Assembly: GCA_043797085.1 (NCBI GenBank)
Contig: JAZDQA010000013.1
Location: 1 to 64,000, forward strand
From: Pseudomonadota bacterium
GTDB taxonomy: Bacteria; Campylobacterota; Campylobacteria; Campylobacterales; Sulfurimonadaceae
Direction of reading: 5' to 3'
DNA: 64,000 bases
This document shows, piece by piece, positions 1 through 64,000 of the stretch (its first letter is position 1; each line of letters starts with the position of its first letter). The notes under the pieces are model-generated. The model made no database searches, was not told where the DNA came from, and saw nothing but the letters and a program-made list of their open reading frames with translations. The translations under genes and the position numbers were made by a program.

Positions 1-2
1 TT

Positions 3-263
3 CCACAAAAATATATTGATAAATTTTCCATCCTTCACAATAATTTCATAGGTGGGCAAGTCTTTGAAAATATTCATGGAAAAGACCAAACTACTTTCTG
101 GATAATGGGAGCTTTCATTGTTGTATTACTATTAAAAAATACTAATTCAATACTTAGTGAATTTAAACCAAACTGGTACTACTCTATCTTATTTTTAATT
201 TTTTCACTTACAGGCATTCTAAATTTGATACTTATTAGTGAATTTTTATATTTTAATTTTTAG
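3..263 (+). CDS. MBOAT (AlgI/DltB-like) O-acyltransferase, C-terminal fragment; gene starts upstream of the window
   Basis: Open frame from base 3 translates to a hydrophobic sequence ending ...LISEFLYFNF*, the typical AlgI-type MBOAT C-terminus; absent from the ORF track. Confidence 0.8.
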   Translation, partial: PQKYIDKFSILHNNFIGGQVFENIHGKDQTTFWIMGAFIVVLLLKNTNSILSEFKPNWYYSILFLIFSLTGILNLILISEFLYFNF

Positions 264-270
264 GTTGTAA

Positions 271-1308
271 ATGATGAAACAATGGATTAAAAAGTCTTTA
301 TTTTTATTGATTTTTATATTGATTTTTATTGGCTCTTTTAACTATATAATGGATCCGTTTTGGTGTTTTAATCAGCAGCATCACTTCAATCAATTTCAAA
401 AAGAATTCAATGAAAGACAACAAAAATCGTATAAAATTTACTTTTCCCAAGAAAACTACGATACCCTTTTAATAGGCAGCAGTCGTACCACTTATACAAA
501 TTACCATGATTTTGAGCCGAAACGCGTTTTTAATTATGCTGTTTCTGGCATATGGCCAAAAGAGTATGATATTTTTATAGACTTTGCTATTAATGATTTA
601 CATCAACCCATAAAAACTATTATCATAGGTGCTGATTTTAGTAGTTATTTGACGAATAAAGATTCCCACTATAGTCGTTCAAAAGAAATTATAAACAATA
701 CTAAATCGCCCATTTATCGCTGGAAAACGCTACTAAGCTATGATTCTTTAACAATTAGTGTCAGAAGTTTTAGAAACACTTTTACTTTGGCACCAAATGT
801 AGCCTATTACAATAGCGATAACATCAAAATACGCCCAAAAAATACACCTGATAAACTTAATGAAACACAATACAGTGTTTTAGAATATGCCAAGAGTGGA
901 CATCTCAGCCAACCAGATCCTGAATTTCATTCTATAATGCAAGATCTGAAAAAAAAATATTCCAATCAGCAGTTTATTCTCTATACGACACCCGTTTCTT
1001 TACCTTTAATGAAAACAATGATACAAGTTGGACATTATCCTTACTATGAAGATTGGCTCAGAGAGCTAGTTAGCATCTATGGCAGGGTATATCACTTTAT
1101 GTACATTAATCCTGTTACAATGAATTACTATGAAAATTTTTCCGATTCTAATCATCCTTATCCTGCAACCAATACCTTAATTGTAAAAAAATTAATGTCT
1201 AAAAACACTAACGATCTCAATACTACTTTTGGAATGATATTGACCGCTGATAATATTGATGATCAGTTAAAAAAATTAAAAATCTTAAACCATATTGATA
1301 ATAAGTGA
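271..1308 (+). CDS. Membrane-anchored SGNH-like acyltransferase partner of the MBOAT protein (AlgJ/DltD-like)
   Basis: N-terminal TM followed by N..DP, IGSSR serine motif, late DSNH (D-x-x-H); directly after the MBOAT gene. Confidence 0.6.
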   Translation: MMKQWIKKSLFLLIFILIFIGSFNYIMDPFWCFNQQHHFNQFQKEFNERQQKSYKIYFSQENYDTLLIGSSRTTYTNYHDFEPKRVFNYAVSGIWPKEYDIFIDFAINDLHQPIKTIIIGADFSSYLTNKDSHYSRSKEIINNTKSPIYRWKTLLSYDSLTISVRSFRNTFTLAPNVAYYNSDNIKIRPKNTPDKLNETQYSVLEYAKSGHLSQPDPEFHSIMQDLKKKYSNQQFILYTTPVSLPLMKTMIQVGHYPYYEDWLRELVSIYGRVYHFMYINPVTMNYYENFSDSNHPYPATNTLIVKKLMSKNTNDLNTTFGMILTADNIDDQLKKLKILNHIDNK

Positions 1309-1319
1309 TAATAAAATTT

Positions 1320-2405
1320 CTAACGCTCCCAAAAAAGCATTTGTTTTAAGACTTCAAACTGCTTGTAACTCTCAAACACGTCCATCACTTTTTGTTTTCC
1401 CGCCTTTGCGTATTTTTCTCGCGAACCGCTCTCTTTTTGCAACAATACCAATTTCATCGTCAAATCATCGCTATCAAACGTTTTAAACAATAATCCATTG
1501 ACTCCATCATCGATAATCTCTAACGGTCCGCCGCTGTCACTGGCGACGACACACACGCCGCACATCATCGCTTCGATCAGGACTAATCCGAACGTTTCGT
1601 TTTCCGTCGCCAGCACCATAACATCACACAGCTGCATCATCGTTTGCGCTTGCGTTGTGAAGCCTGTAAAAATTCCCACGTGACCGTAATCATTTTGAAG
1701 TTTTTGGAAATAGGATTCTTCCATTGCCGCTCCGATGACGAGTGCTTTTGCGTCAATTCCCCTGCCCTGTAGTTTTTTCACCGCTTCAAGGACGATATGT
1801 TGTCCTTTTTGAGGTTCGATCCGCCCGATTATCCCGACAGTAAATGATTCATTTAAAACCAGTTTTTCCCGATGAGCTTGCTTCTCTTCGTCTGTAATCA
1901 TAGTGGGTTGTTGGGCACCGATATAAAGGACTTCTGTTTTGGGACGGATTAACTCGGGGATAAATTTTTCGATCTGTTCTTTTACCTGTTGCGTCACAGC
2001 TAATATCATGTTCAAGTTACGATACAAAAATCGGTGATAAAAATCGTCTTTGAAACGGGTCATTCTCATGTGGCGTGATTGTACAACACTGGGTTTACGC
2101 TTAGATATTAGTTTAGCCATCACTGCAAGCGGCAAATCTTTCGTCCAATGCAAATGGAGAACGTCGATGGCTTCATCATCAATGATACGGGCAAGTTCTC
2201 TCGCACCAAGCCATGAGAGAAAAACATTGCGCCGTTTTAACGTCATATAGCGATAAGGGGTATCTTCATAATAACTTTTCAATTTCCCTTTTTCATTAAT
2301 GACGCTGATACACTCCTCGCCCAAATAATGAGAAGCGCGCATCATATACAGCTCTAATCCGCCCAGATCAGGAGAGAGGCACAGTTCACATATTTTAGTT
2401 GCCAC
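1320..2405 (-). CDS. Glycosyltransferase family 4
   Basis: GGLE N-terminus, GRIEPQKG, ETFGLVLIEAM (E-x7-E) motif. Confidence 0.9.
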   Translation of the reverse strand: MATKICELCLSPDLGGLELYMMRASHYLGEECISVINEKGKLKSYYEDTPYRYMTLKRRNVFLSWLGARELARIIDDEAIDVLHLHWTKDLPLAVMAKLISKRKPSVVQSRHMRMTRFKDDFYHRFLYRNLNMILAVTQQVKEQIEKFIPELIRPKTEVLYIGAQQPTMITDEEKQAHREKLVLNESFTVGIIGRIEPQKGQHIVLEAVKKLQGRGIDAKALVIGAAMEESYFQKLQNDYGHVGIFTGFTTQAQTMMQLCDVMVLATENETFGLVLIEAMMCGVCVVASDSGGPLEIIDDGVNGLLFKTFDSDDLTMKLVLLQKESGSREKYAKAGKQKVMDVFESYKQFEVLKQMLFWER

Positions 2406-3147
2406 GTTTTTGCTCCAAATTCATCTCATACAGTTTGATGTATTTATAAAAATTCGTCACCATGTGGGAAAAGGCGATAATGAGTCCTGCATATCCGTCT
2501 AAAAATCCCCGTTTGAGGATATAGGTTCGAAAAAATGAGTAAAGTCCGTTAAAAAATGCTTTGACAGGAGATGACGATTTTTTACCGACATTATCGGTTG
2601 CAAAAAGAGTTGAGTAGCGGTCGGCTTTTAAGATAAATTCTGTAATACTAGGATAAGGATAATGGCTGAAGCTGTTTGTGAGTTTTTCAATCTTCAACCC
2701 ATCGGTTAGGATATGCTCATGCACGTAATTTTCATTATAGCTAGTGGTTCTGCGATTATAAATACGAACGATTTCATCCGCTCCCCAGCAATGTGCGATT
2801 TCAGTCGTCTTGTAAAAATTTTTACGTAAAAGGGAATAAACGCTCTCAAGCTCCAATTCTAATCCCATAATCTCTTGAACAATAGCTTCATTTAAAATCT
2901 CATCCGCATCCAGTGAGAGTATCCAATCGTTTTTAGCAAAACCAGCCGCCGTATTTTTGGTCGGACCGAAACCTGTAAATTCCCCTTGAACGAGGTTGAC
3001 GTTAGGATACGATGACGCAATCGCTGCCGTGTCATCGGTTGAGCCGTTATCAAAAACTACAACGTCACTAAACGTACGCAAACTATCAAGGCATTTAGAA
3101 ATCGTTGCTACACCATTTTTTACAATTATAACAATCGAAATACGCAT
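2395..3147 (-). CDS. Glycosyltransferase family 2, LPS core beta-1,4-glucosyltransferase-like (WaaE/LgtF type)
   Basis: DNGSTD, LDADE and VHE motifs; start moved to MRISIV (ATG 3147, purine-rich RBS). Confidence 0.85.
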   Translation of the reverse strand: MRISIVIIVKNGVATISKCLDSLRTFSDVVVFDNGSTDDTAAIASSYPNVNLVQGEFTGFGPTKNTAAGFAKNDWILSLDADEILNEAIVQEIMGLELELESVYSLLRKNFYKTTEIAHCWGADEIVRIYNRRTTSYNENYVHEHILTDGLKIEKLTNSFSHYPYPSITEFILKADRYSTLFATDNVGKKSSSPVKAFFNGLYSFFRTYILKRGFLDGYAGLIIAFSHMVTNFYKYIKLYEMNLEQKRGN

Positions 3148-3222
3148 CTCTCGCCTTTCAGAATCAATCAACTCACTTTTGTGTATCATAACATACACGC
3201 TCTTAAGGACAATTTTTTACTT

Positions 3223-3990
3223 ATGACTATTCAATACGAATCTCAAGATCGCTATCAATTTTTAAAGCCCTCCTTTGAATCAATCCAAAAAATCTTTGCT
3301 ACTGATAATCACTCTATCCACAAAGCACGCAATGAGCTAAAAATTATTGAGATAGAGGGGATCAAAACGGTGGTTAAATCGTTTAAAGTCCCTCATCTGC
3401 TTAATCGTATCGTGTATACTTTTTTTCGAAAAAGCAAAGCTTTTAAATCGTACCATAATGCGCTTCGCTTGAAAGAGTTAAACATCTCTACACCCGAACC
3501 AATTGCTTTGATCGAATTTTTCGAATCGGGTCTTTTAGAAGAAAGTTATTTTATCTCAGAATTTTTCGACTACGATTTCACCATCCGTACACCCCTGCTC
3601 GAACCGCTCGAAGATCGAGAAGCCATTTTCACTGCTTTTGCTGCTTATACCTATGGTTTACATCAAAATGGAGTATGGCATCTCGACTATTCTCCCGGTA
3701 ATATTCTGATTAAACGAACAGAGAGTGGGTATCAATTTAGCATTGTTGACATCAATCGAATGGAATTTCGAGAAATCAACCCTCTGCAGGGTTGTGAAAA
3801 CTTTAATAAATTATGGGCAAGTGATAATGAACTGGAGATTATGGGACGGGAATATGCAAGGTTGAGCGGTTTTAATGTCGCAGTCACCATCGCCGAAATG
3901 AAACGGCATAATGATGCCAATAAGCGGGTCAAGAATTTCAAGAAAAAGCTTAAGAAAGTACTAAAAGGCGATTTTTCAACTCCTGTTTAA
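3223..3990 (+). CDS. Lipopolysaccharide kinase (Kdo/WaaP/InaA family)
   Basis: VVKSFK, HLDYSPGNIL and IVDINR kinase motifs; AAGGA RBS before ATG 3223. Confidence 0.85.
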   Translation: MTIQYESQDRYQFLKPSFESIQKIFATDNHSIHKARNELKIIEIEGIKTVVKSFKVPHLLNRIVYTFFRKSKAFKSYHNALRLKELNISTPEPIALIEFFESGLLEESYFISEFFDYDFTIRTPLLEPLEDREAIFTAFAAYTYGLHQNGVWHLDYSPGNILIKRTESGYQFSIVDINRMEFREINPLQGCENFNKLWASDNELEIMGREYARLSGFNVAVTIAEMKRHNDANKRVKNFKKKLKKVLKGDFSTPV

Positions 3991-4921
3991 CGCTCTCGAA
4001 CATCTCTGCGCGTCCTGCAGGATTTAGGGGAATCATGAAATGCTGTTGTTTCTTTTCCTCTCCGATACTTTTCCATCGTAATGCAGAGGCAAACCGTGAA
4101 TCTCCAAAAAAAGTAAATGTTTCACATCCTGCTGCACTTGCCAAATGATACGTCCCCGTCGAGGTGCTGACAAATAGCTTGAACCCACCAAGCAACGCTG
4201 CGAAATCAACCACACTTCCGCGAGAACGATAGAGGATAACTGGGCTTTCACCCAATAGCTCTTTGGCTTCTTCGTATAGTTTTTCTTCATCAGGACCAAA
4301 CGTCATTACAACATCAATATTTTCATCCTCTTGTGCAATCCATACCAACTCGATGTATTCACGAAGCGTCCAGTTGGCGTCCGATGAGCCTCCAAAACCG
4401 GGATGGAACGCGATGACGGGTTTAGTAATAGCATATTCTTTACAAAATGCTTTGAAAATATCCTCATTAAAATGCAAAAGAGGTTTTGGGAAATCGAGAT
4501 TTATATCTTTAAAAAGAGCTTTTGTGAGTTCGAGGTTGTATTCAAACTCTGCCATTTTTACTTCGCTGCGACGTTGCGTGATACGGCGATTGTAAAAAAT
4601 CTGAGCGATTTTGGTGGCAGGGGCGATTCGGATGGGAATACGGGCAATAAATTGAGCAAGTGCGACACGTGTATTCGAAAAAAGGGTGATTGAAGCATCG
4701 ATATGGGCGTGTTTCAGTTTCAATGCAAGTGCTAAAATATCTTCGCCACTATCAACAATCACCTCATCGATAAAATCACATGATTTGGCGAGTTTACGGT
4801 TTAGGGGAGCTACAAGTGCGATGATTCGGTTTTGCGGGTTATGGTGCTTAAGGACATACAGTGTTGGCAGTGCCGTGATAAAATCGCCTAGTTTGTCATT
4901 ACGCACTACCAATATATTCAT
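3950..4921 (-). CDS. Glycosyltransferase family 9 (heptosyltransferase-like)
   Basis: RNDKLGD, FHPGFGGS and STGTYHLA motifs; likely start MNILVV. Confidence 0.9.
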   Translation of the reverse strand: MNILVVRNDKLGDFITALPTLYVLKHHNPQNRIIALVAPLNRKLAKSCDFIDEVIVDSGEDILALALKLKHAHIDASITLFSNTRVALAQFIARIPIRIAPATKIAQIFYNRRITQRRSEVKMAEFEYNLELTKALFKDINLDFPKPLLHFNEDIFKAFCKEYAITKPVIAFHPGFGGSSDANWTLREYIELVWIAQEDENIDVVMTFGPDEEKLYEEAKELLGESPVILYRSRGSVVDFAALLGGFKLFVSTSTGTYHLASAAGCETFTFFGDSRFASALRWKSIGEEKKQQHFMIPLNPAGRAEMFESVKQELKNRLLVLS

Positions 4922-4960
4922 TATAAGCCTTTCAATTCTCAAAAACTTTTGTTTTTGAAG

Positions 4961-5021
4961 CTTTAGGGGGTTGTAGGGACAGATGTCCCTGCCACCGAAA
5001 CGGATGCATTCGTTTCGGTGT
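4961..5021 (+). repeat. GTAG-initiated double-hairpin REP-like element
   Basis: GTAGGGAC-agat-GTCCCTGC (4973-4992) abutting CACCGAAACGGA-tgca-TTCGTTTCGGTG (4993-5020); GC-rich patch in an AT-rich divergent intergenic region. Confidence 0.6.
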
Positions 5022-5063
5022 ATAGCATAAGTATATTTTACCCAATATCGCTATAATCTCACC

Positions 5064-6236
5064 ATGAAAGAACCATTTGCTTGGGATCACTATTCCGACC
5101 AGCCCGCCATCATCAAAGATAAAGCACTTAAACGTACCATGAGGCGCAGTGCTCTCCCCTCACTTATCAAAACATTTTTTATTGCATTGCTTACACTTCC
5201 TATTGCCTTAATACTTATGCCCTTCATGCCACGGCGTGCTATTTCCGGAGAGCATTTTTTCGGTGTGGGGGTGAATTTGGATAAAGAACCTAACACTACC
5301 CCTTATCTGGTCGATGAACTTGGGATCCAAAAACTCCTGATTCGTATTCCGCTGTGGGAGATGGATCGACTGGATGAATATGTTGCATTTATAAAGACAT
5401 TTAAAAATAAACATGTCACTGTCGCTTTACTGCAAGACCGTGAGCACATCACTTCCCCTACTCTGACGAAAGACCATTTCATCCAAATTTTTGAAGCACT
5501 CGAAGAGGTTTGTTCTACTTACATTATCGGTTCTACAATCAACCGTGCCAAATGGGGATTTTTTAGTGTCAACGAATACCTGACATTTTATGCCATCGCC
5601 TATGAACTCAAAAAAAAGCGATTTCCGAATCTAAAACTCATCGGCTCTAACGTCATCGATTTTGAGCTTCACTTCACCGCTCATACTCTTTTTAATTTTC
5701 AATCTGTTCATTTTGATGCACTTGGAAGTCTCCTCTATGTTGACAGACGCGGAGCTCCTGAAAATACCCAAATGGGATTTAATCTCATGAATAAGATCAA
5801 TCTCCTCTACTCCCTGCTGACTATAAGCCCAAAAACATCCAATGAGCTTATCATCACCGAAACCAACTGGCCGATCAAAAACACTGCCCCCTATGCTCCC
5901 ACCAGCGAGCATGAGTGTGTGAGTGAAGAGGATTATGCCGCGTTTATGGTGCGCTATTATCTCGAAGCCTTTGCCTCTCAAAAAGTAAGCTGTCTCTATT
6001 GGCATCAGCTCATTGCTCCAGGCTATGGACTAATCGATAACCGTGAAGGAATTCGTAAACGAAGTGCTTTTGATGCGTATAAAATCATGCTGTCTCACAT
6101 GAACGACGCACACTTTTTACGATTCCGCAAAAAAGCACAGAAGTATCTTCTCATCTGCTCTACCCCCAGAGGCAATTTGCATATTACATGGAACCTCAAC
6201 TCATTTCCCATTTATACCTATAAGGCTGTGTCGTGA
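5064..6236 (+). CDS. Clan GH-A-like TIM-barrel protein in the LPS core locus
   Basis: N-terminal TM, LLIRIPLW, LYVDRRGAPE, IITETNWP (nucleophile-like Glu), YWHQL, YGLID. Confidence 0.6.
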   Translation: MKEPFAWDHYSDQPAIIKDKALKRTMRRSALPSLIKTFFIALLTLPIALILMPFMPRRAISGEHFFGVGVNLDKEPNTTPYLVDELGIQKLLIRIPLWEMDRLDEYVAFIKTFKNKHVTVALLQDREHITSPTLTKDHFIQIFEALEEVCSTYIIGSTINRAKWGFFSVNEYLTFYAIAYELKKKRFPNLKLIGSNVIDFELHFTAHTLFNFQSVHFDALGSLLYVDRRGAPENTQMGFNLMNKINLLYSLLTISPKTSNELIITETNWPIKNTAPYAPTSEHECVSEEDYAAFMVRYYLEAFASQKVSCLYWHQLIAPGYGLIDNREGIRKRSAFDAYKIMLSHMNDAHFLRFRKKAQKYLLICSTPRGNLHITWNLNSFPIYTYKAVS

Positions 6237-7210
6237 AAATTCTCATCATTCTCCCCAACTGGCTGGGTGATGCCATCATGGCAACCCCTGCTATTGAAGC
6301 GCTCTGCATTATGTATCCCGATGCACAACTTACATTCGTAGGCTCGTATGTGAGCATCGAAGCGCTTAAACATCATCCGCAATGTGTCCGTTCTTATGTA
6401 GATGAGACGAAAAAAGAAGGCAATCGCTTTCTCAATACCTACCGCTTTGCAAAAGAGCTTGGGGTGCACGATATGGCAATCACGTTTCGAAATCAGCTCC
6501 ACTCTTCACTTTTGCTGCATTGGAGTGGTACACCCATCACCTCAGGACGAGCAAGCTGGCACTCTCGTTTTCTTTTAACGCATGCCATCAAACCTGTACA
6601 TCCAAGCCATCTTGTAGAGCAATACCGTGACATTGCCCAAAGTCTAAGTGAAAAACCACTCGAAATCGGACATCTAAAACTTCATATCAAACCTCACGTC
6701 TTTGAGCGGCCCACATTGGGGATTAATCCAGGAGCAACATATGGAAGTGCCAAACGGTGGTATCCTGAAAAATTTGCCGAAGTAGCCCGTGCCTTTAGTG
6801 ACTCCTATGAGATTGTTTTATTCGGAGGTCCCAATGAAGTGGAAATGGCAAATGACATTGAAGCACGTCTAAATGGGGTAAATGTTACGAATCTGGCAGG
6901 AAAGACATCGGTTCAAGAGCTGTGTGCGAGGATTGGGGGACTTGATTTGTTTGTCACCAATGACAGCGGTCCAATGCATGCAGCGGCTGCTTATCAAGTT
7001 CCTACGGTTGCGATTTTCGGTCCGACCCGCCATTTGGAAACATCTCAATGGATGAATGAAAAAAGTGTGATTGTCCGACATGATATGGAGTGTGCACCGT
7101 GCATGAAGCGAGAATGTCCGCTGGGACATCATGAGTGCATGAAGAGTATCACCGCTCAAGAAGTTATTGAGGCAACTAAAAAAATCTGCCTCGATAAAGG
7201 CAAGTTTTAG
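6233..7210 (+). CDS. waaF: LPS heptosyltransferase II
   Basis: PNWLGDAIM, NPGATYGSAKRW, NDSGPMH, C-x-P-C...C...H...CM motifs. Confidence 0.9.
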   Translation: MKILIILPNWLGDAIMATPAIEALCIMYPDAQLTFVGSYVSIEALKHHPQCVRSYVDETKKEGNRFLNTYRFAKELGVHDMAITFRNQLHSSLLLHWSGTPITSGRASWHSRFLLTHAIKPVHPSHLVEQYRDIAQSLSEKPLEIGHLKLHIKPHVFERPTLGINPGATYGSAKRWYPEKFAEVARAFSDSYEIVLFGGPNEVEMANDIEARLNGVNVTNLAGKTSVQELCARIGGLDLFVTNDSGPMHAAAAYQVPTVAIFGPTRHLETSQWMNEKSVIVRHDMECAPCMKRECPLGHHECMKSITAQEVIEATKKICLDKGKF

Positions 7211-7254
7211 TAGCCTAAGTATCTAGCGTAGCCAAAGGAATATGTCCCTTTGCT
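7184..7254 (-). repeat. Dispersed three-hairpin REP-like element, subtype 2 (copy A)
   Basis: Reverse complement reads ...CAAAGGGACATATTCCTTTGGC-TACGCT-agatacttaggctactaaaacttgcctttatcgaggcaga; overlaps the waaF stop. Confidence 0.85.
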
Positions 7255-7270
7255 ATTCACAATAAATAGT

Positions 7271-7855
7271 TTAAAACTCTAATCTAAATCCAAAATACCA
7301 CGAATCATTATAAGTGACATTAGCTGTTTTTAAATCGGTATCAACCTTTCGATACCCTATTTCAATGCGAGCGTTATCAATCGGTTCAGCATCGATATGG
7401 ATTCGTGTTTCCGTATAACTGTCACCGTCTTTAAACGTCAATGCCGAAGGAGCATAATACAATGCTCCGCCAACATATAATGGGAACGGTGCATTTAACG
7501 GAAGTTGTAATTCTGCTTCCATGCCCAACGGAATCGCTGCATAAATATTTCCATCGACTTTCGTATATTCACCCTTGATTCCAAGCCCAAACTTTAATCC
7601 CTGAACTCCCCGAACGTCTCTCATGACCATAAACGATACTTCCATAAGCGGATCTGGATTGCTGATCGTTTGGCTATTATTGTTATCTCCATTCAAAAAA
7701 CGAGCACCTAAATAGGTGTTTTCCATACTCCCCATTCGTCCCATGTCCAAACGGATTTGTCCTTCGACATCTTTATCGTTCACGTTCACTTCAATTTGAT
7801 GCGCTGCAAATACGCTTGTCCCCATCAAAGTCGTTAAAATAATCTTTTTTAGCAT
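7271..7855 (-). CDS. YfaZ-family outer membrane beta-barrel protein
   Basis: Signal peptide, YYAPSAL motif, IGYR, amphipathic strands, C-terminal Phe. Confidence 0.7.
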   Translation of the reverse strand: MLKKIILTTLMGTSVFAAHQIEVNVNDKDVEGQIRLDMGRMGSMENTYLGARFLNGDNNNSQTISNPDPLMEVSFMVMRDVRGVQGLKFGLGIKGEYTKVDGNIYAAIPLGMEAELQLPLNAPFPLYVGGALYYAPSALTFKDGDSYTETRIHIDAEPIDNARIEIGYRKVDTDLKTANVTYNDSWYFGFRLEF

Positions 7856-9282
7856 GTTAATCCTTCATTTATTCGTGCAATAGTTGCTGTTGTACTTTTT
7901 CCGTCAACAAACTGCACCAGTCTAAGCTCTCTAGCAAATTCCGCTCCAACTACCGATTTTCCCTCATAATCGCCACCTTTGACGAGAATATCCGGAGCAA
8001 TACTTTTAATCAATTCATACGGTGTTTCATCACTAAAGAGGACAACATAATCGACCGCTTCCAATGCACCTAAAATATAGGCACGATCTTCTTCGGTGTT
8101 CACGGGACGAGTCGGACCTTTGAGTACACGCACCGATGCATCCGTGTTGAGTCCAACGATTAGCACATCCCCATAACTTTTTGCCTCTTGAAGATATTTG
8201 ACATGTCCGACGTGGAGAATATCAAAACATCCGTTTGTAAAGACAATCCGTTTATTTTTAGCTTTAAGGCGTTGCACAATCTCAGCAATCTCACCGAAAG
8301 ATTTAAGATGTGCTCGCGAATCGCTTTGGTGAAGCGTTGCTTCGTATTCTTCAATCTCTTCGAGCGTTACGGTAGCCGAACCTATTTTACCCACGACCAC
8401 GGCGGCGGCACGATTGGAAAACTTCGCCGACTCATCGATACTCATCCCGCAACTCAGAGCAAAAGAAAGTGACGCAATAACCGTATCTCCAGCACCCGTC
8501 ACATCAAAAACCTCACGAGCCACTGTTGGAAAACGGCGCATTAAACCATCATCGATTGCAATACCATCTTCAGAGAGGGTAATCATCGAACACTCTAAAT
8601 CACACGTATCTTTGAGTTGTAACAATGCCGCACGTAATGACGATTCATTATTAATCGTAATTCCCGTAGCTTCTGATGCCTCTTTTTTATTGGGTGTGAG
8701 TAAATAGGCGCCACGGTATTTGGTATAATCTTTCCCTTTGGGATCGACAAGCACTTTTTTGCCCAACGTTCGTGCACTACGTATGATTCCCTGTGCGAGC
8801 GAATCAGTAATGACCCCTTTGCCATAATCGGAGAGAATTACCACATCACACTCACTCATCACCTGTGAAGCATACGCTATTACCGCTTGGGTTGACTCGT
8901 TAGAAATTGACTCTTTAGATTCACGGTCATAACGGAGAATTTGTTGATTGGAAGCCACAATACGACTTTTTTTAGAGGTTTTGCGATCCTTTTGAACGAC
9001 TAATCCTTCGCACGACACTCCTAGTTTTTCTAACATTGTTCGCAGCTCTTCACCACTTTCATCGTTTCCGATCACCCCTGCGACACAGACATTTGAACCC
9101 AAAGCCACAAGATTATTGATAACGTTCCCAGCACCGCCTAAAACCGTCGTTTCACGTGAAATATCAACCACTTGGACGGGCGCTTCAGGAGAGATACGCT
9201 CACATCCTCCCCACAGATAATGATCGATCATCAAATCACCGATCACTAAAATACGCGGATGAGACGCTCGAAGATGCATCAT
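7849..9282 (-). CDS. hldE: Bifunctional heptose 7-phosphate kinase / heptose 1-phosphate adenylyltransferase
   Basis: RISPEAPV, DVTGAGDT, FTNGCFDILHVGH, KGGDY. Confidence 0.97.
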   Translation of the reverse strand: MMHLRASHPRILVIGDLMIDHYLWGGCERISPEAPVQVVDISRETTVLGGAGNVINNLVALGSNVCVAGVIGNDESGEELRTMLEKLGVSCEGLVVQKDRKTSKKSRIVASNQQILRYDRESKESISNESTQAVIAYASQVMSECDVVILSDYGKGVITDSLAQGIIRSARTLGKKVLVDPKGKDYTKYRGAYLLTPNKKEASEATGITINNESSLRAALLQLKDTCDLECSMITLSEDGIAIDDGLMRRFPTVAREVFDVTGAGDTVIASLSFALSCGMSIDESAKFSNRAAAVVVGKIGSATVTLEEIEEYEATLHQSDSRAHLKSFGEIAEIVQRLKAKNKRIVFTNGCFDILHVGHVKYLQEAKSYGDVLIVGLNTDASVRVLKGPTRPVNTEEDRAYILGALEAVDYVVLFSDETPYELIKSIAPDILVKGGDYEGKSVVGAEFARELRLVQFVDGKSTTATIARINEGLTC

Positions 9283-10289
9283 GAAAGCTCCTCAACAAAG
9301 AGCCGTTGGATCTCAGGAACGTACGCAGCAATCCCCTCTTCAAACTCAAAACGCGGAGAATATCCTAAAACATCATGGGTGCTTTGAATATCGGCTTCGG
9401 TATGGAACTGATACCGCCCGATATAAGGGTTAGGAACATACTCACACTCCAATGATGTACCAAGTTCAGCTTGCAAAATATCCACCATCGATTGAAACGA
9501 TCGTGCTTTGCCGGTACCTACATTAAAAACACCCGACTCTTTTGGAGATGCCGCCAAAATATTTGCTTGAATGATGTCTTCGATATAAATGAAATCACGC
9601 AAAATTTTATCCGAGTCAACAAAAAGTTTCGGATTTTTAAGTGCAAGAAGCTGATGACCAAACTGTACGACCATGGATGAGGTTTTATTTTTGAAAAACT
9701 CTCTTGGACCATAAACATTAAAATAGCGTAATCCTACGATACTGATATTGGGATGTTTTTGAGCGTATCGACGTGCGGTATGATCCATCATAAGCTTCGA
9801 AAAACCGTACACGTTTTGCGGTGCTTCACACCCTACACGCTGTGGTGATGGGGCATCGCCATACGTTGCGCCCGATGAAGCGTAAATCATATTTGCACTG
9901 TGAGCTACTGCAATGTTAAGCAAATCAACAAATGCATTGACGTTGGTTTGAATCATTAAATCCTGTTCAAGTGCCGTCGTATCGGAAATCGCCGCTTCGT
10001 GATAGATATAATCAAATTTATACAAAGCAGAAAGTTTCAATATAAGCATTTTATCATTTATATCTCCGCTGATCACGTCACCGTGAAACCCGAGTAGATT
10101 TTTAAAATGACCGAAACTTTTAAGATTTCCATTCGAAAGGGTGAGATTGGAGCGAAATAGATCCAACACAACAACACGAGCTTGAGGATAATTTTCTTGA
10201 AAATAAAAAGCAAGATTGGAGCCGATAAAACCTGCTCCCCCTGTAATAAGAATGGTTTTGTTATTAAAATCAACATCACTGTAGCGCAT
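9279..10289 (-). CDS. hldD: ADP-L-glycero-D-manno-heptose 6-epimerase
   Basis: TGGAGFIGSN, YASSGATYG, YGFSK, LRYFNVYGP; adjacent to hldE. Confidence 0.93.
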   Translation of the reverse strand: MRYSDVDFNNKTILITGGAGFIGSNLAFYFQENYPQARVVVLDLFRSNLTLSNGNLKSFGHFKNLLGFHGDVISGDINDKMLILKLSALYKFDYIYHEAAISDTTALEQDLMIQTNVNAFVDLLNIAVAHSANMIYASSGATYGDAPSPQRVGCEAPQNVYGFSKLMMDHTARRYAQKHPNISIVGLRYFNVYGPREFFKNKTSSMVVQFGHQLLALKNPKLFVDSDKILRDFIYIEDIIQANILAASPKESGVFNVGTGKARSFQSMVDILQAELGTSLECEYVPNPYIGRYQFHTEADIQSTHDVLGYSPRFEFEEGIAAYVPEIQRLFVEELS

Positions 10290-10412
10290 TCGTCATCCTT
10301 GCTAATATAAGTAGCACATTGTAACAAAGCTTGCTTTAAAGGATGAAAAAGTTAGTGTGATTTAAGATTGATACCATTATAATGTTGAGGAAATTTTTAT
10401 ATGGAGAAACAA

Positions 10413-10709
10413 ATGAAAAAAATTGCTCTTGCAATGTTATTCGCTGGCGTATCAATGATGGCAGCAGACGGAAAAGCTCTTTCTGCTAAATGTGCTGCAT
10501 GTCATGGTGCTAGCTTCGAAAAAGCGGCTCTTGGTAAATCAGCAATCGTAAAAGGTCAATCAGCATCAGCTGTTGAAGCTTCTTTGAAAGGCTATAAAGC
10601 CGGTTCTTTGAACAAAGCTGGTATGGGCGCATTGATGAAAGGTCAAGTGGCAACTATGTCTGACGCTGACATCAAAGCAGTTGCAACATACATTGCAGGA
10701 ATTAAATAA
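10413..10709 (+). CDS. Monoheme cytochrome c553
   Basis: Signal peptide, CAACHG, distal Met (LMKGQ); GGAG RBS before ATG 10413. Confidence 0.92.
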   Translation: MKKIALAMLFAGVSMMAADGKALSAKCAACHGASFEKAALGKSAIVKGQSASAVEASLKGYKAGSLNKAGMGALMKGQVATMSDADIKAVATYIAGIK

Positions 10710-10717
10710 TTCCTGAT

Positions 10718-10798
10718 ACGCCAAAGGAATTTATCCCTTTGGCTACGCTAACGCTAAGTTTCCCTCAGCGGGAAGCTCGCGCGTAGTAAACCACGCTT
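10718..10798 (+). repeat. Dispersed three-hairpin REP-like element, subtype 1 (copy B)
   Basis: AC-GCCAAAGGAATTTATCCCTTTGGC-TACGCT-AACGCTAAGTTTCCCTCAGCGGGAAGCTCGCGCGTAGTAAACCACGCTT; between convergent genes. Confidence 0.9.
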
Positions 10799-10836
10799 TA
10801 TTTATCTTTCACTGCTTTTTAAATTTCTTGATTTAA

Positions 10837-11055
10837 TTATTCCGGTTTATACACTTTCTTTTTTAACTCTTCGCGTTTTTTCTGTTGATCGGCTAAATCA
10901 TTGAGTTCTGCTTCATCATCAAAATGGACTTGTGACATCATCTTTTTTTCATCATCAAACTGACCGTTTTTAATACCCCATAAAAATGCAGCTAATGCAA
11001 GCGCCCCTAAAAATAAAGAAGCCCCCAACATCATCGCTACTACCCAACTGTCCAT
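10837..11055 (-). CDS. ccoS: cbb3-type cytochrome oxidase maturation protein
   Basis: TM helix then FLWGIKNGQFDD; follows ccoI. Confidence 0.92.
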   Translation of the reverse strand: MDSWVVAMMLGASLFLGALALAAFLWGIKNGQFDDEKKMMSQVHFDDEAELNDLADQQKKREELKKKVYKPE

Positions 11056-11065
11056 AATTGACTCC

Positions 11066-13465
11066 TTATTTATACATCCAACGGCTTCGCATCGAGTTAC
11101 CCACCACGAGAAGAGAACTAAACGACATCGAAATCGCTGCCATCAACGGTATCACATACCCCATCATCGCCAGAGGAATCGTAATCGAGTTGTAGACCAA
11201 CGAAATCCCCAAATTTTGCTTGATAAGCCCATACGTACGTCTACTAATAGCAAACGCTTCTGCCAGCGACGTCAATGAATTATTTAAAAGCACTACATCA
11301 CTCACTTCGATAGCAATATCGCTTCCGCTTCCCATAGAAATACCGATGTCTGCGCGCGCTAACGCCAGTAAATCATTGACACCATCACCTGCCATGACAA
11401 CAACATGCCCCTCACTGTGAGCGTTCTCAATAAATGCTGCTTTTTGTTCAGGGCTTAAATGTGCATGAACCTCATCAATCCCAACTTCATTTGCCACACG
11501 CATCGCCGCACGCTCATGATCTCCGGTGAGCATCACAACTCGTAATCCAAATTTTTTCAATGCAGCAATCGATTCCAGTGCTTTTTCTTTCGGACCGTCA
11601 CGAAGTTCATAGGTCGCTACAAGTACCCCGTTAACTGCGTAATAAAAAAGGCTTTTATCACTTACTGATTCTGTCACTATCGAGCTGTCCTTCATTAAAA
11701 GGGCATTTCCCCCTACAATCATCATCCCCTCATGGCGAGCAACGATACCTCGTGCGGGAATTTCGTGTAAATCATCAAGAGAAATCTGTTCTAAGTGCTC
11801 ATCCCCTCGCTCTAAATATTCACAAATACCCCGACTGATTGGGTGTTTAGAAGCTTTTGCCAGTGAATAAAGAATGGAGTTATCAAATGTTTCGTGAATC
11901 GTCGCATACACGACTTCCGGACGACCTTGCGTAATCGTCCCTGTCTTATCCAGTACCACCATCGATGTTTTCGCCATCGTCTCGATTTGTGCCGCTGATT
12001 TAAACAGTATCCCTCGCTTCGCCCCAAGTGCAAGTCCTACCAAAGTTGCAACCGGAGTCGCAAGCGCAAGAGCACACGGACACGCGATAATAATCACCGA
12101 AATCCCCACCATCAAAGAGCGATCAAAACTGTGCGGCCAAAAGTACCAAAACCAAAATGTTCCGATTGCCAAAAATAAAATGGTTGAGGAAAAATGCTGT
12201 GACAAACGATTTGCCAACTGCTCGATGTTGGGCTTATGGCTCAACGCATTTTCAAGCAAGTTTACTAAATGAGAAAGGGTTGAATGGGCAAAATCTTTTG
12301 TGGCACGATAATGAAGAAGGGCATCAATGCTTGTCGTACCGCTAATAATTAAGTCGCTTGGTCGTTTAAAAATCGGTTCCGATTCTCCGGTGAGATTAGA
12401 CTCATCGAAATTTCCCTCGCCTGTGATGACTTCACCATCAATAGCCGCTCTCTCTCCGCTTCGAATTCGTATAATATCCCCGACTCTAACCTCATTAACA
12501 TTCACATCGCGAACACTATCGCCCTCAACAATGCTTACTTCTGATGGGATATGTTTACTCATCACATCCAAAGTATCCGCAGCATTTTTACGGCTCAACA
12601 CCTCTAAAAATTTTCCAAACAGTACAAAGGTGATAATCATCGCTACCGAATCAAAATAGGCTTCCCCTTTTTCAAATACGGTAATATAAATAGAGTAAAG
12701 ATACGCCAGACTCGATCCCGTGACCACGAGTAAATCCATCGTGACCGCACGATTTCGCAATCCATAATACGCCCCACGGTAAAAAACCCATCCGCTGTAA
12801 AAAAGTACCGGTGTTGCCAAAAACCACTCGGCGATATTGAGAATCGTCTTAATATCTTGCGTGATCCCTGTAAAATATCCTGCATATTGTGCAACCGCAA
12901 TCCACATCATGTTCATCGCGGCAAACGTCGCGACCGCCATACGCAGATAATACTCTTTGCGCTCTTTGTTCGCACGTACTTCTTGAAACGACGCATCATA
13001 CGGAAATGCGTTATAACCGATGGCGCGAATCATATCGATGATGGCAGAGAGATTAAGTACACTGGCATCCCATGTGATACGGGCTTTGTTGTTGGTATAG
13101 TTGATATTCGCTTCAATAACACCATCCATCTTATGGAGCGCTTTTTCATTGAGCCACACACATGCAGCACAGTGAATCCCTTCGATAACGAGAGAAACTT
13201 GAGATAACCCTTGCGAATCTTGCGTGACAAAACGCTCATGAAAAGCGGGTGTGTCAAAATTGGAACTCGCCTCAAATTGTTCTGTTGGAGGTGCTAAAGT
13301 AGTCTCTCCCATCTTGGAATAAAAACTCTCCAGCCCTTCGTCTTTAAGAAGATGAAAAATACCCCGACATCCATTACAGCAAAAGCGATACTCTCCATCA
13401 TGAATCATCACCGAATCACTAAATTCCAAATGGCAATGGTCGCATTTCACTTTAGACATATTCAA
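11066..13465 (-). CDS. ccoI: Copper-translocating P1B-type ATPase (CcoI/FixI type)
   Basis: CDHC...FCCNGC N-terminal domain, HMA GIHCAAC, TGES, CPCAL, DKTGT, GDGVND; upstream of ccoS. Confidence 0.9.
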   Translation of the reverse strand: MNMSKVKCDHCHLEFSDSVMIHDGEYRFCCNGCRGIFHLLKDEGLESFYSKMGETTLAPPTEQFEASSNFDTPAFHERFVTQDSQGLSQVSLVIEGIHCAACVWLNEKALHKMDGVIEANINYTNNKARITWDASVLNLSAIIDMIRAIGYNAFPYDASFQEVRANKERKEYYLRMAVATFAAMNMMWIAVAQYAGYFTGITQDIKTILNIAEWFLATPVLFYSGWVFYRGAYYGLRNRAVTMDLLVVTGSSLAYLYSIYITVFEKGEAYFDSVAMIITFVLFGKFLEVLSRKNAADTLDVMSKHIPSEVSIVEGDSVRDVNVNEVRVGDIIRIRSGERAAIDGEVITGEGNFDESNLTGESEPIFKRPSDLIISGTTSIDALLHYRATKDFAHSTLSHLVNLLENALSHKPNIEQLANRLSQHFSSTILFLAIGTFWFWYFWPHSFDRSLMVGISVIIIACPCALALATPVATLVGLALGAKRGILFKSAAQIETMAKTSMVVLDKTGTITQGRPEVVYATIHETFDNSILYSLAKASKHPISRGICEYLERGDEHLEQISLDDLHEIPARGIVARHEGMMIVGGNALLMKDSSIVTESVSDKSLFYYAVNGVLVATYELRDGPKEKALESIAALKKFGLRVVMLTGDHERAAMRVANEVGIDEVHAHLSPEQKAAFIENAHSEGHVVVMAGDGVNDLLALARADIGISMGSGSDIAIEVSDVVLLNNSLTSLAEAFAISRRTYGLIKQNLGISLVYNSITIPLAMMGYVIPLMAAISMSFSSLLVVGNSMRSRWMYK

Positions 13466-13931
13466 ATTTCCCGTATTCTCGATTTTTTCGTACGTAATTG
13501 TATTGTCCGTAAATCCCCTGCATCACGATATAGACTCCGCTGCATGATCGACATGCAAACCCTATCGCCATAGCAAGATTGGCTGTCGCTTCGATGGAAT
13601 TTATAGAAAAAGGGATCATTGCACCCGTAAAAACAACGGTTTTTTGCAAGGCTAATCCTGCAATAAACTCAGCACTTAAATCCATTGTATCCGTACCATG
13701 AACCACGATAATAACTTTTTCATCGCTCTTAGCTATCGTATCCGCCAATAATGATCGATCCGTATCGTCCATTTCCAAAGAGTCTTTATAAAGTATCCCC
13801 TGAACATCAATCTCTATAACCAACGATTGAAGTATTTCTTCAAGGGCAAGATTATCTGTCGGAACAAAAAGTTCTCCAGTTAGAGGATTGTATCGTTTGT
13901 TAAAAGTTCCGCCCGTATTTAGGATAAGCAT
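13452..13931 (-). CDS. Single-domain asparaginase-family protein
   Basis: NTGGT and HGTDT catalytic Thr motifs, TGAMIP; only 159 aa. Confidence 0.85.
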   Translation of the reverse strand: MLILNTGGTFNKRYNPLTGELFVPTDNLALEEILQSLVIEIDVQGILYKDSLEMDDTDRSLLADTIAKSDEKVIIVVHGTDTMDLSAEFIAGLALQKTVVFTGAMIPFSINSIEATANLAMAIGFACRSCSGVYIVMQGIYGQYNYVRKNREYGKFEYV

Positions 13932-14435
13932 TTAAACAAGCTCCCTAAGTGTCTGTATTATACGATTCGCTTTGGATTGGCTTTCATCCGTCGATAAGAG
14001 AATGTTCATCCCCACTCCTGCACGTTGTGCCGCTTCGATGTCCCGCTCATTATCACCAATCATAACCGAGTGTGCCATATCTAAATCGTACTCTTTTTGC
14101 GCACTTATAAACATTCCGGGTTCAGGTTTTCGACATTCACACACACCATCAATACTCTCATGATGCGGGCAATGATAAATATGGGTGATGGTAATTCCAA
14201 GAGTCTTAAAATGCTCCACCATCCATTGGCTCAGTTGCGCAAAATCTTCTTCACTGTAATACCCGCGCGATATTCCCGACTGGTTGGTGACGATGATGAT
14301 GAGATAGCCGCCGTCTTGATACGCACGGCATACTTCTACTATCCCCTCAACAAGTTCAAATTCTTCGATCTTATGGAGATAATTTTTCTCGACATTAACG
14401 ACGCCGTCGCGGTCTAAAAAAAGGGCTTTAGGCAT
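13932..14435 (-). CDS. gmhB: Heptose 1,7-bisphosphate phosphatase
   Basis: FLDRDGV, TNQSG, CPH...C-x-CRKP, IGD motifs. Confidence 0.95.
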   Translation of the reverse strand: MPKALFLDRDGVVNVEKNYLHKIEEFELVEGIVEVCRAYQDGGYLIIIVTNQSGISRGYYSEEDFAQLSQWMVEHFKTLGITITHIYHCPHHESIDGVCECRKPEPGMFISAQKEYDLDMAHSVMIGDNERDIEAAQRAGVGMNILLSTDESQSKANRIIQTLRELV

Positions 14436-14445
14436 TATTTTTTGA

Positions 14446-14519
14446 ACGCCGACTGGGCAAAGCCCAGCTCAGCTACGCTTGCCGCTATGGCACTGAAGAT
14501 TGCCTCCAAAGAGGCAGAA
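14446..14519 (+). repeat. Dispersed three-hairpin REP-like element, subtype 2 (copy C)
   Basis: AC-GCCGACTGGGCAAAGCCCAGCTCAGC-TACGCT-TGCCGCTATGGCACTGAAGATTGCCTCCAAAGAGGCAGAA; first stem differs in sequence but still pairs. Confidence 0.88.
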
Positions 14520-14535
14520 GCATGATAAAGTCTTA

Positions 14536-15123
14536 TCATGCCACCCCTCCACCAAATAACTCTTTTTCGATAATGTCACAAAGGATATGCCCGATGAGGA
14601 TATGAGATTCTTGAATACGAGGTGTATCGTTTGAGGGAATGATGATTGCGTAATCCGCCATCGCAGCCATTTTTCCCCCATCTCGTCCGACAAGCGCTAC
14701 CGTCATAATATCTTTGTCTTTTGCCGACTCGAAAGCGTTGATAATATTTTGAGAATTGCCCGAAGTAGAAATACCGATAAACAAATCCCCCTCTTGTCCC
14801 ATCCCCTCTAACTGACGGGAAAATACTTTGTCATACCCATAGTCATTGCCAATCGCCGTAAGATTAGACGTGTCGGTTGTCAACGCCAACGAAGGGATAG
14901 AGGGACGATCAAACCCATAACGCCCTACCAGTTCTGCTGCGATATGCTGTGCATCCGCAGCAGAACCGCCATTACCCGCCAACATGGTTTTTTTCCCTTT
15001 TCGATACACCTCAACGCACTCTTGTGCCACCGTAACGATCGTATCTAAAAGTGCTTCATTTTCTAAAATAGCTTGTTTTGTTGCCGCTGAATCGGCAATT
15101 TGTTTGATAATGTAATTCTTCAT
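14536..15123 (-). CDS. gmhA: Phosphoheptose (sedoheptulose 7-phosphate) isomerase
   Basis: GNGGSAADAQH, STSGNS, RIQESH. Confidence 0.97.
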   Translation of the reverse strand: MKNYIIKQIADSAATKQAILENEALLDTIVTVAQECVEVYRKGKKTMLAGNGGSAADAQHIAAELVGRYGFDRPSIPSLALTTDTSNLTAIGNDYGYDKVFSRQLEGMGQEGDLFIGISTSGNSQNIINAFESAKDKDIMTVALVGRDGGKMAAMADYAIIIPSNDTPRIQESHILIGHILCDIIEKELFGGGVA

Positions 15124-15138
15124 TTGTTTCCTTTATTA

Positions 15139-15220
15139 ACGCCATCGGAATAAAATCCCGTTGGCTACGCTAACGCTAAGTTTCCCTCGGCAGGAAGCCC
15201 ACGCACAGTATACCGCGCTT
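15139..15220 (+). repeat. Dispersed three-hairpin REP-like element, subtype 1 (copy D)
   Basis: AC-GCCATCGGAATAAAATCCCGTTGGC-TACGCT-AACGCTAAGTTTCCCTCGGCAGGAAGCCCACGCACAGTATACCGCGCTT. Confidence 0.9.
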
Positions 15221-15236
15221 ATATTTATACCTAATT

Positions 15237-16202
15237 TTAATACTTAATCCCCGTAACTGAACGTACTTTTTCGATAATCGGTTGCGCAATAGCACTCGCT
15301 TTTAACGCACCGTTTTTTAAAATCTCTCTCACTTCATCTTGATTCGCTTCATAATATGAACGCTTCTCACGATAAGGACGGAAATACTCCCACAATACTT
15401 CAGCAAGATAAAGCTTGAAATGTCCATGCCCTTCACCGCCGCGCGTATAACGATCTTGCAACGCGACACGTTCATTATCATCCAAAAAGAGTTTGACAAT
15501 ATTATAAACATTGCAATTCTCAAACTCTTTGGGCTCTTCCACCCCGATCACTTCGGTCACAATCTTTTTGACGGTTTTGAGCTGCGATTTCTCTTCACCA
15601 AAAATAGTGATGGTATTGCCATAACTCTTTGACATCTTTTGCCCATCCGTTCCGGGGACAGTAGCCACGTTTTCATCGACTCGAAATTCAGGAATGGTGA
15701 AAATATCACCATACTGGTTGTTAAATTTAGTCGCAATATCCCGCGCGATCTCAACGTGCTGAATCTGATCTTTTCCCACAGGAACGACTTGCGAGCCAAA
15801 AAGCAAAATATCCGCCGCCATCAATACAGGATACGAAAAAAGGCTGTGATTGGAAGCAATTCCGCGAGCAGTTTTATCTTTGTAACTGTGTGCACGTTCG
15901 AGTAATCCCATCGGCGTAAATCCTGAGAGCACCCAATAAAGTTCTAAAACCTCTTTTACATCCGATTGCACCCAAAAGGTACTTTTAGCAGGGTCCATCC
16001 CCAAAGACAAAAAGTCCGTAGCCGCTTGCATCGTAAGATGACTCAAACGCCCGCCGTCACTGAGTGAGGACATCGCATGATAATTAGCAATAAACGCAAA
16101 TACTTCATGCTCGCCTTGCGATTGGATCATGGGAAGGATGGAGCCAAAATAATTTCCGATATGCAAATCGCCTGATGGCTGAATTCCTGTTAAAACGCGC
16201 AC
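15237..16202 (-). CDS. trpS: Tryptophanyl-tRNA synthetase
   Basis: TGIQPSGDLHIGNY, YPVLMAADIL, VPVGKDQ, KMSKS. Confidence 0.97.
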   Translation of the reverse strand: MRVLTGIQPSGDLHIGNYFGSILPMIQSQGEHEVFAFIANYHAMSSLSDGGRLSHLTMQAATDFLSLGMDPAKSTFWVQSDVKEVLELYWVLSGFTPMGLLERAHSYKDKTARGIASNHSLFSYPVLMAADILLFGSQVVPVGKDQIQHVEIARDIATKFNNQYGDIFTIPEFRVDENVATVPGTDGQKMSKSYGNTITIFGEEKSQLKTVKKIVTEVIGVEEPKEFENCNVYNIVKLFLDDNERVALQDRYTRGGEGHGHFKLYLAEVLWEYFRPYREKRSYYEANQDEVREILKNGALKASAIAQPIIEKVRSVTGIKY

Positions 16203-16306
16203 TGTAACTCCTTGAATAAGGATAATTCTACCAAATAGTGACTTAAGCTTCCTCTTAAGAAAAAGTGTGCTAAATTACTATCATATCAATTGTAAAAGGA
16301 TTTACC

Positions 16307-16648
16307 ATGAATGTTCAAATTCACTCCAAAGAGATTACCCTCACTCCTCACTTAAACGATCATATTGCCGCAGCCATTGAAAATTTCCGACGTTACCACC
16401 TCGACATTACGACCGTTAATGTAAACATCAAAAAAGAAAAACAAAGCGTTGAAGTAGAGTTTGACATCCACATCGCTCACGCGCAACCGGTTATTATCAC
16501 CGACAGTGACACACAAATTGATGCTGCCATTGACTTAGCCATTGATCGCGCGAACAAAGCATTAGGACGATTGCACGATAAAATGAAAGATCATCACGCC
16601 ACTTCACTTCGCGATATTGAAGTACCAGAAGAAGAGACTGTTGAATAG
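16307..16648 (+). CDS. hpf: Ribosome hibernation promoting factor (RaiA/HPF family)
   Basis: MNVQIHSKEITLT...AAIDLAIDRA pattern of the S30AE fold. Confidence 0.8.
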   Translation: MNVQIHSKEITLTPHLNDHIAAAIENFRRYHLDITTVNVNIKKEKQSVEVEFDIHIAHAQPVIITDSDTQIDAAIDLAIDRANKALGRLHDKMKDHHATSLRDIEVPEEETVE

Positions 16649-16649
16649 A

Positions 16650-16725
16650 ACGCCTAAAGAATGCATCCTTTAGGCTACGCTCGCCGCTATGGCACTAAAG
16701 CTTGTCCCTTGAAGGGACATTTTTT
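16650..16725 (+). repeat. Dispersed three-hairpin REP-like element, subtype 2 (copy E)
   Basis: AC-GCCTAAAGAATGCATCCTTTAGGC-TACGCT-CGCCGCTATGGCACTAAAGCTTGTCCCTTGAAGGGACATTTTTT. Confidence 0.9.
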
Positions 16726-16734
16726 GAGGTTCTC

Positions 16735-17166
16735 ATGAAGAAAATTAACGTTGTATGCCCCCATTGCAGGGGCGTGAATGCAATCCCCATCAAAGAGTCT
16801 TACGCAAAAGCTGCTTGCGGTCACTGTAAAGGCTCTTTACTTGACACCAAACCGCTCTCTGTTGATATAGCTTCGTTTGATCGACTGATGCTGAACGATG
16901 AACGTTTGATTATTGCCGATTTTTGGGCACCATGGTGCGGACCGTGTAAAAGTATGGCTCCCTCGTTCGAAGAAGCAGCACGAAGTTTCCCACTCAAAGC
17001 TCAATTTATTAAGATTAATACCGAAGAGGTTCAACAACTAGGCTCACGTTTTGGTATCCGCTCCATTCCCACCGTTATCGCCTTTAAAAACAACCGAATC
17101 GTTGATCAGTTTAGCGGTGCACTCCCAGCCTCCCAAATCATTGCTTGGGTGCGTAAACATCTTTAA
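16735..17166 (+). CDS. trxC: Thioredoxin 2 (Zn-finger thioredoxin)
   Basis: CPHC...CGHC zinc finger and WCGPC; start at ATG 16735 after GAGG. Confidence 0.93.
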   Translation: MKKINVVCPHCRGVNAIPIKESYAKAACGHCKGSLLDTKPLSVDIASFDRLMLNDERLIIADFWAPWCGPCKSMAPSFEEAARSFPLKAQFIKINTEEVQQLGSRFGIRSIPTVIAFKNNRIVDQFSGALPASQIIAWVRKHL

Positions 17167-17243
17167 AACCACCCTCTTTTCTTTACCACAGCCTAATTCT
17201 TTTTTCGCTACTCTTCGCTACTTTACTATATAGGATATAACTC

Positions 17244-17687
17244 ATGTACAACTGGATGCTTTGGTTTCATATTATTTCAATGGTGTCGTGGTTTGCGGTA
17301 CTCTTTTATCTTCCCCGTCTGTTTGTTTATCACGTTGAAAACAATCAAAACAACGGATTTTTAGAAGTCGTTGAAGTAATGGAGATGAAGATTTATAAAT
17401 ACATCGGCGTTCCCGCATTTTGGGCAACGTTGTTATCAGGTATCGCATTGATTGCAATGTCTACCGCCCATTATGGAATGAATGTATTTCAAATGGGAGG
17501 ATGGATGCACGCTAAAATGACGCTCGTAACTATTTTGATCGCCTATTTTTTCTCACTCGGACACTACCGTCTGAAACTAAAAGAAAATACTGCTTATAAA
17601 AGTGGGAAGTTTTTTAGAATGTATAACGAAGTACCGACGCTTTTACTCATCGGCATAGTTGCCCTGGTGATTGTAAAACCGTTTTGA
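17244..17687 (+). CDS. hemJ: Protoporphyrinogen IX oxidase
   Basis: HIISMVSWFAVLFYLPRLFVYH, NEVPT, IVKPF. Confidence 0.93.
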   Translation: MYNWMLWFHIISMVSWFAVLFYLPRLFVYHVENNQNNGFLEVVEVMEMKIYKYIGVPAFWATLLSGIALIAMSTAHYGMNVFQMGGWMHAKMTLVTILIAYFFSLGHYRLKLKENTAYKSGKFFRMYNEVPTLLLIGIVALVIVKPF

Positions 17688-17696
17688 TTTTTTAAT

Positions 17697-17789
17697 ACAC
17701 CATGGGAATTAAATCCCCCTGGCTACGCTAACACTGAGTTTACCCGCAGGGGGCACAATGTCCTTCGGCAGGAAAGCCCAACTACGTTT
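17697..17789 (+). repeat. Dispersed three-hairpin REP-like element, subtype 1 (copy F), with a 20 bp internal insertion
   Basis: AC-ACCATGGGAATTAAATCCCCCTGGC-TACGCT-AACACTGAGTT[TACCCGCAGGGGGCACAATG]TCCTTCGGCAGGAAAGCCCA. Confidence 0.85.
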
Positions 17790-17798
17790 ATTGATGAT

Positions 17799-19319
17799 TT
17801 ACCACATCGCTCTTTTCTTATGCGTTTGTGGTTTTTTAGACACGTTTTTACTTTTTGCTTTAAAGAGTACCGGCGTCCCCTCGAAATCAAACTGCTCTCG
17901 CATCTGATTCGTCAAATAACGGCGATAACTAAAGTGTAACCCTTGAGGCTTGTTCATAATCAATGCAATACGCGGAGGACGAATATCGTACTGTGTTGCG
18001 AAATACAAACGGATATTCATACCGTTGATACTTGGCAAGATATGCTTACGCATTGCTGCTTGGATTACCTCATTGAGCTTGCTCGTCGAAATACGCTGCG
18101 AGTAGTTTTCATTAATTTTGAGCAACATATCGAAAATTCGGTGTACACGCTGTTTGCTTTGCGCCGAAATCGTAATGATCGGAGCATAGCTCAAAAACTT
18201 AAAGCGATCTCGTACTTCAAGGATGATCTTTTCATAATCTTCTTTAGGCGCCATATCCCATTTATTTAGGACGATAAGACACGCAAGACGATTTTTATCG
18301 ACAAATCCGGCGATTTTCTCATCCAAATCCATAAACGGTTGTGACGCATCAAGAACGAGCAAAGCGATATCGGCATTTTCTAGCATCTCTTCGGTACGCA
18401 TAAGTGCGTATTTTTCAATTCCTAAAATCTTGCCGCGCTTACGAATTCCTGCAGTATCGATAAAAGTGATTTTTTTATCTTGATACTCAACCTCTTCATC
18501 GATAGGGTCAATCGTTGTCCCCGCTACCGAACTTACAACGGAACGCTCTTCACCCAAAAGCGCATTAAGAAGTGAACTCTTTCCGACGTTAACACGACCG
18601 ATGATAGCCACTTTCATTTTATCAGCATTGCCAGGTTCATACTCTTTTACAAGCCCCTTGAACGCCTCTTCCATCTCTGCAAGATCACCGCTTACCTCTC
18701 CATCGTCATCTTCGTCGTCCATATCATCGTCATCTGACTCTTCGTCATACGATTCGACAAACGAATCAAAACCATCCATTTGATCGTCGTCTCCCTCTTC
18801 ACCCGCTTCAGGTTCTGGCTGAACGATTGCGGATTCAGGAAGTACCGAAGCCACCCAATTTAACAAAGGTAAAATGGAACGGTTATGCGAAACAGAAATA
18901 CCGAAAATATTATTCGTACCAAACTCATAATATTCCCACAGCTTCTCTTGCATCTTGTCATTGTCAATTTTATTGACGACTAAAGCAATCGATTTTCCCA
19001 TCGCTTCAAGCTCATAAAAGAGTTTTTTATCATCCTCTTCAGGCAAACTTTTACCGTCCACCATAAAGAGGATAATGTCCGCTTTATGTGCTGCTTCGAG
19101 CGATTTTTCTTTGATTCGGTCGAAAAGTTCGCACCCCTCGTCCAATCCGCCTGTGTCGAGAATTTCGACTTGTTTATCGACGACTACGGCGACACGTTTT
19201 TTGACATCTCGCGTTGTACCTGCTTGTTCAGAGGTAATCGCGTCACGCTGTTTCAGTAAACGGTTAAACAAAGAACTTTTGCCAACGTTTGGTTTACCGA
19301 TAATGGCTAATTTTTGCAT
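17799..19319 (-). CDS. der: Ribosome biogenesis GTPase Der (EngA)
   Basis: Two GTPase domains (GKPNVGKS, GRVNVGKS) and a KH-like C-terminus. Confidence 0.97.
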   Translation of the reverse strand: MQKLAIIGKPNVGKSSLFNRLLKQRDAITSEQAGTTRDVKKRVAVVVDKQVEILDTGGLDEGCELFDRIKEKSLEAAHKADIILFMVDGKSLPEEDDKKLFYELEAMGKSIALVVNKIDNDKMQEKLWEYYEFGTNNIFGISVSHNRSILPLLNWVASVLPESAIVQPEPEAGEEGDDDQMDGFDSFVESYDEESDDDDMDDEDDDGEVSGDLAEMEEAFKGLVKEYEPGNADKMKVAIIGRVNVGKSSLLNALLGEERSVVSSVAGTTIDPIDEEVEYQDKKITFIDTAGIRKRGKILGIEKYALMRTEEMLENADIALLVLDASQPFMDLDEKIAGFVDKNRLACLIVLNKWDMAPKEDYEKIILEVRDRFKFLSYAPIITISAQSKQRVHRIFDMLLKINENYSQRISTSKLNEVIQAAMRKHILPSINGMNIRLYFATQYDIRPPRIALIMNKPQGLHFSYRRYLTNQMREQFDFEGTPVLFKAKSKNVSKKPQTHKKRAMW

Positions 19320-19381
19320 TAATTGCCTTTTTAAATAAGTGTTTCATTATAGCGTAAATGCACTTAGGGTATGATTTTGAG

Positions 19382-19837
19382 ATGACATACTATGATTTTA
19401 ACCAATTTAAAACTGATGTTCCTCGTCTTGGGTCTCTCTGTGAAACCTTTCAACCCGATACCATTTTAGCCGTTGCGCGAGGAGGAATGACTCTCGCACA
19501 TGCATTATGCATGCATTTGGATGTACGAAATCTTCAAAGTATTCGATGTGAAAGTTATGATGGAGATGAACAGCGTACAGCACTAACCATCCTAGGTGAA
19601 TCAATATTTTCACCCTCTAGACGTATTTTAATAGTTGATGATATTGTTGACAGCGGGCAAACACTTCATGCTCTTTTACCAGTTTTACAAAGAAATAATC
19701 CTGATATTGTTTTTAAGACTGCCTCACTTTTTACCAAGCCCACTGCCCTCGTCCAACCTGATTTTTTCTTACACGAAGCTACGGATTGGATCGATTTTTT
19801 TTGGGAAAGAGATTTCTTAAAAATCAATTTGGTATAA
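19382..19837 (+). CDS. Type I phosphoribosyltransferase (purine PRT-like)
   Basis: VARGG, ILIVDDIVDSGQT, WIDFFWE. Confidence 0.88.
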   Translation: MTYYDFNQFKTDVPRLGSLCETFQPDTILAVARGGMTLAHALCMHLDVRNLQSIRCESYDGDEQRTALTILGESIFSPSRRILIVDDIVDSGQTLHALLPVLQRNNPDIVFKTASLFTKPTALVQPDFFLHEATDWIDFFWERDFLKINLV

Positions 19838-19885
19838 TCCGCGTAATTAGAAAACTTTTCAATATTTTATCCACCAAGGATTGTT

Positions 19886-21043
19886 ATGCCAAAAGAGTAC
19901 ATCTTCACTTCTGAATCCGTCACCGAGGGACATCCCGATAAGATGGCAGATCAAATCAGTGATGCTATTTTAGATTACATCATCGAACATGATACCAAAG
20001 CGCGTGTGGCTTGTGAAACGCTTGTTTCCAATGGATTTTGTGTTATTGCCGGTGAGCTTAAAACAACCGCGTATGCCCCAATGCAAGAAATTGCCCGCCA
20101 AGTCGTTCGTGAAATCGGCTATACTGATGCGACTTACGGATTTGATTACCGCTCATGTGCAGTCCTCAACGGTATCGGTGAGCAATCTCCCGACATTAAC
20201 CAAGGGGTTGACCAAGCAGGCGGCGAAATCGGTGCAGGAGATCAAGGATTGATGTTTGGTTACGCATGCCGTGAAACAGAAGTCCTTATGCCATTGCCTA
20301 TCCACCTATCACACCGTCTTGCAGAGCGATTAGCGCAAGTGCGTAAAGAGGGTATTATCCCTTACCTTCGTCCCGATGGAAAGACCCAAGTGAGTATCAA
20401 ATACGTCGATGACAAACCCGTATCCGTTGAAACCGTAGTTGTCTCCACGCAACACGCCCCTGAAATTTCTCAAGAAAAATTGCATGCAGATGTTATCAAA
20501 GAAGTCATCGAGTACGTTATTCCTAAGGAACTAAGAGGTGAAAATATTGTTTATCACATCAATCCAACCGGTAAATTTGTTATCGGCGGTCCTCAAGGGG
20601 ATGCGGGACTTACGGGACGAAAAATCATTGTCGACACCTACGGCGGAGCATGTCCTCACGGAGGCGGAGCGTTTAGCGGTAAAGATCCAACCAAAGTGGA
20701 TCGTTCGGCTGCATACGCCGCTCGCCATGTGGCTAAAAATCTTGTTGCTTCAGGTGCGTGTGATCGCGCTACTATCCAAGTATCGTACGCAATCGGAGTA
20801 GTAAAACCCATCTCGATCATGGTTAACACTCACGGCACCGCTGTCGTTGCCGAAGAAAAAATTGAAGCGTGCGTAAACGAGCTGTTTGATCTTACCCCTC
20901 GCGGTATTATCGAATCACTTGACTTATTGCGCCCAATCTATCGCAAGACTGCTGCATATGGGCATTTTGGACGCGAACTTCCTGAATTTACCTGGGAAAA
21001 AACCGATAAAGTAGACGCCATTCGAGCCTACCTAGGACTTTAA
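19886..21043 (+). CDS. metK: S-adenosylmethionine synthetase
   Basis: [28 protein letters not shown]. Confidence 0.98.
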
Positions 21044-21049
21044 TCTTTT

Positions 21050-21087
21050 CTCTTTGTCATTCCACATTTAATCGGGGATGACAAGAG
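21050..21087 (+). terminator. Hairpin after metK; ends resemble a CGTC-type REP remnant
   Basis: CTCTT-TGTCATTCC...GGGATGACA-AGAG inverted repeat just after the stop codon. Confidence 0.5.
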
Positions 21088-21187
21088 GTAACACCCGCAC
21101 TTGAAAATCCACTAAAACTTTTCTTTTTTTAGCTACCTTTAAAATTCTTCTGTTATAGTTACCCATATTTATAATTTAGGAGAACCT

Positions 21188-21472
21188 ATGGCAGTAGTTA
21201 TTAACGACACCTGTATTAACTGTGGCGCTTGTATCGACGAGTGTCCTGTAGAAGCAATCGTAGACGAGGATGATAACCCGACGGGTGAAGAAGTTTACTA
21301 CGTTTATGGCGACAAATGTGTCGAATGTGTAGGTCACCACGATGTTCCTGCATGTGCGACTGCTTGTCCGACTGAGGGTTGTATTACATGGGATGAAATT
21401 GGCGAAAGTCCAGCACACCGTGATGATATCAGCGCTGAAATGCGTTCAAGTAAAGCAAACGTCGTAGATTAA
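21188..21472 (+). CDS. fdxA: 2[4Fe-4S] ferredoxin (FdxA/YfhL type)
   Basis: CINCGACIDECP and CVECVG...ACATACP. Confidence 0.9.
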   Translation: MAVVINDTCINCGACIDECPVEAIVDEDDNPTGEEVYYVYGDKCVECVGHHDVPACATACPTEGCITWDEIGESPAHRDDISAEMRSSKANVVD

Positions 21473-21475
21473 ATC

Positions 21476-21504
21476 ATTTTTGAAGGGTAATTCCCTTCAA
21501 AAAT
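21476..21504 (+). terminator. Intrinsic terminator-like hairpin
   Basis: ATTTTTGAAGGG-taatt-CCCTTCAAAAAT perfect stem followed by T-rich sequence. Confidence 0.7.
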
Positions 21505-21596
21505 CTTTCTTTCACCTTTTTCTTCTTCTTTAATATTACTCAAATTATTATTTCGCTATAATCCCGCTCTATTATTTACATAAAACAGGAGCATTG

Positions 21597-22010
21597 ATGG
21601 AACAAACATTGTCAATCATCAAGCCTGACGCCGTAGCAAAAGGTGTCATTGGAAAAATTTTGGATCGTTTTGAGACAGATGGTCTTAAAATCGCAGCTAC
21701 CAAAAAAGTTCAGCTTAGCCGTCAAGACGCTGAAGCATTCTACGCAGTACACGCTGCTCGCCCTTTCTTCAACGACCTTGTTGATTTTATGGTAAGCGGT
21801 CCTGTTGTTATTACGGTTCTTGAAGGCGAAAACGCAGTTCTACGAAATCGTGATTTAATGGGTGCTACTAACCCTAAAGAAGCAGAAGCTGGTACTATCC
21901 GTGCTGATTTCGCTGAAAACATTGATGCAAATGCTGTTCACGGTAGTGATTCAGTTGAAAACGCTAAAAATGAAATTGCGTTTTTCTTTTCAGGACGCGA
22001 GATTTCCTAA
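21597..22010 (+). CDS. ndk: Nucleoside diphosphate kinase
   Basis: [22 protein letters not shown]. Confidence 0.98.
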
Positions 22011-22385
22011 GTGAATTTAATTCCATTTAAACACTTAAACTCTATCCCCTTAGAGTTTGACGTTGTCGTGGAAAATGTCTTTTTTAAAGGAACTTTAGTT
22101 CATAAAAAAGGTAAAATTGCACAGTTAAACGGTACAATAACAGGAAGCATCTCAATGCCTTGTGATTTATGCGCTGAAAACATTGAAAGAGTCCTTAATG
22201 AAGAACTATTTTTTTATCTTTCAGACGGTATCATAAGTGACAACGAAGATGAGCTTGATATTGTAGAAATCACAACACCAATGATTGACATGGAAGAGCT
22301 TTTAAGCTCTGAAGTTGAGCTCATTAAAAGCGATTATTTTTGCTGTTCGCACTGCGAAGGCAAAACAGTAGAACAAGAGTTCTAA
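22011..22385 (+). CDS. YceD/DUF177-like protein
   Basis: PCDLC and CSHC motifs; canonical position before rpmF-plsX-fabH. Confidence 0.75.
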   Translation: MNLIPFKHLNSIPLEFDVVVENVFFKGTLVHKKGKIAQLNGTITGSISMPCDLCAENIERVLNEELFFYLSDGIISDNEDELDIVEITTPMIDMEELLSSEVELIKSDYFCCSHCEGKTVEQEF

Positions 22386-22409
22386 ATTTAATATAGAAAA
22401 GGCTATAAA

Positions 22410-22559
22410 ATGGCAGTACCTAAAAGAAGAGTGAGTCATACTCGCGCAGCAAAACGCAGAACTCACTATAAAGTTTCACTTGCTCGTCCAGTTAAAGACA
22501 AAGACGGCACGTATAAATTGTCTCATTACGCTAACCCAGTTACCGGTGAGTATAAGTAA
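22410..22559 (+). CDS. rpmF: 50S ribosomal protein L32 (Cys-free type); below the ORF track cutoff
   Basis: Manual translation [57 protein letters not shown]. Confidence 0.97.
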
Positions 22560-22562
22560 TTG

Positions 22563-23552
22563 ATGATCAGAATTGCTATTGATGCAATGGGTGGGGACTT
22601 CGGTCCTGAACCAATTGTTAAAGGAACCATAGAAGCTCTTAAAGAGAAAAAGTTCGAAGCAATTTTGGTTGGCAAAAAAGATGAAATTTTGTCTTTGCTA
22701 CCCAAGGGCTATAAAGACAAGATTTTAATTATCGAAGCAAATGATGTTATCGATATGGGTGATGCAGCTACAGATGCGCTCAAGCGTCAAGACAGCTCTA
22801 TCTACAAAGCCGTAGAACTGGTTCGAAACGGTCAAGCTGACGGTGTTGTAAGTGCGGGACATAGCGGTGCAACTATGACGCTTGCTACTTTACGCCTAGG
22901 ACGGCTAAAAAATGTTTTACGTCCGGCGTTAGTGACCTCCATGCCAACAAAAAGCGGAAAACGCAGTATCTTGATGGATGCCGGAGCTAATGTTGACTGC
23001 AAGGCTGAGCACCTTTCTCAATTTGGAATTATGGGATACTATTACGCTCAAGACATGTTCAAAATAGCTAATCCGCGTGTCGGCTTGCTTGCTAACGGCG
23101 AAGAAGCTTCCAAGGGAAATGAAATCACCAAAGAAGCATTCAAATTGCTTGAAGGTCAACAAGGATTTATCGGGAATGTCGAAGGTAACAATATCTTTGA
23201 CGGCTCTTGTGATGTTATCATTTGTGATGGATTTATCGGCAATTTAGTTCTCAAAGCCTCTGAGGGTGTAGCCTCTACGATCAGCTATTTTATCAAAGAG
23301 TATATTCGCAAATCACCTATTGCAATTACCGGAGCATTGCTCATGCGTAAAGTATTTCATTTATTGAAAAAAGAGATTGATTACGCTGAAATTGGCGGAG
23401 CACCTCTCGTTGGAATTAAAGGATGTGCGATTGTAAGTCACGGCAAAAGCAATCCTAAAGCCATTAAAAATGCAATTTTCCAAGCAATTCGCTACGTCGA
23501 TACAGGTGTAAATGTACACATAGAAAATCGTCTTGAAGAACTTAAAAACTAA
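22563..23552 (+). CDS. plsX: Phosphate acyltransferase
   Basis: [33 protein letters not shown]. Confidence 0.97.
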
Positions 23553-23576
23553 ACTAGCCTGACACAAAGGTACACC

Positions 23577-24596
23577 ATGTATGCAGCCTTCCGCTCTATT
23601 GGAGCTTATGTCCCCACAAAAATTCTCTCCAATGCAGATCTTGAACGTATGGTTGATACGAGTGATGAATGGATCTTTAAGCGAACAGGAATAAAAGAAC
23701 GCCATATTGCCGCAGAATCAGAAACAACCAGTGACATGGGTGTCAATGCTGCAAAGCTTGCCATAGATCGCGCTGGTATCGATAAAAGCGAAATCGATAT
23801 GGTCATTTGTGCAACCATTTCACCTGATTATTTTTGTATGCCCTCGACAGCTACTATTATTGCCGATAAACTTGGTCTCCAAAAAGTAATGGCGTACGAT
23901 ATTTCTGCAGCATGTACCGGATTTGTTTATGCACTCAGTGTAGCTAAAGCATTTATTGAATCGGGAATGAAAAAAAATGTTCTTATTATCGGAGCTGAAA
24001 AACTTAGTGCGATAACTGATTACACCGATCGTGGAACGTGCATCCTTTTTGGTGACGGTGCAGGCGCAGCAATTATCAGTGCGACCACTACCCAATCCGA
24101 AGCAATTATTGACGTTCATACAGGATCTGATGGCGCCTATGCTGATCTATTGATGACTCCAAATGGAGGAAGCGGATCAGTTCACGATGAAGCGGATCGT
24201 GAAAAAGCAGGATGCTTTATGAAGATGAAAGGGAATGAAACGTTCAAAGTCGCGGTTCGTACTCTGACAAGCGATGTTGTAGCTATTTTAGAAGAAAATA
24301 ACATTGCCTCATCAGCTATCAAACATTTCATTCCCCATCAAGCCAATTACCGTATTATCAAAGCGGTTGGTGATGCACTAAACCTAGATGAGGCTCAAGT
24401 TGTCCTTACCGTCGAAAAATACGGTAACACCTCTGGCGCATCCATTCCAATGGCAATCAATGACATCTATGAATCAGGACGCCTACAAGAGGGTGACTTG
24501 ATGCTTCTAGACGCTTTTGGTGGTGGTTTGACATGGGGCAGTGCCCTCGTTCCTTTTGCTGGAAAAGGTACTACTATTGTAACGTCAAAGGAATAA
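23577..24596 (+). CDS. fabH: Beta-ketoacyl-ACP synthase III
   Basis: [35 protein letters not shown]. Confidence 0.97.
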
Positions 24597-24657
24597 ATCC
24601 CTTTGACTACGCTAGCCGCTTAGGCACTAAAGCTTGCCTCTTATGAGGCAGAATTTT
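24582..24657 (+). repeat. Dispersed three-hairpin REP-like element, subtype 2 (copy G)
   Basis: AC-GTCAAAGGAATAAATCCCTTTGAC-TACGCT-AGCCGCTTAGGCACTAAAGCTTGCCTCTTATGAGGCAGAATTTT; contains the fabH stop. Confidence 0.9.
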
Positions 24658-24667
24658 AGGATACACT

Positions 24668-25039
24668 ATGATTTTTTCCAATTCCCTCATTTACATCGAA
24701 CTTCACGACACTGAAATCCCTTGGCTTAAAATCTTTACCCATACACCCCACAAAGAATTTTCACAGTGTTCAAGCCCTGAAAAAGAGATGATTTGGAAGT
24801 GTTTGGATTTTATCGAAAAAGAGATGTTAGAGTATTTCAAACCGGATAAAATCAATATAGCTTCGTTTGGCAATATGCTCCCGCGAGTTCATTGGCATAT
24901 AATGGCACGTTTTAGTGATGATAGTTATTTTCCAGAACCGATGTGGGGAGTTAAACAAAGAGAGGGGTTTATATTGAAAACTCCATTGGAGCCATTTTTA
25001 AAAGAATTAAAAGAAAAGTTAGTTTTGAACTTCAGCTAA
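24668..25039 (+). CDS. HIT family protein
   Basis: KPDKINIASFGNMLPRVHWHIMAR...FPEPMWG. Confidence 0.88.
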   Translation: MIFSNSLIYIELHDTEIPWLKIFTHTPHKEFSQCSSPEKEMIWKCLDFIEKEMLEYFKPDKINIASFGNMLPRVHWHIMARFSDDSYFPEPMWGVKQREGFILKTPLEPFLKELKEKLVLNFS

Positions 25040-25041
25040 AC

Positions 25042-25109
25042 TGCCATTCCGTGCTACGACACGGAATCCATAGATTAAAAATGGATACCGTATCAAGTAC
25101 GGTATGACG
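25042..25109. repeat. CGTC-type REP dimer (paired palindromes)
   Basis: Minus strand: CGTC-ATACCGTA-cttga-TACGGTAT-CCA...TGG-ATTCCGTG-tcgtag-CACGGAAT-GGCA; between convergent genes. Confidence 0.75.
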
Positions 25110-25115
25110 AGTGAC

Positions 25116-26771
25116 TTAACTTCTTGGTCTGCTATCTGAACGATTTTGACCGCTAAAGCTGCGTGAACGATCTCCACGTTCACCGCCAGCAGAACTACGC
25201 TCTCCGCCGCCGCTAGCATTACGATCATTGTTACCACGGTATCCGCCGCCTGAAGAGCTACGCTCTCCGCCGCCGCTAGCGTTACGGTCATTATTTCCAC
25301 GGTATCCACCACCGCTGCTTCCGCCACGATTGTTGTTACCACGGTATCCGCCGCCGCTAGGACGACGATTACCGCCTCCGCTTCCGCCACGACTCTCAAG
25401 ATTACTCAAGATTTTATCCAAGCGCTCTGCTGCGATACCAATTTGATTTGGTCCTTGAACGGTATTACGCTCCATAAGAACTGAAATAAGTTTATAAGCG
25501 ATTTGTTCTTGGTCGAAATCTTGCTTGAGTGCATCTAAAACTTTATGTGCCTCATCATAAATATGTTGCTTTTCAATCTCTGCAAGAAGACGATTAACTT
25601 GAGAATTTTTAACGTCCATTTTACTTGGGATATATGCATGCTCCATAGTAGTTCCTACTTTTGCACGGATACGCTGAAGCTCTTTGAACTCAAGCGGCGT
25701 TACCAAAGTAATCGCCACACCTTTTTTACCCGCACGTCCTGTACGACCGATACGGTGAACATAACTCTCAGGATCAAAAGGAATATGATAGTTAAATACG
25801 TGAGTAATGCCATCAATATGCAAACCGCGAGCTGCTACGTCGGTTGCAATCAATACATCGAAAGCATCGGATTTAACACCCTTGATAACGCTCTCACGTT
25901 GACGCTGCTCCATATCTCCATGAAGTCCTTTAGCCGAATAACCTGCTGCTGACAATACATTTGAAAGACGATCAACTTCTTTTTTCGTACGACAGAAAAC
26001 AACGGTTTTTTTAGCATCTTCAGCATCCATCAAACGGATAATGGCATCATCACGCTCAGATTCTTCGATAACATAATACTGTTGTGTAATATCTGTATTG
26101 GTTGTTTCAGATTTTGTGATAGACGCAAAAAATGGATTTACCAAGATACGCTCTGCAAGTTGTTTGATTGGCTGCGGCATCGTTGCTGAAAACAACAATG
26201 TTTGACGCTCAGTTGGAAGATAACTGAAAATTTCATTAATATCATCCAAAAAGCCCATATCAAGCATTTCATCTGCTTCATCCAGAATAACCGTTGAAGG
26301 AGAAAAGCCTTTTAGCATATCACGGCTAAGCATATCCAATAAACGTCCTGGAGTTGCAATGATTACTTGCGCACCGCGATCGATCAAATCCAATTGACGA
26401 TTGTATGAACTGCCACCATAAATAGTAACCGTGCGAGCACCAAGATGTTTACCATATTTAAAAATCTCATCACTTACTTGGTTAGCAAGCTCACGCGTTG
26501 GAGTGATGATAAGGATTTCAATACCACCCTTTAAATGCATTTTATTAAGTGCTGGAAGTCCAAATGCTGCTGTTTTACCCGTACCGGTGTGAGCTTGACC
26601 AACAACGTCGCGCCCTTCCATAATTACAGGGATTACCATTGACTGGATTGGACTAGGATTTTTAAAACCTGCATATTCGATGCTTTGCATAATCTCTTTG
26701 CGAAGACCGAAATCAGCAAATGTTGGAAGATCTTGATCGACTACTACGAGTTCTGTTTCTACGTTATTCAT
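25116..26771 (-). CDS. DEAD-box RNA helicase (DeaD/CshA-like) with a Gly/Arg-rich tail
   Basis: GTGKT, PTRELA, DEAD, SAT, HRIGRTGRAG. Confidence 0.95.
   Translation of the reverse strand: MNNVETELVVVDQDLPTFADFGLRKEIMQSIEYAGFKNPSPIQSMVIPVIMEGRDVVGQAHTGTGKTAAFGLPALNKMHLKGGIEILIITPTRELANQVSDEIFKYGKHLGARTVTIYGGSSYNRQLDLIDRGAQVIIATPGRLLDMLSRDMLKGFSPSTVILDEADEMLDMGFLDDINEIFSYLPTERQTLLFSATMPQPIKQLAERILVNPFFASITKSETTNTDITQQYYVIEESERDDAIIRLMDAEDAKKTVVFCRTKKEVDRLSNVLSAAGYSAKGLHGDMEQRQRESVIKGVKSDAFDVLIATDVAARGLHIDGITHVFNYHIPFDPESYVHRIGRTGRAGKKGVAITLVTPLEFKELQRIRAKVGTTMEHAYIPSKMDVKNSQVNRLLAEIEKQHIYDEAHKVLDALKQDFDQEQIAYKLISVLMERNTVQGPNQIGIAAERLDKILSNLESRGGSGGGNRRPSGGGYRGNNNRGGSSGGGYRGNNDRNASGGGERSSSGGGYRGNNDRNASGGGERSSAGGERGDRSRSFSGQNRSDSRPRS
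25183..25358 (-). repeat. Coding tandem repeat with a 63 bp (21 aa) unit in the helicase tail
   Basis: CTACGCTCTCCGCCGCCGCTAGC at 25195 and 25258; GGGYRGNNDRNASGGGERSS twice plus a third GGGYRGNNNR. Confidence 0.9.
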
Positions 26772-27009
26772 ATTTCTACCTTTTGTGTGTACGCCGCGCC
26801 AACAAAAAAAGGAATCCGTTTTTCACTAAAAGCGAAAATATTTCCTAAAAAGCCCATGTTACTATGCTGTGTGACGATGACGTTAAATATTGTCCTCTTG
26901 GACGACAAATTTTCGAAAGATTGCTCTCTCTACCATGGAAGGTACCTTAGTAAAGCTTCAGTCTTATTAAAGCTTTACGAAGGCACCCAAAAATTTCGAG
27001 CGAATTATA
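26772..27009 (-). promoter_or_regulatory. Putative promoter and long structured 5' leader of the DEAD-box gene
   Basis: TATAAT on the minus strand at 27009-27004; stem of about 18 bp at 26941-26987. Confidence 0.55.
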
Positions 27010-27152
27010 ACTCACCAAAGCATAATTACTCCTGACAAACCCATTGTAATAAAAGCTAAAGTTAATCTTTAGTTTCAAATTGTTTATATTTCATTCTAAA
27101 AATTTTAAACTTTGAAGATTATACTTGCAAAAATTATTTAGGAGAATGTCTT

Positions 27153-27356
27153 ATGTTTAATGTACGTATGGAAAAAGAGTGTGGCTGTTTTAAACGAAGC
27201 GGGATGCCCTCAGTTAAAAGTTTTGATAATAAAGATGACGCATTGTCAGAAGCCGGAGAATGGGCGGAAGAGATGAATGATACTTTTTGTCACAAACACA
27301 AATTTAATGTTGTAGAAGAAGGAACCGATCTTATTATCAAAGTAGAGATGAATTAA
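27153..27356 (+). CDS. Small Cys/His-containing hypothetical protein
   Basis: AGGAG RBS, TATACT -10, ECGCFKRS...FCHKH. Confidence 0.75.
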   Translation: MFNVRMEKECGCFKRSGMPSVKSFDNKDDALSEAGEWAEEMNDTFCHKHKFNVVEEGTDLIIKVEMN

Positions 27357-27375
27357 AACTGCCGAGGCTTAAGCC

Positions 27376-28566
27376 TCACAGTTTTAAATTTAGCTTCTTA
27401 ATCACCATTTTCTTCGACCAAATAGGTTCTTTTAATTCTAGCATTTCTCGTACTTCATCATTAACCAATCGATAAGAAACAACAATCATCACTTGATTGG
27501 CATTTGCAACCAGCGGTAATGAAAATGACTTAGAACTTTCTGCCGGTATCGAAATATTTTGAACTGTTTTTACTGCCAAATGAGGTACCGTAGGCTTACC
27601 TCGCTTACTCACATAGTTTGACGTCAATGAAAGAGTTTTTGTTTGAATAACTTGTTGACCATTCATATAGTTGGCTTCAATCAAAATTTCTCTCGCACCA
27701 AAACCGCTTGGAAGCGCGTGAGGATGAGGATTTGTCAACTTTACCTCTAATGTATTCGATGTTTTTCGAACATCAACACCCAATGCTCCCTGCCACATAT
27801 TTTCAGTATGTGCCCCCTTAAATCCATGAGAACGGACCAATCGCTTGTGTTGTTGTCCATTTGCATTGCGCAAAGTTGCGGCAACTCCCTCAACGCGTGG
27901 TCCCATATGGCAATCGACACATTTTTTTCCGCCACTTTTAAAATCGGCTTTCATGTTTGTAAAGCGATGCCCTTCTTTGGATGTATCATTCGCATGGCAC
28001 ACAAAACAAAGCTGATCAGGATTAGTGTCCATAAACTCACGAGGTTCAACTTTATGATAGGGCGATTTAGCATCATCATACGGTCCGCTCATAATACCTG
28101 ATTTCATCCACGTTACTCGCTCCATACCTCGCTTATTTTCAGGCAATCCATCATGGATTTGATCAATATTATGGCAAACAACACAGTTGATTCCCTCGGA
28201 AATGTTATCGCTTCCAAGCGCTTTATCCACATTTGTATGTCCAGTGGCCTTCAGAGAAGCAAGTGCTTCATATTCAGCACTGGTTTTGGTCACAGAAATA
28301 CGAGGATTATGACACGTTGCACACTCAACTTTCAAACTTCCAACAGAGGTATGCGTTTTTCGAGAAATATAATCGATGGTTTTTTGAAAATACTCATCAT
28401 TCTCGTAGTGAGATTTACTGTGCCATGAATCGTCCCATTGATTCACTATATGATTATGACATGCTCTGCATTTGTCAGAGTTTTTAAACTTATCGCCAAC
28501 AGCAACCACTTCAGCTGCATGCATCCAGACACTCATCAATCCTACTATAAAAAACCAACGCATCAT
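27376..28566 (-). CDS. Periplasmic pentaheme c-type cytochrome (c554/c552-like)
   Basis: Signal peptide and five CxxCH motifs: CRACH, CATCH, CVVCH, CFVCH, CVDCH. Confidence 0.9.
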   Translation of the reverse strand: MMRWFFIVGLMSVWMHAAEVVAVGDKFKNSDKCRACHNHIVNQWDDSWHSKSHYENDEYFQKTIDYISRKTHTSVGSLKVECATCHNPRISVTKTSAEYEALASLKATGHTNVDKALGSDNISEGINCVVCHNIDQIHDGLPENKRGMERVTWMKSGIMSGPYDDAKSPYHKVEPREFMDTNPDQLCFVCHANDTSKEGHRFTNMKADFKSGGKKCVDCHMGPRVEGVAATLRNANGQQHKRLVRSHGFKGAHTENMWQGALGVDVRKTSNTLEVKLTNPHPHALPSGFGAREILIEANYMNGQQVIQTKTLSLTSNYVSKRGKPTVPHLAVKTVQNISIPAESSKSFSLPLVANANQVMIVVSYRLVNDEVREMLELKEPIWSKKMVIKKLNLKL

Positions 28567-28575
28567 AACCCCTTT

Positions 28576-29496
28576 TTATCGATGTTTATCCAACCAAACC
28601 ATTAACCCTTTTTGACCGTGAAGGCGATTTTCTGCCTCTTGAAAAATAACACTTTGATTCCCTTCCAGTACTTCTTCGCTAACTTCTACTCCACGATAAG
28701 CAGGCAAACAATGCAAAAATAGTGCATAAGGATCAGCCAATCCCATCAAAGAAGTATCGACGATATAGCCTTCAAAATCTTCTAAACGCTTGGCTTTTTC
28801 TTCTTCTTGACCCATCGAAATCCACGTATCGGTTGTTACAACCGTAGCACCTAACACGGCTACTTTTGGATCGTGAGTAAATGAAATTTTTGCCCCGCTT
28901 TCTTCTGCTAAGACCATGGCCTCTGCCACGATGGTCGGATCACATTCATACCCTTTTGGAGTAGCAACACGAAGCTCAAATCCCAGCTTACTGGCTAACA
29001 TCAACCATGAGTGAGTCATATTATTTCCATCACCGATATACGCAACAATAGGGTTTTCATGCACTCCACACTCTACCATTGTCATATAATCGGCAATAAG
29101 CTGCACAGGATGGTAACTATCACTCAGACCATTGATAACAGGAACATTTGAATAGTTGGAAAATTCTTCAAGCATAGAGTGTTCGTAAGTACGTATCATT
29201 ACCATATCACACATCGAAGAGATGACACGTGCCGTATCTTTTACCGGTTCTCCGCGTCCTAGATGAATATCACGGTTGGAGAGAAACAGGGCATGACCAC
29301 CCAATTGAAACATCCCCGCTTCAAAACTGACACGAGTACGTGTTGAACTTTTTTCAAAAATCATCGCCAACGTCTGCCCTGCTAAGTAAGGATGCGGCTT
29401 TTTGGCTTTATGTTCTCTTTTAATGAGCAATGCCAAATCGATAATTTCTAAAATTTCTTCTTTGGTATAATCACGTAACGTTAAAAAATGTCTCAC
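28576..29496 (-). CDS. argF: Ornithine carbamoyltransferase
   Basis: [24 protein letters not shown] start after GAGGA. Confidence 0.96.
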
Positions 29497-29544
29497 TTTA
29501 ATTCCTCTGCATTCAAAAAACAATCATAGCATAAAACTATTTTA

Positions 29545-30510
29545 TTAATTCAAAATCTGTGCTACTTCTTTAGCATGGTAGCTAATAATGATGTCAGCAC
29601 CCGCTCGCTTGAACCCAATCATCGTTTCCATCATCACTCGGTTATAATCAATAAGACCTGCTTTTCCGGCGAATTTCAGCATTGCATATTCTCCGCTCAC
29701 GTTATAAACGGCTAACGGCAATGAAGAGGCTTCACGAATATCTCGAATGATGTCCAAATACGCTAATGCCGGCTTCACCATCAAGATATCTGCACCCTGC
29801 GCTTCATCTGCAAGACTTTCTCGAATAGCCTCACGACGATTGGCAGGATCCATCTGATAGGTTGAACGATCGCCAAAACTTGGAACCGATTCCGCAACAT
29901 CACGAAATGGTCCATAATAGCCGCTAGCGAATTTAGTAGAATATGCCATAATGGGAAGATTTGGGTATCCGCCTGTATCAAGTGCATCACGCAGTGTCGT
30001 AATAATCCCGTCCATCATTCCTGAGGGTGCTATCATATCCACACCTGCACGCGCATGAACTAACGCTTGTTGCGCTGAAATGCCAAGCGTTAAATCGTTA
30101 TCCACCGTTTCATGAACGTGATCGAGAATTCCACAATGTCCATGGTCGGTATATTCACAAAAGCACAAATCAGTAACGACAAACATGGTAGGAAAGAAGC
30201 GTTTAATGGCACGAACCGCTGTCGCGATAATCCCGTGATCGCACAAAGCATCGGAGCCTATGGAATCTTTCACCTCAGGAATACCAAATAAAAGTATCGA
30301 ATTAAGTCCTAACGATTGTAAGACACCGCATTCTTTGAGTATTTCATCCAAACTCATTTGATAGACACCCGGCATTGAGGAAACTTCAGTTTTTATCCCC
30401 TCCCCCGGTCTCACAAATAATGGATAGATAAAATCATCTACACTCACATGCGTTTCTCGTACTAACGAGCGCAAAGTCGAGTTCGAACGTGTACGGCGAA
30501 AACGGTTCAT
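29545..30510 (-). CDS. hemB: Porphobilinogen synthase
   Basis: [35 protein letters not shown]. Confidence 0.98.
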
Positions 30511-30551
30511 TGGTAATACTCCCTAAAAATAATGGATGAATTGTACTGCTG

Positions 30552-30719
30552 ATTTAATTAATGTTACGCACTTACGCACATTGAAGGATTTTTTTGAAAA
30601 TTCAAAAATGCATAGGCTAATATTACGTACAGTCAAAGCATTTCTGCTTTTTAACGAATGAAGTTTAGAGTTGAATTTTCAAAAAAATCCTTCAATGTAC
30701 GTAACATCAGTAATTAAAT
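30552..30719. repeat. Long inverted repeat (28 bp perfect core, imperfect extension to about 50 bp) around a 65 bp spacer; MITE-like
   Basis: ACATTGAAGGATTTTTTTGAAAATTCAA (30578-30605) is the exact reverse complement of 30671-30698. Confidence 0.85.
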
Positions 30720-30756
30720 AACCCATTTTTAAAAAACAACGATTATAATGCACTTT

Positions 30757-31347
30757 ATGAAAACTATTATCCCCACTTTTGAAAAATCTGCCATTGCCAA
30801 TCTTCCGAGTAAATATGGGCACTTTAAAATTCGTGCTTATAAAGAAGGATGCCAAGAACATCTTATTGTTTTTACAGAAAACTTTGAAGCCGTTGAAGCT
30901 CCACTGGTTCGTATCCATTCTCAGTGCCTCACGGGGGATACGTTTGGAAGCATTAAATGCGACTGCAACAATCAGCTCCACAAAGCACTCAAGCTTATAG
31001 GAAAAGAAGGAGGCATGATCATCTATCATGCACAAGAGGGGCGAAATATTGGTCTTGTCAATAAACTCAATGCATACGCTCTTCAAGATCAAGGACGTAA
31101 TACCATCGAAGCAAACGTAGAGCTGGGATTTGCTCCCGATGAGCGCACCTATGATGTGGTTCGTGAAGTATTTAATGATTTTAAGCTCACAAAAATCAAA
31201 CTCCTAACCAATAATCCTGCTAAAGTATTGGTAGTCGAAGGATTGGATGTTGAAATAGTGGAACGTATCCCTGTTATTATTGACTCTAATCCTTATAATG
31301 AAGGTTACTTAAAAACCAAAAAAGAGTGCATGGGTCATATCATATAG
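30757..31347 (+). CDS. ribA: GTP cyclohydrolase II
   Basis: VRIHSQCLTGD...CDC, QEGRNIGL, LLTNNP. Confidence 0.96.
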   Translation: MKTIIPTFEKSAIANLPSKYGHFKIRAYKEGCQEHLIVFTENFEAVEAPLVRIHSQCLTGDTFGSIKCDCNNQLHKALKLIGKEGGMIIYHAQEGRNIGLVNKLNAYALQDQGRNTIEANVELGFAPDERTYDVVREVFNDFKLTKIKLLTNNPAKVLVVEGLDVEIVERIPVIIDSNPYNEGYLKTKKECMGHII

Positions 31348-31411
31348 AGTTAAATCACATTTTAAGCACATTTTTTAGTTATACTCCATGTATTAGATAA
31401 TTAGGATAAAT

Positions 31412-33541
31412 ATGCGCATACTATTTTTACTTTATTACTGTTCGCTGTCTCTCTTTGCTCTTAGTGATAACTATAAAATAGTTATCACTACCTATAAAAC
31501 AAAAACTGAAGCGCAGCAAGCATTCAAGCATGATAAAGCCGATCCAAAAAGTGCTCTTCTGCCCTATCTCAACGAGAAACAACTGATTATTCATACCCGA
31601 AAATCAGGGAAAAATAATATTATTGCTATCGAACCTTTTTCAAATCGCGAAGACGCACAAACCGTACTAAAAGACCTCTCTCCTTATTATCCAAATGCTT
31701 TTGTAAGTCGTGGTGTTGCCAATGATATTGAATTTCTTTTAATGCGACACCGTAATGACTTAAATCTAAAAAAACAAACTCCTTCTGCTCAATCTCTTGC
31801 AGCGATACCGCTGCCTAAAAAAGAAGAAATCGCATCAGATACATTGTCATACAACTATGAAAGAGTGTTTTTCCTCTCTATACTCGCAGTATTGTTTGCC
31901 TATTTTTTGTGGAAAGCGCGTCAATTAAAAAAGCTACAAAATCGTAATGAACTTCTTTTAAAAGAAAAAACAGAAATCCAAGATGCCATGCAATCAAAAA
32001 ACGACTTTATTGCGATGATGAATCACGAAATTCGTGCCCCAATTAATGCGATCATGGGAATCAGTCATCTTATCTTAGAATCCAGACTCACCGTAAGCCA
32101 ACGTTCTCAAATTACTAAAATAAAAGATGCAACTTCCATTTTACACACGTTGGTCAATGATATTCTGGATCACTCAAAGATAGAAGCGGGTAAAATAACC
32201 ATCGAAAAAATTCCTTTTGATCTTAATACGATGCTGGATGATATTTCCAATATCATTGCCCACAAAGCAGATGAAAAGCAACTGGAATTAATCTTTGACA
32301 TTGATCAAAGTGTCCCCAATAAACTCATCGGTGACCCTCTTAGACTGCTCCAAATATTAGTTAACCTACTCAATAATGCCATCAAATTTACCGATACCGG
32401 AAGTGTTATCCTTCGCTTACGCGCTCAGCAAATTAGCCGTTTAAATCTAAAAATTCATTTTGAGATTATTGATACAGGAATTGGCATTGAAGCTGAAGCC
32501 CTAAAAAAATTATTTGCTTCCTACGTTCAGGCCGATGAAACCATTTCACGAAAATATGGCGGTACGGGGCTAGGACTTGCAATTTGTAAAAATCTCATCT
32601 CTTTAATGGGGGGAAGTATTCAAGTAGAAAGTCTTCCAAATCAAGGGAGTACTTTTTCATTTGATATTAAGCTTTATTCCGATTTTGAGTATGAAAAACG
32701 TCGTTATCGTCTTCCAACAGCGGACTTAATGTCCAAAAATGGATTAATTTTAGATAGTAATACAACCAGTGCTGAAGTACTAAAAAGAGGATTAGAGTAT
32801 TTTCATTATGAGGTAAAAACGGTCACTAACTCCGTTGATGCAGTAGAAGCACTAAAAAATCACTTTATTGATATAGTCTTTATCGATGCACGTATAGCAC
32901 TCTCCGGAGAGTTTAAAAAAGAACTTCAAAATCGAATAAAAAATGACAATCTCAAGTTAATCTGGATGGGAGAAGATACTAAAAAAAGAGGAGGATTGAT
33001 CCTCTCTAAACCATACAATCAATTGAATATTTTTAATACTATTTTATTAGCATATGGTCACTTGGATCAAGAAAAGCAAGAGCTAAGCAACAGTAAAAAA
33101 CTCAAAGAAAATTTAAAAAAATTTGCGGGTGAAACTTTGCTATTAGCTGAAGACAACGAGATTAACCGTTCTATTATCAAAGGCTTGCTCTCGGGTACAA
33201 ATATCATCATAGTAACCGCTGAAAATGGAAAAGAAGCCGTTGAAATCGTTGAGCTCAATTCAGATATCAGTGTTATTTTAATGGACATACAAATGCCGAT
33301 TATGGATGGTTTTGAAGCTGCAAAGTTAATACGACAAGATCATGAAAAAGATTTTATTCCTATTATAGCCGTTACAGGGAATACGTTTGAAAGTGATATT
33401 CACAATATAAGCAGTTCAGGTATGAATGGTCATGTCAGCAAACCAATCGATGTTAATACTTTTTATACCACCTTATATTATGCCTTTGAAAAATCGAAAA
33501 ATCAATCCAAGAAAACACCTCATTTAGAACATATTGCCTAA
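31412..33541 (+). CDS. Hybrid sensor histidine kinase with a SPOR-like periplasmic domain and two receiver domains
   Basis: Signal peptide, SPOR-like region (...EPFSNREDAQTVLKDLSPYYPNAFV), TM, NHEIRAP H-box, NLLNNAIKFT, DTGIG, GGTGLGL, degenerate REC, canonical REC (LMDIQMP). Confidence 0.88.
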   Translation: MRILFLLYYCSLSLFALSDNYKIVITTYKTKTEAQQAFKHDKADPKSALLPYLNEKQLIIHTRKSGKNNIIAIEPFSNREDAQTVLKDLSPYYPNAFVSRGVANDIEFLLMRHRNDLNLKKQTPSAQSLAAIPLPKKEEIASDTLSYNYERVFFLSILAVLFAYFLWKARQLKKLQNRNELLLKEKTEIQDAMQSKNDFIAMMNHEIRAPINAIMGISHLILESRLTVSQRSQITKIKDATSILHTLVNDILDHSKIEAGKITIEKIPFDLNTMLDDISNIIAHKADEKQLELIFDIDQSVPNKLIGDPLRLLQILVNLLNNAIKFTDTGSVILRLRAQQISRLNLKIHFEIIDTGIGIEAEALKKLFASYVQADETISRKYGGTGLGLAICKNLISLMGGSIQVESLPNQGSTFSFDIKLYSDFEYEKRRYRLPTADLMSKNGLILDSNTTSAEVLKRGLEYFHYEVKTVTNSVDAVEALKNHFIDIVFIDARIALSGEFKKELQNRIKNDNLKLIWMGEDTKKRGGLILSKPYNQLNIFNTILLAYGHLDQEKQELSNSKKLKENLKKFAGETLLLAEDNEINRSIIKGLLSGTNIIIVTAENGKEAVEIVELNSDISVILMDIQMPIMDGFEAAKLIRQDHEKDFIPIIAVTGNTFESDIHNISSSGMNGHVSKPIDVNTFYTTLYYAFEKSKNQSKKTPHLEHIA

Positions 33542-33596
33542 GCATTTTTTTGGTACTATGGGCTTAACACTTTAGCTTAGATAACAGGAAACTCTT

Positions 33597-34175
33597 TTGG
33601 CATCACTCAAAACATTACTCCAAACTCAAAACATCAACGTTCCGGATGATTTTTTTGAAAAAATTGAAGTATATAAAACATTATTAATGCAATGGAATAA
33701 AATTCATAACCTCACTGGGGCAAAAAATATCGCCCAAATTGATGAATTTATCGTTGATGCGATTGTTCCTATTACTTTTTTACCTCCCATCAAAAATGCT
33801 ATGGATATCGGAACAGGGGCAGGATTTCCAGGAATGATTTTGGCTTTTGCACTGCCGCAAACTCATTTTACGCTCGTTGAACCTCTCGCAAAACGTGCTA
33901 GTTTTTTGCAATTTGTGAAAGCTGATTTGGGACTTACAAATGTAGATGTTAAAGCCCTCCGTGTTGAACAACTTCCCCCTGCATCGTATGATTTTATTAC
34001 CTCGCGCGCCGTGACCGACACCAAGATGCTTCTCAAACTTTCAGAACCTTTTCGCTCAAAGGGTACTCTTTTGCTCTTTTACAAAGGGGAAAAAGTGTAT
34101 GATGAAGTGGACGAATTGCTAAACTATCAAATCATCGAAAAACAAAATCGTCACTATCTTTTAATCGAGTCGTAA
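33597..34175 (+). CDS. rsmG: 16S rRNA m7G527 methyltransferase
   Basis: [23 protein letters not shown]. Confidence 0.95.
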
Positions 34176-34178
34176 ATT

Positions 34179-34397
34179 ATGTTATTAAAACTGCTTCTTT
34201 TTATCGGTGTTATCGCTACAATGTATTATGTTTTTTTTGCGAAAAAGAAAAGTCTTACTTCGCCTAAAAATGACAATTCAATGGATGAAGCAATGATTCC
34301 CTGTGCAACATGCGGTGTCTATATACAAGCCAAAGAAGCACTCATGAGCAGTGGGAAATATTACTGTTCACCTGAATGTATGGAGAAAAAACAATGA
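34179..34397 (+). CDS. PP0621-family small Zn-ribbon membrane protein
   Basis: TM then MIPCATCGVY...YYCSPEC. Confidence 0.8.
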   Translation: MLLKLLLFIGVIATMYYVFFAKKKSLTSPKNDNSMDEAMIPCATCGVYIQAKEALMSSGKYYCSPECMEKKQ

Positions 34398-34786
34398 TAC
34401 TTTTTGGCCATCCTCTTATCCCCTCGGAACGTTTTTATCATGTCTCTTCAATCGAAGCGATTAATAATACTCCCTCAAACTCTGTTATTGCTCTATTTTT
34501 TGAAGAGCAGAATCTTGATATTATTGCCCATCTACATCTTAATTCTATCCGATTTGCTCTGTACGTCAGCTCTAATATCCAAGCAGTTTTAGCGGAAAAT
34601 CTCCATGCTTCCTATCTCATTGTCAATCTCAAAAATGGTTCTGAAATTCAAAAAATTGCAGAGCACTATCTCTTTGATGCCAAAGTTTTGGGTCATTGCG
34701 AAGATGAAGAGAATCTCGAAGAAATCCTAGATATGAGACTTGACGGGGCTATTTTTGCAGAGGCAATTATTAAAATCACGTCATAG
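34394..34786 (+). CDS. Conserved hypothetical protein
   Basis: ATGA overlap with the previous gene; QKIAEHYLFDAKVL...LDGAIF. Confidence 0.7.
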   Translation: MILFGHPLIPSERFYHVSSIEAINNTPSNSVIALFFEEQNLDIIAHLHLNSIRFALYVSSNIQAVLAENLHASYLIVNLKNGSEIQKIAEHYLFDAKVLGHCEDEENLEEILDMRLDGAIFAEAIIKITS

Positions 34787-34791
34787 TTTAA

Positions 34792-34873
34792 ACGACAAAG
34801 GAATCCATCCCTTTGTCTACGCTAACGCTTGTGTTCTCTTCAACAGAGGGTTCACGTGCAGTAAACCGCACTT
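34792..34873 (+). repeat. Dispersed three-hairpin REP-like element, subtype 1 (copy H)
   Basis: AC-GACAAAGGAATCCATCCCTTTGTC-TACGCT-AACGCTTGTGTTCTCTTCAACAGAGGGTTCACGTGCAGTAAACCGCACTT. Confidence 0.9.
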
Positions 34874-34877
34874 AGAA

Positions 34878-35894
34878 TTAATCAATCCATTCTCTCTTCA
34901 AATCTTTATCCAAACACGCCAATATTTCATATCCGATCGTTCCTACCGCTTTAGCGTACTCATTTGCATTATCAAAAATCAACAGTTCATCTGCATCACC
35001 AGCGAATGTAGCACAGTCCATGGAAATACGTCCCAGTAAAGCAATTTCATTCGGAGTCACATATCGATTGGATGCAAGCCTGTCAAGTCCATTGGCGTAT
35101 CCCAAATCGTATGTCGATACCACCTCATCAGATGATGCCTCATAAAGTCCGTTATAACCAACTCTCTCGCCTGCTCGCAAAATGCGTGTAGAAATCTTCT
35201 CTCCCCACAACGATAAAACCGGTTTTAACTGCGGCTGAGGCAAGGAGTCATCCATTTGTAAACATCCATACAAAGCAATCCCCACACGAACCATATCATC
35301 AGAACATTCGCTTGAGCGGAATGTTCCTGCTGAATTGGAGAGGTGAAATTGAAGGTTCCATTTATATTTTTCAGCGTGCTTTAACGCCTCTTTTTTGAGC
35401 GTATCAAACGCATATCGCTGCCAAAACCACTCAGAGCTGAGAGTGTCGGCACTCTTAAAATGACTCATAACTCCGACACACTCTAGCCCCTGAGCTGCAA
35501 TAGCATCAAAAGCTTTCTTGAGCTCATCCATTCTCACACCGTTACGGTGCATGCCTGTATCCATTTTAAGTTCTACTTTTGTCCCTTTTGGAAACTTTTT
35601 TAAATAGCTAAGAGAATTAATAACATAATGAAATTTTGAATTAACAACCGTAGGAAAATCTGAAAGAATTAAAATATCCTCAAAAAAATCGCTGATTTCT
35701 AACGCCTCACGCTCCAATCTCACAACCGCATGAGTAATCCCGTACTCATGCGCTGCCTGCGCAATTAACACAGCTCCATGACCATATGCGTTGTCTTTTA
35801 AAACCACTGCAATTTTATCTTTTCCACCGACTTGATGTGCAATAATGTCAAGATTATTTTTAAGTGCCTCGCGGCTTAGTTTTATCGTTCCCAT
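34878..35894 (-). CDS. alr: Alanine racemase
   Basis: AVVLKDNAYGHG, DTGMHRNG, NSAG, VRVGIALYG, GRISMD. Confidence 0.96.
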   Translation of the reverse strand: MGTIKLSREALKNNLDIIAHQVGGKDKIAVVLKDNAYGHGAVLIAQAAHEYGITHAVVRLEREALEISDFFEDILILSDFPTVVNSKFHYVINSLSYLKKFPKGTKVELKMDTGMHRNGVRMDELKKAFDAIAAQGLECVGVMSHFKSADTLSSEWFWQRYAFDTLKKEALKHAEKYKWNLQFHLSNSAGTFRSSECSDDMVRVGIALYGCLQMDDSLPQPQLKPVLSLWGEKISTRILRAGERVGYNGLYEASSDEVVSTYDLGYANGLDRLASNRYVTPNEIALLGRISMDCATFAGDADELLIFDNANEYAKAVGTIGYEILACLDKDLKREWID

Positions 35895-35906
35895 GAGTGC
35901 CTCAAT

Positions 35907-35982
35907 AAATTCTGCCTCGCCAGAGGCTAACTTTAGTAGCCCAAGTGGCTAACGTAGCCAAAGGGATGAATTCCTTTGGCGT
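35907..35982 (-). repeat. Dispersed three-hairpin REP-like element, subtype 2 (copy I)
   Basis: Reverse complement AC-GCCAAAGGAATTCATCCCTTTGGC-TACGTT-AGCCACTTGGGCTACTAAAGTTAGCCTCTGGCGAGGCAGAATTT. Confidence 0.9.
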
Positions 35983-36006
35983 CTAATTATATTACAAGGT
36001 AAATTA

Positions 36007-37023
36007 ATGCGCTATTTCCCAGCCGAATTTGAACTCCAAAGTTTTGTTCAACTCATTTTTCCTCATCCCCAAAGTGATTGGGTAGATTATCTTGAAGAAG
36101 CACGTCAATGCTTTGTTGCTATTGCCTCGTCCATTGCTAAATATCAACCGTGTCTTATCATTTGTGATGATATTGATGCTGTCAAACACTATTTTTCTTC
36201 TCACGATAATCTCATTTTTGTTTCCTACCAAAGCGATGACACGTGGGCGCGCGATTGCAGTGCACTATGCGTTATTGACGAAAATGAGGATGAAGCTTTG
36301 CTACTGGATTTCTCCTTCACAGGCTGGGGCGGAAAATTTGATGCAACACGTGATAATGCCATGAGTGAAAGTATCAAAAATATTTACGGCGCGCGTATGG
36401 AAAAAATTAATCTTATTTTAGAAGGGGGAGGTGTCGAATCCAACGGTGTCGGAAGTTTGCTTACTACCGCAGAGTGTCTTTTAAATCCAAACAGAAATCC
36501 TCATCTCACGAAAATCCAAACCGAAGCTATTTTAAAAAAAGAGTTCGGTGTCGAGCAGATTTTATGGCTCAATCACGGTTATTTGGCAGGAGATGACACC
36601 GATAGCCACATCGATACCCTTGCACGTTTCATCGATACCGACACCATCATGTACGTGAAATGTGAGGATAAAGAGGATGAGCATTACAGCGAATTGAAAA
36701 AAATGGAAGAAGAACTCCAATCCTTACGTGATTTAGACGGTGAGCCGTTCCGTCTCATTGCATTACCAATGACACAACCTCATTTTTATGAGGGTGAGCG
36801 GCTTCCTGCTACCTATGCTAATTTTTTGATTATTAATGATGCCGTACTTTTACCTGTCTATAATGATCCTCATGATGCTGAGGCAATTGCTATTTGCAAA
36901 CGCGCATTTTACGGACGGAACATCATCCCTATCGACTGTTCTGTCCTCATTCGTCAACATGGATCACTTCATTGTGTTACGATGCAATTTCCCGAAGAAG
37001 TGGGGTTAAGACTTCCGTCTTAA
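36007..37023 (+). CDS. Agmatine deiminase / peptidylarginine deiminase family
   Basis: PAEFE, DTWARD, EGGG, DDTDSHID, GSLHCVTMQ. Confidence 0.93.
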   Translation: MRYFPAEFELQSFVQLIFPHPQSDWVDYLEEARQCFVAIASSIAKYQPCLIICDDIDAVKHYFSSHDNLIFVSYQSDDTWARDCSALCVIDENEDEALLLDFSFTGWGGKFDATRDNAMSESIKNIYGARMEKINLILEGGGVESNGVGSLLTTAECLLNPNRNPHLTKIQTEAILKKEFGVEQILWLNHGYLAGDDTDSHIDTLARFIDTDTIMYVKCEDKEDEHYSELKKMEEELQSLRDLDGEPFRLIALPMTQPHFYEGERLPATYANFLIINDAVLLPVYNDPHDAEAIAICKRAFYGRNIIPIDCSVLIRQHGSLHCVTMQFPEEVGLRLPS

Positions 37024-37081
37024 CACTAATGTAACACTTTTTTTCTATTATATGATGTCAAATAATCTTTAAGGAAAAAGA

Positions 37082-39112
37082 ATGAAAAAAATCTCTCTAC
37101 TCTCATTGGCGGCAATTGCTGCACTTGCCTCTGAACCCGTTACAATTCAAAAAATCACTATTGAAGCTACTGCACCTAAAGCAGACAGTAAAAGTGTACA
37201 TTCAGACGAAATGGTTAAATTTTCACGTCAAAGCGATTTAGGAGAAATGCTCTCCAATACTCTTCCTGAAGTCACTATGGTACGTAACAGCGGTGTGGGC
37301 AACGATATTATCCTTCGCGGATTTCGTAAAGATAATATCAATGTAACGATAGATGATGCAAAAGTATGCGGTGCCTGTCCTAACCGTATGGATCCCCCTG
37401 CAATGCACGTCTCAAGTAGTCAAATCGCCAGCGTCGAAGTCCAAGAAGGTCCTTTTGATGTAACTCAGTTCGGAAGTCTAGGCGGAAAAATCAATGTCGT
37501 TACCAAAGATCCTGAAAAAGGAGTTCATGGAGAAGTTTCCGCAACACTCGGAAGTTTTGATTACCGTAAACTCTCTACAACTCTTGAAGGTGGAAATGAT
37601 ACTGTTCAAGCAGTTGTCGGATTTAGCCGTGAGACAAGCGGTCAATATAAAGACGGAGACGGTTTAACACTTGCAGAACAAACAGATGCACTTACTGCAA
37701 CAGCTAGTATGCAAAGATATGCAACTGCATACAAAGATATGGATGCTTATGATCGCAACAATTTTTGGGCAAAAATAGTAGGCAATATCAGCGATAATCA
37801 AAAACTGACATTGAGTTATTTCGGCGACCGTGCAGACAATGTCCTTTATCCACGCTATCCGATGGATGCCAAGATTGATGATACTGATATGTTGAAAGCA
37901 AAATATCAACTATTCAATCTCTCTAACTTCTCTGATGAGTTAAAAATTGAAGTATACAACTCAAAAGTTAAGCATGAAATGGGAACTTATTTCCGTACTC
38001 GAACCGGACCAACTTCTCCTATAATGATTGCACCGGTTGATGCTACTATCAAAGGGGCTTCAATCGAAAACACCCTTAGCCTTGCCGGAACAAAAGTATC
38101 CGTTGGTTTAGATACAAGTATCCGCAACTGGGACGGTAATCGTTATTCTACCAGCGCTCCGGCAACTAAAACAATCTTGTTACCGGATGTCGATACGAAA
38201 AATATCGCCTTCTATGCAAAAGCCACTAAAACTCTAGGTCAGTATGAAATTAATGGAGGAATACGTTACGATGACACCTCTATCGATGCTGATCAAACCA
38301 AAACTGGATATTCAACTGCTAAGGACAAAGATTATAACGATGTAAGTGCTAATATTATGGCTAAATACAATCTCTCTTCAACAACCAGTATTTTTACTGG
38401 AATGGGTCAATCTGTTCGTGTTCCTGATGCAAAAGAACTTTATTGGCAAAACGGTACACATAGTAATCTAAACGAAACAAAAAACCGTGAAATTGATGTT
38501 GGAGCGGAACATACATCGGGCAACTTTCACGTCAAAGGAACTGCATTTTATAGTGACTTGAAAGATTTTATTTATCAATACAAAAATAGTGCTACAACTT
38601 CTACTTGGGCGAATATCGATGCTAGAATCATCGGATTTGACTTGCAAGCTGATTACCTCTTAAGCAACGATTGGCATATCGAATCAGGAATGGCATACCA
38701 AAAAGGGTCTAAGAAAGATACCAATCAACTTGACAATCTAACAACACAAGTACAAACCGATAAAGACTTAGCCGAAATTCCACCAATGAAAGGGCGTATT
38801 GCACTGGTCATGGATACGGGAATTAATTATTTTATGACCGAATTGATCGCCGCAAAAGCTCAAACCATTGATTCAAATAATGGAGAAAAAGATATTTCTG
38901 GATACGGTATTTTAAACCTAAAATATGGACATGACTTCCAAAATGGTTTTTCTCTTAATACGGGAGTTAACAACTTTTTCAATCGTACTTATGCAGTTAA
39001 CAATGGCTATATTGGTAATGAGTTAATTACAGGTATTACAGGCGCAACAGATCCCCTCGTCCTCAACGAACCAGGACGTAGTCTCTACGCTACAGTAGCT
39101 TACAAATTCTAA
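37082..39112 (+). CDS. TonB-dependent receptor, OprC-like copper transporter
   Basis: Signal peptide, plug GACPNRMDPP (CxxxM), later KHEM (HxM), EPGRS...YKF C-terminus. Confidence 0.85.
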   Translation: MKKISLLSLAAIAALASEPVTIQKITIEATAPKADSKSVHSDEMVKFSRQSDLGEMLSNTLPEVTMVRNSGVGNDIILRGFRKDNINVTIDDAKVCGACPNRMDPPAMHVSSSQIASVEVQEGPFDVTQFGSLGGKINVVTKDPEKGVHGEVSATLGSFDYRKLSTTLEGGNDTVQAVVGFSRETSGQYKDGDGLTLAEQTDALTATASMQRYATAYKDMDAYDRNNFWAKIVGNISDNQKLTLSYFGDRADNVLYPRYPMDAKIDDTDMLKAKYQLFNLSNFSDELKIEVYNSKVKHEMGTYFRTRTGPTSPIMIAPVDATIKGASIENTLSLAGTKVSVGLDTSIRNWDGNRYSTSAPATKTILLPDVDTKNIAFYAKATKTLGQYEINGGIRYDDTSIDADQTKTGYSTAKDKDYNDVSANIMAKYNLSSTTSIFTGMGQSVRVPDAKELYWQNGTHSNLNETKNREIDVGAEHTSGNFHVKGTAFYSDLKDFIYQYKNSATTSTWANIDARIIGFDLQADYLLSNDWHIESGMAYQKGSKKDTNQLDNLTTQVQTDKDLAEIPPMKGRIALVMDTGINYFMTELIAAKAQTIDSNNGEKDISGYGILNLKYGHDFQNGFSLNTGVNNFFNRTYAVNNGYIGNELITGITGATDPLVLNEPGRSLYATVAYKF

Positions 39113-39192
39113 TCCCCCTGCCCTTCGGGGTATCCTAACGTTTCGTCAAAACTTCAGGATTCTCTCTTCCCACTTCATTGGGAGATTCTCTC

Positions 39193-40392
39193 TTAAAACA
39201 CTTCAACTTTAAATGTATCTTTATCCACATAATAAGTATCTTGGAAATCATATCCCCTAGTGTTGAGAGGTTTGGTTCGGAGTTTTTCCTTAAAGATACG
39301 ATCCAATTTACTGCGAATTGCAACAAAGACTCTTTGTTCTTTACCGCTGAACCCTTCGGTTTTTTTCTTCATAACACTCAATGGATTAATCGGTGCAGTC
39401 CCATCATACATACCAAAATGCAAATGAGAACCCGATGAAAGTCCCGTTGAACCAACATAACCAATCACTTCACCCTGCTTCACTTTGGAACCTGAATGAA
39501 TCCCTTTTTTAAACCCTCGCTGATGCGCATAAAGACTGGTCAATCCATTGGAATGACGTATTTTAATCGTTTTTCCATATCCATTTGAATACCCGACAAA
39601 ACTTACGCGCCCCTCACCCGTTGCCAAAATTTGTGTCCCTGGACGAGCTCCGAAATCAACTCCGACATGGGCACGATAGCGATGTAAAACCGGATGATAC
39701 CGCCGCTTCGTAAACCCCGAAGTCATCCGTGCATTACGAATCGGAAGTCTAAAAATAAACTTCTCAATTTGTGCCCCTTTGGTATCATAAAAATGTCCGT
39801 CGCTATGCCGATAAAGGGTGTAGCGTGTCCCTCCGATTTCAATCATCGCACCCGAAACTTCAGGCATGGAAAAAAGTTTTCCTAAACGATATTTTTGCTC
39901 ATAAACAATGACGAGAGGGTCTCCCGCTTTGAGATCCTTTTTAAAATTCACCCGTCCTTTGAACATTTTTACAAATGTAGAAGCCAAATTTTTGGACCCT
40001 GTCGCATTAAGAATATCATCATAGGGAACACTGCTGATTTGCGTGTAAAGAACTTTTTTATAGGTTTCACTGATGATGGGAATAACCCGCATAGTATAAC
40101 GATTTTTGAGAGTTAAATAAATTTGGAGCTGCAGTTCATCATTGAGCGGAATAAGGATTTGTTTGATGGTATTTTTGGAGCTTACCAGCATCTGACAGTT
40201 GGCAGTATAGGGAATATCTTCGGTAAGTTTTTGATCCTCTTTGTCCATATTATAATACAGAGACAAAGGGAGTTTTTTATGTTCTAAAAAGGTGAGAAAA
40301 CTCTCCCCATTATTCCACTTAAACGGTTTTACTTGTGAAGCAAAAATAAAAATGGGCAACAATAAAAATAAAAATATTCGACCCATCATCAT
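39193..40392 (-). CDS. M23 peptidoglycan endopeptidase (Csd3/HdpA-like)
   Basis: HVGVDFG, YAHQ, HLHFG motifs; AAGGA RBS before MMMGRI. Confidence 0.9.
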   Translation of the reverse strand: MMMGRIFLFLLLPIFIFASQVKPFKWNNGESFLTFLEHKKLPLSLYYNMDKEDQKLTEDIPYTANCQMLVSSKNTIKQILIPLNDELQLQIYLTLKNRYTMRVIPIISETYKKVLYTQISSVPYDDILNATGSKNLASTFVKMFKGRVNFKKDLKAGDPLVIVYEQKYRLGKLFSMPEVSGAMIEIGGTRYTLYRHSDGHFYDTKGAQIEKFIFRLPIRNARMTSGFTKRRYHPVLHRYRAHVGVDFGARPGTQILATGEGRVSFVGYSNGYGKTIKIRHSNGLTSLYAHQRGFKKGIHSGSKVKQGEVIGYVGSTGLSSGSHLHFGMYDGTAPINPLSVMKKKTEGFSGKEQRVFVAIRSKLDRIFKEKLRTKPLNTRGYDFQDTYYVDKDTFKVEVF

Positions 40393-40503
40393 CCTTAAAC
40401 GCTGTTTTTTTGCAAAAATAGTCTTAAATGATAGCAAAAAAACTGTTTACAAAGTCTCTATTGGCTATAATCTATCACATTTACCCTAACAAAGGTTACC
40501 CTA

Positions 40504-41298
40504 ATGCGCATTTTGTTTTTTTTACTCATCACGCTAGGAATGCTTGAAGCATCCTCTATTTCAACCCCGCTATTAGACGTGCAAGGGCAAAGAGGCTCTA
40601 TTGAAGCGCCTGAACTAAAAGTTGGGATGAGCGGTTTTGTCGTTCGACATTTTGATGCTACCCACAGTTCTATCATTTCAAATGCACGTGTCATACAGAT
40701 TAATCCTTCCTCCAATCGGGCACTCGTTGAGTTCTCTCCCTACGACGGACTGCGTCAAAATTCTCTTCCCAGCGGTACATGGACACCAAAAGCCGCAGAT
40801 GAAGTCGTCATTGCCTATGATTATGGTCGTGCTTTGCTTATTGCCCCCAATGATGATACCTATGCAGCAGTAACAGCAAGTATCCCTAATGTTGAATGGG
40901 TTCACCCTGACCTCTATGCTACGTATCTTTCCCACAAAGGACATCCAACACCTTTAGTGGAAGATTTTCGCCATTTTTGTACCTCAGCTTCTGTTGGTCT
41001 ACTCTTTATCCAAAGTGCTGAAACTCTCTTTACTCTCGACTGTAAAAATTTTGCACTGCTTCAAACTGTCGCATCCCACTCTACCGGTAAAAATTCCAAC
41101 ATCCCTTTTTACACTCGTGTACCTACAATCCGTGCCGCATGGTGGGGAGAGGGCAGCTCATATTTAGAGTCTTATGAACCTTATTATCTTCAAGAGATTG
41201 CTTTAAACAACCCAAAAAATAAAGAATTATATGAACTCTACAAAGGTAAATTTGGCGAGAAAAGTGCACTATTACGCAACTTTGATCTCAAGGATTAA
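40504..41298 (+). CDS. PgbA N-terminal domain (plasminogen-binding-like) exported protein
   Basis: Signal peptide, VGMSGFVV, RALLIAPN, HPDLY..YL...PTP; upstream of glcD as in Campylobacterales. Confidence 0.7.
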   Translation: MRILFFLLITLGMLEASSISTPLLDVQGQRGSIEAPELKVGMSGFVVRHFDATHSSIISNARVIQINPSSNRALVEFSPYDGLRQNSLPSGTWTPKAADEVVIAYDYGRALLIAPNDDTYAAVTASIPNVEWVHPDLYATYLSHKGHPTPLVEDFRHFCTSASVGLLFIQSAETLFTLDCKNFALLQTVASHSTGKNSNIPFYTRVPTIRAAWWGEGSSYLESYEPYYLQEIALNNPKNKELYELYKGKFGEKSALLRNFDLKD

Positions 41299-41300
41299 TT

Positions 41301-42686
41301 ATGTTCCCAAAAGAAGCTCTCTCGTATTTTCAAACGCTTATCGGTCATGAAAATGTTTACAGTGATAAAGCGCACCTTATTGCCTATTCGTATGATGCAA
41401 CACGTGAAAAATTTGAACCCGATGCCGTACTTTTCCCTCGTCATGAACAAGATGTGAGCGATATATTAAAATATTGTAATGAACACCGGATCGTTATCGT
41501 ACCTCGCGGAGCAGGAAGCGGATTCACGGGTGGTGCTCTCCCCTCTTCGGGTGGAATTGTTTTGGCGTTTGAAAAACATATGAACAAAATTTTAGAAATT
41601 GATATGCAAAATATGGTTGCCATCGTTCAACCGGGTGTCGTCAATATGGAGCTGCAAAAAGCCGTAGAAGAAGTCGGTCTTTTCTATCCGCCTGATCCCG
41701 CAAGCCAAGAATACTCAACGATCGGCGGCAATGTCAACGAAAATGCAGGCGGAATGCGTGCTGCAAAATACGGTATTACCAAAGACTACGTCATGGCCAT
41801 CCGTGCCGTACTACCTAATGGTGATATTATAAAAGCCGGTAAACGTACCATCAAAGACGTCGCAGGATATAACATTGCAGGGATTTTAATCGCCTCCGAG
41901 GGGACACTTGCTGTCACTACCGAAGTCACGCTAAAACTCCTCTCTAAACCAAAAATGACCAAAACTGCTATGGGAATTTTTCCGGCGGTAAACGTTGCTA
42001 TGGAAGCCGTTTATAAAACTATGGCAAGCGGAGTCACCCCTGTTGCCATGGAGTTTTTGGACAATCTTACCATCCGAGCCGTAGAGCAAGTGTATCACAA
42101 AGGATTACCCATCGAAGCAGGTGCTATTTTAGTCACCGACGTAGATGGTAACCTCGAAGAAGATCTTGATTTTCAACTTGCTATCATCGAAAAAGTATTC
42201 CGCGAAAATGGATGCGGCGAATTTAAAATCGCTCAGAACAAACAAGAAGCAAGCGACTTGTGGTTTGCGCGACGTAATGCCAGTCAATCACTCTCAATCT
42301 ATGGCTCTAAAAAAATCAATGAAGATGTAACTGTTCCCCGCTCTGCATTACCTGAACTGTTGGAAAAATTTAATGCTATCGCTCTTAAATATAACATTAA
42401 TATCCCTTGCTTCGGTCATACGGGTGATGGAAACGTTCACACCAATGTCATGGTCGATGGCAAAGATCCTGAGCAAGTAAAAATCGGCTATGAAGCAATT
42501 CGAGAAGTCTTTCAAGCGACTATCGATTTGGGCGGAACACTCAGCGGAGAACACGGGATCGGTCTTGCTAAAGCTCCTTATATGTCCATGGCATTTACTC
42601 CTGAAGAAATGGCACTTTTTCAATCGATTAAAAATGCTTTTGATCCTAACAATATTTTAAACCCTGCTAAAATGGGACTGCACTAA
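41301..42686 (+). CDS. glcD: FAD-linked oxidase, glycolate/D-lactate dehydrogenase subunit
   Basis: PRGAGSG, PPDPAS, KYGITKDY, GHTGDGNVH, SGEHGIG. Confidence 0.9.
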   Translation: MFPKEALSYFQTLIGHENVYSDKAHLIAYSYDATREKFEPDAVLFPRHEQDVSDILKYCNEHRIVIVPRGAGSGFTGGALPSSGGIVLAFEKHMNKILEIDMQNMVAIVQPGVVNMELQKAVEEVGLFYPPDPASQEYSTIGGNVNENAGGMRAAKYGITKDYVMAIRAVLPNGDIIKAGKRTIKDVAGYNIAGILIASEGTLAVTTEVTLKLLSKPKMTKTAMGIFPAVNVAMEAVYKTMASGVTPVAMEFLDNLTIRAVEQVYHKGLPIEAGAILVTDVDGNLEEDLDFQLAIIEKVFRENGCGEFKIAQNKQEASDLWFARRNASQSLSIYGSKKINEDVTVPRSALPELLEKFNAIALKYNINIPCFGHTGDGNVHTNVMVDGKDPEQVKIGYEAIREVFQATIDLGGTLSGEHGIGLAKAPYMSMAFTPEEMALFQSIKNAFDPNNILNPAKMGLH

Positions 42687-42688
42687 AA

Positions 42689-43495
42689 ATGAGATTCAAA
42701 GCGATGTTCAAACATCTAAAGACATTTTTCTTCTTGATGTTTGATCGTGATATTACGGTGTATGCGTCAAGTCTTAGTTTTTACACGATTTTTACCCTTG
42801 TTCCCTTGCTTATCATTTCCCTCAGCCTTATTGCTAATGTTCCTGTATTTAGTGCTCAATATGCATCAATACAGGTATTTTTATTCGATAACATTATGCC
42901 GGTTCAGACCGAAGCGATTGCCGGATACTTGGAATCATTCTTTAAAAACTCTGTGCAACTTGGAATTATTGGGTTTTCAACAATGATTATCTCTTCAATG
43001 CTCTTTTTTCAAAATTTCGAACACATTGTCGAGAAAATTTTTCACTCTCCGCAACGTGGTATTTGGGAAGCAATCACTACTTATTGGACCCTCATTACCC
43101 TCACTCCTATCGTTTTGATTGCTTCCATGAGTCTTAAAGCCTATTTGGAGGCGAACATCGCAGGCTTTGCCCTAAACGCTCTCTCTATTTTTCCTTTTTT
43201 ATTGCTCTGGGGAATTTTCTTTCTTATCTATAAAATAGCTGTTAATGCAGATATCTCACCAAAAGCTGCCGCCATCAGCTCTTTTATCGTCGCATTGGTT
43301 TGGGGATTAGCAAAAAACAGCTTTGTCCAATACGTTTTTTACAACAAAACCTATGCCACCATGTATGGCTCACTTTCCGCTCTTATCTTTTTCTTTTTAT
43401 GGATTTACGTTTCATGGATTATCGTCATTTACGGGATGAAGCTATGCTATTTGATAAATCGCAGCGCCAAGCGTTCCGATACCCAAAATACCTAA
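42689..43495 (+). CDS. YihY/BrkB family inner membrane protein
   Basis: ASSLSFYT..LVP and YATMYGSLS...WIY.SW. Confidence 0.9.
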   Translation: MRFKAMFKHLKTFFFLMFDRDITVYASSLSFYTIFTLVPLLIISLSLIANVPVFSAQYASIQVFLFDNIMPVQTEAIAGYLESFFKNSVQLGIIGFSTMIISSMLFFQNFEHIVEKIFHSPQRGIWEAITTYWTLITLTPIVLIASMSLKAYLEANIAGFALNALSIFPFLLLWGIFFLIYKIAVNADISPKAAAISSFIVALVWGLAKNSFVQYVFYNKTYATMYGSLSALIFFFLWIYVSWIIVIYGMKLCYLINRSAKRSDTQNT

Positions 43496-44704
43496 CGCCA
43501 AAAATGCCGCCTTCTGGCGCATCGCTATTAACGCTATAAAAATACTCGCATACCCAATCCACACCGGAATCACTATTTTATGAACGTCCCCAGCACCAAA
43601 TAACGCTATCAAATACGGATCGAAAAAATCTCCCCATGGTGTAAGATGCAGTACTAAAACAGCAGGGTAATAGAGATTAAAAAGAAGCGCAAGCGGAATC
43701 GAACCCATATGCCACCATCCGAACGTCCCAAAAATCGCCAATGAAATGGGCAGCATTACCAGATAACACCAAATGTGTAATGCCAAAAAGATTTGCCATG
43801 GCTTCCACTCTTCGTAGTAGCGGACAAAAATAAAAATAGAGAGAACGCCGAAGCTTGAAAACCAAAAACCAAGTGAGAAAAAAAGTTTTGGAAAAAATGC
43901 CAGTAATATTCCTACGGTAATAAATAACGTCTGCATCGACACGATCTTCATCCCGCGATCATAAAGCCAATATCCCACAACAATCATCCCAAAAGATCGT
44001 ACCATCGGAGGAATAAACTCCAATGCCCACAAATAGTAAAATAACAATCCAAGCACCACAAGAAAAAGATCACGATTGCCGTGACGATAAGGAAAATAAC
44101 GATTATGAAGCCATCGATACGGCGGACGAAGGAGAAAATATGCGATAATACTCAAAATTCCAAAATGATACCCGCTAATCGAGAGAATGTGACTCAACCC
44201 CATTGCCCCAACCAAGGTCTGAAATTCTTGACTCATTGGAGTAGCCACAAACAACGCACCATAGAGTTCTTGCATCATTTTATCCGTATGCATAGCTGCA
44301 ATATGTCTATACCATTGCTCTTTGAGACTAAGCAGTGGATACACCTCAACGATGGATGCGCGGACATTAAAACGACTGAGGTAATCCAAAAAAGTAACAT
44401 TTTTAACTTGAAGCTCAACCAACACTTCACGCCCGCGTAAATCACGTAAATAAGGGCTCATAATGCATCGGCACAATGATCCATTCTCCAACTGTAACTT
44501 CATCGATGTTTTCGGTTGATCGGAAATTAGACGAACCTCTTGATCGATTACTTCTGCACGTATCAGAGGATCATCGAAATGTTTTAGTTGCGAGTAGTTG
44601 TGATATTCATACGTGAGGGAAAGTGAAGCAATAAAGAGGAGAAGAAGAACAAAAAGTGAACCGCTTTTAAGATCGAAAAGATCAATGCGTTCAAGTTTTG
44701 ACAT
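43442..44704 (-). CDS. comEC: ComEC/Rec2 DNA uptake channel (short form)
   Basis: GLSHILSISGYH, SLGFWFS, many TM helices. Confidence 0.88.
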   Translation of the reverse strand: MSKLERIDLFDLKSGSLFVLLLLFIASLSLTYEYHNYSQLKHFDDPLIRAEVIDQEVRLISDQPKTSMKLQLENGSLCRCIMSPYLRDLRGREVLVELQVKNVTFLDYLSRFNVRASIVEVYPLLSLKEQWYRHIAAMHTDKMMQELYGALFVATPMSQEFQTLVGAMGLSHILSISGYHFGILSIIAYFLLRPPYRWLHNRYFPYRHGNRDLFLVVLGLLFYYLWALEFIPPMVRSFGMIVVGYWLYDRGMKIVSMQTLFITVGILLAFFPKLFFSLGFWFSSFGVLSIFIFVRYYEEWKPWQIFLALHIWCYLVMLPISLAIFGTFGWWHMGSIPLALLFNLYYPAVLVLHLTPWGDFFDPYLIALFGAGDVHKIVIPVWIGYASIFIALIAMRQKAAFLALGILGIGTLGAAIYQIA

Positions 44705-46167
44705 TAGATTATCGGCATCGAAACATTTCCTGAGCTCATACTATCATCCATATTCATGTTGGCACTTTTCATATCAATACTTTCATACACTATTTGTGCT
44801 GCACCAAATGTCGGTTTATCCACAAAGCGGGTGAATTTTTTCTGAAAGACCAGTTTAATATGCCCCGTCGGACCATTACGCTGTTTCCCGATAATAATTT
44901 CTGCTTCCTCTTCTTCTTTTTCGGTGTATTTGGAAATAAATTCTTTCCCGGCAGAAATCGCCTCTTTTTCCCGCTCTTTTTCCTCTTTATAGAGATACAC
45001 ATCATTGCGATAAACGAAGAGAATGATGTCCGCATCCTGCTCAATAGAACCCGATTCACGAATATCACTGAGCATCGGACGTTTATCCGAACGCGATTCG
45101 AGACTACGGTTGAGCTGAGAAAGGGCGACAATAGGGATTTCAAGCTCACGGGCAAGCATCTTGAGTCCCCGTGAGATTTCACTGACCTCTAAGTGACGAT
45201 CTTTTCCCCCCGTACCGTTCATGATTTGGAGATAGTCGATGACGGCGAGTTCAATCTCTGGATGACGGCTTTTGAGCTTACGTAATTTCGAGCGAAGCTG
45301 ATGGATATTGACCGAACCATGATCGTCTACAAAAAGCTTAGAATGGCGCATCTTGTCCACCGCATCATTAAGACGTTTATACTCTTCAGGAGTCATATCT
45401 CCTACGCGGAGGCGTTGAAGCTGTATCGAGGTCTGCACACTCAAAAGTCTGAGCATCAACTGTTCAGCAGGCATTTCCAGAGAGAAAAATGCTACCCCTT
45501 TCCCTTTTTCGAGAAGATTTTGAACCATGTTAAGAGCGAAAGACGTTTTCCCCATCGCAGGACGCGCTGCAACGATGACCAAATCCCCTTTGCCAAATCC
45601 GGTTGTCATTTTGTTGAGTTCCGCATATCCGGTATCGACACCGACCAAAATCGCATCACCCCGCTCACGCATCTCTTCGATGTACGCCATCGTATCATCG
45701 GTAATTTTCGGAGCGTCTTTAAAATCAATGGATTGGGAATTTTGAGTAATTTCATAAAGCTTTTTTTCGACCAAATCAACAACATCATTGCCGTTTAGAT
45801 TCTCTTCGAGCGTTACCCGTTTGATTTCTGTGGTTAGGGTGAGAAGATGACGTTTAATCGCCTTATCTTTGATCTCTTGAACGTACGCCGTGGTATTGGA
45901 AATTGGATTGGCGGTGAGAATTTCCACCAACACCCGCTCATCAAATTTTTGCTTCCCACTGAGTTCTTTTTTAATAAACTCTTCATCGATAGGAAGATCA
46001 CGATGGGCAAGAGAGAGCATAGCGCGGTAAATCTCTTGGTGCGCCGCAAGATAAAAATCTTCAGCATTAAGCACCGCTTCAAACTCATCAAACTGGGCAG
46101 GATCAAAAATAATGGAACTTAAAACAGAGCGCTCGAAAGCTAAATTATATAATGATTCTTCCATCAA
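44704..46167 (-). CDS. dnaB: Replicative DNA helicase
   Basis: [41 protein letters not shown]. Confidence 0.98.
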
Positions 46168-47225
46168 TCTTCCTGTGCTTCCATTTTTTCTACTTCTTCG
46201 ATAAACCTATCGACAAGCTTTTCTTCATCCAACCGTGCGACGACTTCACCCTTGACCATTACCAGCCCTGAGCCTTTACCATACGCGATTGCAACATCAG
46301 CATGCTTGGCTTCTCCGATAGCATTAACGACACACCCCATCACCGAAATATCCAACGGTTTTTTGATGTGTTTCGTCCGCTCTTCGATTACTGCAACTGC
46401 GCTGACCAAATCCGCTTCAATCCGTCCGCACGTAGGACATGAGATGATATTAACACCTTCACGTGCCACACCGCTGTCTTTTAAAATCGCACGTCCCACC
46501 TTGATCTCTTCTTCAAGCTCACCCGTAATCGAAACGCGCATCGTGTCACCGATACCATCGAGGAGTAATGCCCCAAGCCCGATAGCACTTTTAATCGTCG
46601 CATGAAAAATCGTTCCAGCCTCCGTCACACCCAAATGAAACGGATAGTTGTTTTTCGGACGTAACAACCGATACGCTTCTACGGTACGCTGAACATCACT
46701 CGCTTTGAGTGAAACTTTGATGTCGGTAAAGCCTAAATCTTCGAGAAATTTGATGTTATATTCCGCCGAGGCTACCATCCCCTCTGCCGTTTGACCATAA
46801 CGCTGCTCGAACTCTTTTTCCAAACTCCCCGCATTTACACCGATGCGTATAGGAATATGACGCTCTCCACACGCTTTGACAATCTCACGAATACGCGATT
46901 TTTCACCGATATTTCCAGGATTAAAGCGGATACAATCAACGACTTCAGCTGCGATAAGTGCTAGTTTATAATTAAAATGGATATCGGCTACGAGAGGGAG
47001 AGAAATTTGTTCTTTTATCGCTTTAAGAGCACGTGCATCCTCTTCATCAGGAACCGCCACACGAACGATGTCACATCCGGCAAAATGAAGGCGATTGATC
47101 TGCTCAACCGTGCTTGCCACATCCGACGTACGCGAATAGGTCATTGATTGTACTGAAATCGGAGCATCACCACCGATGGCAACATTTCCGACGTAAATTT
47201 TTTTGGTAGGGTATCGTGTAATCAT
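46164..47225 (-). CDS. ispG: HMBPP synthase
   Basis: VQSMT, ADIHF, NPGNIG, CPTCGR, GCVVN. Confidence 0.98.
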
Positions 47226-47256
47226 GGTGAAGATTGTAGCTTGTTGGATGTTAATT

Positions 47257-49158
47257 TTACGTAAACTCTATGGGGTCCATATCGATTTCACATAAGGGTG
47301 ATTTGATGAACTTAATCGAACGGATAAGCTCCGTGCTTTTATCACTGCGAAGCAAGATTTGAAATCGATATTTGTCCGCAATTTTTTCAATGGGAGAAGC
47401 CCCAAAACCTACAATCTCGATGGTGGGCACTGTTTTCAAAATCTCGACCACTTTTTCCATTTCACTTTTTGCTTTTATTCCATTTTTATGGGCGAACAAC
47501 AATCGTGCTAATTTCTTGTGCGGAGGATACCGCCCTTCTCGGATTTTAAGCTCATCTTTTAAAAACATCTCATAATCATCCAAATATTGAGAAAAAAATG
47601 ACTCGTTAAAACTTTGTACAATAACAGTAGAGTCATTCTTTCTCCCGCTGCGTCCTGCGATTTGGACAAGGAGTGACAATGCTTTTTCCCTCGAGCGATA
47701 ATCGGCTTGTCCCAACAAATTATCAATCCCCATTACAACTGCCAGTGCAATATCATGATAATCATGCCCTTTTGAGAGCATCTGCGTCCCTACGAGCAGA
47801 TCTATCTCACGATTATTAAACGCTTTGAGCACTTTGGTGAGTTTGTTTTGCGTTGTAATCACATCACGATCAAACTGCTGTATTTTCAGCTCACCCAAAT
47901 TTTTCTCAAAATGCTCCACCGCTTCCGCCGTCCCCAACCGTGTCGTACTTAAATGACCGCTTTGGCATTTTGGACATACTCGTGGCAATACTTCCGTATA
48001 GTTACAATAATGGCATTTCAAGGCACGTGCATTACGGTGCAAAGACATCCCGACACTGCAAAACGGACATTCGATCACATACCCGCAACCATCACACACC
48101 ATCGTTTTAAAATTCGCACGCGTAGGGATAAAAACAATCCCCTGATGACCTGCCGTAAAATTTGAAACAATATGTTCATCCAAAAATAGAGTCAATGCCT
48201 CGATGGAGGGCTCATAAACAAAAGAACGCTTGGAAGTATAATAACCACCGCGTAAACGATAAAAAGGATATTTAGCGTAACTGCCCAAACTCGGCGTTGC
48301 ACTCCCTAACACTACAGGAATTTTTAGATTTGACCCTATGTAAATCGCCATATCTCGTGCATTGTAACGGGGACGTGAGGAAGATTTATAACTCTCATCA
48401 TGCTCTTCATCCACCACGATCAATCCTAAATCAACAATAGGTAAAAACAAAGCTGACCGTGGACCTGCGATAATTTTAGCTGAACCGTCATGGATTTTTT
48501 CCAACGTCACCTTTTTTTGTTTTGGGGTCATTTTAGAGTGCCAAAGCACAAACGACTCTCCGAAATGGTGCTTAAAACGCAGTTCCATTTGAGGAGTGAG
48601 GGAGATTTCAGGGAGAAGTAATAAAGCTCTTTTTCCTTCATTTAACACTTCATCCATACGTTTCATATAGATTTCGCTTTTACCGGCACCTGTGTCACCG
48701 AAAAGTAGAGAGACAGGATGAGAACGGATGAAATTGAGGGCTTTAGTTTGCAATTCTGAGAGGGTGATGTTAACAAAATTATAAGAGCACGTAAGCGTGC
48801 GTGGGCACTCTGCCGAAGAGAACTCAGCGTTAGCGTAGGCGAGCAGGACTTGTTCTGTCGCCGTATTAATATAATGAAACGGCACAAACAAATTCAATGC
48901 CTCCCCAACCGAACACCCATAATACTCTGCCATAAACTGAGCCGTTTTGATTTGAGATTCAGAATAAACAAACGGTAAAATTTCCAAAATAGAATTGGTT
49001 TTAAACTCAGGTTTTTCTACTTCTGAAAGGACAACAGCTTCTGTTTCTCGATTGCTAAGAGTAAGAGAAACTTTCAGACCAATTGGGAGAGAAATATCAG
49101 AATGATAGGTAAGAGGTTCAAGAGGAGAGCCCAAAAGGGCTAAGGAATAATAATACAC
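47257..49158 (-). CDS. priA: Primosomal protein N' carrying an in-frame repeat insertion
   Basis: [27 protein letters not shown], four CxxC motifs, GTQM, GRSGR. Confidence 0.96.
48783..48864 (-). repeat. Dispersed three-hairpin REP-like element, subtype 1 (copy J), inside priA
   Basis: Reverse complement AC-GGCGACAGAACAAGTCCTGCTCGCC-TACGCT-AACGCTGAGTTCTCTTCGGCAGAGTGCCCACGCACGCTTACGTGC; aligns with copies D and H. Confidence 0.9.
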
Positions 49159-49169
49159 TTTCTTTATAA

Positions 49170-49661
49170 TTAGTTAATCAATAATTTACATTGAGTCCCA
49201 TAAGTACCATCTGTAGTATCACATGTAAATCTACCAGTAGCAGGAGTATAGGTAAATGTAGTATTAACATTATTGATTTTATAGATATATGTCCAACCAG
49301 CTGTCGCACTACCCCCTACGGAGTTGTCCCATTTTCCATTTGTATCATCTTGGGTAGTAATACCATATTGTAACAACGTCCCATTCGTAGCATTAGTATC
49401 ATTATCATCAAATAGAACAGTGGTTGTACCACTAACATTTAATCGACTAATATAATTCGACTGACCTTGCATCAAACGCCCCTGACGCTCACTGATAATC
49501 GCTGCACGAATTGCTGAAATATCACTGCGGCCTTTGGCTATTTGCGCATCGTCACGAGTCGATGAAAGTTTTGGAATCGCTATTGCTGCTAGAATTCCTA
49601 ATACTACGATGACAAAGACAAGTTCGATCATTGTGAACGCTTTTCGTTTATAATACGACAT
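49170..49661 (-). CDS. Type IV pilin-like / pseudopilin
   Basis: KRKA|FTMIELVFVIVVLGILAAIAIP class III signal; C-terminal Cys pair. Confidence 0.92.
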   Translation of the reverse strand: MSYYKRKAFTMIELVFVIVVLGILAAIAIPKLSSTRDDAQIAKGRSDISAIRAAIISERQGRLMQGQSNYISRLNVSGTTTVLFDDNDTNATNGTLLQYGITTQDDTNGKWDNSVGGSATAGWTYIYKINNVNTTFTYTPATGRFTCDTTDGTYGTQCKLLIN

Positions 49662-50106
49662 TTGTGCCTCTTAAAATCATAGGATAGATGGATGTATCAA
49701 TCAATTGCTGTAATTTTAAACACTCGCTATCACTACCAGCAGACCCTTGTGTAATAGTGAGGGTATCGGTACCGCCAACGGTCACTATTTGAATACTTAT
49801 ACAGCTCGAAATAGCCCCAAATGGAACGGTCACTTTATGCAAACTCGAATCATTGGTCGCACTTGCTGTCTCCACGAGTGCTTTCATACCATTCGACATT
49901 TGAGTCAAATCGCCGAGTACAGTTCCATTAGCCGTCGCATATGCCGCAATTTCACTCGCACCACTCGTAATATTTTGTGCTGTCCCACTAGCTACTGCAT
50001 CATCACGCGTTGCAGCCAATCTTGGTATTGCGACAGCAGCCAAAATACCTAAAATAACAATGACAAAAACCAACTCAATCATTGTAAAAGCAGTTCGTTT
50101 CATCAT
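49648..50106 (-). CDS. Type IV pilin-like / pseudopilin
   Basis: KRTA|FTMIELVFVIVILGILAAVAIP; Cys pair. Confidence 0.92.
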   Translation of the reverse strand: MMKRTAFTMIELVFVIVILGILAAVAIPRLAATRDDAVASGTAQNITSGASEIAAYATANGTVLGDLTQMSNGMKALVETASATNDSSLHKVTVPFGAISSCISIQIVTVGGTDTLTITQGSAGSDSECLKLQQLIDTSIYPMILRGTNVVL

Positions 50107-50174
50107 TTCATCCTATTGCGCTGAATTTTACGATTGAGCTACAATCACCAAAAATCAATTCAAGAGTTAACTAT

Positions 50175-50198
50175 GCTCCCAAGCCAAAACTTGGGAAC
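50175..50198 (-). terminator. Hairpin downstream of the first pilin gene
   Basis: Minus strand GTTCCCAAG-ttttgg-CTTGGGAGC; no strong U tract. Confidence 0.5.
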
Positions 50199-50216
50199 TC
50201 GTAAAATAACAATGAT

Positions 50217-50594
50217 TTAGTACGTTACGCCTGAGCCACCAAAGTTTTTATTTCCGATATTGCCAGCTTTAGACGCAATACTATGAGCTCCAGCACATGC
50301 AGGTACAGCTGTACTTGCAGTGGCAATAGTTACACCACTACCTGATGCTGTCATAGTGAAACAACCATCTGTAGCAAGAGTTACATTGGTTACAGATGCA
50401 GATGAATCAAGAATTCCTTTTGCTGTATAATAAGACCCTACATCACCAATAATTGTTGCCAAATCAGTCGCTGCTTTTGATGCTTTTGCATCATCACGCG
50501 TTGCTGCAAGTTTTGGAATAGCAACTGCCGCCAAAATACCTAGAATAACGATAACAAAGATCAATTCGATCATAGTAAAACCTGAACGTTTCAT
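50217..50594 (-). CDS. Probable major type IV pilin
   Basis: MKRSG|FTMIEL, strong AAGGAG RBS, Ala/Ser/Thr-rich, Cys pair, downstream hairpin. Confidence 0.9.
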   Translation of the reverse strand: MKRSGFTMIELIFVIVILGILAAVAIPKLAATRDDAKASKAATDLATIIGDVGSYYTAKGILDSSASVTNVTLATDGCFTMTASGSGVTIATASTAVPACAGAHSIASKAGNIGNKNFGGSGVTY

Positions 50595-50676
50595 GGCTTA
50601 CTCCTTCATAGGTAGAAAAAAGTAGTTACACTCGTAACTCTAGTGATATTATTTATCATAATACATTAAGTATAGC

Positions 50677-52488
50677 TTAAGAATAAGTTTTATAAAGATA
50701 AATCGTCCAGTAACTCTCTTTTGATGTGAATATTTTAAGAAGGATCAAATGACTTTCTTTCTCATTCATAATTTTATATCCTGATAGTAAATATCTACCC
50801 CCCATCTGATAAAAAAGGGGCAAATCCATATAAAAATACTCTATCGCCTCATCTTGGTGGTATTCATCTGCATCGTAGTTTCCTCCTATGAGGTAACATT
50901 TACTTCCCCAATTTTGAATAAAGCGGCGACTATTAGGATTGTGGATAAAGTTTTCCCCTACCAACGCTTCAAACTGATGCTTATAGGAGAGTGGATAATT
51001 CGCGGCATATCCATCGAGGGTATACAATCCATTATACAGTGCCACGGCAGGGGGTATCCCGACACTGGCTACACGGTATGCCGTAGGATTCTCACCAATC
51101 ATCAGTTTAATCTCATCAAAAAGTTTTTCATCGTAAAAACTTTTGTAGGTCAGACCCTTGGGATTTTGAGTGAACTGTGCCGAATCAAAGGCAAAATTTA
51201 ATTGAGCGATGACAACAATGATGACAATCACGATTCCAAACCGTATTTTTTGGATAATAATAACCGATGAATAGGCTACTAAGGCATACCATACAGGGGT
51301 GAGCAACAATACAAATCGTGAAAAATCAAATGTTTGCAAGAGAGGAACATGTTGTGAAAAATTACACCACGGCTCATAATACCAAAAACCATACCATAAA
51401 GAGCTAATAAGTACAAATAGCCATACCCCATAAAGAATCCGATGCTCTTTGAATCGAAATAACAACCAAAGGATAATTCCAAAAGAGAAAGGAAAATAGT
51501 ATTTTGACATCAATACACTTTCCCATAGACCCGCAAAAAGTAATGCAGTATACAAAACGATACTAAAAACTGAAGCTTTCATTGCCAACCGTTGTCGCAG
51601 TAATGCTATGAAAAATCCCAAATGGATGATGGAGAGAAGATAAGGGAATTGAAGATTTAACGAATGAACTTGTCCGAATAAAAGAACATTATGGGCTCCG
51701 CGATATGCACCCCAAAAATCAACATATTGACGCTGAAACTCCGTTCGATGGGAAATAAAATCACTTCCAAAGAGCATTTCATTCACCAGTCGGTATTCAA
51801 TTCCTAAAAAAATGATCGTCATCAACCCCAGTGCCGTAAACAATCGATGATTAATCTTTTTTTGAAAAATCATCTCAGCTAAAAATAAAACCGTAACAGA
51901 GATGAGAAAGAAAAGATAGACCAATACAAAACTGCTAAAAAATGGTATCACGATCAGCATGAGCCAATCTCTCTTCGTGTCCGAATGCACTCGGATTTTC
52001 AACAGTACATAAAGAGATGACGGGAGTAATGCGACACCCAGTCCCGTAGCAGGAAAAAATGGGGTGAGGGCAAATAAAAGTGAGCTTAGATGGGTAATCA
52101 CCGGCTTAAAATCGACCTCTTTATCCCGCAAGAAGTATCGTAAAAAAAGCAGCATACTCACATAAGCAACACAATGGATCAATACTTCGTTCATGAGCAT
52201 GGCGGTAAAAGGTTTAAAAAAGACAAAAAGCCAAAGGAGATAATTGAACTCACTCCCATAAACCAATCGAGGTAAGCCCCCCATCATGTTGGGGATTATC
52301 TCCATCGAACCTGCGAAAATCATCCCACTGTGCGCTAAAATCTTCAAGGAGGGGACGGTAATATCCAGATTATCATGAATACGAATGTAAAGATTCTCGC
52401 CGTACAATAAAAGTGGCAAAAGATACAATACCAGTGTCGCAAAACTGATAAAAAACCAAAATCCGTTACGCTCTATAAGGGTTCTCAT
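50677..52488 (-). CDS. DUF6044/YkoS-like polytopic membrane protein (putative GT-C transferase), paralog 2
   Basis: YIRIHDNLD, IPNMMGGLPR, SHRTEF, YNGLYTLDGY..NYPLSYK, WGSKCY, GGRYL. Confidence 0.8.
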   Translation of the reverse strand: MRTLIERNGFWFFISFATLVLYLLPLLLYGENLYIRIHDNLDITVPSLKILAHSGMIFAGSMEIIPNMMGGLPRLVYGSEFNYLLWLFVFFKPFTAMLMNEVLIHCVAYVSMLLFLRYFLRDKEVDFKPVITHLSSLLFALTPFFPATGLGVALLPSSLYVLLKIRVHSDTKRDWLMLIVIPFFSSFVLVYLFFLISVTVLFLAEMIFQKKINHRLFTALGLMTIIFLGIEYRLVNEMLFGSDFISHRTEFQRQYVDFWGAYRGAHNVLLFGQVHSLNLQFPYLLSIIHLGFFIALLRQRLAMKASVFSIVLYTALLFAGLWESVLMSKYYFPFSFGIILWLLFRFKEHRILYGVWLFVLISSLWYGFWYYEPWCNFSQHVPLLQTFDFSRFVLLLTPVWYALVAYSSVIIIQKIRFGIVIVIIVVIAQLNFAFDSAQFTQNPKGLTYKSFYDEKLFDEIKLMIGENPTAYRVASVGIPPAVALYNGLYTLDGYAANYPLSYKHQFEALVGENFIHNPNSRRFIQNWGSKCYLIGGNYDADEYHQDEAIEYFYMDLPLFYQMGGRYLLSGYKIMNEKESHLILLKIFTSKESYWTIYLYKTYS

Positions 52489-54356
52489 TTTTTGGTAAGA
52501 TCAACCCGATACAAATACATCGTCCAAAAGGTATTCTTATCTCTAAACTCTTGTATAAAGACCAAATTCTTCAATTGAGACTCTTCAATCTTATGAGCTG
52601 AAATGAGATAACGTCCTCCCATTGCATAGTAGGCTTCCATGTTAAGGTTTAACTTTTTCACCTTCTCCTTGGAACGAAAATAAAGGCTGGATTCCCCTCC
52701 ATCAAAAAGATAACATTTACTTCCCCATCCTAAAAACAGGTCACGATTCCCTTTATCCGTAGCAAGCGTTTTTTCAATAATTTTGTAAAACTGATGCTTA
52801 TATTCGAGAGGATAACTCGTGATGTACCCGTCAATCGTATACAAACCGTTATAGACTGCAATGGATGGCTCAAACCCTATACATCCAACACGGTGGGAAG
52901 CATCAGAGGGGATCGTATGTTTGATCTTGGCAAAAAGATCTTCAGCAAAATAGGCTCTGTAAGTAAAGGGTGAATTGGGTGCTGAAAATTCCCTAGAATT
53001 CAAGCTCATATAAAGCTGTATTAGAATAACTCCCGCAAAAATCAATGGTGAAAATCGAATTTTTCGGGCAATAATCACCATCCCAAGAGCAGTAATAAGC
53101 ATCCAAATCACAGGCTGCAGTAAAGCAATGCGCGCGAAGTTAAATTCTCTTAAAATTGAAAAGGAGTGCGATAGCTCTCTTGTTCCTTCGTAAAACCACA
53201 ACGCATACCAATAAGCAAAAAATATTTGGAGTAAAATGGCTCCAAAAAAAAGCCTATACTGTTTTTTTAGTATCATTATTACAATCGTTATAATCGTTAG
53301 AAAAGGGATTGCATATTTGTTTCCAGTGATATATTGTACATAATCTGAAAAAGATACCCACACGAAAAATAGGCTAATAATAACTAAAGAGATAGACCAA
53401 GATAGACGTTTCTTTAAAAAAGTAGTACAGATAACTAAAAGCATAAAAGGAATAAGGATAACAGAAGCTCGCGTATCCATATCTATCGTCCCATTCAGAA
53501 AAACTTGATGTGCTGATCGGTACATTTCAAATAATGAACTATCCTGAAACATACTAAATTCTTTTCGATGGGAAACAAAGAGATGCTCAACAAAGGTATC
53601 ATAAAATAACCGATATTCGACAACGATAAATGCCAAAGACATAACGGTAAGAGATAATAAAAAATACCAATTAATTTGACGTTTTTTCAAAATATCCATA
53701 AGTAATAGAGCACTCATCACTAAAAGAAAAAAGAAATAAACGAGTATTAAACTGCTGTAAAATGGTATCAAAGCGATAATAAGCCAATCATACCATCTCC
53801 ATCCACCGCTGCGAATATTTAAAAAAGCGTACAGCGCCAAGGGAATAGAGGGGACACTCAACCCTGCCCCCGTATAAAATGGCAATAGGGCAAACATCAA
53901 AGAAGCACTGTGAATAATCAACAATCGGTATCGATGACGAGAAGGGACAAAATAACGACTTAGCAACACAAACATACTGAAAAAAGCCCCAAAGTGTATC
54001 AATGTTTCATTGATTGTAAAAGCGACGAAAGGGGTAAAGAAGTAAAATAACCAAACATATACATTGAATTCTGTTCCATAAACAAGTCTCGGCAGTCCCC
54101 CCATCATATTGGGAATAATCGTATCTGATGGTGCAAAGATGAATCCATTTGATGTCAATATTTTTAAACCAGGAAATACAATATCAAGATTGTCAAAAAT
54201 CTGAACCTGTGCCCCCTGTCCGTAAAAGTAGAGGGGAAAGAGATAAAGCTCAACCGCCAATATGGAAACTAAAAAAAGAAACCGTTGGTTGTTAAGTAAA
54301 TTTTTGTAGATATAGTCACTAACTCTCTTAATCAAAATTGATCCTCTCTTTTTCAA
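52485..54356 (-). CDS. DUF6044/YkoS-like polytopic membrane protein (putative GT-C transferase), paralog 1; start approximate
   Basis: QIFDNLD, IPNMMGGLPR, SHRKEF, YNGLYTIDGY..SYPLEYK, WGSKCY, GGRYL. Confidence 0.8.
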   Translation of the reverse strand: MKKRGSILIKRVSDYIYKNLLNNQRFLFLVSILAVELYLFPLYFYGQGAQVQIFDNLDIVFPGLKILTSNGFIFAPSDTIIPNMMGGLPRLVYGTEFNVYVWLFYFFTPFVAFTINETLIHFGAFFSMFVLLSRYFVPSRHRYRLLIIHSASLMFALLPFYTGAGLSVPSIPLALYAFLNIRSGGWRWYDWLIIALIPFYSSLILVYFFFLLVMSALLLMDILKKRQINWYFLLSLTVMSLAFIVVEYRLFYDTFVEHLFVSHRKEFSMFQDSSLFEMYRSAHQVFLNGTIDMDTRASVILIPFMLLVICTTFLKKRLSWSISLVIISLFFVWVSFSDYVQYITGNKYAIPFLTIITIVIMILKKQYRLFFGAILLQIFFAYWYALWFYEGTRELSHSFSILREFNFARIALLQPVIWMLITALGMVIIARKIRFSPLIFAGVILIQLYMSLNSREFSAPNSPFTYRAYFAEDLFAKIKHTIPSDASHRVGCIGFEPSIAVYNGLYTIDGYITSYPLEYKHQFYKIIEKTLATDKGNRDLFLGWGSKCYLFDGGESSLYFRSKEKVKKLNLNMEAYYAMGGRYLISAHKIEESQLKNLVFIQEFRDKNTFWTMYLYRVDLTKK

Positions 54357-55263
54357 AAACTAATGGTCGGTTGAGCACCTGCGTATAAATCATCCCGATG
54401 TATTCCCCCAATATTCCGATAAAAAATAAGAGAACAGAAAACGCGAAAGTTGCCCCAATCAACAACGGAGCCACTCCCAATGACATTGAATCCCAATAGA
54501 TAAGCTTCATTATCAAATATCCACATCCTGTTATAATACTCAACACGGCAATAATTGCGCCCAAAAAAATGGCTAAACGAAGAGGAATCTTAGAATAATT
54601 CAAAATACCTAATACGCCAACATCGTACAGGGTATAAAAGTTGTTTTTTGTCACTCCCCTCAATCGTATCAGCTGATCGTACTGAATCGTATCAACCGAG
54701 TACCCCACTTCACTGATCATCCCTCGCAAAAAAGGGTAGGGATCATCAATCGATTTGAGTGCATTAACCACTTTGCGATCATATAACCCAAATCCAGTAA
54801 AGTTTTTATAGATTTTTACTTCGGATAGTTTTTGTAAAAGTGCATAGTACAACTCACGAATTTTATACATCACCTTGTGTTCTTGAGAACTTTTACGTAT
54901 TGCTAAAACCATGTCCGCCCCCGCTTCCCATTTATGAATAAGCTCAGAGATGAGTTCCGGCGGATCTTGCAAATCTGAAACCATAGAGATAACGGCATCA
55001 CCTGTGGCTTGAAAAAGTCCATAAGCAGGGGATTTTATATGACCGAAATTTCTGGAGTTCACAATGATTTTTATCCGCTTATCTTCTAGAGCAAGCTCTT
55101 TTAAAATAGCTACTGTATTGTCTGTCGAGGCATTGTCTATCAATAAATGCTCATATTCATAATGTGAAAACTGCCCATCCATCACTGCACGAATCCGTTC
55201 AATCAACTCGCGTACATTCCCTTCTTCGTTAAAGCACGGCGTCATAATGCTAATTTTTTTCAT
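54328..55263 (-). CDS. GtrB-like polyprenyl-phosphate glycosyltransferase (GT2)
   Basis: PCFNEE, DNASTD, SRNFG, DLQDPPE, two C-terminal TMs, GEYIG...RP. Confidence 0.9.
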   Translation of the reverse strand: MKKISIMTPCFNEEGNVRELIERIRAVMDGQFSHYEYEHLLIDNASTDNTVAILKELALEDKRIKIIVNSRNFGHIKSPAYGLFQATGDAVISMVSDLQDPPELISELIHKWEAGADMVLAIRKSSQEHKVMYKIRELYYALLQKLSEVKIYKNFTGFGLYDRKVVNALKSIDDPYPFLRGMISEVGYSVDTIQYDQLIRLRGVTKNNFYTLYDVGVLGILNYSKIPLRLAIFLGAIIAVLSIITGCGYLIMKLIYWDSMSLGVAPLLIGATFAFSVLLFFIGILGEYIGMIYTQVLNRPLVFEKERINFD

Positions 55264-55265
55264 CT

Positions 55266-55646
55266 TTACCCTTTAAATACAAATCGTTTATTGAGTACAA
55301 AGGACACCAATGCCATTGGGATAATCAAGAGTGCCCCTGCAACATAAATATCGATTGAGATTTTTTCCAAAAGATACAATCCAATAATATTCAGCAGATA
55401 GATAATTCCATACACACCAAAAAATTTCCAAATCAAAGTGTTGTCATATGACCTAAAAACCAGCTTACCTGTCGTTTTGAAATTAAATAATACACCGATT
55501 ATTGTTCCAATAAAAACTGCCACGGTATAGTGTAGCCCTGTATAAATCAACACTGCAAACAGTGAATACCCAAAAAGTGTATTCAGTCCACCTACCAGTA
55601 AAAATTTAAAAATCTGTTTTTGCCACAATTTTTTTATTGTTTCCAT
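55266..55646 (-). CDS. GtrA-family flippase
   Basis: KFLLVGGLNT, four TMs, FVLNKRFVF. Confidence 0.92.
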   Translation of the reverse strand: METIKKLWQKQIFKFLLVGGLNTLFGYSLFAVLIYTGLHYTVAVFIGTIIGVLFNFKTTGKLVFRSYDNTLIWKFFGVYGIIYLLNIIGLYLLEKISIDIYVAGALLIIPMALVSFVLNKRFVFKG

Positions 55647-56554
55647 ATTGTATCAATTGCGTGCAAATAAGGGTCGTTTTTAATCATTTCAACATCCAAA
55701 ATAGATAACTGTGATTGAAAATAGTGCCTCATTTTCCGTATTGCCTCAGCATGAGAGGTAAACTCAAAAGCTCCCATTTCGTTTACAATTTTTTGATTAT
55801 TAGCAGTATATTCATTATTCAATCCATCGTTAATGACTATAATCTCAGATTGGTAATCGCTGATACTATTGATATGGTGTGCCAACGTTATCAAATCTAT
55901 TTTTGTACCTTTTGATGTATTATAAATTTTTTCTTTCATCTCGTGATGTATGACATAGTTAATCATGTGCAACAAATCATTGATATAAATATAATCAAAA
56001 TAGACATTTTTATTAATCGTGATGGGTAAATGCAAGAGATTCTTCACAATGGCATTGGAAATAAATTTAAATCGATAATTCTCATACTTACCGTACGCTC
56101 CAAAAATCCTTAGCTGTACCATACGGTCTGATTTTTCTATAATATGAGACGTAATCGATTTGTAAAAACCATATTCATCTAATGGAAAAGAATTGAGATA
56201 GTCTTCTTCTCTAGCATCAACAATCGGCTTATGTTTTCCGTATTCTGCCCCGCTTCCAAAACTAATAATTTTTTGAACGTTTTTTTCGTACTTGGTAATA
56301 TTAAAAAAAACTCGTAAATTATATTCAGTACTATTTTTCATATCCATCGTATCGCGACCACCACCACGGTTGGCTGTATGGATAATAATATCAACCGTAT
56401 GATGCAACATATACTCATCCACAGCGCATTCATCAACCAAATCAAGCTCATTGTGTGAAGGAGTAAGCAAGATATACTGCGGGTATTCTTTTTGCAAATA
56501 TTCTTTTAAATGGGAGCCAATAAAACCATTAGCACCGGTAATAAAAATAGTCAT
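55634..56554 (-). CDS. NAD-dependent epimerase/reductase (YerF-like)
   Basis: TGANGFIG, GSGAEY, YGFYK. Confidence 0.85.
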   Translation of the reverse strand: MTIFITGANGFIGSHLKEYLQKEYPQYILLTPSHNELDLVDECAVDEYMLHHTVDIIIHTANRGGGRDTMDMKNSTEYNLRVFFNITKYEKNVQKIISFGSGAEYGKHKPIVDAREEDYLNSFPLDEYGFYKSITSHIIEKSDRMVQLRIFGAYGKYENYRFKFISNAIVKNLLHLPITINKNVYFDYIYINDLLHMINYVIHHEMKEKIYNTSKGTKIDLITLAHHINSISDYQSEIIVINDGLNNEYTANNQKIVNEMGAFEFTSHAEAIRKMRHYFQSQLSILDVEMIKNDPYLHAIDTIWKQ

Positions 56555-57405
56555 TATTTTTTACGACACACAATTGCTTGTATCTGTTTCCCATTTCCAA
56601 CTTCTGTTTGAAATTTATCCACAATTACCAAATCATGTATGACTGCTAGACGTTCAAGAGCCATCGGTGAAAAAAAGTTGATATGTTCGTGCCACAGTCT
56701 CTTTTTAGTATAGAACTTCTCCATAGGATTAACCATCAATGTTTCTAACGGTATTTCTAGGTATATGAGAGTTCGCTTACCACTAAGGTCAACGAGCTGT
56801 TGTATAATCTGATGAGGGTCGCTCACATGTTCTAGTACTTGCATGCACGTCACCAAAGAGTATTCACATTGGTATTTTTTTATTTCATCAATAGTTACTG
56901 CAACAGCATTATGCAACGTTGTTTTACCTGAAATGTCAAAAATATGTACTGTATCTGCAGTATCAATAAAAGGGGTATTTGCCCCATCATCTCCCCCGAA
57001 ATCAAGAATACGCATGTCGCCCGACAGATGTGGTTGTAAAAACAGCTCTACTTGTCGCACATAATCCCAACGTTTTCCCTCGAGCACTTGATTGACTATC
57101 TCATAGCCACTTTCATACGACGATCGTAATTCGGTATAGTTCTCATCTCGATATCCACTATAAAGACGTCCCATCTCATCATCATCAAAGCGCATGTCCA
57201 AAAAAAGCATTTGACACTCACTGCAACAAAGCGTATTACACAATGCATAAGCATGACCAATTGGTATATCCCGAAAACCAAATGATTCATCAATATCCAT
57301 AGGCTTCCAGTCAAAGATACGATCTGCCAAAAAAGGGGCTAAAACAGCTGAAACTTTTACTAGGTTATGTGAGCCACATACAACACATTGACGAGCAACA
57401 GTCAT
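56554..57405 (-). CDS. Class I SAM-dependent methyltransferase with an N-terminal CxxC ribbon
   Basis: CVVC...CSEC, ILDFGGDDG, QVLEHV, HEHINFF. Confidence 0.85.
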   Translation of the reverse strand: MTVARQCVVCGSHNLVKVSAVLAPFLADRIFDWKPMDIDESFGFRDIPIGHAYALCNTLCCSECQMLFLDMRFDDDEMGRLYSGYRDENYTELRSSYESGYEIVNQVLEGKRWDYVRQVELFLQPHLSGDMRILDFGGDDGANTPFIDTADTVHIFDISGKTTLHNAVAVTIDEIKKYQCEYSLVTCMQVLEHVSDPHQIIQQLVDLSGKRTLIYLEIPLETLMVNPMEKFYTKKRLWHEHINFFSPMALERLAVIHDLVIVDKFQTEVGNGKQIQAIVCRKK

Positions 57406-57408
57406 AAA

Positions 57409-58239
57409 TTAGTCTTCCAATACGGCAGTAGTAAACTCGTTGTATTTAATCAACTGCTGCACCAACGCTGTTTTAAGTTGAGTTAGCTCATACCCACCAT
57501 TAATACCAAACTTTTTAAGTACGTATTCCAGTGGAATATTACCGTCGTGCCATTTTCCCCCTAGTCCCAATAACGTTGCGTCAGTATACCGACACCCTTT
57601 AGCAAGTGCTACATCCAGTAGCATCTCACCTGTCCCATTTTTATCATGCAAGTGCATCCCAGCTTCAATTCCCTCAGCTCGAACGGCATCCATCGTGTTA
57701 CTGACATACTCTGGGGTGAACACACTCTCTGTATCCGCAAAATAAATTACATCAACGCCATGCGCCTTACTAAAACGGGCAAATTCGATATTTTTCTCAA
57801 TTGAATTGTATCCTGCACTGGTAAAATTAATAAACAGCTCATATCCTAGCTTTTGAACCTCTTCCACATGCCGTGCGAGTACATCTAAATCAGTTTCATG
57901 GGAACGGGTAATAAAACGGACCGCATCAATCACACTGTCACTTCGAGGTAATAAGGTTGATAGCGGTCGCTGTAAATCTTGCATTGCTGAGAGCTTTGTC
58001 CAGTTTTTAATCGGTGCAAACATTTTAATCAAATCATCATTTTGCTCACTACAATACCGAAATATTCCACGTTCAGGATCGGCTAACTGTGAGTGAAAAA
58101 AACCAAGCTCTAAATAATCAATACCTTTTCCATGAGCAAATTTATACATATCAACTGCAAATTTTTTATCAAAATGCCATCCTGTTTGATAACCTGCTTC
58201 TCGTAACGTGCAGTCAAAAAGTGTTACTTTATTTTGCAT
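57409..58239 (-). CDS. DRE-TIM (HMGL-like) metallo-aldolase, 4-hydroxy-2-oxovalerate aldolase-like
   Basis: DCTLREAGY, YFADT, MHLHD, DATLLGLG...GN. Confidence 0.8.
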   Translation of the reverse strand: MQNKVTLFDCTLREAGYQTGWHFDKKFAVDMYKFAHGKGIDYLELGFFHSQLADPERGIFRYCSEQNDDLIKMFAPIKNWTKLSAMQDLQRPLSTLLPRSDSVIDAVRFITRSHETDLDVLARHVEEVQKLGYELFINFTSAGYNSIEKNIEFARFSKAHGVDVIYFADTESVFTPEYVSNTMDAVRAEGIEAGMHLHDKNGTGEMLLDVALAKGCRYTDATLLGLGGKWHDGNIPLEYVLKKFGINGGYELTQLKTALVQQLIKYNEFTTAVLED

Positions 58240-58257
58240 AATATTCTCCTTTCATCT

Positions 58258-59289
58258 TTAGTTAAAACAATATAAAACCAAGTCAAAACCATAACGTCCA
58301 TGTTGACGTATGTATAATTTTGAATAGTATTGGGACAAATAAAGTGGTAATGTTATTATATCATCCGGCTTATGATAGAGTGAAATAGCAAGTGCGGGTT
58401 TATGTGTTTCAATGAGTCGTGTAGCACCTAAAAGGGCTTCTTGTTCAAACCCTTCTATATCCATTTTAATCCAATCTACCTCACCTACTATTACACTGTC
58501 CAAAGAGACTATTTTGATAAGCTCAGTTCCATTATCATCAAAATGGCTCGCCATCCCCTCACCCGAAGCAAATCTCAAATTCAGTTCCCGATCACCTACG
58601 CCTAATGGCATAATAATTGAGTTGATTTTTCTTTGACGAAGAGTATTGCTCAATATTTCTCTGTTACTAACATCTGGTTCAAATGCTATGTACTCACCAA
58701 GATCAATCGATTTATCTAACGCACTGTTAAGTAAATCTCCAAAACAAGCACCGCAATCAACAACTCGTAAAGATTTTTCAAGCGAATGAAGATGTTGGAC
58801 AAAAAAATCGGGAACATATTGGTCTTCTTGGCTCAAACAGCGATGCAAAAGAGTAATATCACCATCCGTTCTAAAGTCAATATGTGCTTGAAAAATATTT
58901 GTTGACAAATCATCAAACAATAGATTTGAAACCTGCACTATCTCTTCGCGTTTCTTATCAAAATTTCCAATATAAAAATAGTCAAACTCCAAATTAAATT
59001 GGTTAATTACTTGTTGAATATTAACTACTTCTTTGAACCCTAATGAAAGAATAAGCTTTGTTAGTTCATTCAATTCATTCTCTCTTAATTCTTGTTTAAA
59101 AGTACTTACAATAACAGTAGTTTCACTTCTAAAAGAATCTTCGATTTGTAAAGGAGTAATTATTTCTATCTCATCAAAAATTGTACCGTTTTTATGATTA
59201 TCCAGCAAAAAATCAACTTTAATGTTTTGTTTTTTGAGTTGAAAATAGAGTTTTTGTCCTAGTGCGCCTATCCCTAATAGTGCTACCAC
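58258..59289 (-). CDS. FkbM-family methyltransferase
   Basis: VDCGACFGD, AFEPD, IKMDIEG.E, LAISLYH. Confidence 0.9.
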   Translation of the reverse strand: MVALLGIGALGQKLYFQLKKQNIKVDFLLDNHKNGTIFDEIEIITPLQIEDSFRSETTVIVSTFKQELRENELNELTKLILSLGFKEVVNIQQVINQFNLEFDYFYIGNFDKKREEIVQVSNLLFDDLSTNIFQAHIDFRTDGDITLLHRCLSQEDQYVPDFFVQHLHSLEKSLRVVDCGACFGDLLNSALDKSIDLGEYIAFEPDVSNREILSNTLRQRKINSIIMPLGVGDRELNLRFASGEGMASHFDDNGTELIKIVSLDSVIVGEVDWIKMDIEGFEQEALLGATRLIETHKPALAISLYHKPDDIITLPLYLSQYYSKLYIRQHGRYGFDLVLYCFN

Positions 59290-61089
59290 TTATTCCCCCA
59301 TCGGCTTAATAATCATATTACGCTTAAATACATCCCGCTCTAAAAAAGGATACATATCTTCCAGTGGTGCAGACATCATCGTTCCATCAGCTTTGATTTT
59401 AGAGGAGAGTTTTGGTTCCATTTTCTCTGTCGAATCAATCATAACCTCACAGATAAACTGCTCATTTTCATTATAGATTTTACTTATTGTATCCAATAAG
59501 TTATCTTGGTTTTCAATTTTGAACGTTTTAAATCCATACGCCATAGAGATTTTTCCAATATCAGGAAAGCTTACCCCGCTACCTATATCTGAACCCACTC
59601 TAAATCCATTAAAAAAATTATTTTGAGTATTACGTATTGACGAATAGCCATTATTATTCAGAACAAATAACTTGATTGGAAGATTATAATGGATGATTGT
59701 CTGAAGCTCTTGAAGATTCATCTGTAAACTTCCTTCCCCCGTTACACACACAATACTTTGACGATTATTTGCCAAACACGCACCAATAGCAGCGGGTAAA
59801 TCATACCCCATGGCTGCACATCCAGAATTTTCTATAATGCGCTGATTACCTTTGGTTACCAAGCTTTGATAAGATGATACACTAGCAGTAGCATTGGCAA
59901 AAACAAAAACCTCATTATTTTTAACAATATCTGAAAGAGTATGAAAGAAAAAATACGAATCCACAAAATCTTTTACATCTCGTCGCTCTGGTATAATCGT
60001 TGGAAAATCCTCTCGATATACTCGACATCGCTGCACCCAAGGCTCATACGATGGTAATGGATTTTGCTCAGTTGCTTTTTTCAAATCACTAATAAATATT
60101 TTAGCATCTGCATTGATTTTTACATCAATGGATAATGTATGTTTCTCAAGTTCAGCGGGGTCAATATCAACAACAATTTTTTGTGCTTCACGCCCAAAAT
60201 ATTCCCAATTGTAACTGATAGCGCGAATATTTAACCGTGCTCCGATAGCAATAATTAAATCACTGTTTTGGACAATAAAATTGGTTGAACGATGTCCTAT
60301 CGTACCAAATCGTCCAAAGCCAAAAGGATGATCGTCATTAACCATGTCATAACGTGCGAACGAAGATACGACAGGAATTTGTAATTTTTCTATCAGTTCC
60401 AAAAACTGCTCTCTCGCATTGGCCAATACAATCCCGTTTCCAGCAATGATAACAGGACGCTTAGCCGTATGCAACATAGCTACTACATCAGTAATTTTAG
60501 TATCATACACAGATTTTGGTGGAGAAATAAAACCAACCAAATCAGATTCCTCGATCATAGCGCTTTGAATATCGAGCGGAATATCGAGCCAAACAGGTCC
60601 TGGACGACCATGCTTTGCTTCATAAAGCGCTTTTTCCAGATGGAATCGAACGCTATTTTTATCCGTAATCATTACAGCGTACTTAGTAATAGGCTTTACC
60701 ATAGCAATAATATTACCCTCTTGATCACCCAGCTGTCGTAAATTTAACTCTAGTTGGGATGCTATGGTGGTTTGAAACTTCACTTGCCCCGAAATGGTAA
60801 GCGTTGGTATCGAATCAACCCATGCACTGTACACTCCGGTGATTGCATTCGTCCCTCCTGGGCCTGTTGTCACGTACGCAATACCAATCTTATTGGAAAG
60901 CCTTGCATATCCTTCAGTAGCGAAAGTACAGGCCTGCTCATGGTGATTACACACATACTCTAAACCATCGTGTTTTCCTAAAGCATCAATGAGATGCATA
61001 TTACCGCCACCTGAAACCATAAATACCGTTTTAGCCGTATCATTGTGTTGCGCCAAAGTATTGGCAATATAGTCTGCTACTCGAATCAT
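59290..61089 (-). CDS. ThDP-dependent enzyme, YerE-like (acetolactate synthase family)
   Basis: HHEQ, TTGPG.TN, GEGS...NNNGY ThDP motif; follows rfbH. Confidence 0.85.
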   Translation of the reverse strand: MIRVADYIANTLAQHNDTAKTVFMVSGGGNMHLIDALGKHDGLEYVCNHHEQACTFATEGYARLSNKIGIAYVTTGPGGTNAITGVYSAWVDSIPTLTISGQVKFQTTIASQLELNLRQLGDQEGNIIAMVKPITKYAVMITDKNSVRFHLEKALYEAKHGRPGPVWLDIPLDIQSAMIEESDLVGFISPPKSVYDTKITDVVAMLHTAKRPVIIAGNGIVLANAREQFLELIEKLQIPVVSSFARYDMVNDDHPFGFGRFGTIGHRSTNFIVQNSDLIIAIGARLNIRAISYNWEYFGREAQKIVVDIDPAELEKHTLSIDVKINADAKIFISDLKKATEQNPLPSYEPWVQRCRVYREDFPTIIPERRDVKDFVDSYFFFHTLSDIVKNNEVFVFANATASVSSYQSLVTKGNQRIIENSGCAAMGYDLPAAIGACLANNRQSIVCVTGEGSLQMNLQELQTIIHYNLPIKLFVLNNNGYSSIRNTQNNFFNGFRVGSDIGSGVSFPDIGKISMAYGFKTFKIENQDNLLDTISKIYNENEQFICEVMIDSTEKMEPKLSSKIKADGTMMSAPLEDMYPFLERDVFKRNMIIKPMGE

Positions 61090-62414
61090 TTTTGAATAAA
61101 CCCTCTAATTTTTTCTATCATATACGCTATTGCATCATCGCCCATTCCCGGATAAAGTCCAATCCAAAAACTGTCATTCATAATCTTATCCGTATTTGCC
61201 AGTTCCCCGATAACACGGTAATCAGACTCACTCACCATACTGTCAAACATTGGATGGCGGAGCATATTTCCTGCGAACAGATTACGTGTTTGGATATTGG
61301 CATTTTCGAGATGTTCTACGAGTTCATTACGGGTGAATCTTACAGTATCTTTCAATGTAATCATAAACCCAAACCAGCTTGGATCACTGTTGGGTGTTGC
61401 AGTATTTAGAATCAGCTCATCCATCCCACTTAACCCATCGTAAAGTTTAGTAAAATTTTCTTTACGCTTTTCAACAAAAGTCGGAAATTTTTCAAGTTGT
61501 GCTACACCGATTGCCGCTTGCATATCGGAGACTTTGAGATTGAATCCGAAGTGACTGTAGACGTACTTGTGATCATACCCCTTTGGCAAAGTTCCAAAAC
61601 TTTGAGAGAATCGGCATCCGCAAGTGTTATCAATACCGCTTTCACACCAGCAGTCGCGTCCCCAGTCACGCATAGAGAGCATAATCTTTTTTAGGAGAGG
61701 ATTGTCCGTATAGGTCGCTCCCCCTTCTCCCATGGTCATATGGTGAGGAGGGTAAAAACTAGATGTTCCGATATCTCCCCATGTCCCTGTCGGTTTCCCC
61801 TCGTAGGTAGATCCTAACGCATCGCAGTTGTCCTCGATAAGCCAGAGGTTATGTTTGTCGCAAAACTCTTTGACCGCACGGAGGTTAAAAGGGTTACCCA
61901 GCGTATGGGCGATCATGACCACCTTGGTTTTTGGGCTAAGGGCCTTTTCGAGTTGTGTTACATCGATGTTAAAATGGGTCAGTTCCATATCAACAAAAAC
62001 CGGAACGGCGCCGTATTGCACGATCGGGGCAACTGTGGTCGGGAAACCTGCCGCAACGGTGATTACTTCATCTCCACGCTTGACTTGACGATCACCGTGC
62101 AATGGGGACGTAAGGGTATAAAATGCAAGGAGATTTGCAGAACTGCCACTATTAACGAGAAATGTCCATCGTACTCCAAGATAGTCGGCGAGTTTCTTTT
62201 CAAATGTTTTAGAATAGCTTCCGTAGGTGAGCCAAAAATCCAGAGAGCTGTCGACGAGGTTAATCATCTCTTTTTCATCAAATACGCGTCCTGCATAGTT
62301 GACACGGCTTTTACCCGCTACAAATACTGCTTCTTGCATCGGTTTATGTACGAGTTCATAATACTCTTTGGTCTTTTGCAGAATCTCATTTTTTAGTTGC
62401 TGGGCTGGTGTCAT
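61086..62414 (-). CDS. rfbH: CDP-4-keto-6-deoxy-D-glucose 3-dehydrase (E1)
   Basis: NSGSSAN, SFYPPHHMTMGEGG (His replaces Lys), GRDCWC...NTC, YDHKY. Confidence 0.93.
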   Translation of the reverse strand: MTPAQQLKNEILQKTKEYYELVHKPMQEAVFVAGKSRVNYAGRVFDEKEMINLVDSSLDFWLTYGSYSKTFEKKLADYLGVRWTFLVNSGSSANLLAFYTLTSPLHGDRQVKRGDEVITVAAGFPTTVAPIVQYGAVPVFVDMELTHFNIDVTQLEKALSPKTKVVMIAHTLGNPFNLRAVKEFCDKHNLWLIEDNCDALGSTYEGKPTGTWGDIGTSSFYPPHHMTMGEGGATYTDNPLLKKIMLSMRDWGRDCWCESGIDNTCGCRFSQSFGTLPKGYDHKYVYSHFGFNLKVSDMQAAIGVAQLEKFPTFVEKRKENFTKLYDGLSGMDELILNTATPNSDPSWFGFMITLKDTVRFTRNELVEHLENANIQTRNLFAGNMLRHPMFDSMVSESDYRVIGELANTDKIMNDSFWIGLYPGMGDDAIAYMIEKIRGFIQK

Positions 62415-62416
62415 CT

Positions 62417-63517
62417 CTACCACTCTCTTGTCCATGATAGTTTTTTTTGTCGTGCATTTTGAACATAATCATCTAAATTTTGTACTGTTGTAGCAACATT
62501 ATTCTCATAAAAATATTTGTACCATAATAGCGTTTTTTCAAAAGCAGTTTCGCTATCCCAAACATCTTTCCATTTTAAACGAATATGGGCTTTTGAACAA
62601 TCGAGTTTTAATAAATTCGCTTCATGAAATTGATGAAGATCTCGATTGATCTCATAATCGATTTTATCCCAGTGTTTTTTTACATGATGTACGACCTCTT
62701 CAACAGTAATACTCCCCTCATCACTGGGACCAAAGTTCCATGCTTCTCCAAATTCAACTTTTTCTTCCAAAAGTTTTTGTCCGATAGCAAGATATCCACT
62801 GAGCGGTTCAAGAACATGCTGCCATGGACGAGTAGCATTGGGATTTCGGATACTGACTTTTTTTCCTTTTGAAACGGATAACATAATATCAGTCATCAGG
62901 CGCTCTTTTGCCCAGTCTCCACCACCGATCACGTTACCTGCGCGACACGATGCTAAAAGAGTATTATGCGATTTTTTGTAATCGACAGGATTGAAATATG
63001 AGTTTCGATAAGAATTAGCGAGTAAATCGGCACACCCTTTAGACGAGCTGTAAGGGTCATATCCTCCCATAGGATCGTTTTCACGATATCCCCATACCCA
63101 TTCGCGGTTTTCATAGGCTTTATCGCTTGTGATGTTAACGATGGCTTTGACATTGTGTGTACGGCACGCTTCAAAAACCTTCAGTGTCCCCATGACATTG
63201 GTTTCATAGGTTTCGATAGGGGCTTCATAGGAGAAGCGCACAAGCGATTGAGCGGCAAGATGAAATACTATGTCGGGCTTGTAGGTTGCAAAAGTAGTAT
63301 TTAATGCGTCCAAATCTCGAATATCTCCGATGATAGAGATAATATCAAGATCTAGAAGCAAAATATGGTTAGGCTCAGTGGGGGCAGGAAGTGAATATCC
63401 GATTACTTTGGCTCCCATTTGATGTAACCATAATGCAAGCCATGATCCTTTGAATCCTGTATGCCCCGTTAGTAAAACCGTTTTATCTTTGTAAACGCCA
63501 CCAAAAAGATTATCCAT
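62417..63517 (-). CDS. rfbG: CDP-glucose 4,6-dehydratase
   Basis: TGHTGFKGSWL, TSDKAY, DPYSSSK, RAGNVIGGGDW, RPWQHVLEPL. Confidence 0.96.
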   Translation of the reverse strand: MDNLFGGVYKDKTVLLTGHTGFKGSWLALWLHQMGAKVIGYSLPAPTEPNHILLLDLDIISIIGDIRDLDALNTTFATYKPDIVFHLAAQSLVRFSYEAPIETYETNVMGTLKVFEACRTHNVKAIVNITSDKAYENREWVWGYRENDPMGGYDPYSSSKGCADLLANSYRNSYFNPVDYKKSHNTLLASCRAGNVIGGGDWAKERLMTDIMLSVSKGKKVSIRNPNATRPWQHVLEPLSGYLAIGQKLLEEKVEFGEAWNFGPSDEGSITVEEVVHHVKKHWDKIDYEINRDLHQFHEANLLKLDCSKAHIRLKWKDVWDSETAFEKTLLWYKYFYENNVATTVQNLDDYVQNARQKKLSWTREW

Positions 63518-63999
63518 TACCAGTTTTTCCATTTGGCTTTATTATCATGCCACAGTTGGTTCAGTTTTTGGTTATCTCGAAGCGTATCCATACACTGCCA
63601 AAAACCATGATGTTTATAAGCAAAAAGCTCACCCTCTTTTGCAATCGCTTGCAAGGCAGTTTGCTCAAAAACACATGCTTCATTTTCAGTTAAATACTTA
63701 AATATTGTTGATTCGCATACAAAAAATCCGCCATTAATCCAGCCACCCTCATCAAGCGGCTTTTCAACAAAACTTTTAATATTCATATCTTCAGAAATTT
63801 CCAAATTTCCAAATCGTGCTTCGGGTTGGACAGCGGTCATCGTTAATGTCTTGCCATTCTTTTTGTGAAAGGCTACCGTATCTGTAATATTAACATCACA
63901 AACTCCATCACCATAGGTAAGTAAAAAAGGCTCATTTCCAATATATTTTTCAGCTCTTTTGATCCGTCCACCTGTCATTGTATCACGTCCCGTATCGAC
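63517..63999 (-). CDS. rfbF: Glucose-1-phosphate cytidylyltransferase, C-terminal part; gene starts beyond the window
   Basis: VDTG..TMTGGRIKR, TYGDGV, INGGFFV, FWQCMDTLRD. Confidence 0.95.
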   Translation of the reverse strand, partial: VDTGRDTMTGGRIKRAEKYIGNEPFLLTYGDGVCDVNITDTVAFHKKNGKTLTMTAVQPEARFGNLEISEDMNIKSFVEKPLDEGGWINGGFFVCESTIFKYLTENEACVFEQTALQAIAKEGELFAYKHHGFWQCMDTLRDNQKLNQLWHDNKAKWKNW

Positions 64000-64000
64000 T

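Follow-up and report, generated by a model that had tools for sequence, protein, structure and literature searches.

The closest described systems are the GTAG REPs, imperfect hairpins with GTAG at the 5′ foot and covarying stems, as set out in the accessible parts of three papers (PMC3733652; PMC8266576; PMC6006769); both traits are found in the repeat analysed here. The available text of PMC3733652 sorts REPs into the consensus families GTAG-1 to GTAG-24 and reports intragenic REPs and overlap with stop codons; those REPs and our repeat also resemble each other in lying in tandem and convergent gaps, in occasionally running in frame and in overlapping stop codons. TnpA-REP cuts 5′ or 3′ of the hairpin according to the available sections of PMC8266576, and its strand-specific cleavage at CT is one of the criteria of the GTAG REP/REPtron system. 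Whereas a REP is a single palindrome of 20–40 nt, the conserved unit here measures 70–90 nt with three or four stems; 5′ of GTAG it carries two or three more conserved modules, and next to GTAG an additional covarying pair. Unlike GTAG REPs, it occurs only as singlets and head-to-tail arrays, no RAYT gene adjoins any copy, and its consensus is common to several families.

The Sulfurovum sp. REP SNBC-37-1, also a GTAG-footed hairpin in a Campylobacterota genome, is in the accessible portion of PMC4690160 a single hairpin of 26 nt with an unrelated stem, picked by its association with RAYT. REPINs and BIMEs resemble our family as miniature mobile DNA in tandem clusters with flanks, but a REPIN is a doublet of inverted REPs next to a RAYT gene, and the pairs found here are direct (PMC3116915, text available in part). 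The CGTC-tagged repeats and Rickettsia RPEs, as far as the available sections of PMC3733652 go, are similar in having no associated transposase and inserting in frame, and differ in tag and fold and in being mostly head-to-head dimers. In relatives of G000 such repeats sit in gaps, and in the priA linker, where our repeat also occurs. Ends shared with an IS200/IS605 element, the mark of a non-autonomous derivative (PATE), were not found in the 65 Y1 loci examined; of the marks of the IS91 family, the target tetranucleotide was present in 1 of 36 empty sites and no Y2 with matching ends was encountered. The repeat is probably a new form of REP-like repeat, and no description of it was found in the literature searched.

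Copies and subtypes of the repeat

The window (the whole stretch of 64,000 nt analysed, from a genome called G000 below) contains ten copies, listed here with one example of the shared core and one nested repeat. The strand stated for a copy is throughout its GTAG (folding) strand.

7184..7256, plus strand: type A copy, degenerate (AC start missing, stem 2 altered), covering the last 27 nt of the heptosyltransferase II gene
10718..10796, minus strand: type B copy between a convergent 102-aa ORF and heavy-metal P-type ATPase gene
10744..10760, minus strand: shared core, example, with 3-bp stem 2, covarying loop/RC pair and GTA foot 5′ of stem 1 (G at 10743)
14446..14518, minus strand: type A copy between gmhA and gmhB
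15139..15218, minus strand: type B copy between trpS and gmhA
16650..16719, minus strand: type A copy between the HPF/YfiA gene and trxC
17697..17780, minus strand: type B copy carrying a nested 20-nt mini-repeat; hemJ and der, convergent, flank the copy
17741..17760, no strand assigned: nested mini-repeat of the TACCC..GGGCAC type, inserted inside the preceding copy
24582..24652, minus strand: type A copy providing the fabH stop codon and extending the C-terminus (..TTIVTSKE*)
34792..34871, minus strand: type B copy flanked by a 136-aa ORF and, convergent with it, the 3′ end of alr
35911..35982, plus strand: type A copy with the TACGTT/CACT variation, lying between a TATAAT hexamer (putative promoter) and the alr start
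48787..48864, plus strand: type B copy, in frame in the variable linker of priA (priA 47257–49158, minus strand), where it reads as 26 residues

A sequence-only reading of the window had described ten three-hairpin elements, nine starting with AC and one with TACGTT (the copy that it began at 35907), and had quoted five stem-1 pairs, GGCGA/TCGCC included. All ten are present where it placed them, the starts and the variant are as it said, and the five pairs stand in the sequence as written. Three hairpins were confirmed for the five type A copies, whereas the five type B copies have four potential stems; the copy that it began at 48783 is not intergenic and lies in frame inside priA. The covariance model that it proposed was built for type A, partly from G000 copies. 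Searched with it, the window yielded exactly those ten copies at E ≤ 0.27, with nine of these passing E ≤ 5.4e-4.

Genome-wide, G000 holds 60 copies, 33 of type A and 27 of type B (non-overlapping matches at E < 1e-3); out of 301 genomes from the order, 49 have type A. Given these 60 matches, and since specific patterns gave 20 and 23 matches against 0 and 1 for the reversed-pattern controls, the family is not due to chance; loose hairpin scans alone were uninformative (81 and 74 matches vs. 23–41 and 38–49 in shuffled sequence). No other 64 kb of G000 is as dense as the window, which has ten copies against a mean of 1.6. The 60 copies are dispersed, mainly in tandem and convergent gaps, and divergent gaps hold four of them, compared with 221 of 727 gaps genome-wide (p = 2e-5); the adjoining genes have no function in common. 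With the strict pattern, six close pairs within 250 nt are direct and none is inverted; one inverted pair was seen in G024, with a degenerate relic as partner. Arrays run head-to-tail with the last unit truncated, and partial array copies retain the 3′ end of the GTAG strand. Plain copies in G000 are old, being at most 87% identical to one another. The suggested Rfam search matched no family: there were no hits in the window and four weak ones in 6500–26000, none on a copy, and no score came near a gathering cut-off.

Stem covariation and the folded strand

Both subtypes show stem covariation, which bears out the earlier view that conservation is at the level of structure. In type A, 94.1% of stem cells are paired and 15 of 22 pairs have double changes (66 rows; pair counts come from a corrected structure, the model, R1, having a one-column slip in the outer stem-1 pairs); controls gave 0 of 500 for shuffles and at most 52% when slid. 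Because 51 of the 66 rows were chosen by a fixed 28-mer, the invariance of the type A core is inflated. In type B, 87.6% of cells are paired and 14 of 22 pairs have double changes (17 rows). Compensatory changes in place are also seen in orthologous copies.

Stem-1 mismatches are A-C in 169 cases and G-T in 40, an excess that marks the GTAG strand as the folded one, in line with the earlier proposal. For type A, the A-C:G-T bias is present in every gene context (21:4 in >>, 20:1 in <<, 16:0 in <> and 9:3 in ><), and foldability of the GTAG strand is thus preserved even where the mRNA carries the other strand; a strand-specific mutation bias was rejected on the same ground as the cause of the A-C excess in type A. 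Seven type B copies in the sense context gave one A-C and three G-T. The GTAG foot is present in 47 of 56 parsed G000 copies, with second-position variants GAAG, GCAG and GGAG. When the two strands are folded as RNA, the GTAG strand is the better one for 47 of 57 copies. Stem-3 tetraloops are G-headed in 61 of 103 cases on this strand and in one on the other, and 26 of 103 are GNRA. An argument from a DNA-type tetraloop was dropped since the single-mutant spectrum matches drift from GAAA and does not separate DNA from RNA; G-T and G-U are likewise indistinguishable in the wobble data.

Common to both subtypes is a core made of a 3-bp stem and the extra covarying pair just 5′ of GTAG. The type B core at the extra pair reads GCGTTAGC, which overlaps GCGTAGC. 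In the accessible part of PMC13037366, GCGTTAGC is a measured mini-hairpin with a Tm of 69.5 °C as DNA, the value for GCGTAGC DNA is 70 °C, and RNA versions are much weaker. A tree test of the extra pair gave three (type B) and two (type A) independent pairs on supported branches and none opposite, which is not significant, and a base of that pair shows weak covariation with the one following GTAG. Integron attC and ribozyme folds were rejected, their layout being unsuited and Rfam giving no match.

Orthologous sites and the search for an enzyme

The mobile family is real: at corresponding sites some relatives have the repeat and others lack it, and the large dispersed family foreseen from the window is borne out. 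Mapping of 94 sites occupied in relatives to G000 gave 27 with this family, 39 short empty gaps, 11 other repeats and 17 long gaps. At a given site the element is missing from most relatives, where the genes abut or overlap; since only a minority have the orthologous gap filled, the unit has been gained or lost. Within the window, the site between gmhA and gmhB is occupied in 4 of 28 genus loci (G000 counted), that between trpS and gmhA in 3 of 27 (unrelated repeats in four others), that before trxC in 4 of 22 (skipped in contigs of runs X2, X6 and X7) and that between hemJ and der in 1 of 15 (another repeat in four). The fabH copy is absent in 6 of 6 aligned relatives, and contigs of X2 and X6 have 68 other letters instead of the copy at 10718..10796. 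At 7184..7256 there is an intact orthologue in G351, another repeat in G002 and an empty site in G348 and G011; at 34792..34871 a type B copy is found in G007 too and none in five other relatives; the site before alr is occupied in G351 and G002 and empty in four others. The priA linker has the same insert in G007 and different in-frame repeats at the same place in G002 and G353. Host genes have been reshaped in this way, with coupled genes separated, stop codons supplied and a leader added to alr, and the predicted in-frame reading of the priA copy would add about 20–25 residues to PriA. The TACCC..GGGCAC mini-repeat is nested in this and other repeat families. Contigs of RNA run X1 span several copies; such contigs carry neither strand nor level.

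The 4-mer 5′ of the stem is present in 1 of 36 empty junctions (about four expected by chance), filled and empty sites overlap by at least 4 nt in 2 of 36 pairs, and filled sites carry 3–27 extra bases on the left and 0–48 on the right. Gain or loss thus appears to proceed without a fixed target or duplication. Since all these pairs are between species, the variable flanks may be later intergenic change; the patchy presence may be loss or homologous exchange.

Processing by RAYT/TnpA-REP or IS200/IS605 enzymes, as the sequence-only reading had it, found no support: G000 (95.9% complete) has no match to PF01797, PF07282 or PF04986 (Y1, TnpB, Y2), and the element is in none of 65 Y1 loci of the order, the best-scoring 28 and 37 others (type A model, E ≤ 1, 1.5-kb flanks). 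Model R1 at E ≤ 1 found nothing in 75 loci of Y1, Y2, RT and GIY-YIG genes, and the Y1 profile nothing among 8982 ORFs of examined loci, mostly element loci. In family f1, PF01797 occurs in 5 of 11 genomes with the element and in 6 of 13 without it; the Y1 genes seen carry GGGGTCAG-type TIRs or different palindromes of their own, and candidate proteins include TIR-flanked Y1 proteins of 250–260 aa and RAYTs of 180 aa. A RAYT/TIRYT/IS200 partner was rejected for lack of a linked gene, and TnpB, Y2 and RT partners and the single small GIY-YIG gene of G000 for lack of an adjoining copy. A recurrent mobile neighbour was rejected as well, the 335 + 211 ORFs being housekeeping-like or spurious (similarity to G000, by eye). 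Close pairs and clusters in G047, G212, G231, G168, G080 and G095 flank ordinary genes, and pairs of types A and B, considered as left and right IS ends, enclose syntenic housekeeping genes. For a phage parent, true copies made up 1 of 1, 1 of 14 and 3 of 13 viral matches, in host-like or prophage context; for a plasmid parent, there was no plasmid match and one 22-nt match for the TIR.

Possible modes of spread

In our judgement the family is probably, though far from certainly, an old non-coding mobile repeat of Campylobacterales that folds and moves as single-stranded DNA on the GTAG strand, REP-like, by means of a trans-acting single-strand nuclease. This strand would be exposed at the replication fork or in the transcription bubble, where an HUH-type enzyme might read stem 1, G-T irregularity included, together with the compact core at the 5′ foot of that stem, cut at variable distances on either side and join the piece elsewhere, so that inserts would bring along anything from a few flanking bases to tens of them. 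Copies would persist where tolerated, i.e., in tandem and convergent gaps and in a protein linker, and selection on transcription would sort their orientation. A TIR MITE has captured the unit in some relatives and would amplify it by a separate, probably DDE-type, route. More speculatively, and with rather low probability, the copies may be lineage-wide RAYT-independent single-stranded DNA replicators, in which a compact, switchable core built from overlapping mini-hairpins, lying 5′ of a variable stem, serves as a recognition element other than a REP guide for an enzyme class so far not associated with miniature repeats, and which TIR MITEs can re-mobilise as cargo. The family, with a near-identical core across several Campylobacterales families and hundreds of natural stem variants, bears on how GTAG-type repeats arise or persist without an adjoining RAYT, and the core is a short defined oligonucleotide usable to fish for the missing enzyme.

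It is unlikely that these are copies of a structured RNA produced from the GTAG strand and selected, perhaps also mobile, as RNA. The wobble pairs could equally be G-U, and the GNRA tetraloops, the better RNA folding of this strand and the 3′ end kept by array partials all fit such an RNA; yet most type A copies have an orientation in which host transcription yields the opposite strand (19 sense, 8 antisense), no conserved promoter was seen at the 5′ end of the GTAG strand, Rfam gave no match, and RT genes are absent from G047 and G231 and unlinked to copies. Host-selected mRNA elements (terminator, stabiliser or translation spacer), spread by recombination or gene conversion without a dedicated mobiliser, would explain why orientation depends on subtype (19:8 sense in A, 5:15 in B, p = 0.003; p = 0.002 in other loci), why type B often ends in a stem and T-rich tail, and the in-place compensatory changes in orthologues. 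This is nevertheless improbable given that most relatives lack the element where genes abut or overlap, that neighbours share no function and that pairing is held on the non-mRNA strand; terminator-like calls fell on 3 of 7 copies in 6500–26000 and numbered 22 overall against 17.9 expected.

We give little credence to a stray single-strand initiation signal (primase or PriA type) priming an excised single-stranded form or the fork, even though the layout is multi-hairpin, the primase origin of St-1/alpha3 has GCGTTAGC as its mini-hairpin (PMC13037366, accessible text), and 22 of the 27 type B copies of G000 have the GTAG strand as lagging-strand template (p = 0.0015). In the St-1/alpha3 phages of that text the motif caps hairpin I, whereas here it lies between stems; type A has neither the exact motif nor a strand bias (13 of 33), the type B bias is not significant in G047 (14:7) or G212 (15:11), viral contigs are almost free of the element (one match for a 27-mer), and no plasmid matched. 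Least probable is a rolling-circle element of IS91-like type, non-autonomous and with its fixed origin end on the AC side, a reading largely refuted by the empty-site test, in which the tetramer was so rarely found. It would suit the GTTC found after stem 1, on the GTAG strand, of roughly half the type A copies (the IS91 family uses GTTC/CTTG targets with no TSD in the available part of PMC13181058), the apparent absence of duplication and the head-to-tail arrays with a truncated last unit; but such tandem arrays are also known in REPINs (PMC3116915, in part), Y2 ends do not match, and PF04986, which occurs in 5 of 401 genomes, has no match among the 38, 11 and 38 genomes, respectively, of the element-rich families f1, f8 and f23.

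Besides the movement as single-stranded DNA that we favour, TIR framing appears to be a second, MITE-like route of spread. None of the G000 copies is TIR-framed. A subset of copies in G024, G212, G047 and G095 has been captured between inverted repeats with TA outside each end, and no empty allele of these composites was seen; such ends are what the subset has in common with TIR MITEs, the hairpin unit being the cargo and not the MITE. DUF772 transposases of genus g29, whose ends are only partly like the MITE TIR, are a lead only; G212 has a DUF772 transposase. The TIR-framed copies of G024 are 97–100% identical at four different loci, as compared with at most 87% for the plain copies of G000.

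Anatomy, covariation and distribution

All ten copies placed in the window by the sequence-only reading were recovered, and profiles made from 42 seed copies retrieved 60 non-overlapping matches (E<1e-3) from the source genome (2.40 Mb, 95.9% complete), 33 of type A (three stems) and 27 of type B (four potential stems). No other 64 kb of this genome is as dense as the window, which has 10 copies vs a mean of 1.6. The copies are spread unevenly over the contigs (C13, 17; C4, 1; C3 and C14, 0), and a GC-skew switch lies on C4.

On the strand as read, both types open with AC. Stem 1 comes next and has 8 pairs, then a conserved A-C mismatch, then 2 further pairs and a loop of 3-4 nt; it is followed by TACGYT and by stem 2, which has 3 bp and an RCTNN loop. 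From there, type A runs on with ACTRAAGC, stem 3 and AGA, and type B with a stem whose loop is TCRGC and then a fourth one. The stems covary, as had been proposed. In an alignment of 66 of 114 collected copies of type A (51 of the 66 selected via a fixed 28-mer), 94.1% of cells were paired in the named structure and 15 of 22 pairs had changed on both sides; none of 500 shuffles reached this pairing, and slid structures gave at most 52%. For type B (17 copies) the values were 87.6% and 14 of 22; its stem 2 is paired in 17/17, with one double change.

An extra pair, absent from the sequence-only reading, links the Y of TACGYT and the loop R of stem 2 in both types (C/G 103, T/A 21, C/A 5, T/G 4), and mutual information ranks this partner first. 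At one orthologous site (L207) both bases had switched; a tree test gave 3 and 2 independent supported pairs and 0 opposite, and was not significant. In type B, on the GTAG strand (opposite to the one read), this is the closing pair of GC-GTTA-GC, which overlaps with GC-GTA-GC. PMC13037366 describes both as DNA mini-hairpins, with measured melting temperatures of 69.5 and 70 C, gives 39 C for the related GCGAAAGC as RNA, and places GCGTTAGC at the St-1/alpha3 primase origin. With a linker of 1 nt between the mini-hairpin fold and stem 2, we infer that the two more probably alternate than coexist in a pseudoknot.

The exact type A 28-mer occurs at at least 115 loci, in records named Sulfuricurvum, Sulfurimonas and Sulfurospirillum; among the matches listed, records named Sulfuricurvum (L080, L084) have flanks in common with window copies. 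Of 301 genomes from the order, 49 matched a type A pattern (family f1, 11/24; f8, 8/11; genus g29, 15/15), with no match in families f10, f12 and f26 (24 genomes each). In a phylum draw made up mostly of f12 and f26, the covariance model matched 9/151 genomes. True copies also lie between structural genes in two prophage-like viral contigs (L376, L399).

Gain and loss at orthologous sites

The element is real and mobile. The empty-site comparison that had been suggested revealed presence and absence among relatives: from 213 of their copies, 94 distinct sites could be mapped onto the source genome, where 27 hold this family, 39 are short empty gaps, 11 hold other repeats and 17 are long gaps. 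Contigs of related organisms skip the 7184, 10718, 16650 and 17697 copies. Four window gaps are filled in 4/28, 3/27, 4/22 and 1/15 loci of the genus (source genome counted in), patchily relative to gene identity; in their empty alleles the genes often abut or overlap, and several contain unrelated repeats. Filled/empty pairs are all between species and thus do not fix the exact element ends; inserts carried 3-27 and 0-48 extra bases on the two sides, and an overlap of at least 4 nt was seen in 2/36 pairs, so that no regular target duplication was apparent. On sequence grounds the copies of the source genome are old; nearest-copy identity has a median of 0.76-0.77 and a maximum of 0.87. Copies that lie close together are arranged head-to-tail (10 loci with 12 adjacent pairs), and under a stricter pattern close pairs were 6 direct and 0 inverted. 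At C10:106507 of the source genome and at 35907 in the window, relatives carry in that gap a copy that differs in type or in orientation (L290, L309), which would represent independent insertions at one site.

Several copies touch genes. The 24582 copy provides the fabH stop codon, and the 35907 copy separates a TATAAT hexamer from alr, the two being 5-6 nt apart in empty relatives. The 48783 copy lies in-frame within the variable PriA linker; G007 shares the insert, and the linkers of G002 and G353 contain other in-frame repeats. This linker (~48790-48870; L255, L261, L265) holds three different repeat families in-frame in different species. Two further window features are:

~25060-25110, convergent gap: CGTC/TGTC-type palindromic repeat
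~26845-26915: degenerate relic resembling type A, upstream of a 551-aa ORF (25116-26771) that by eye looks like a DEAD-box helicase

The relic is kept in 6/7 genomes compared and was possibly co-opted as a leader. The convergent gap is occupied by a type A copy in G024 and by other repeats in G007 and G348.

The folded strand and candidate mechanisms

The reading that fits best, and that we consider somewhat more likely than not, is that of a REP-like element of single-stranded DNA moved by a putative HUH-type enzyme. Like REPs, the element has a GTAG foot, an irregular stem, one active strand and variable flanks; the last would be expected if the cuts fall on either side of the hairpin, as those of TnpA-REP do (PMC8266576). 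Unlike REPs in size, doublet and RAYT tests, it is not a REP member; the Sulfurovum REP of PMC4690160 is a distinct 26-nt hairpin, and REPINs are inverted REP doublets beside RAYT genes (PMC3116915). The family is apparently undescribed: the literature searched, beyond whose reach most subscription papers lay, yielded no description, but it may be identical with one of the GTAG families listed in PMC3733652.

Stem-1 mismatches are A-C in 169 cases vs G-T in 40 (75 vs 27 in the outer 8 pairs alone), so the wobbles sit on the GTAG strand, just as the sequence-only reading had argued from the A-C mismatches. In type A this bias is present in every gene context (21:4, 20:1, 16:0 and 9:3), which excludes a transcription-strand mutation bias as its source and indicates that the fold is maintained even where the GTAG strand is not the mRNA. 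The recommended Rfam search returned no match. Type B in sense context runs in the reverse direction (A-C 1 vs G-T 3; 7 copies). Stem-3 tetraloops are G-headed in 61/103 cases on the GTAG strand and in 1 on the other, but their spectrum is compatible with drift from GAAA and therefore does not discriminate DNA from RNA. An independent RNA is unlikely, and a role as host cis-elements seems slightly less likely still. Copies lie both sense and antisense to transcription, as had been noted, with sense:antisense ratios in tandem gaps of 19:8 for type A and 5:15 for type B (p=0.003); the contrast recurs at loci outside those copies (p=0.002). A priming signal is improbable; the type B GTAG strand is the lagging-strand template in 22/27 copies of the source genome, but only 14:7 in G047 and 15:11 in G212. 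Least credible is an IS91-like element, given that the tetramer 5' of the stem is present in just 1/36 empty junctions of between-species pairs, which speaks for no fixed insertion target (criteria from PMC13181058), and Y2 transposases in 5/401 genomes with none in f1, f8 and f23.

For the REP-like DNA element, enzyme genes were sought. The source genome has no match to PF01797 (Y1/RAYT), PF07282 (TnpB), PF04986 (Y2) or a profile built from fetched Y1 proteins. The covariance model gave 0 matches at E<=1 in 75 loci (65 Y1, 6 Y2, 3 RT, 1 GIY-YIG), and the Y1 profile 0 among 8982 ORFs of fetched loci. The earlier link to RAYT/TnpA-REP nucleases was thus not borne out, the element occurring at 0/65 Y1 loci; in f1, PF01797 is found in 5/11 genomes with the element vs 6/13 without. 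Among the matches listed, relatives' Y1 genes have palindromes of their own or GGGGTCAG-type inverted repeats, the latter being of the TIRYT type (PMC3733652 and PMC6006769). In genus g1, 180-aa RAYT-like genes (L016, L025, L026, L028, L030) lie between inverted palindromes of their own, CTCGTTCCCA..TGGGAATGCAT; in G351 and G011 these palindromes also fill the 10718 gap.

Capture in a MITE and a nested mini-repeat

Of 433 distinct copies examined, 24 matched a loose flank motif, ~15 of them with real inverted-repeat ends, and no copy of the source genome had such ends. G024 has six pairs of these ends, ~133 nt apart (C1:3528-3661 and five more), and four framed copies, each at a different locus, share 97-100% identity; capture by a TIR MITE can therefore account for recent bursts, and plain copies require another route. 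Framed type B copies also occur in G212, G047 and G095 (L602-L631), and elsewhere the same ends hold other cargo or none. The MITE (~133 nt when loaded) has TA outside both ends. In G212, a DUF772 insertion sequence whose ends partly resemble those of the MITE would, as a candidate mobiliser, be a lead only.

A mini-repeat of 19-21 nt, ACCC..GGGCAC, lies at 17741-17760 in the window and at ~20 other places in the source genome. It is nested in stems of the element (11 copies) and of other repeat families, with 31 pattern matches in the genome vs 8-14 in shuffles.
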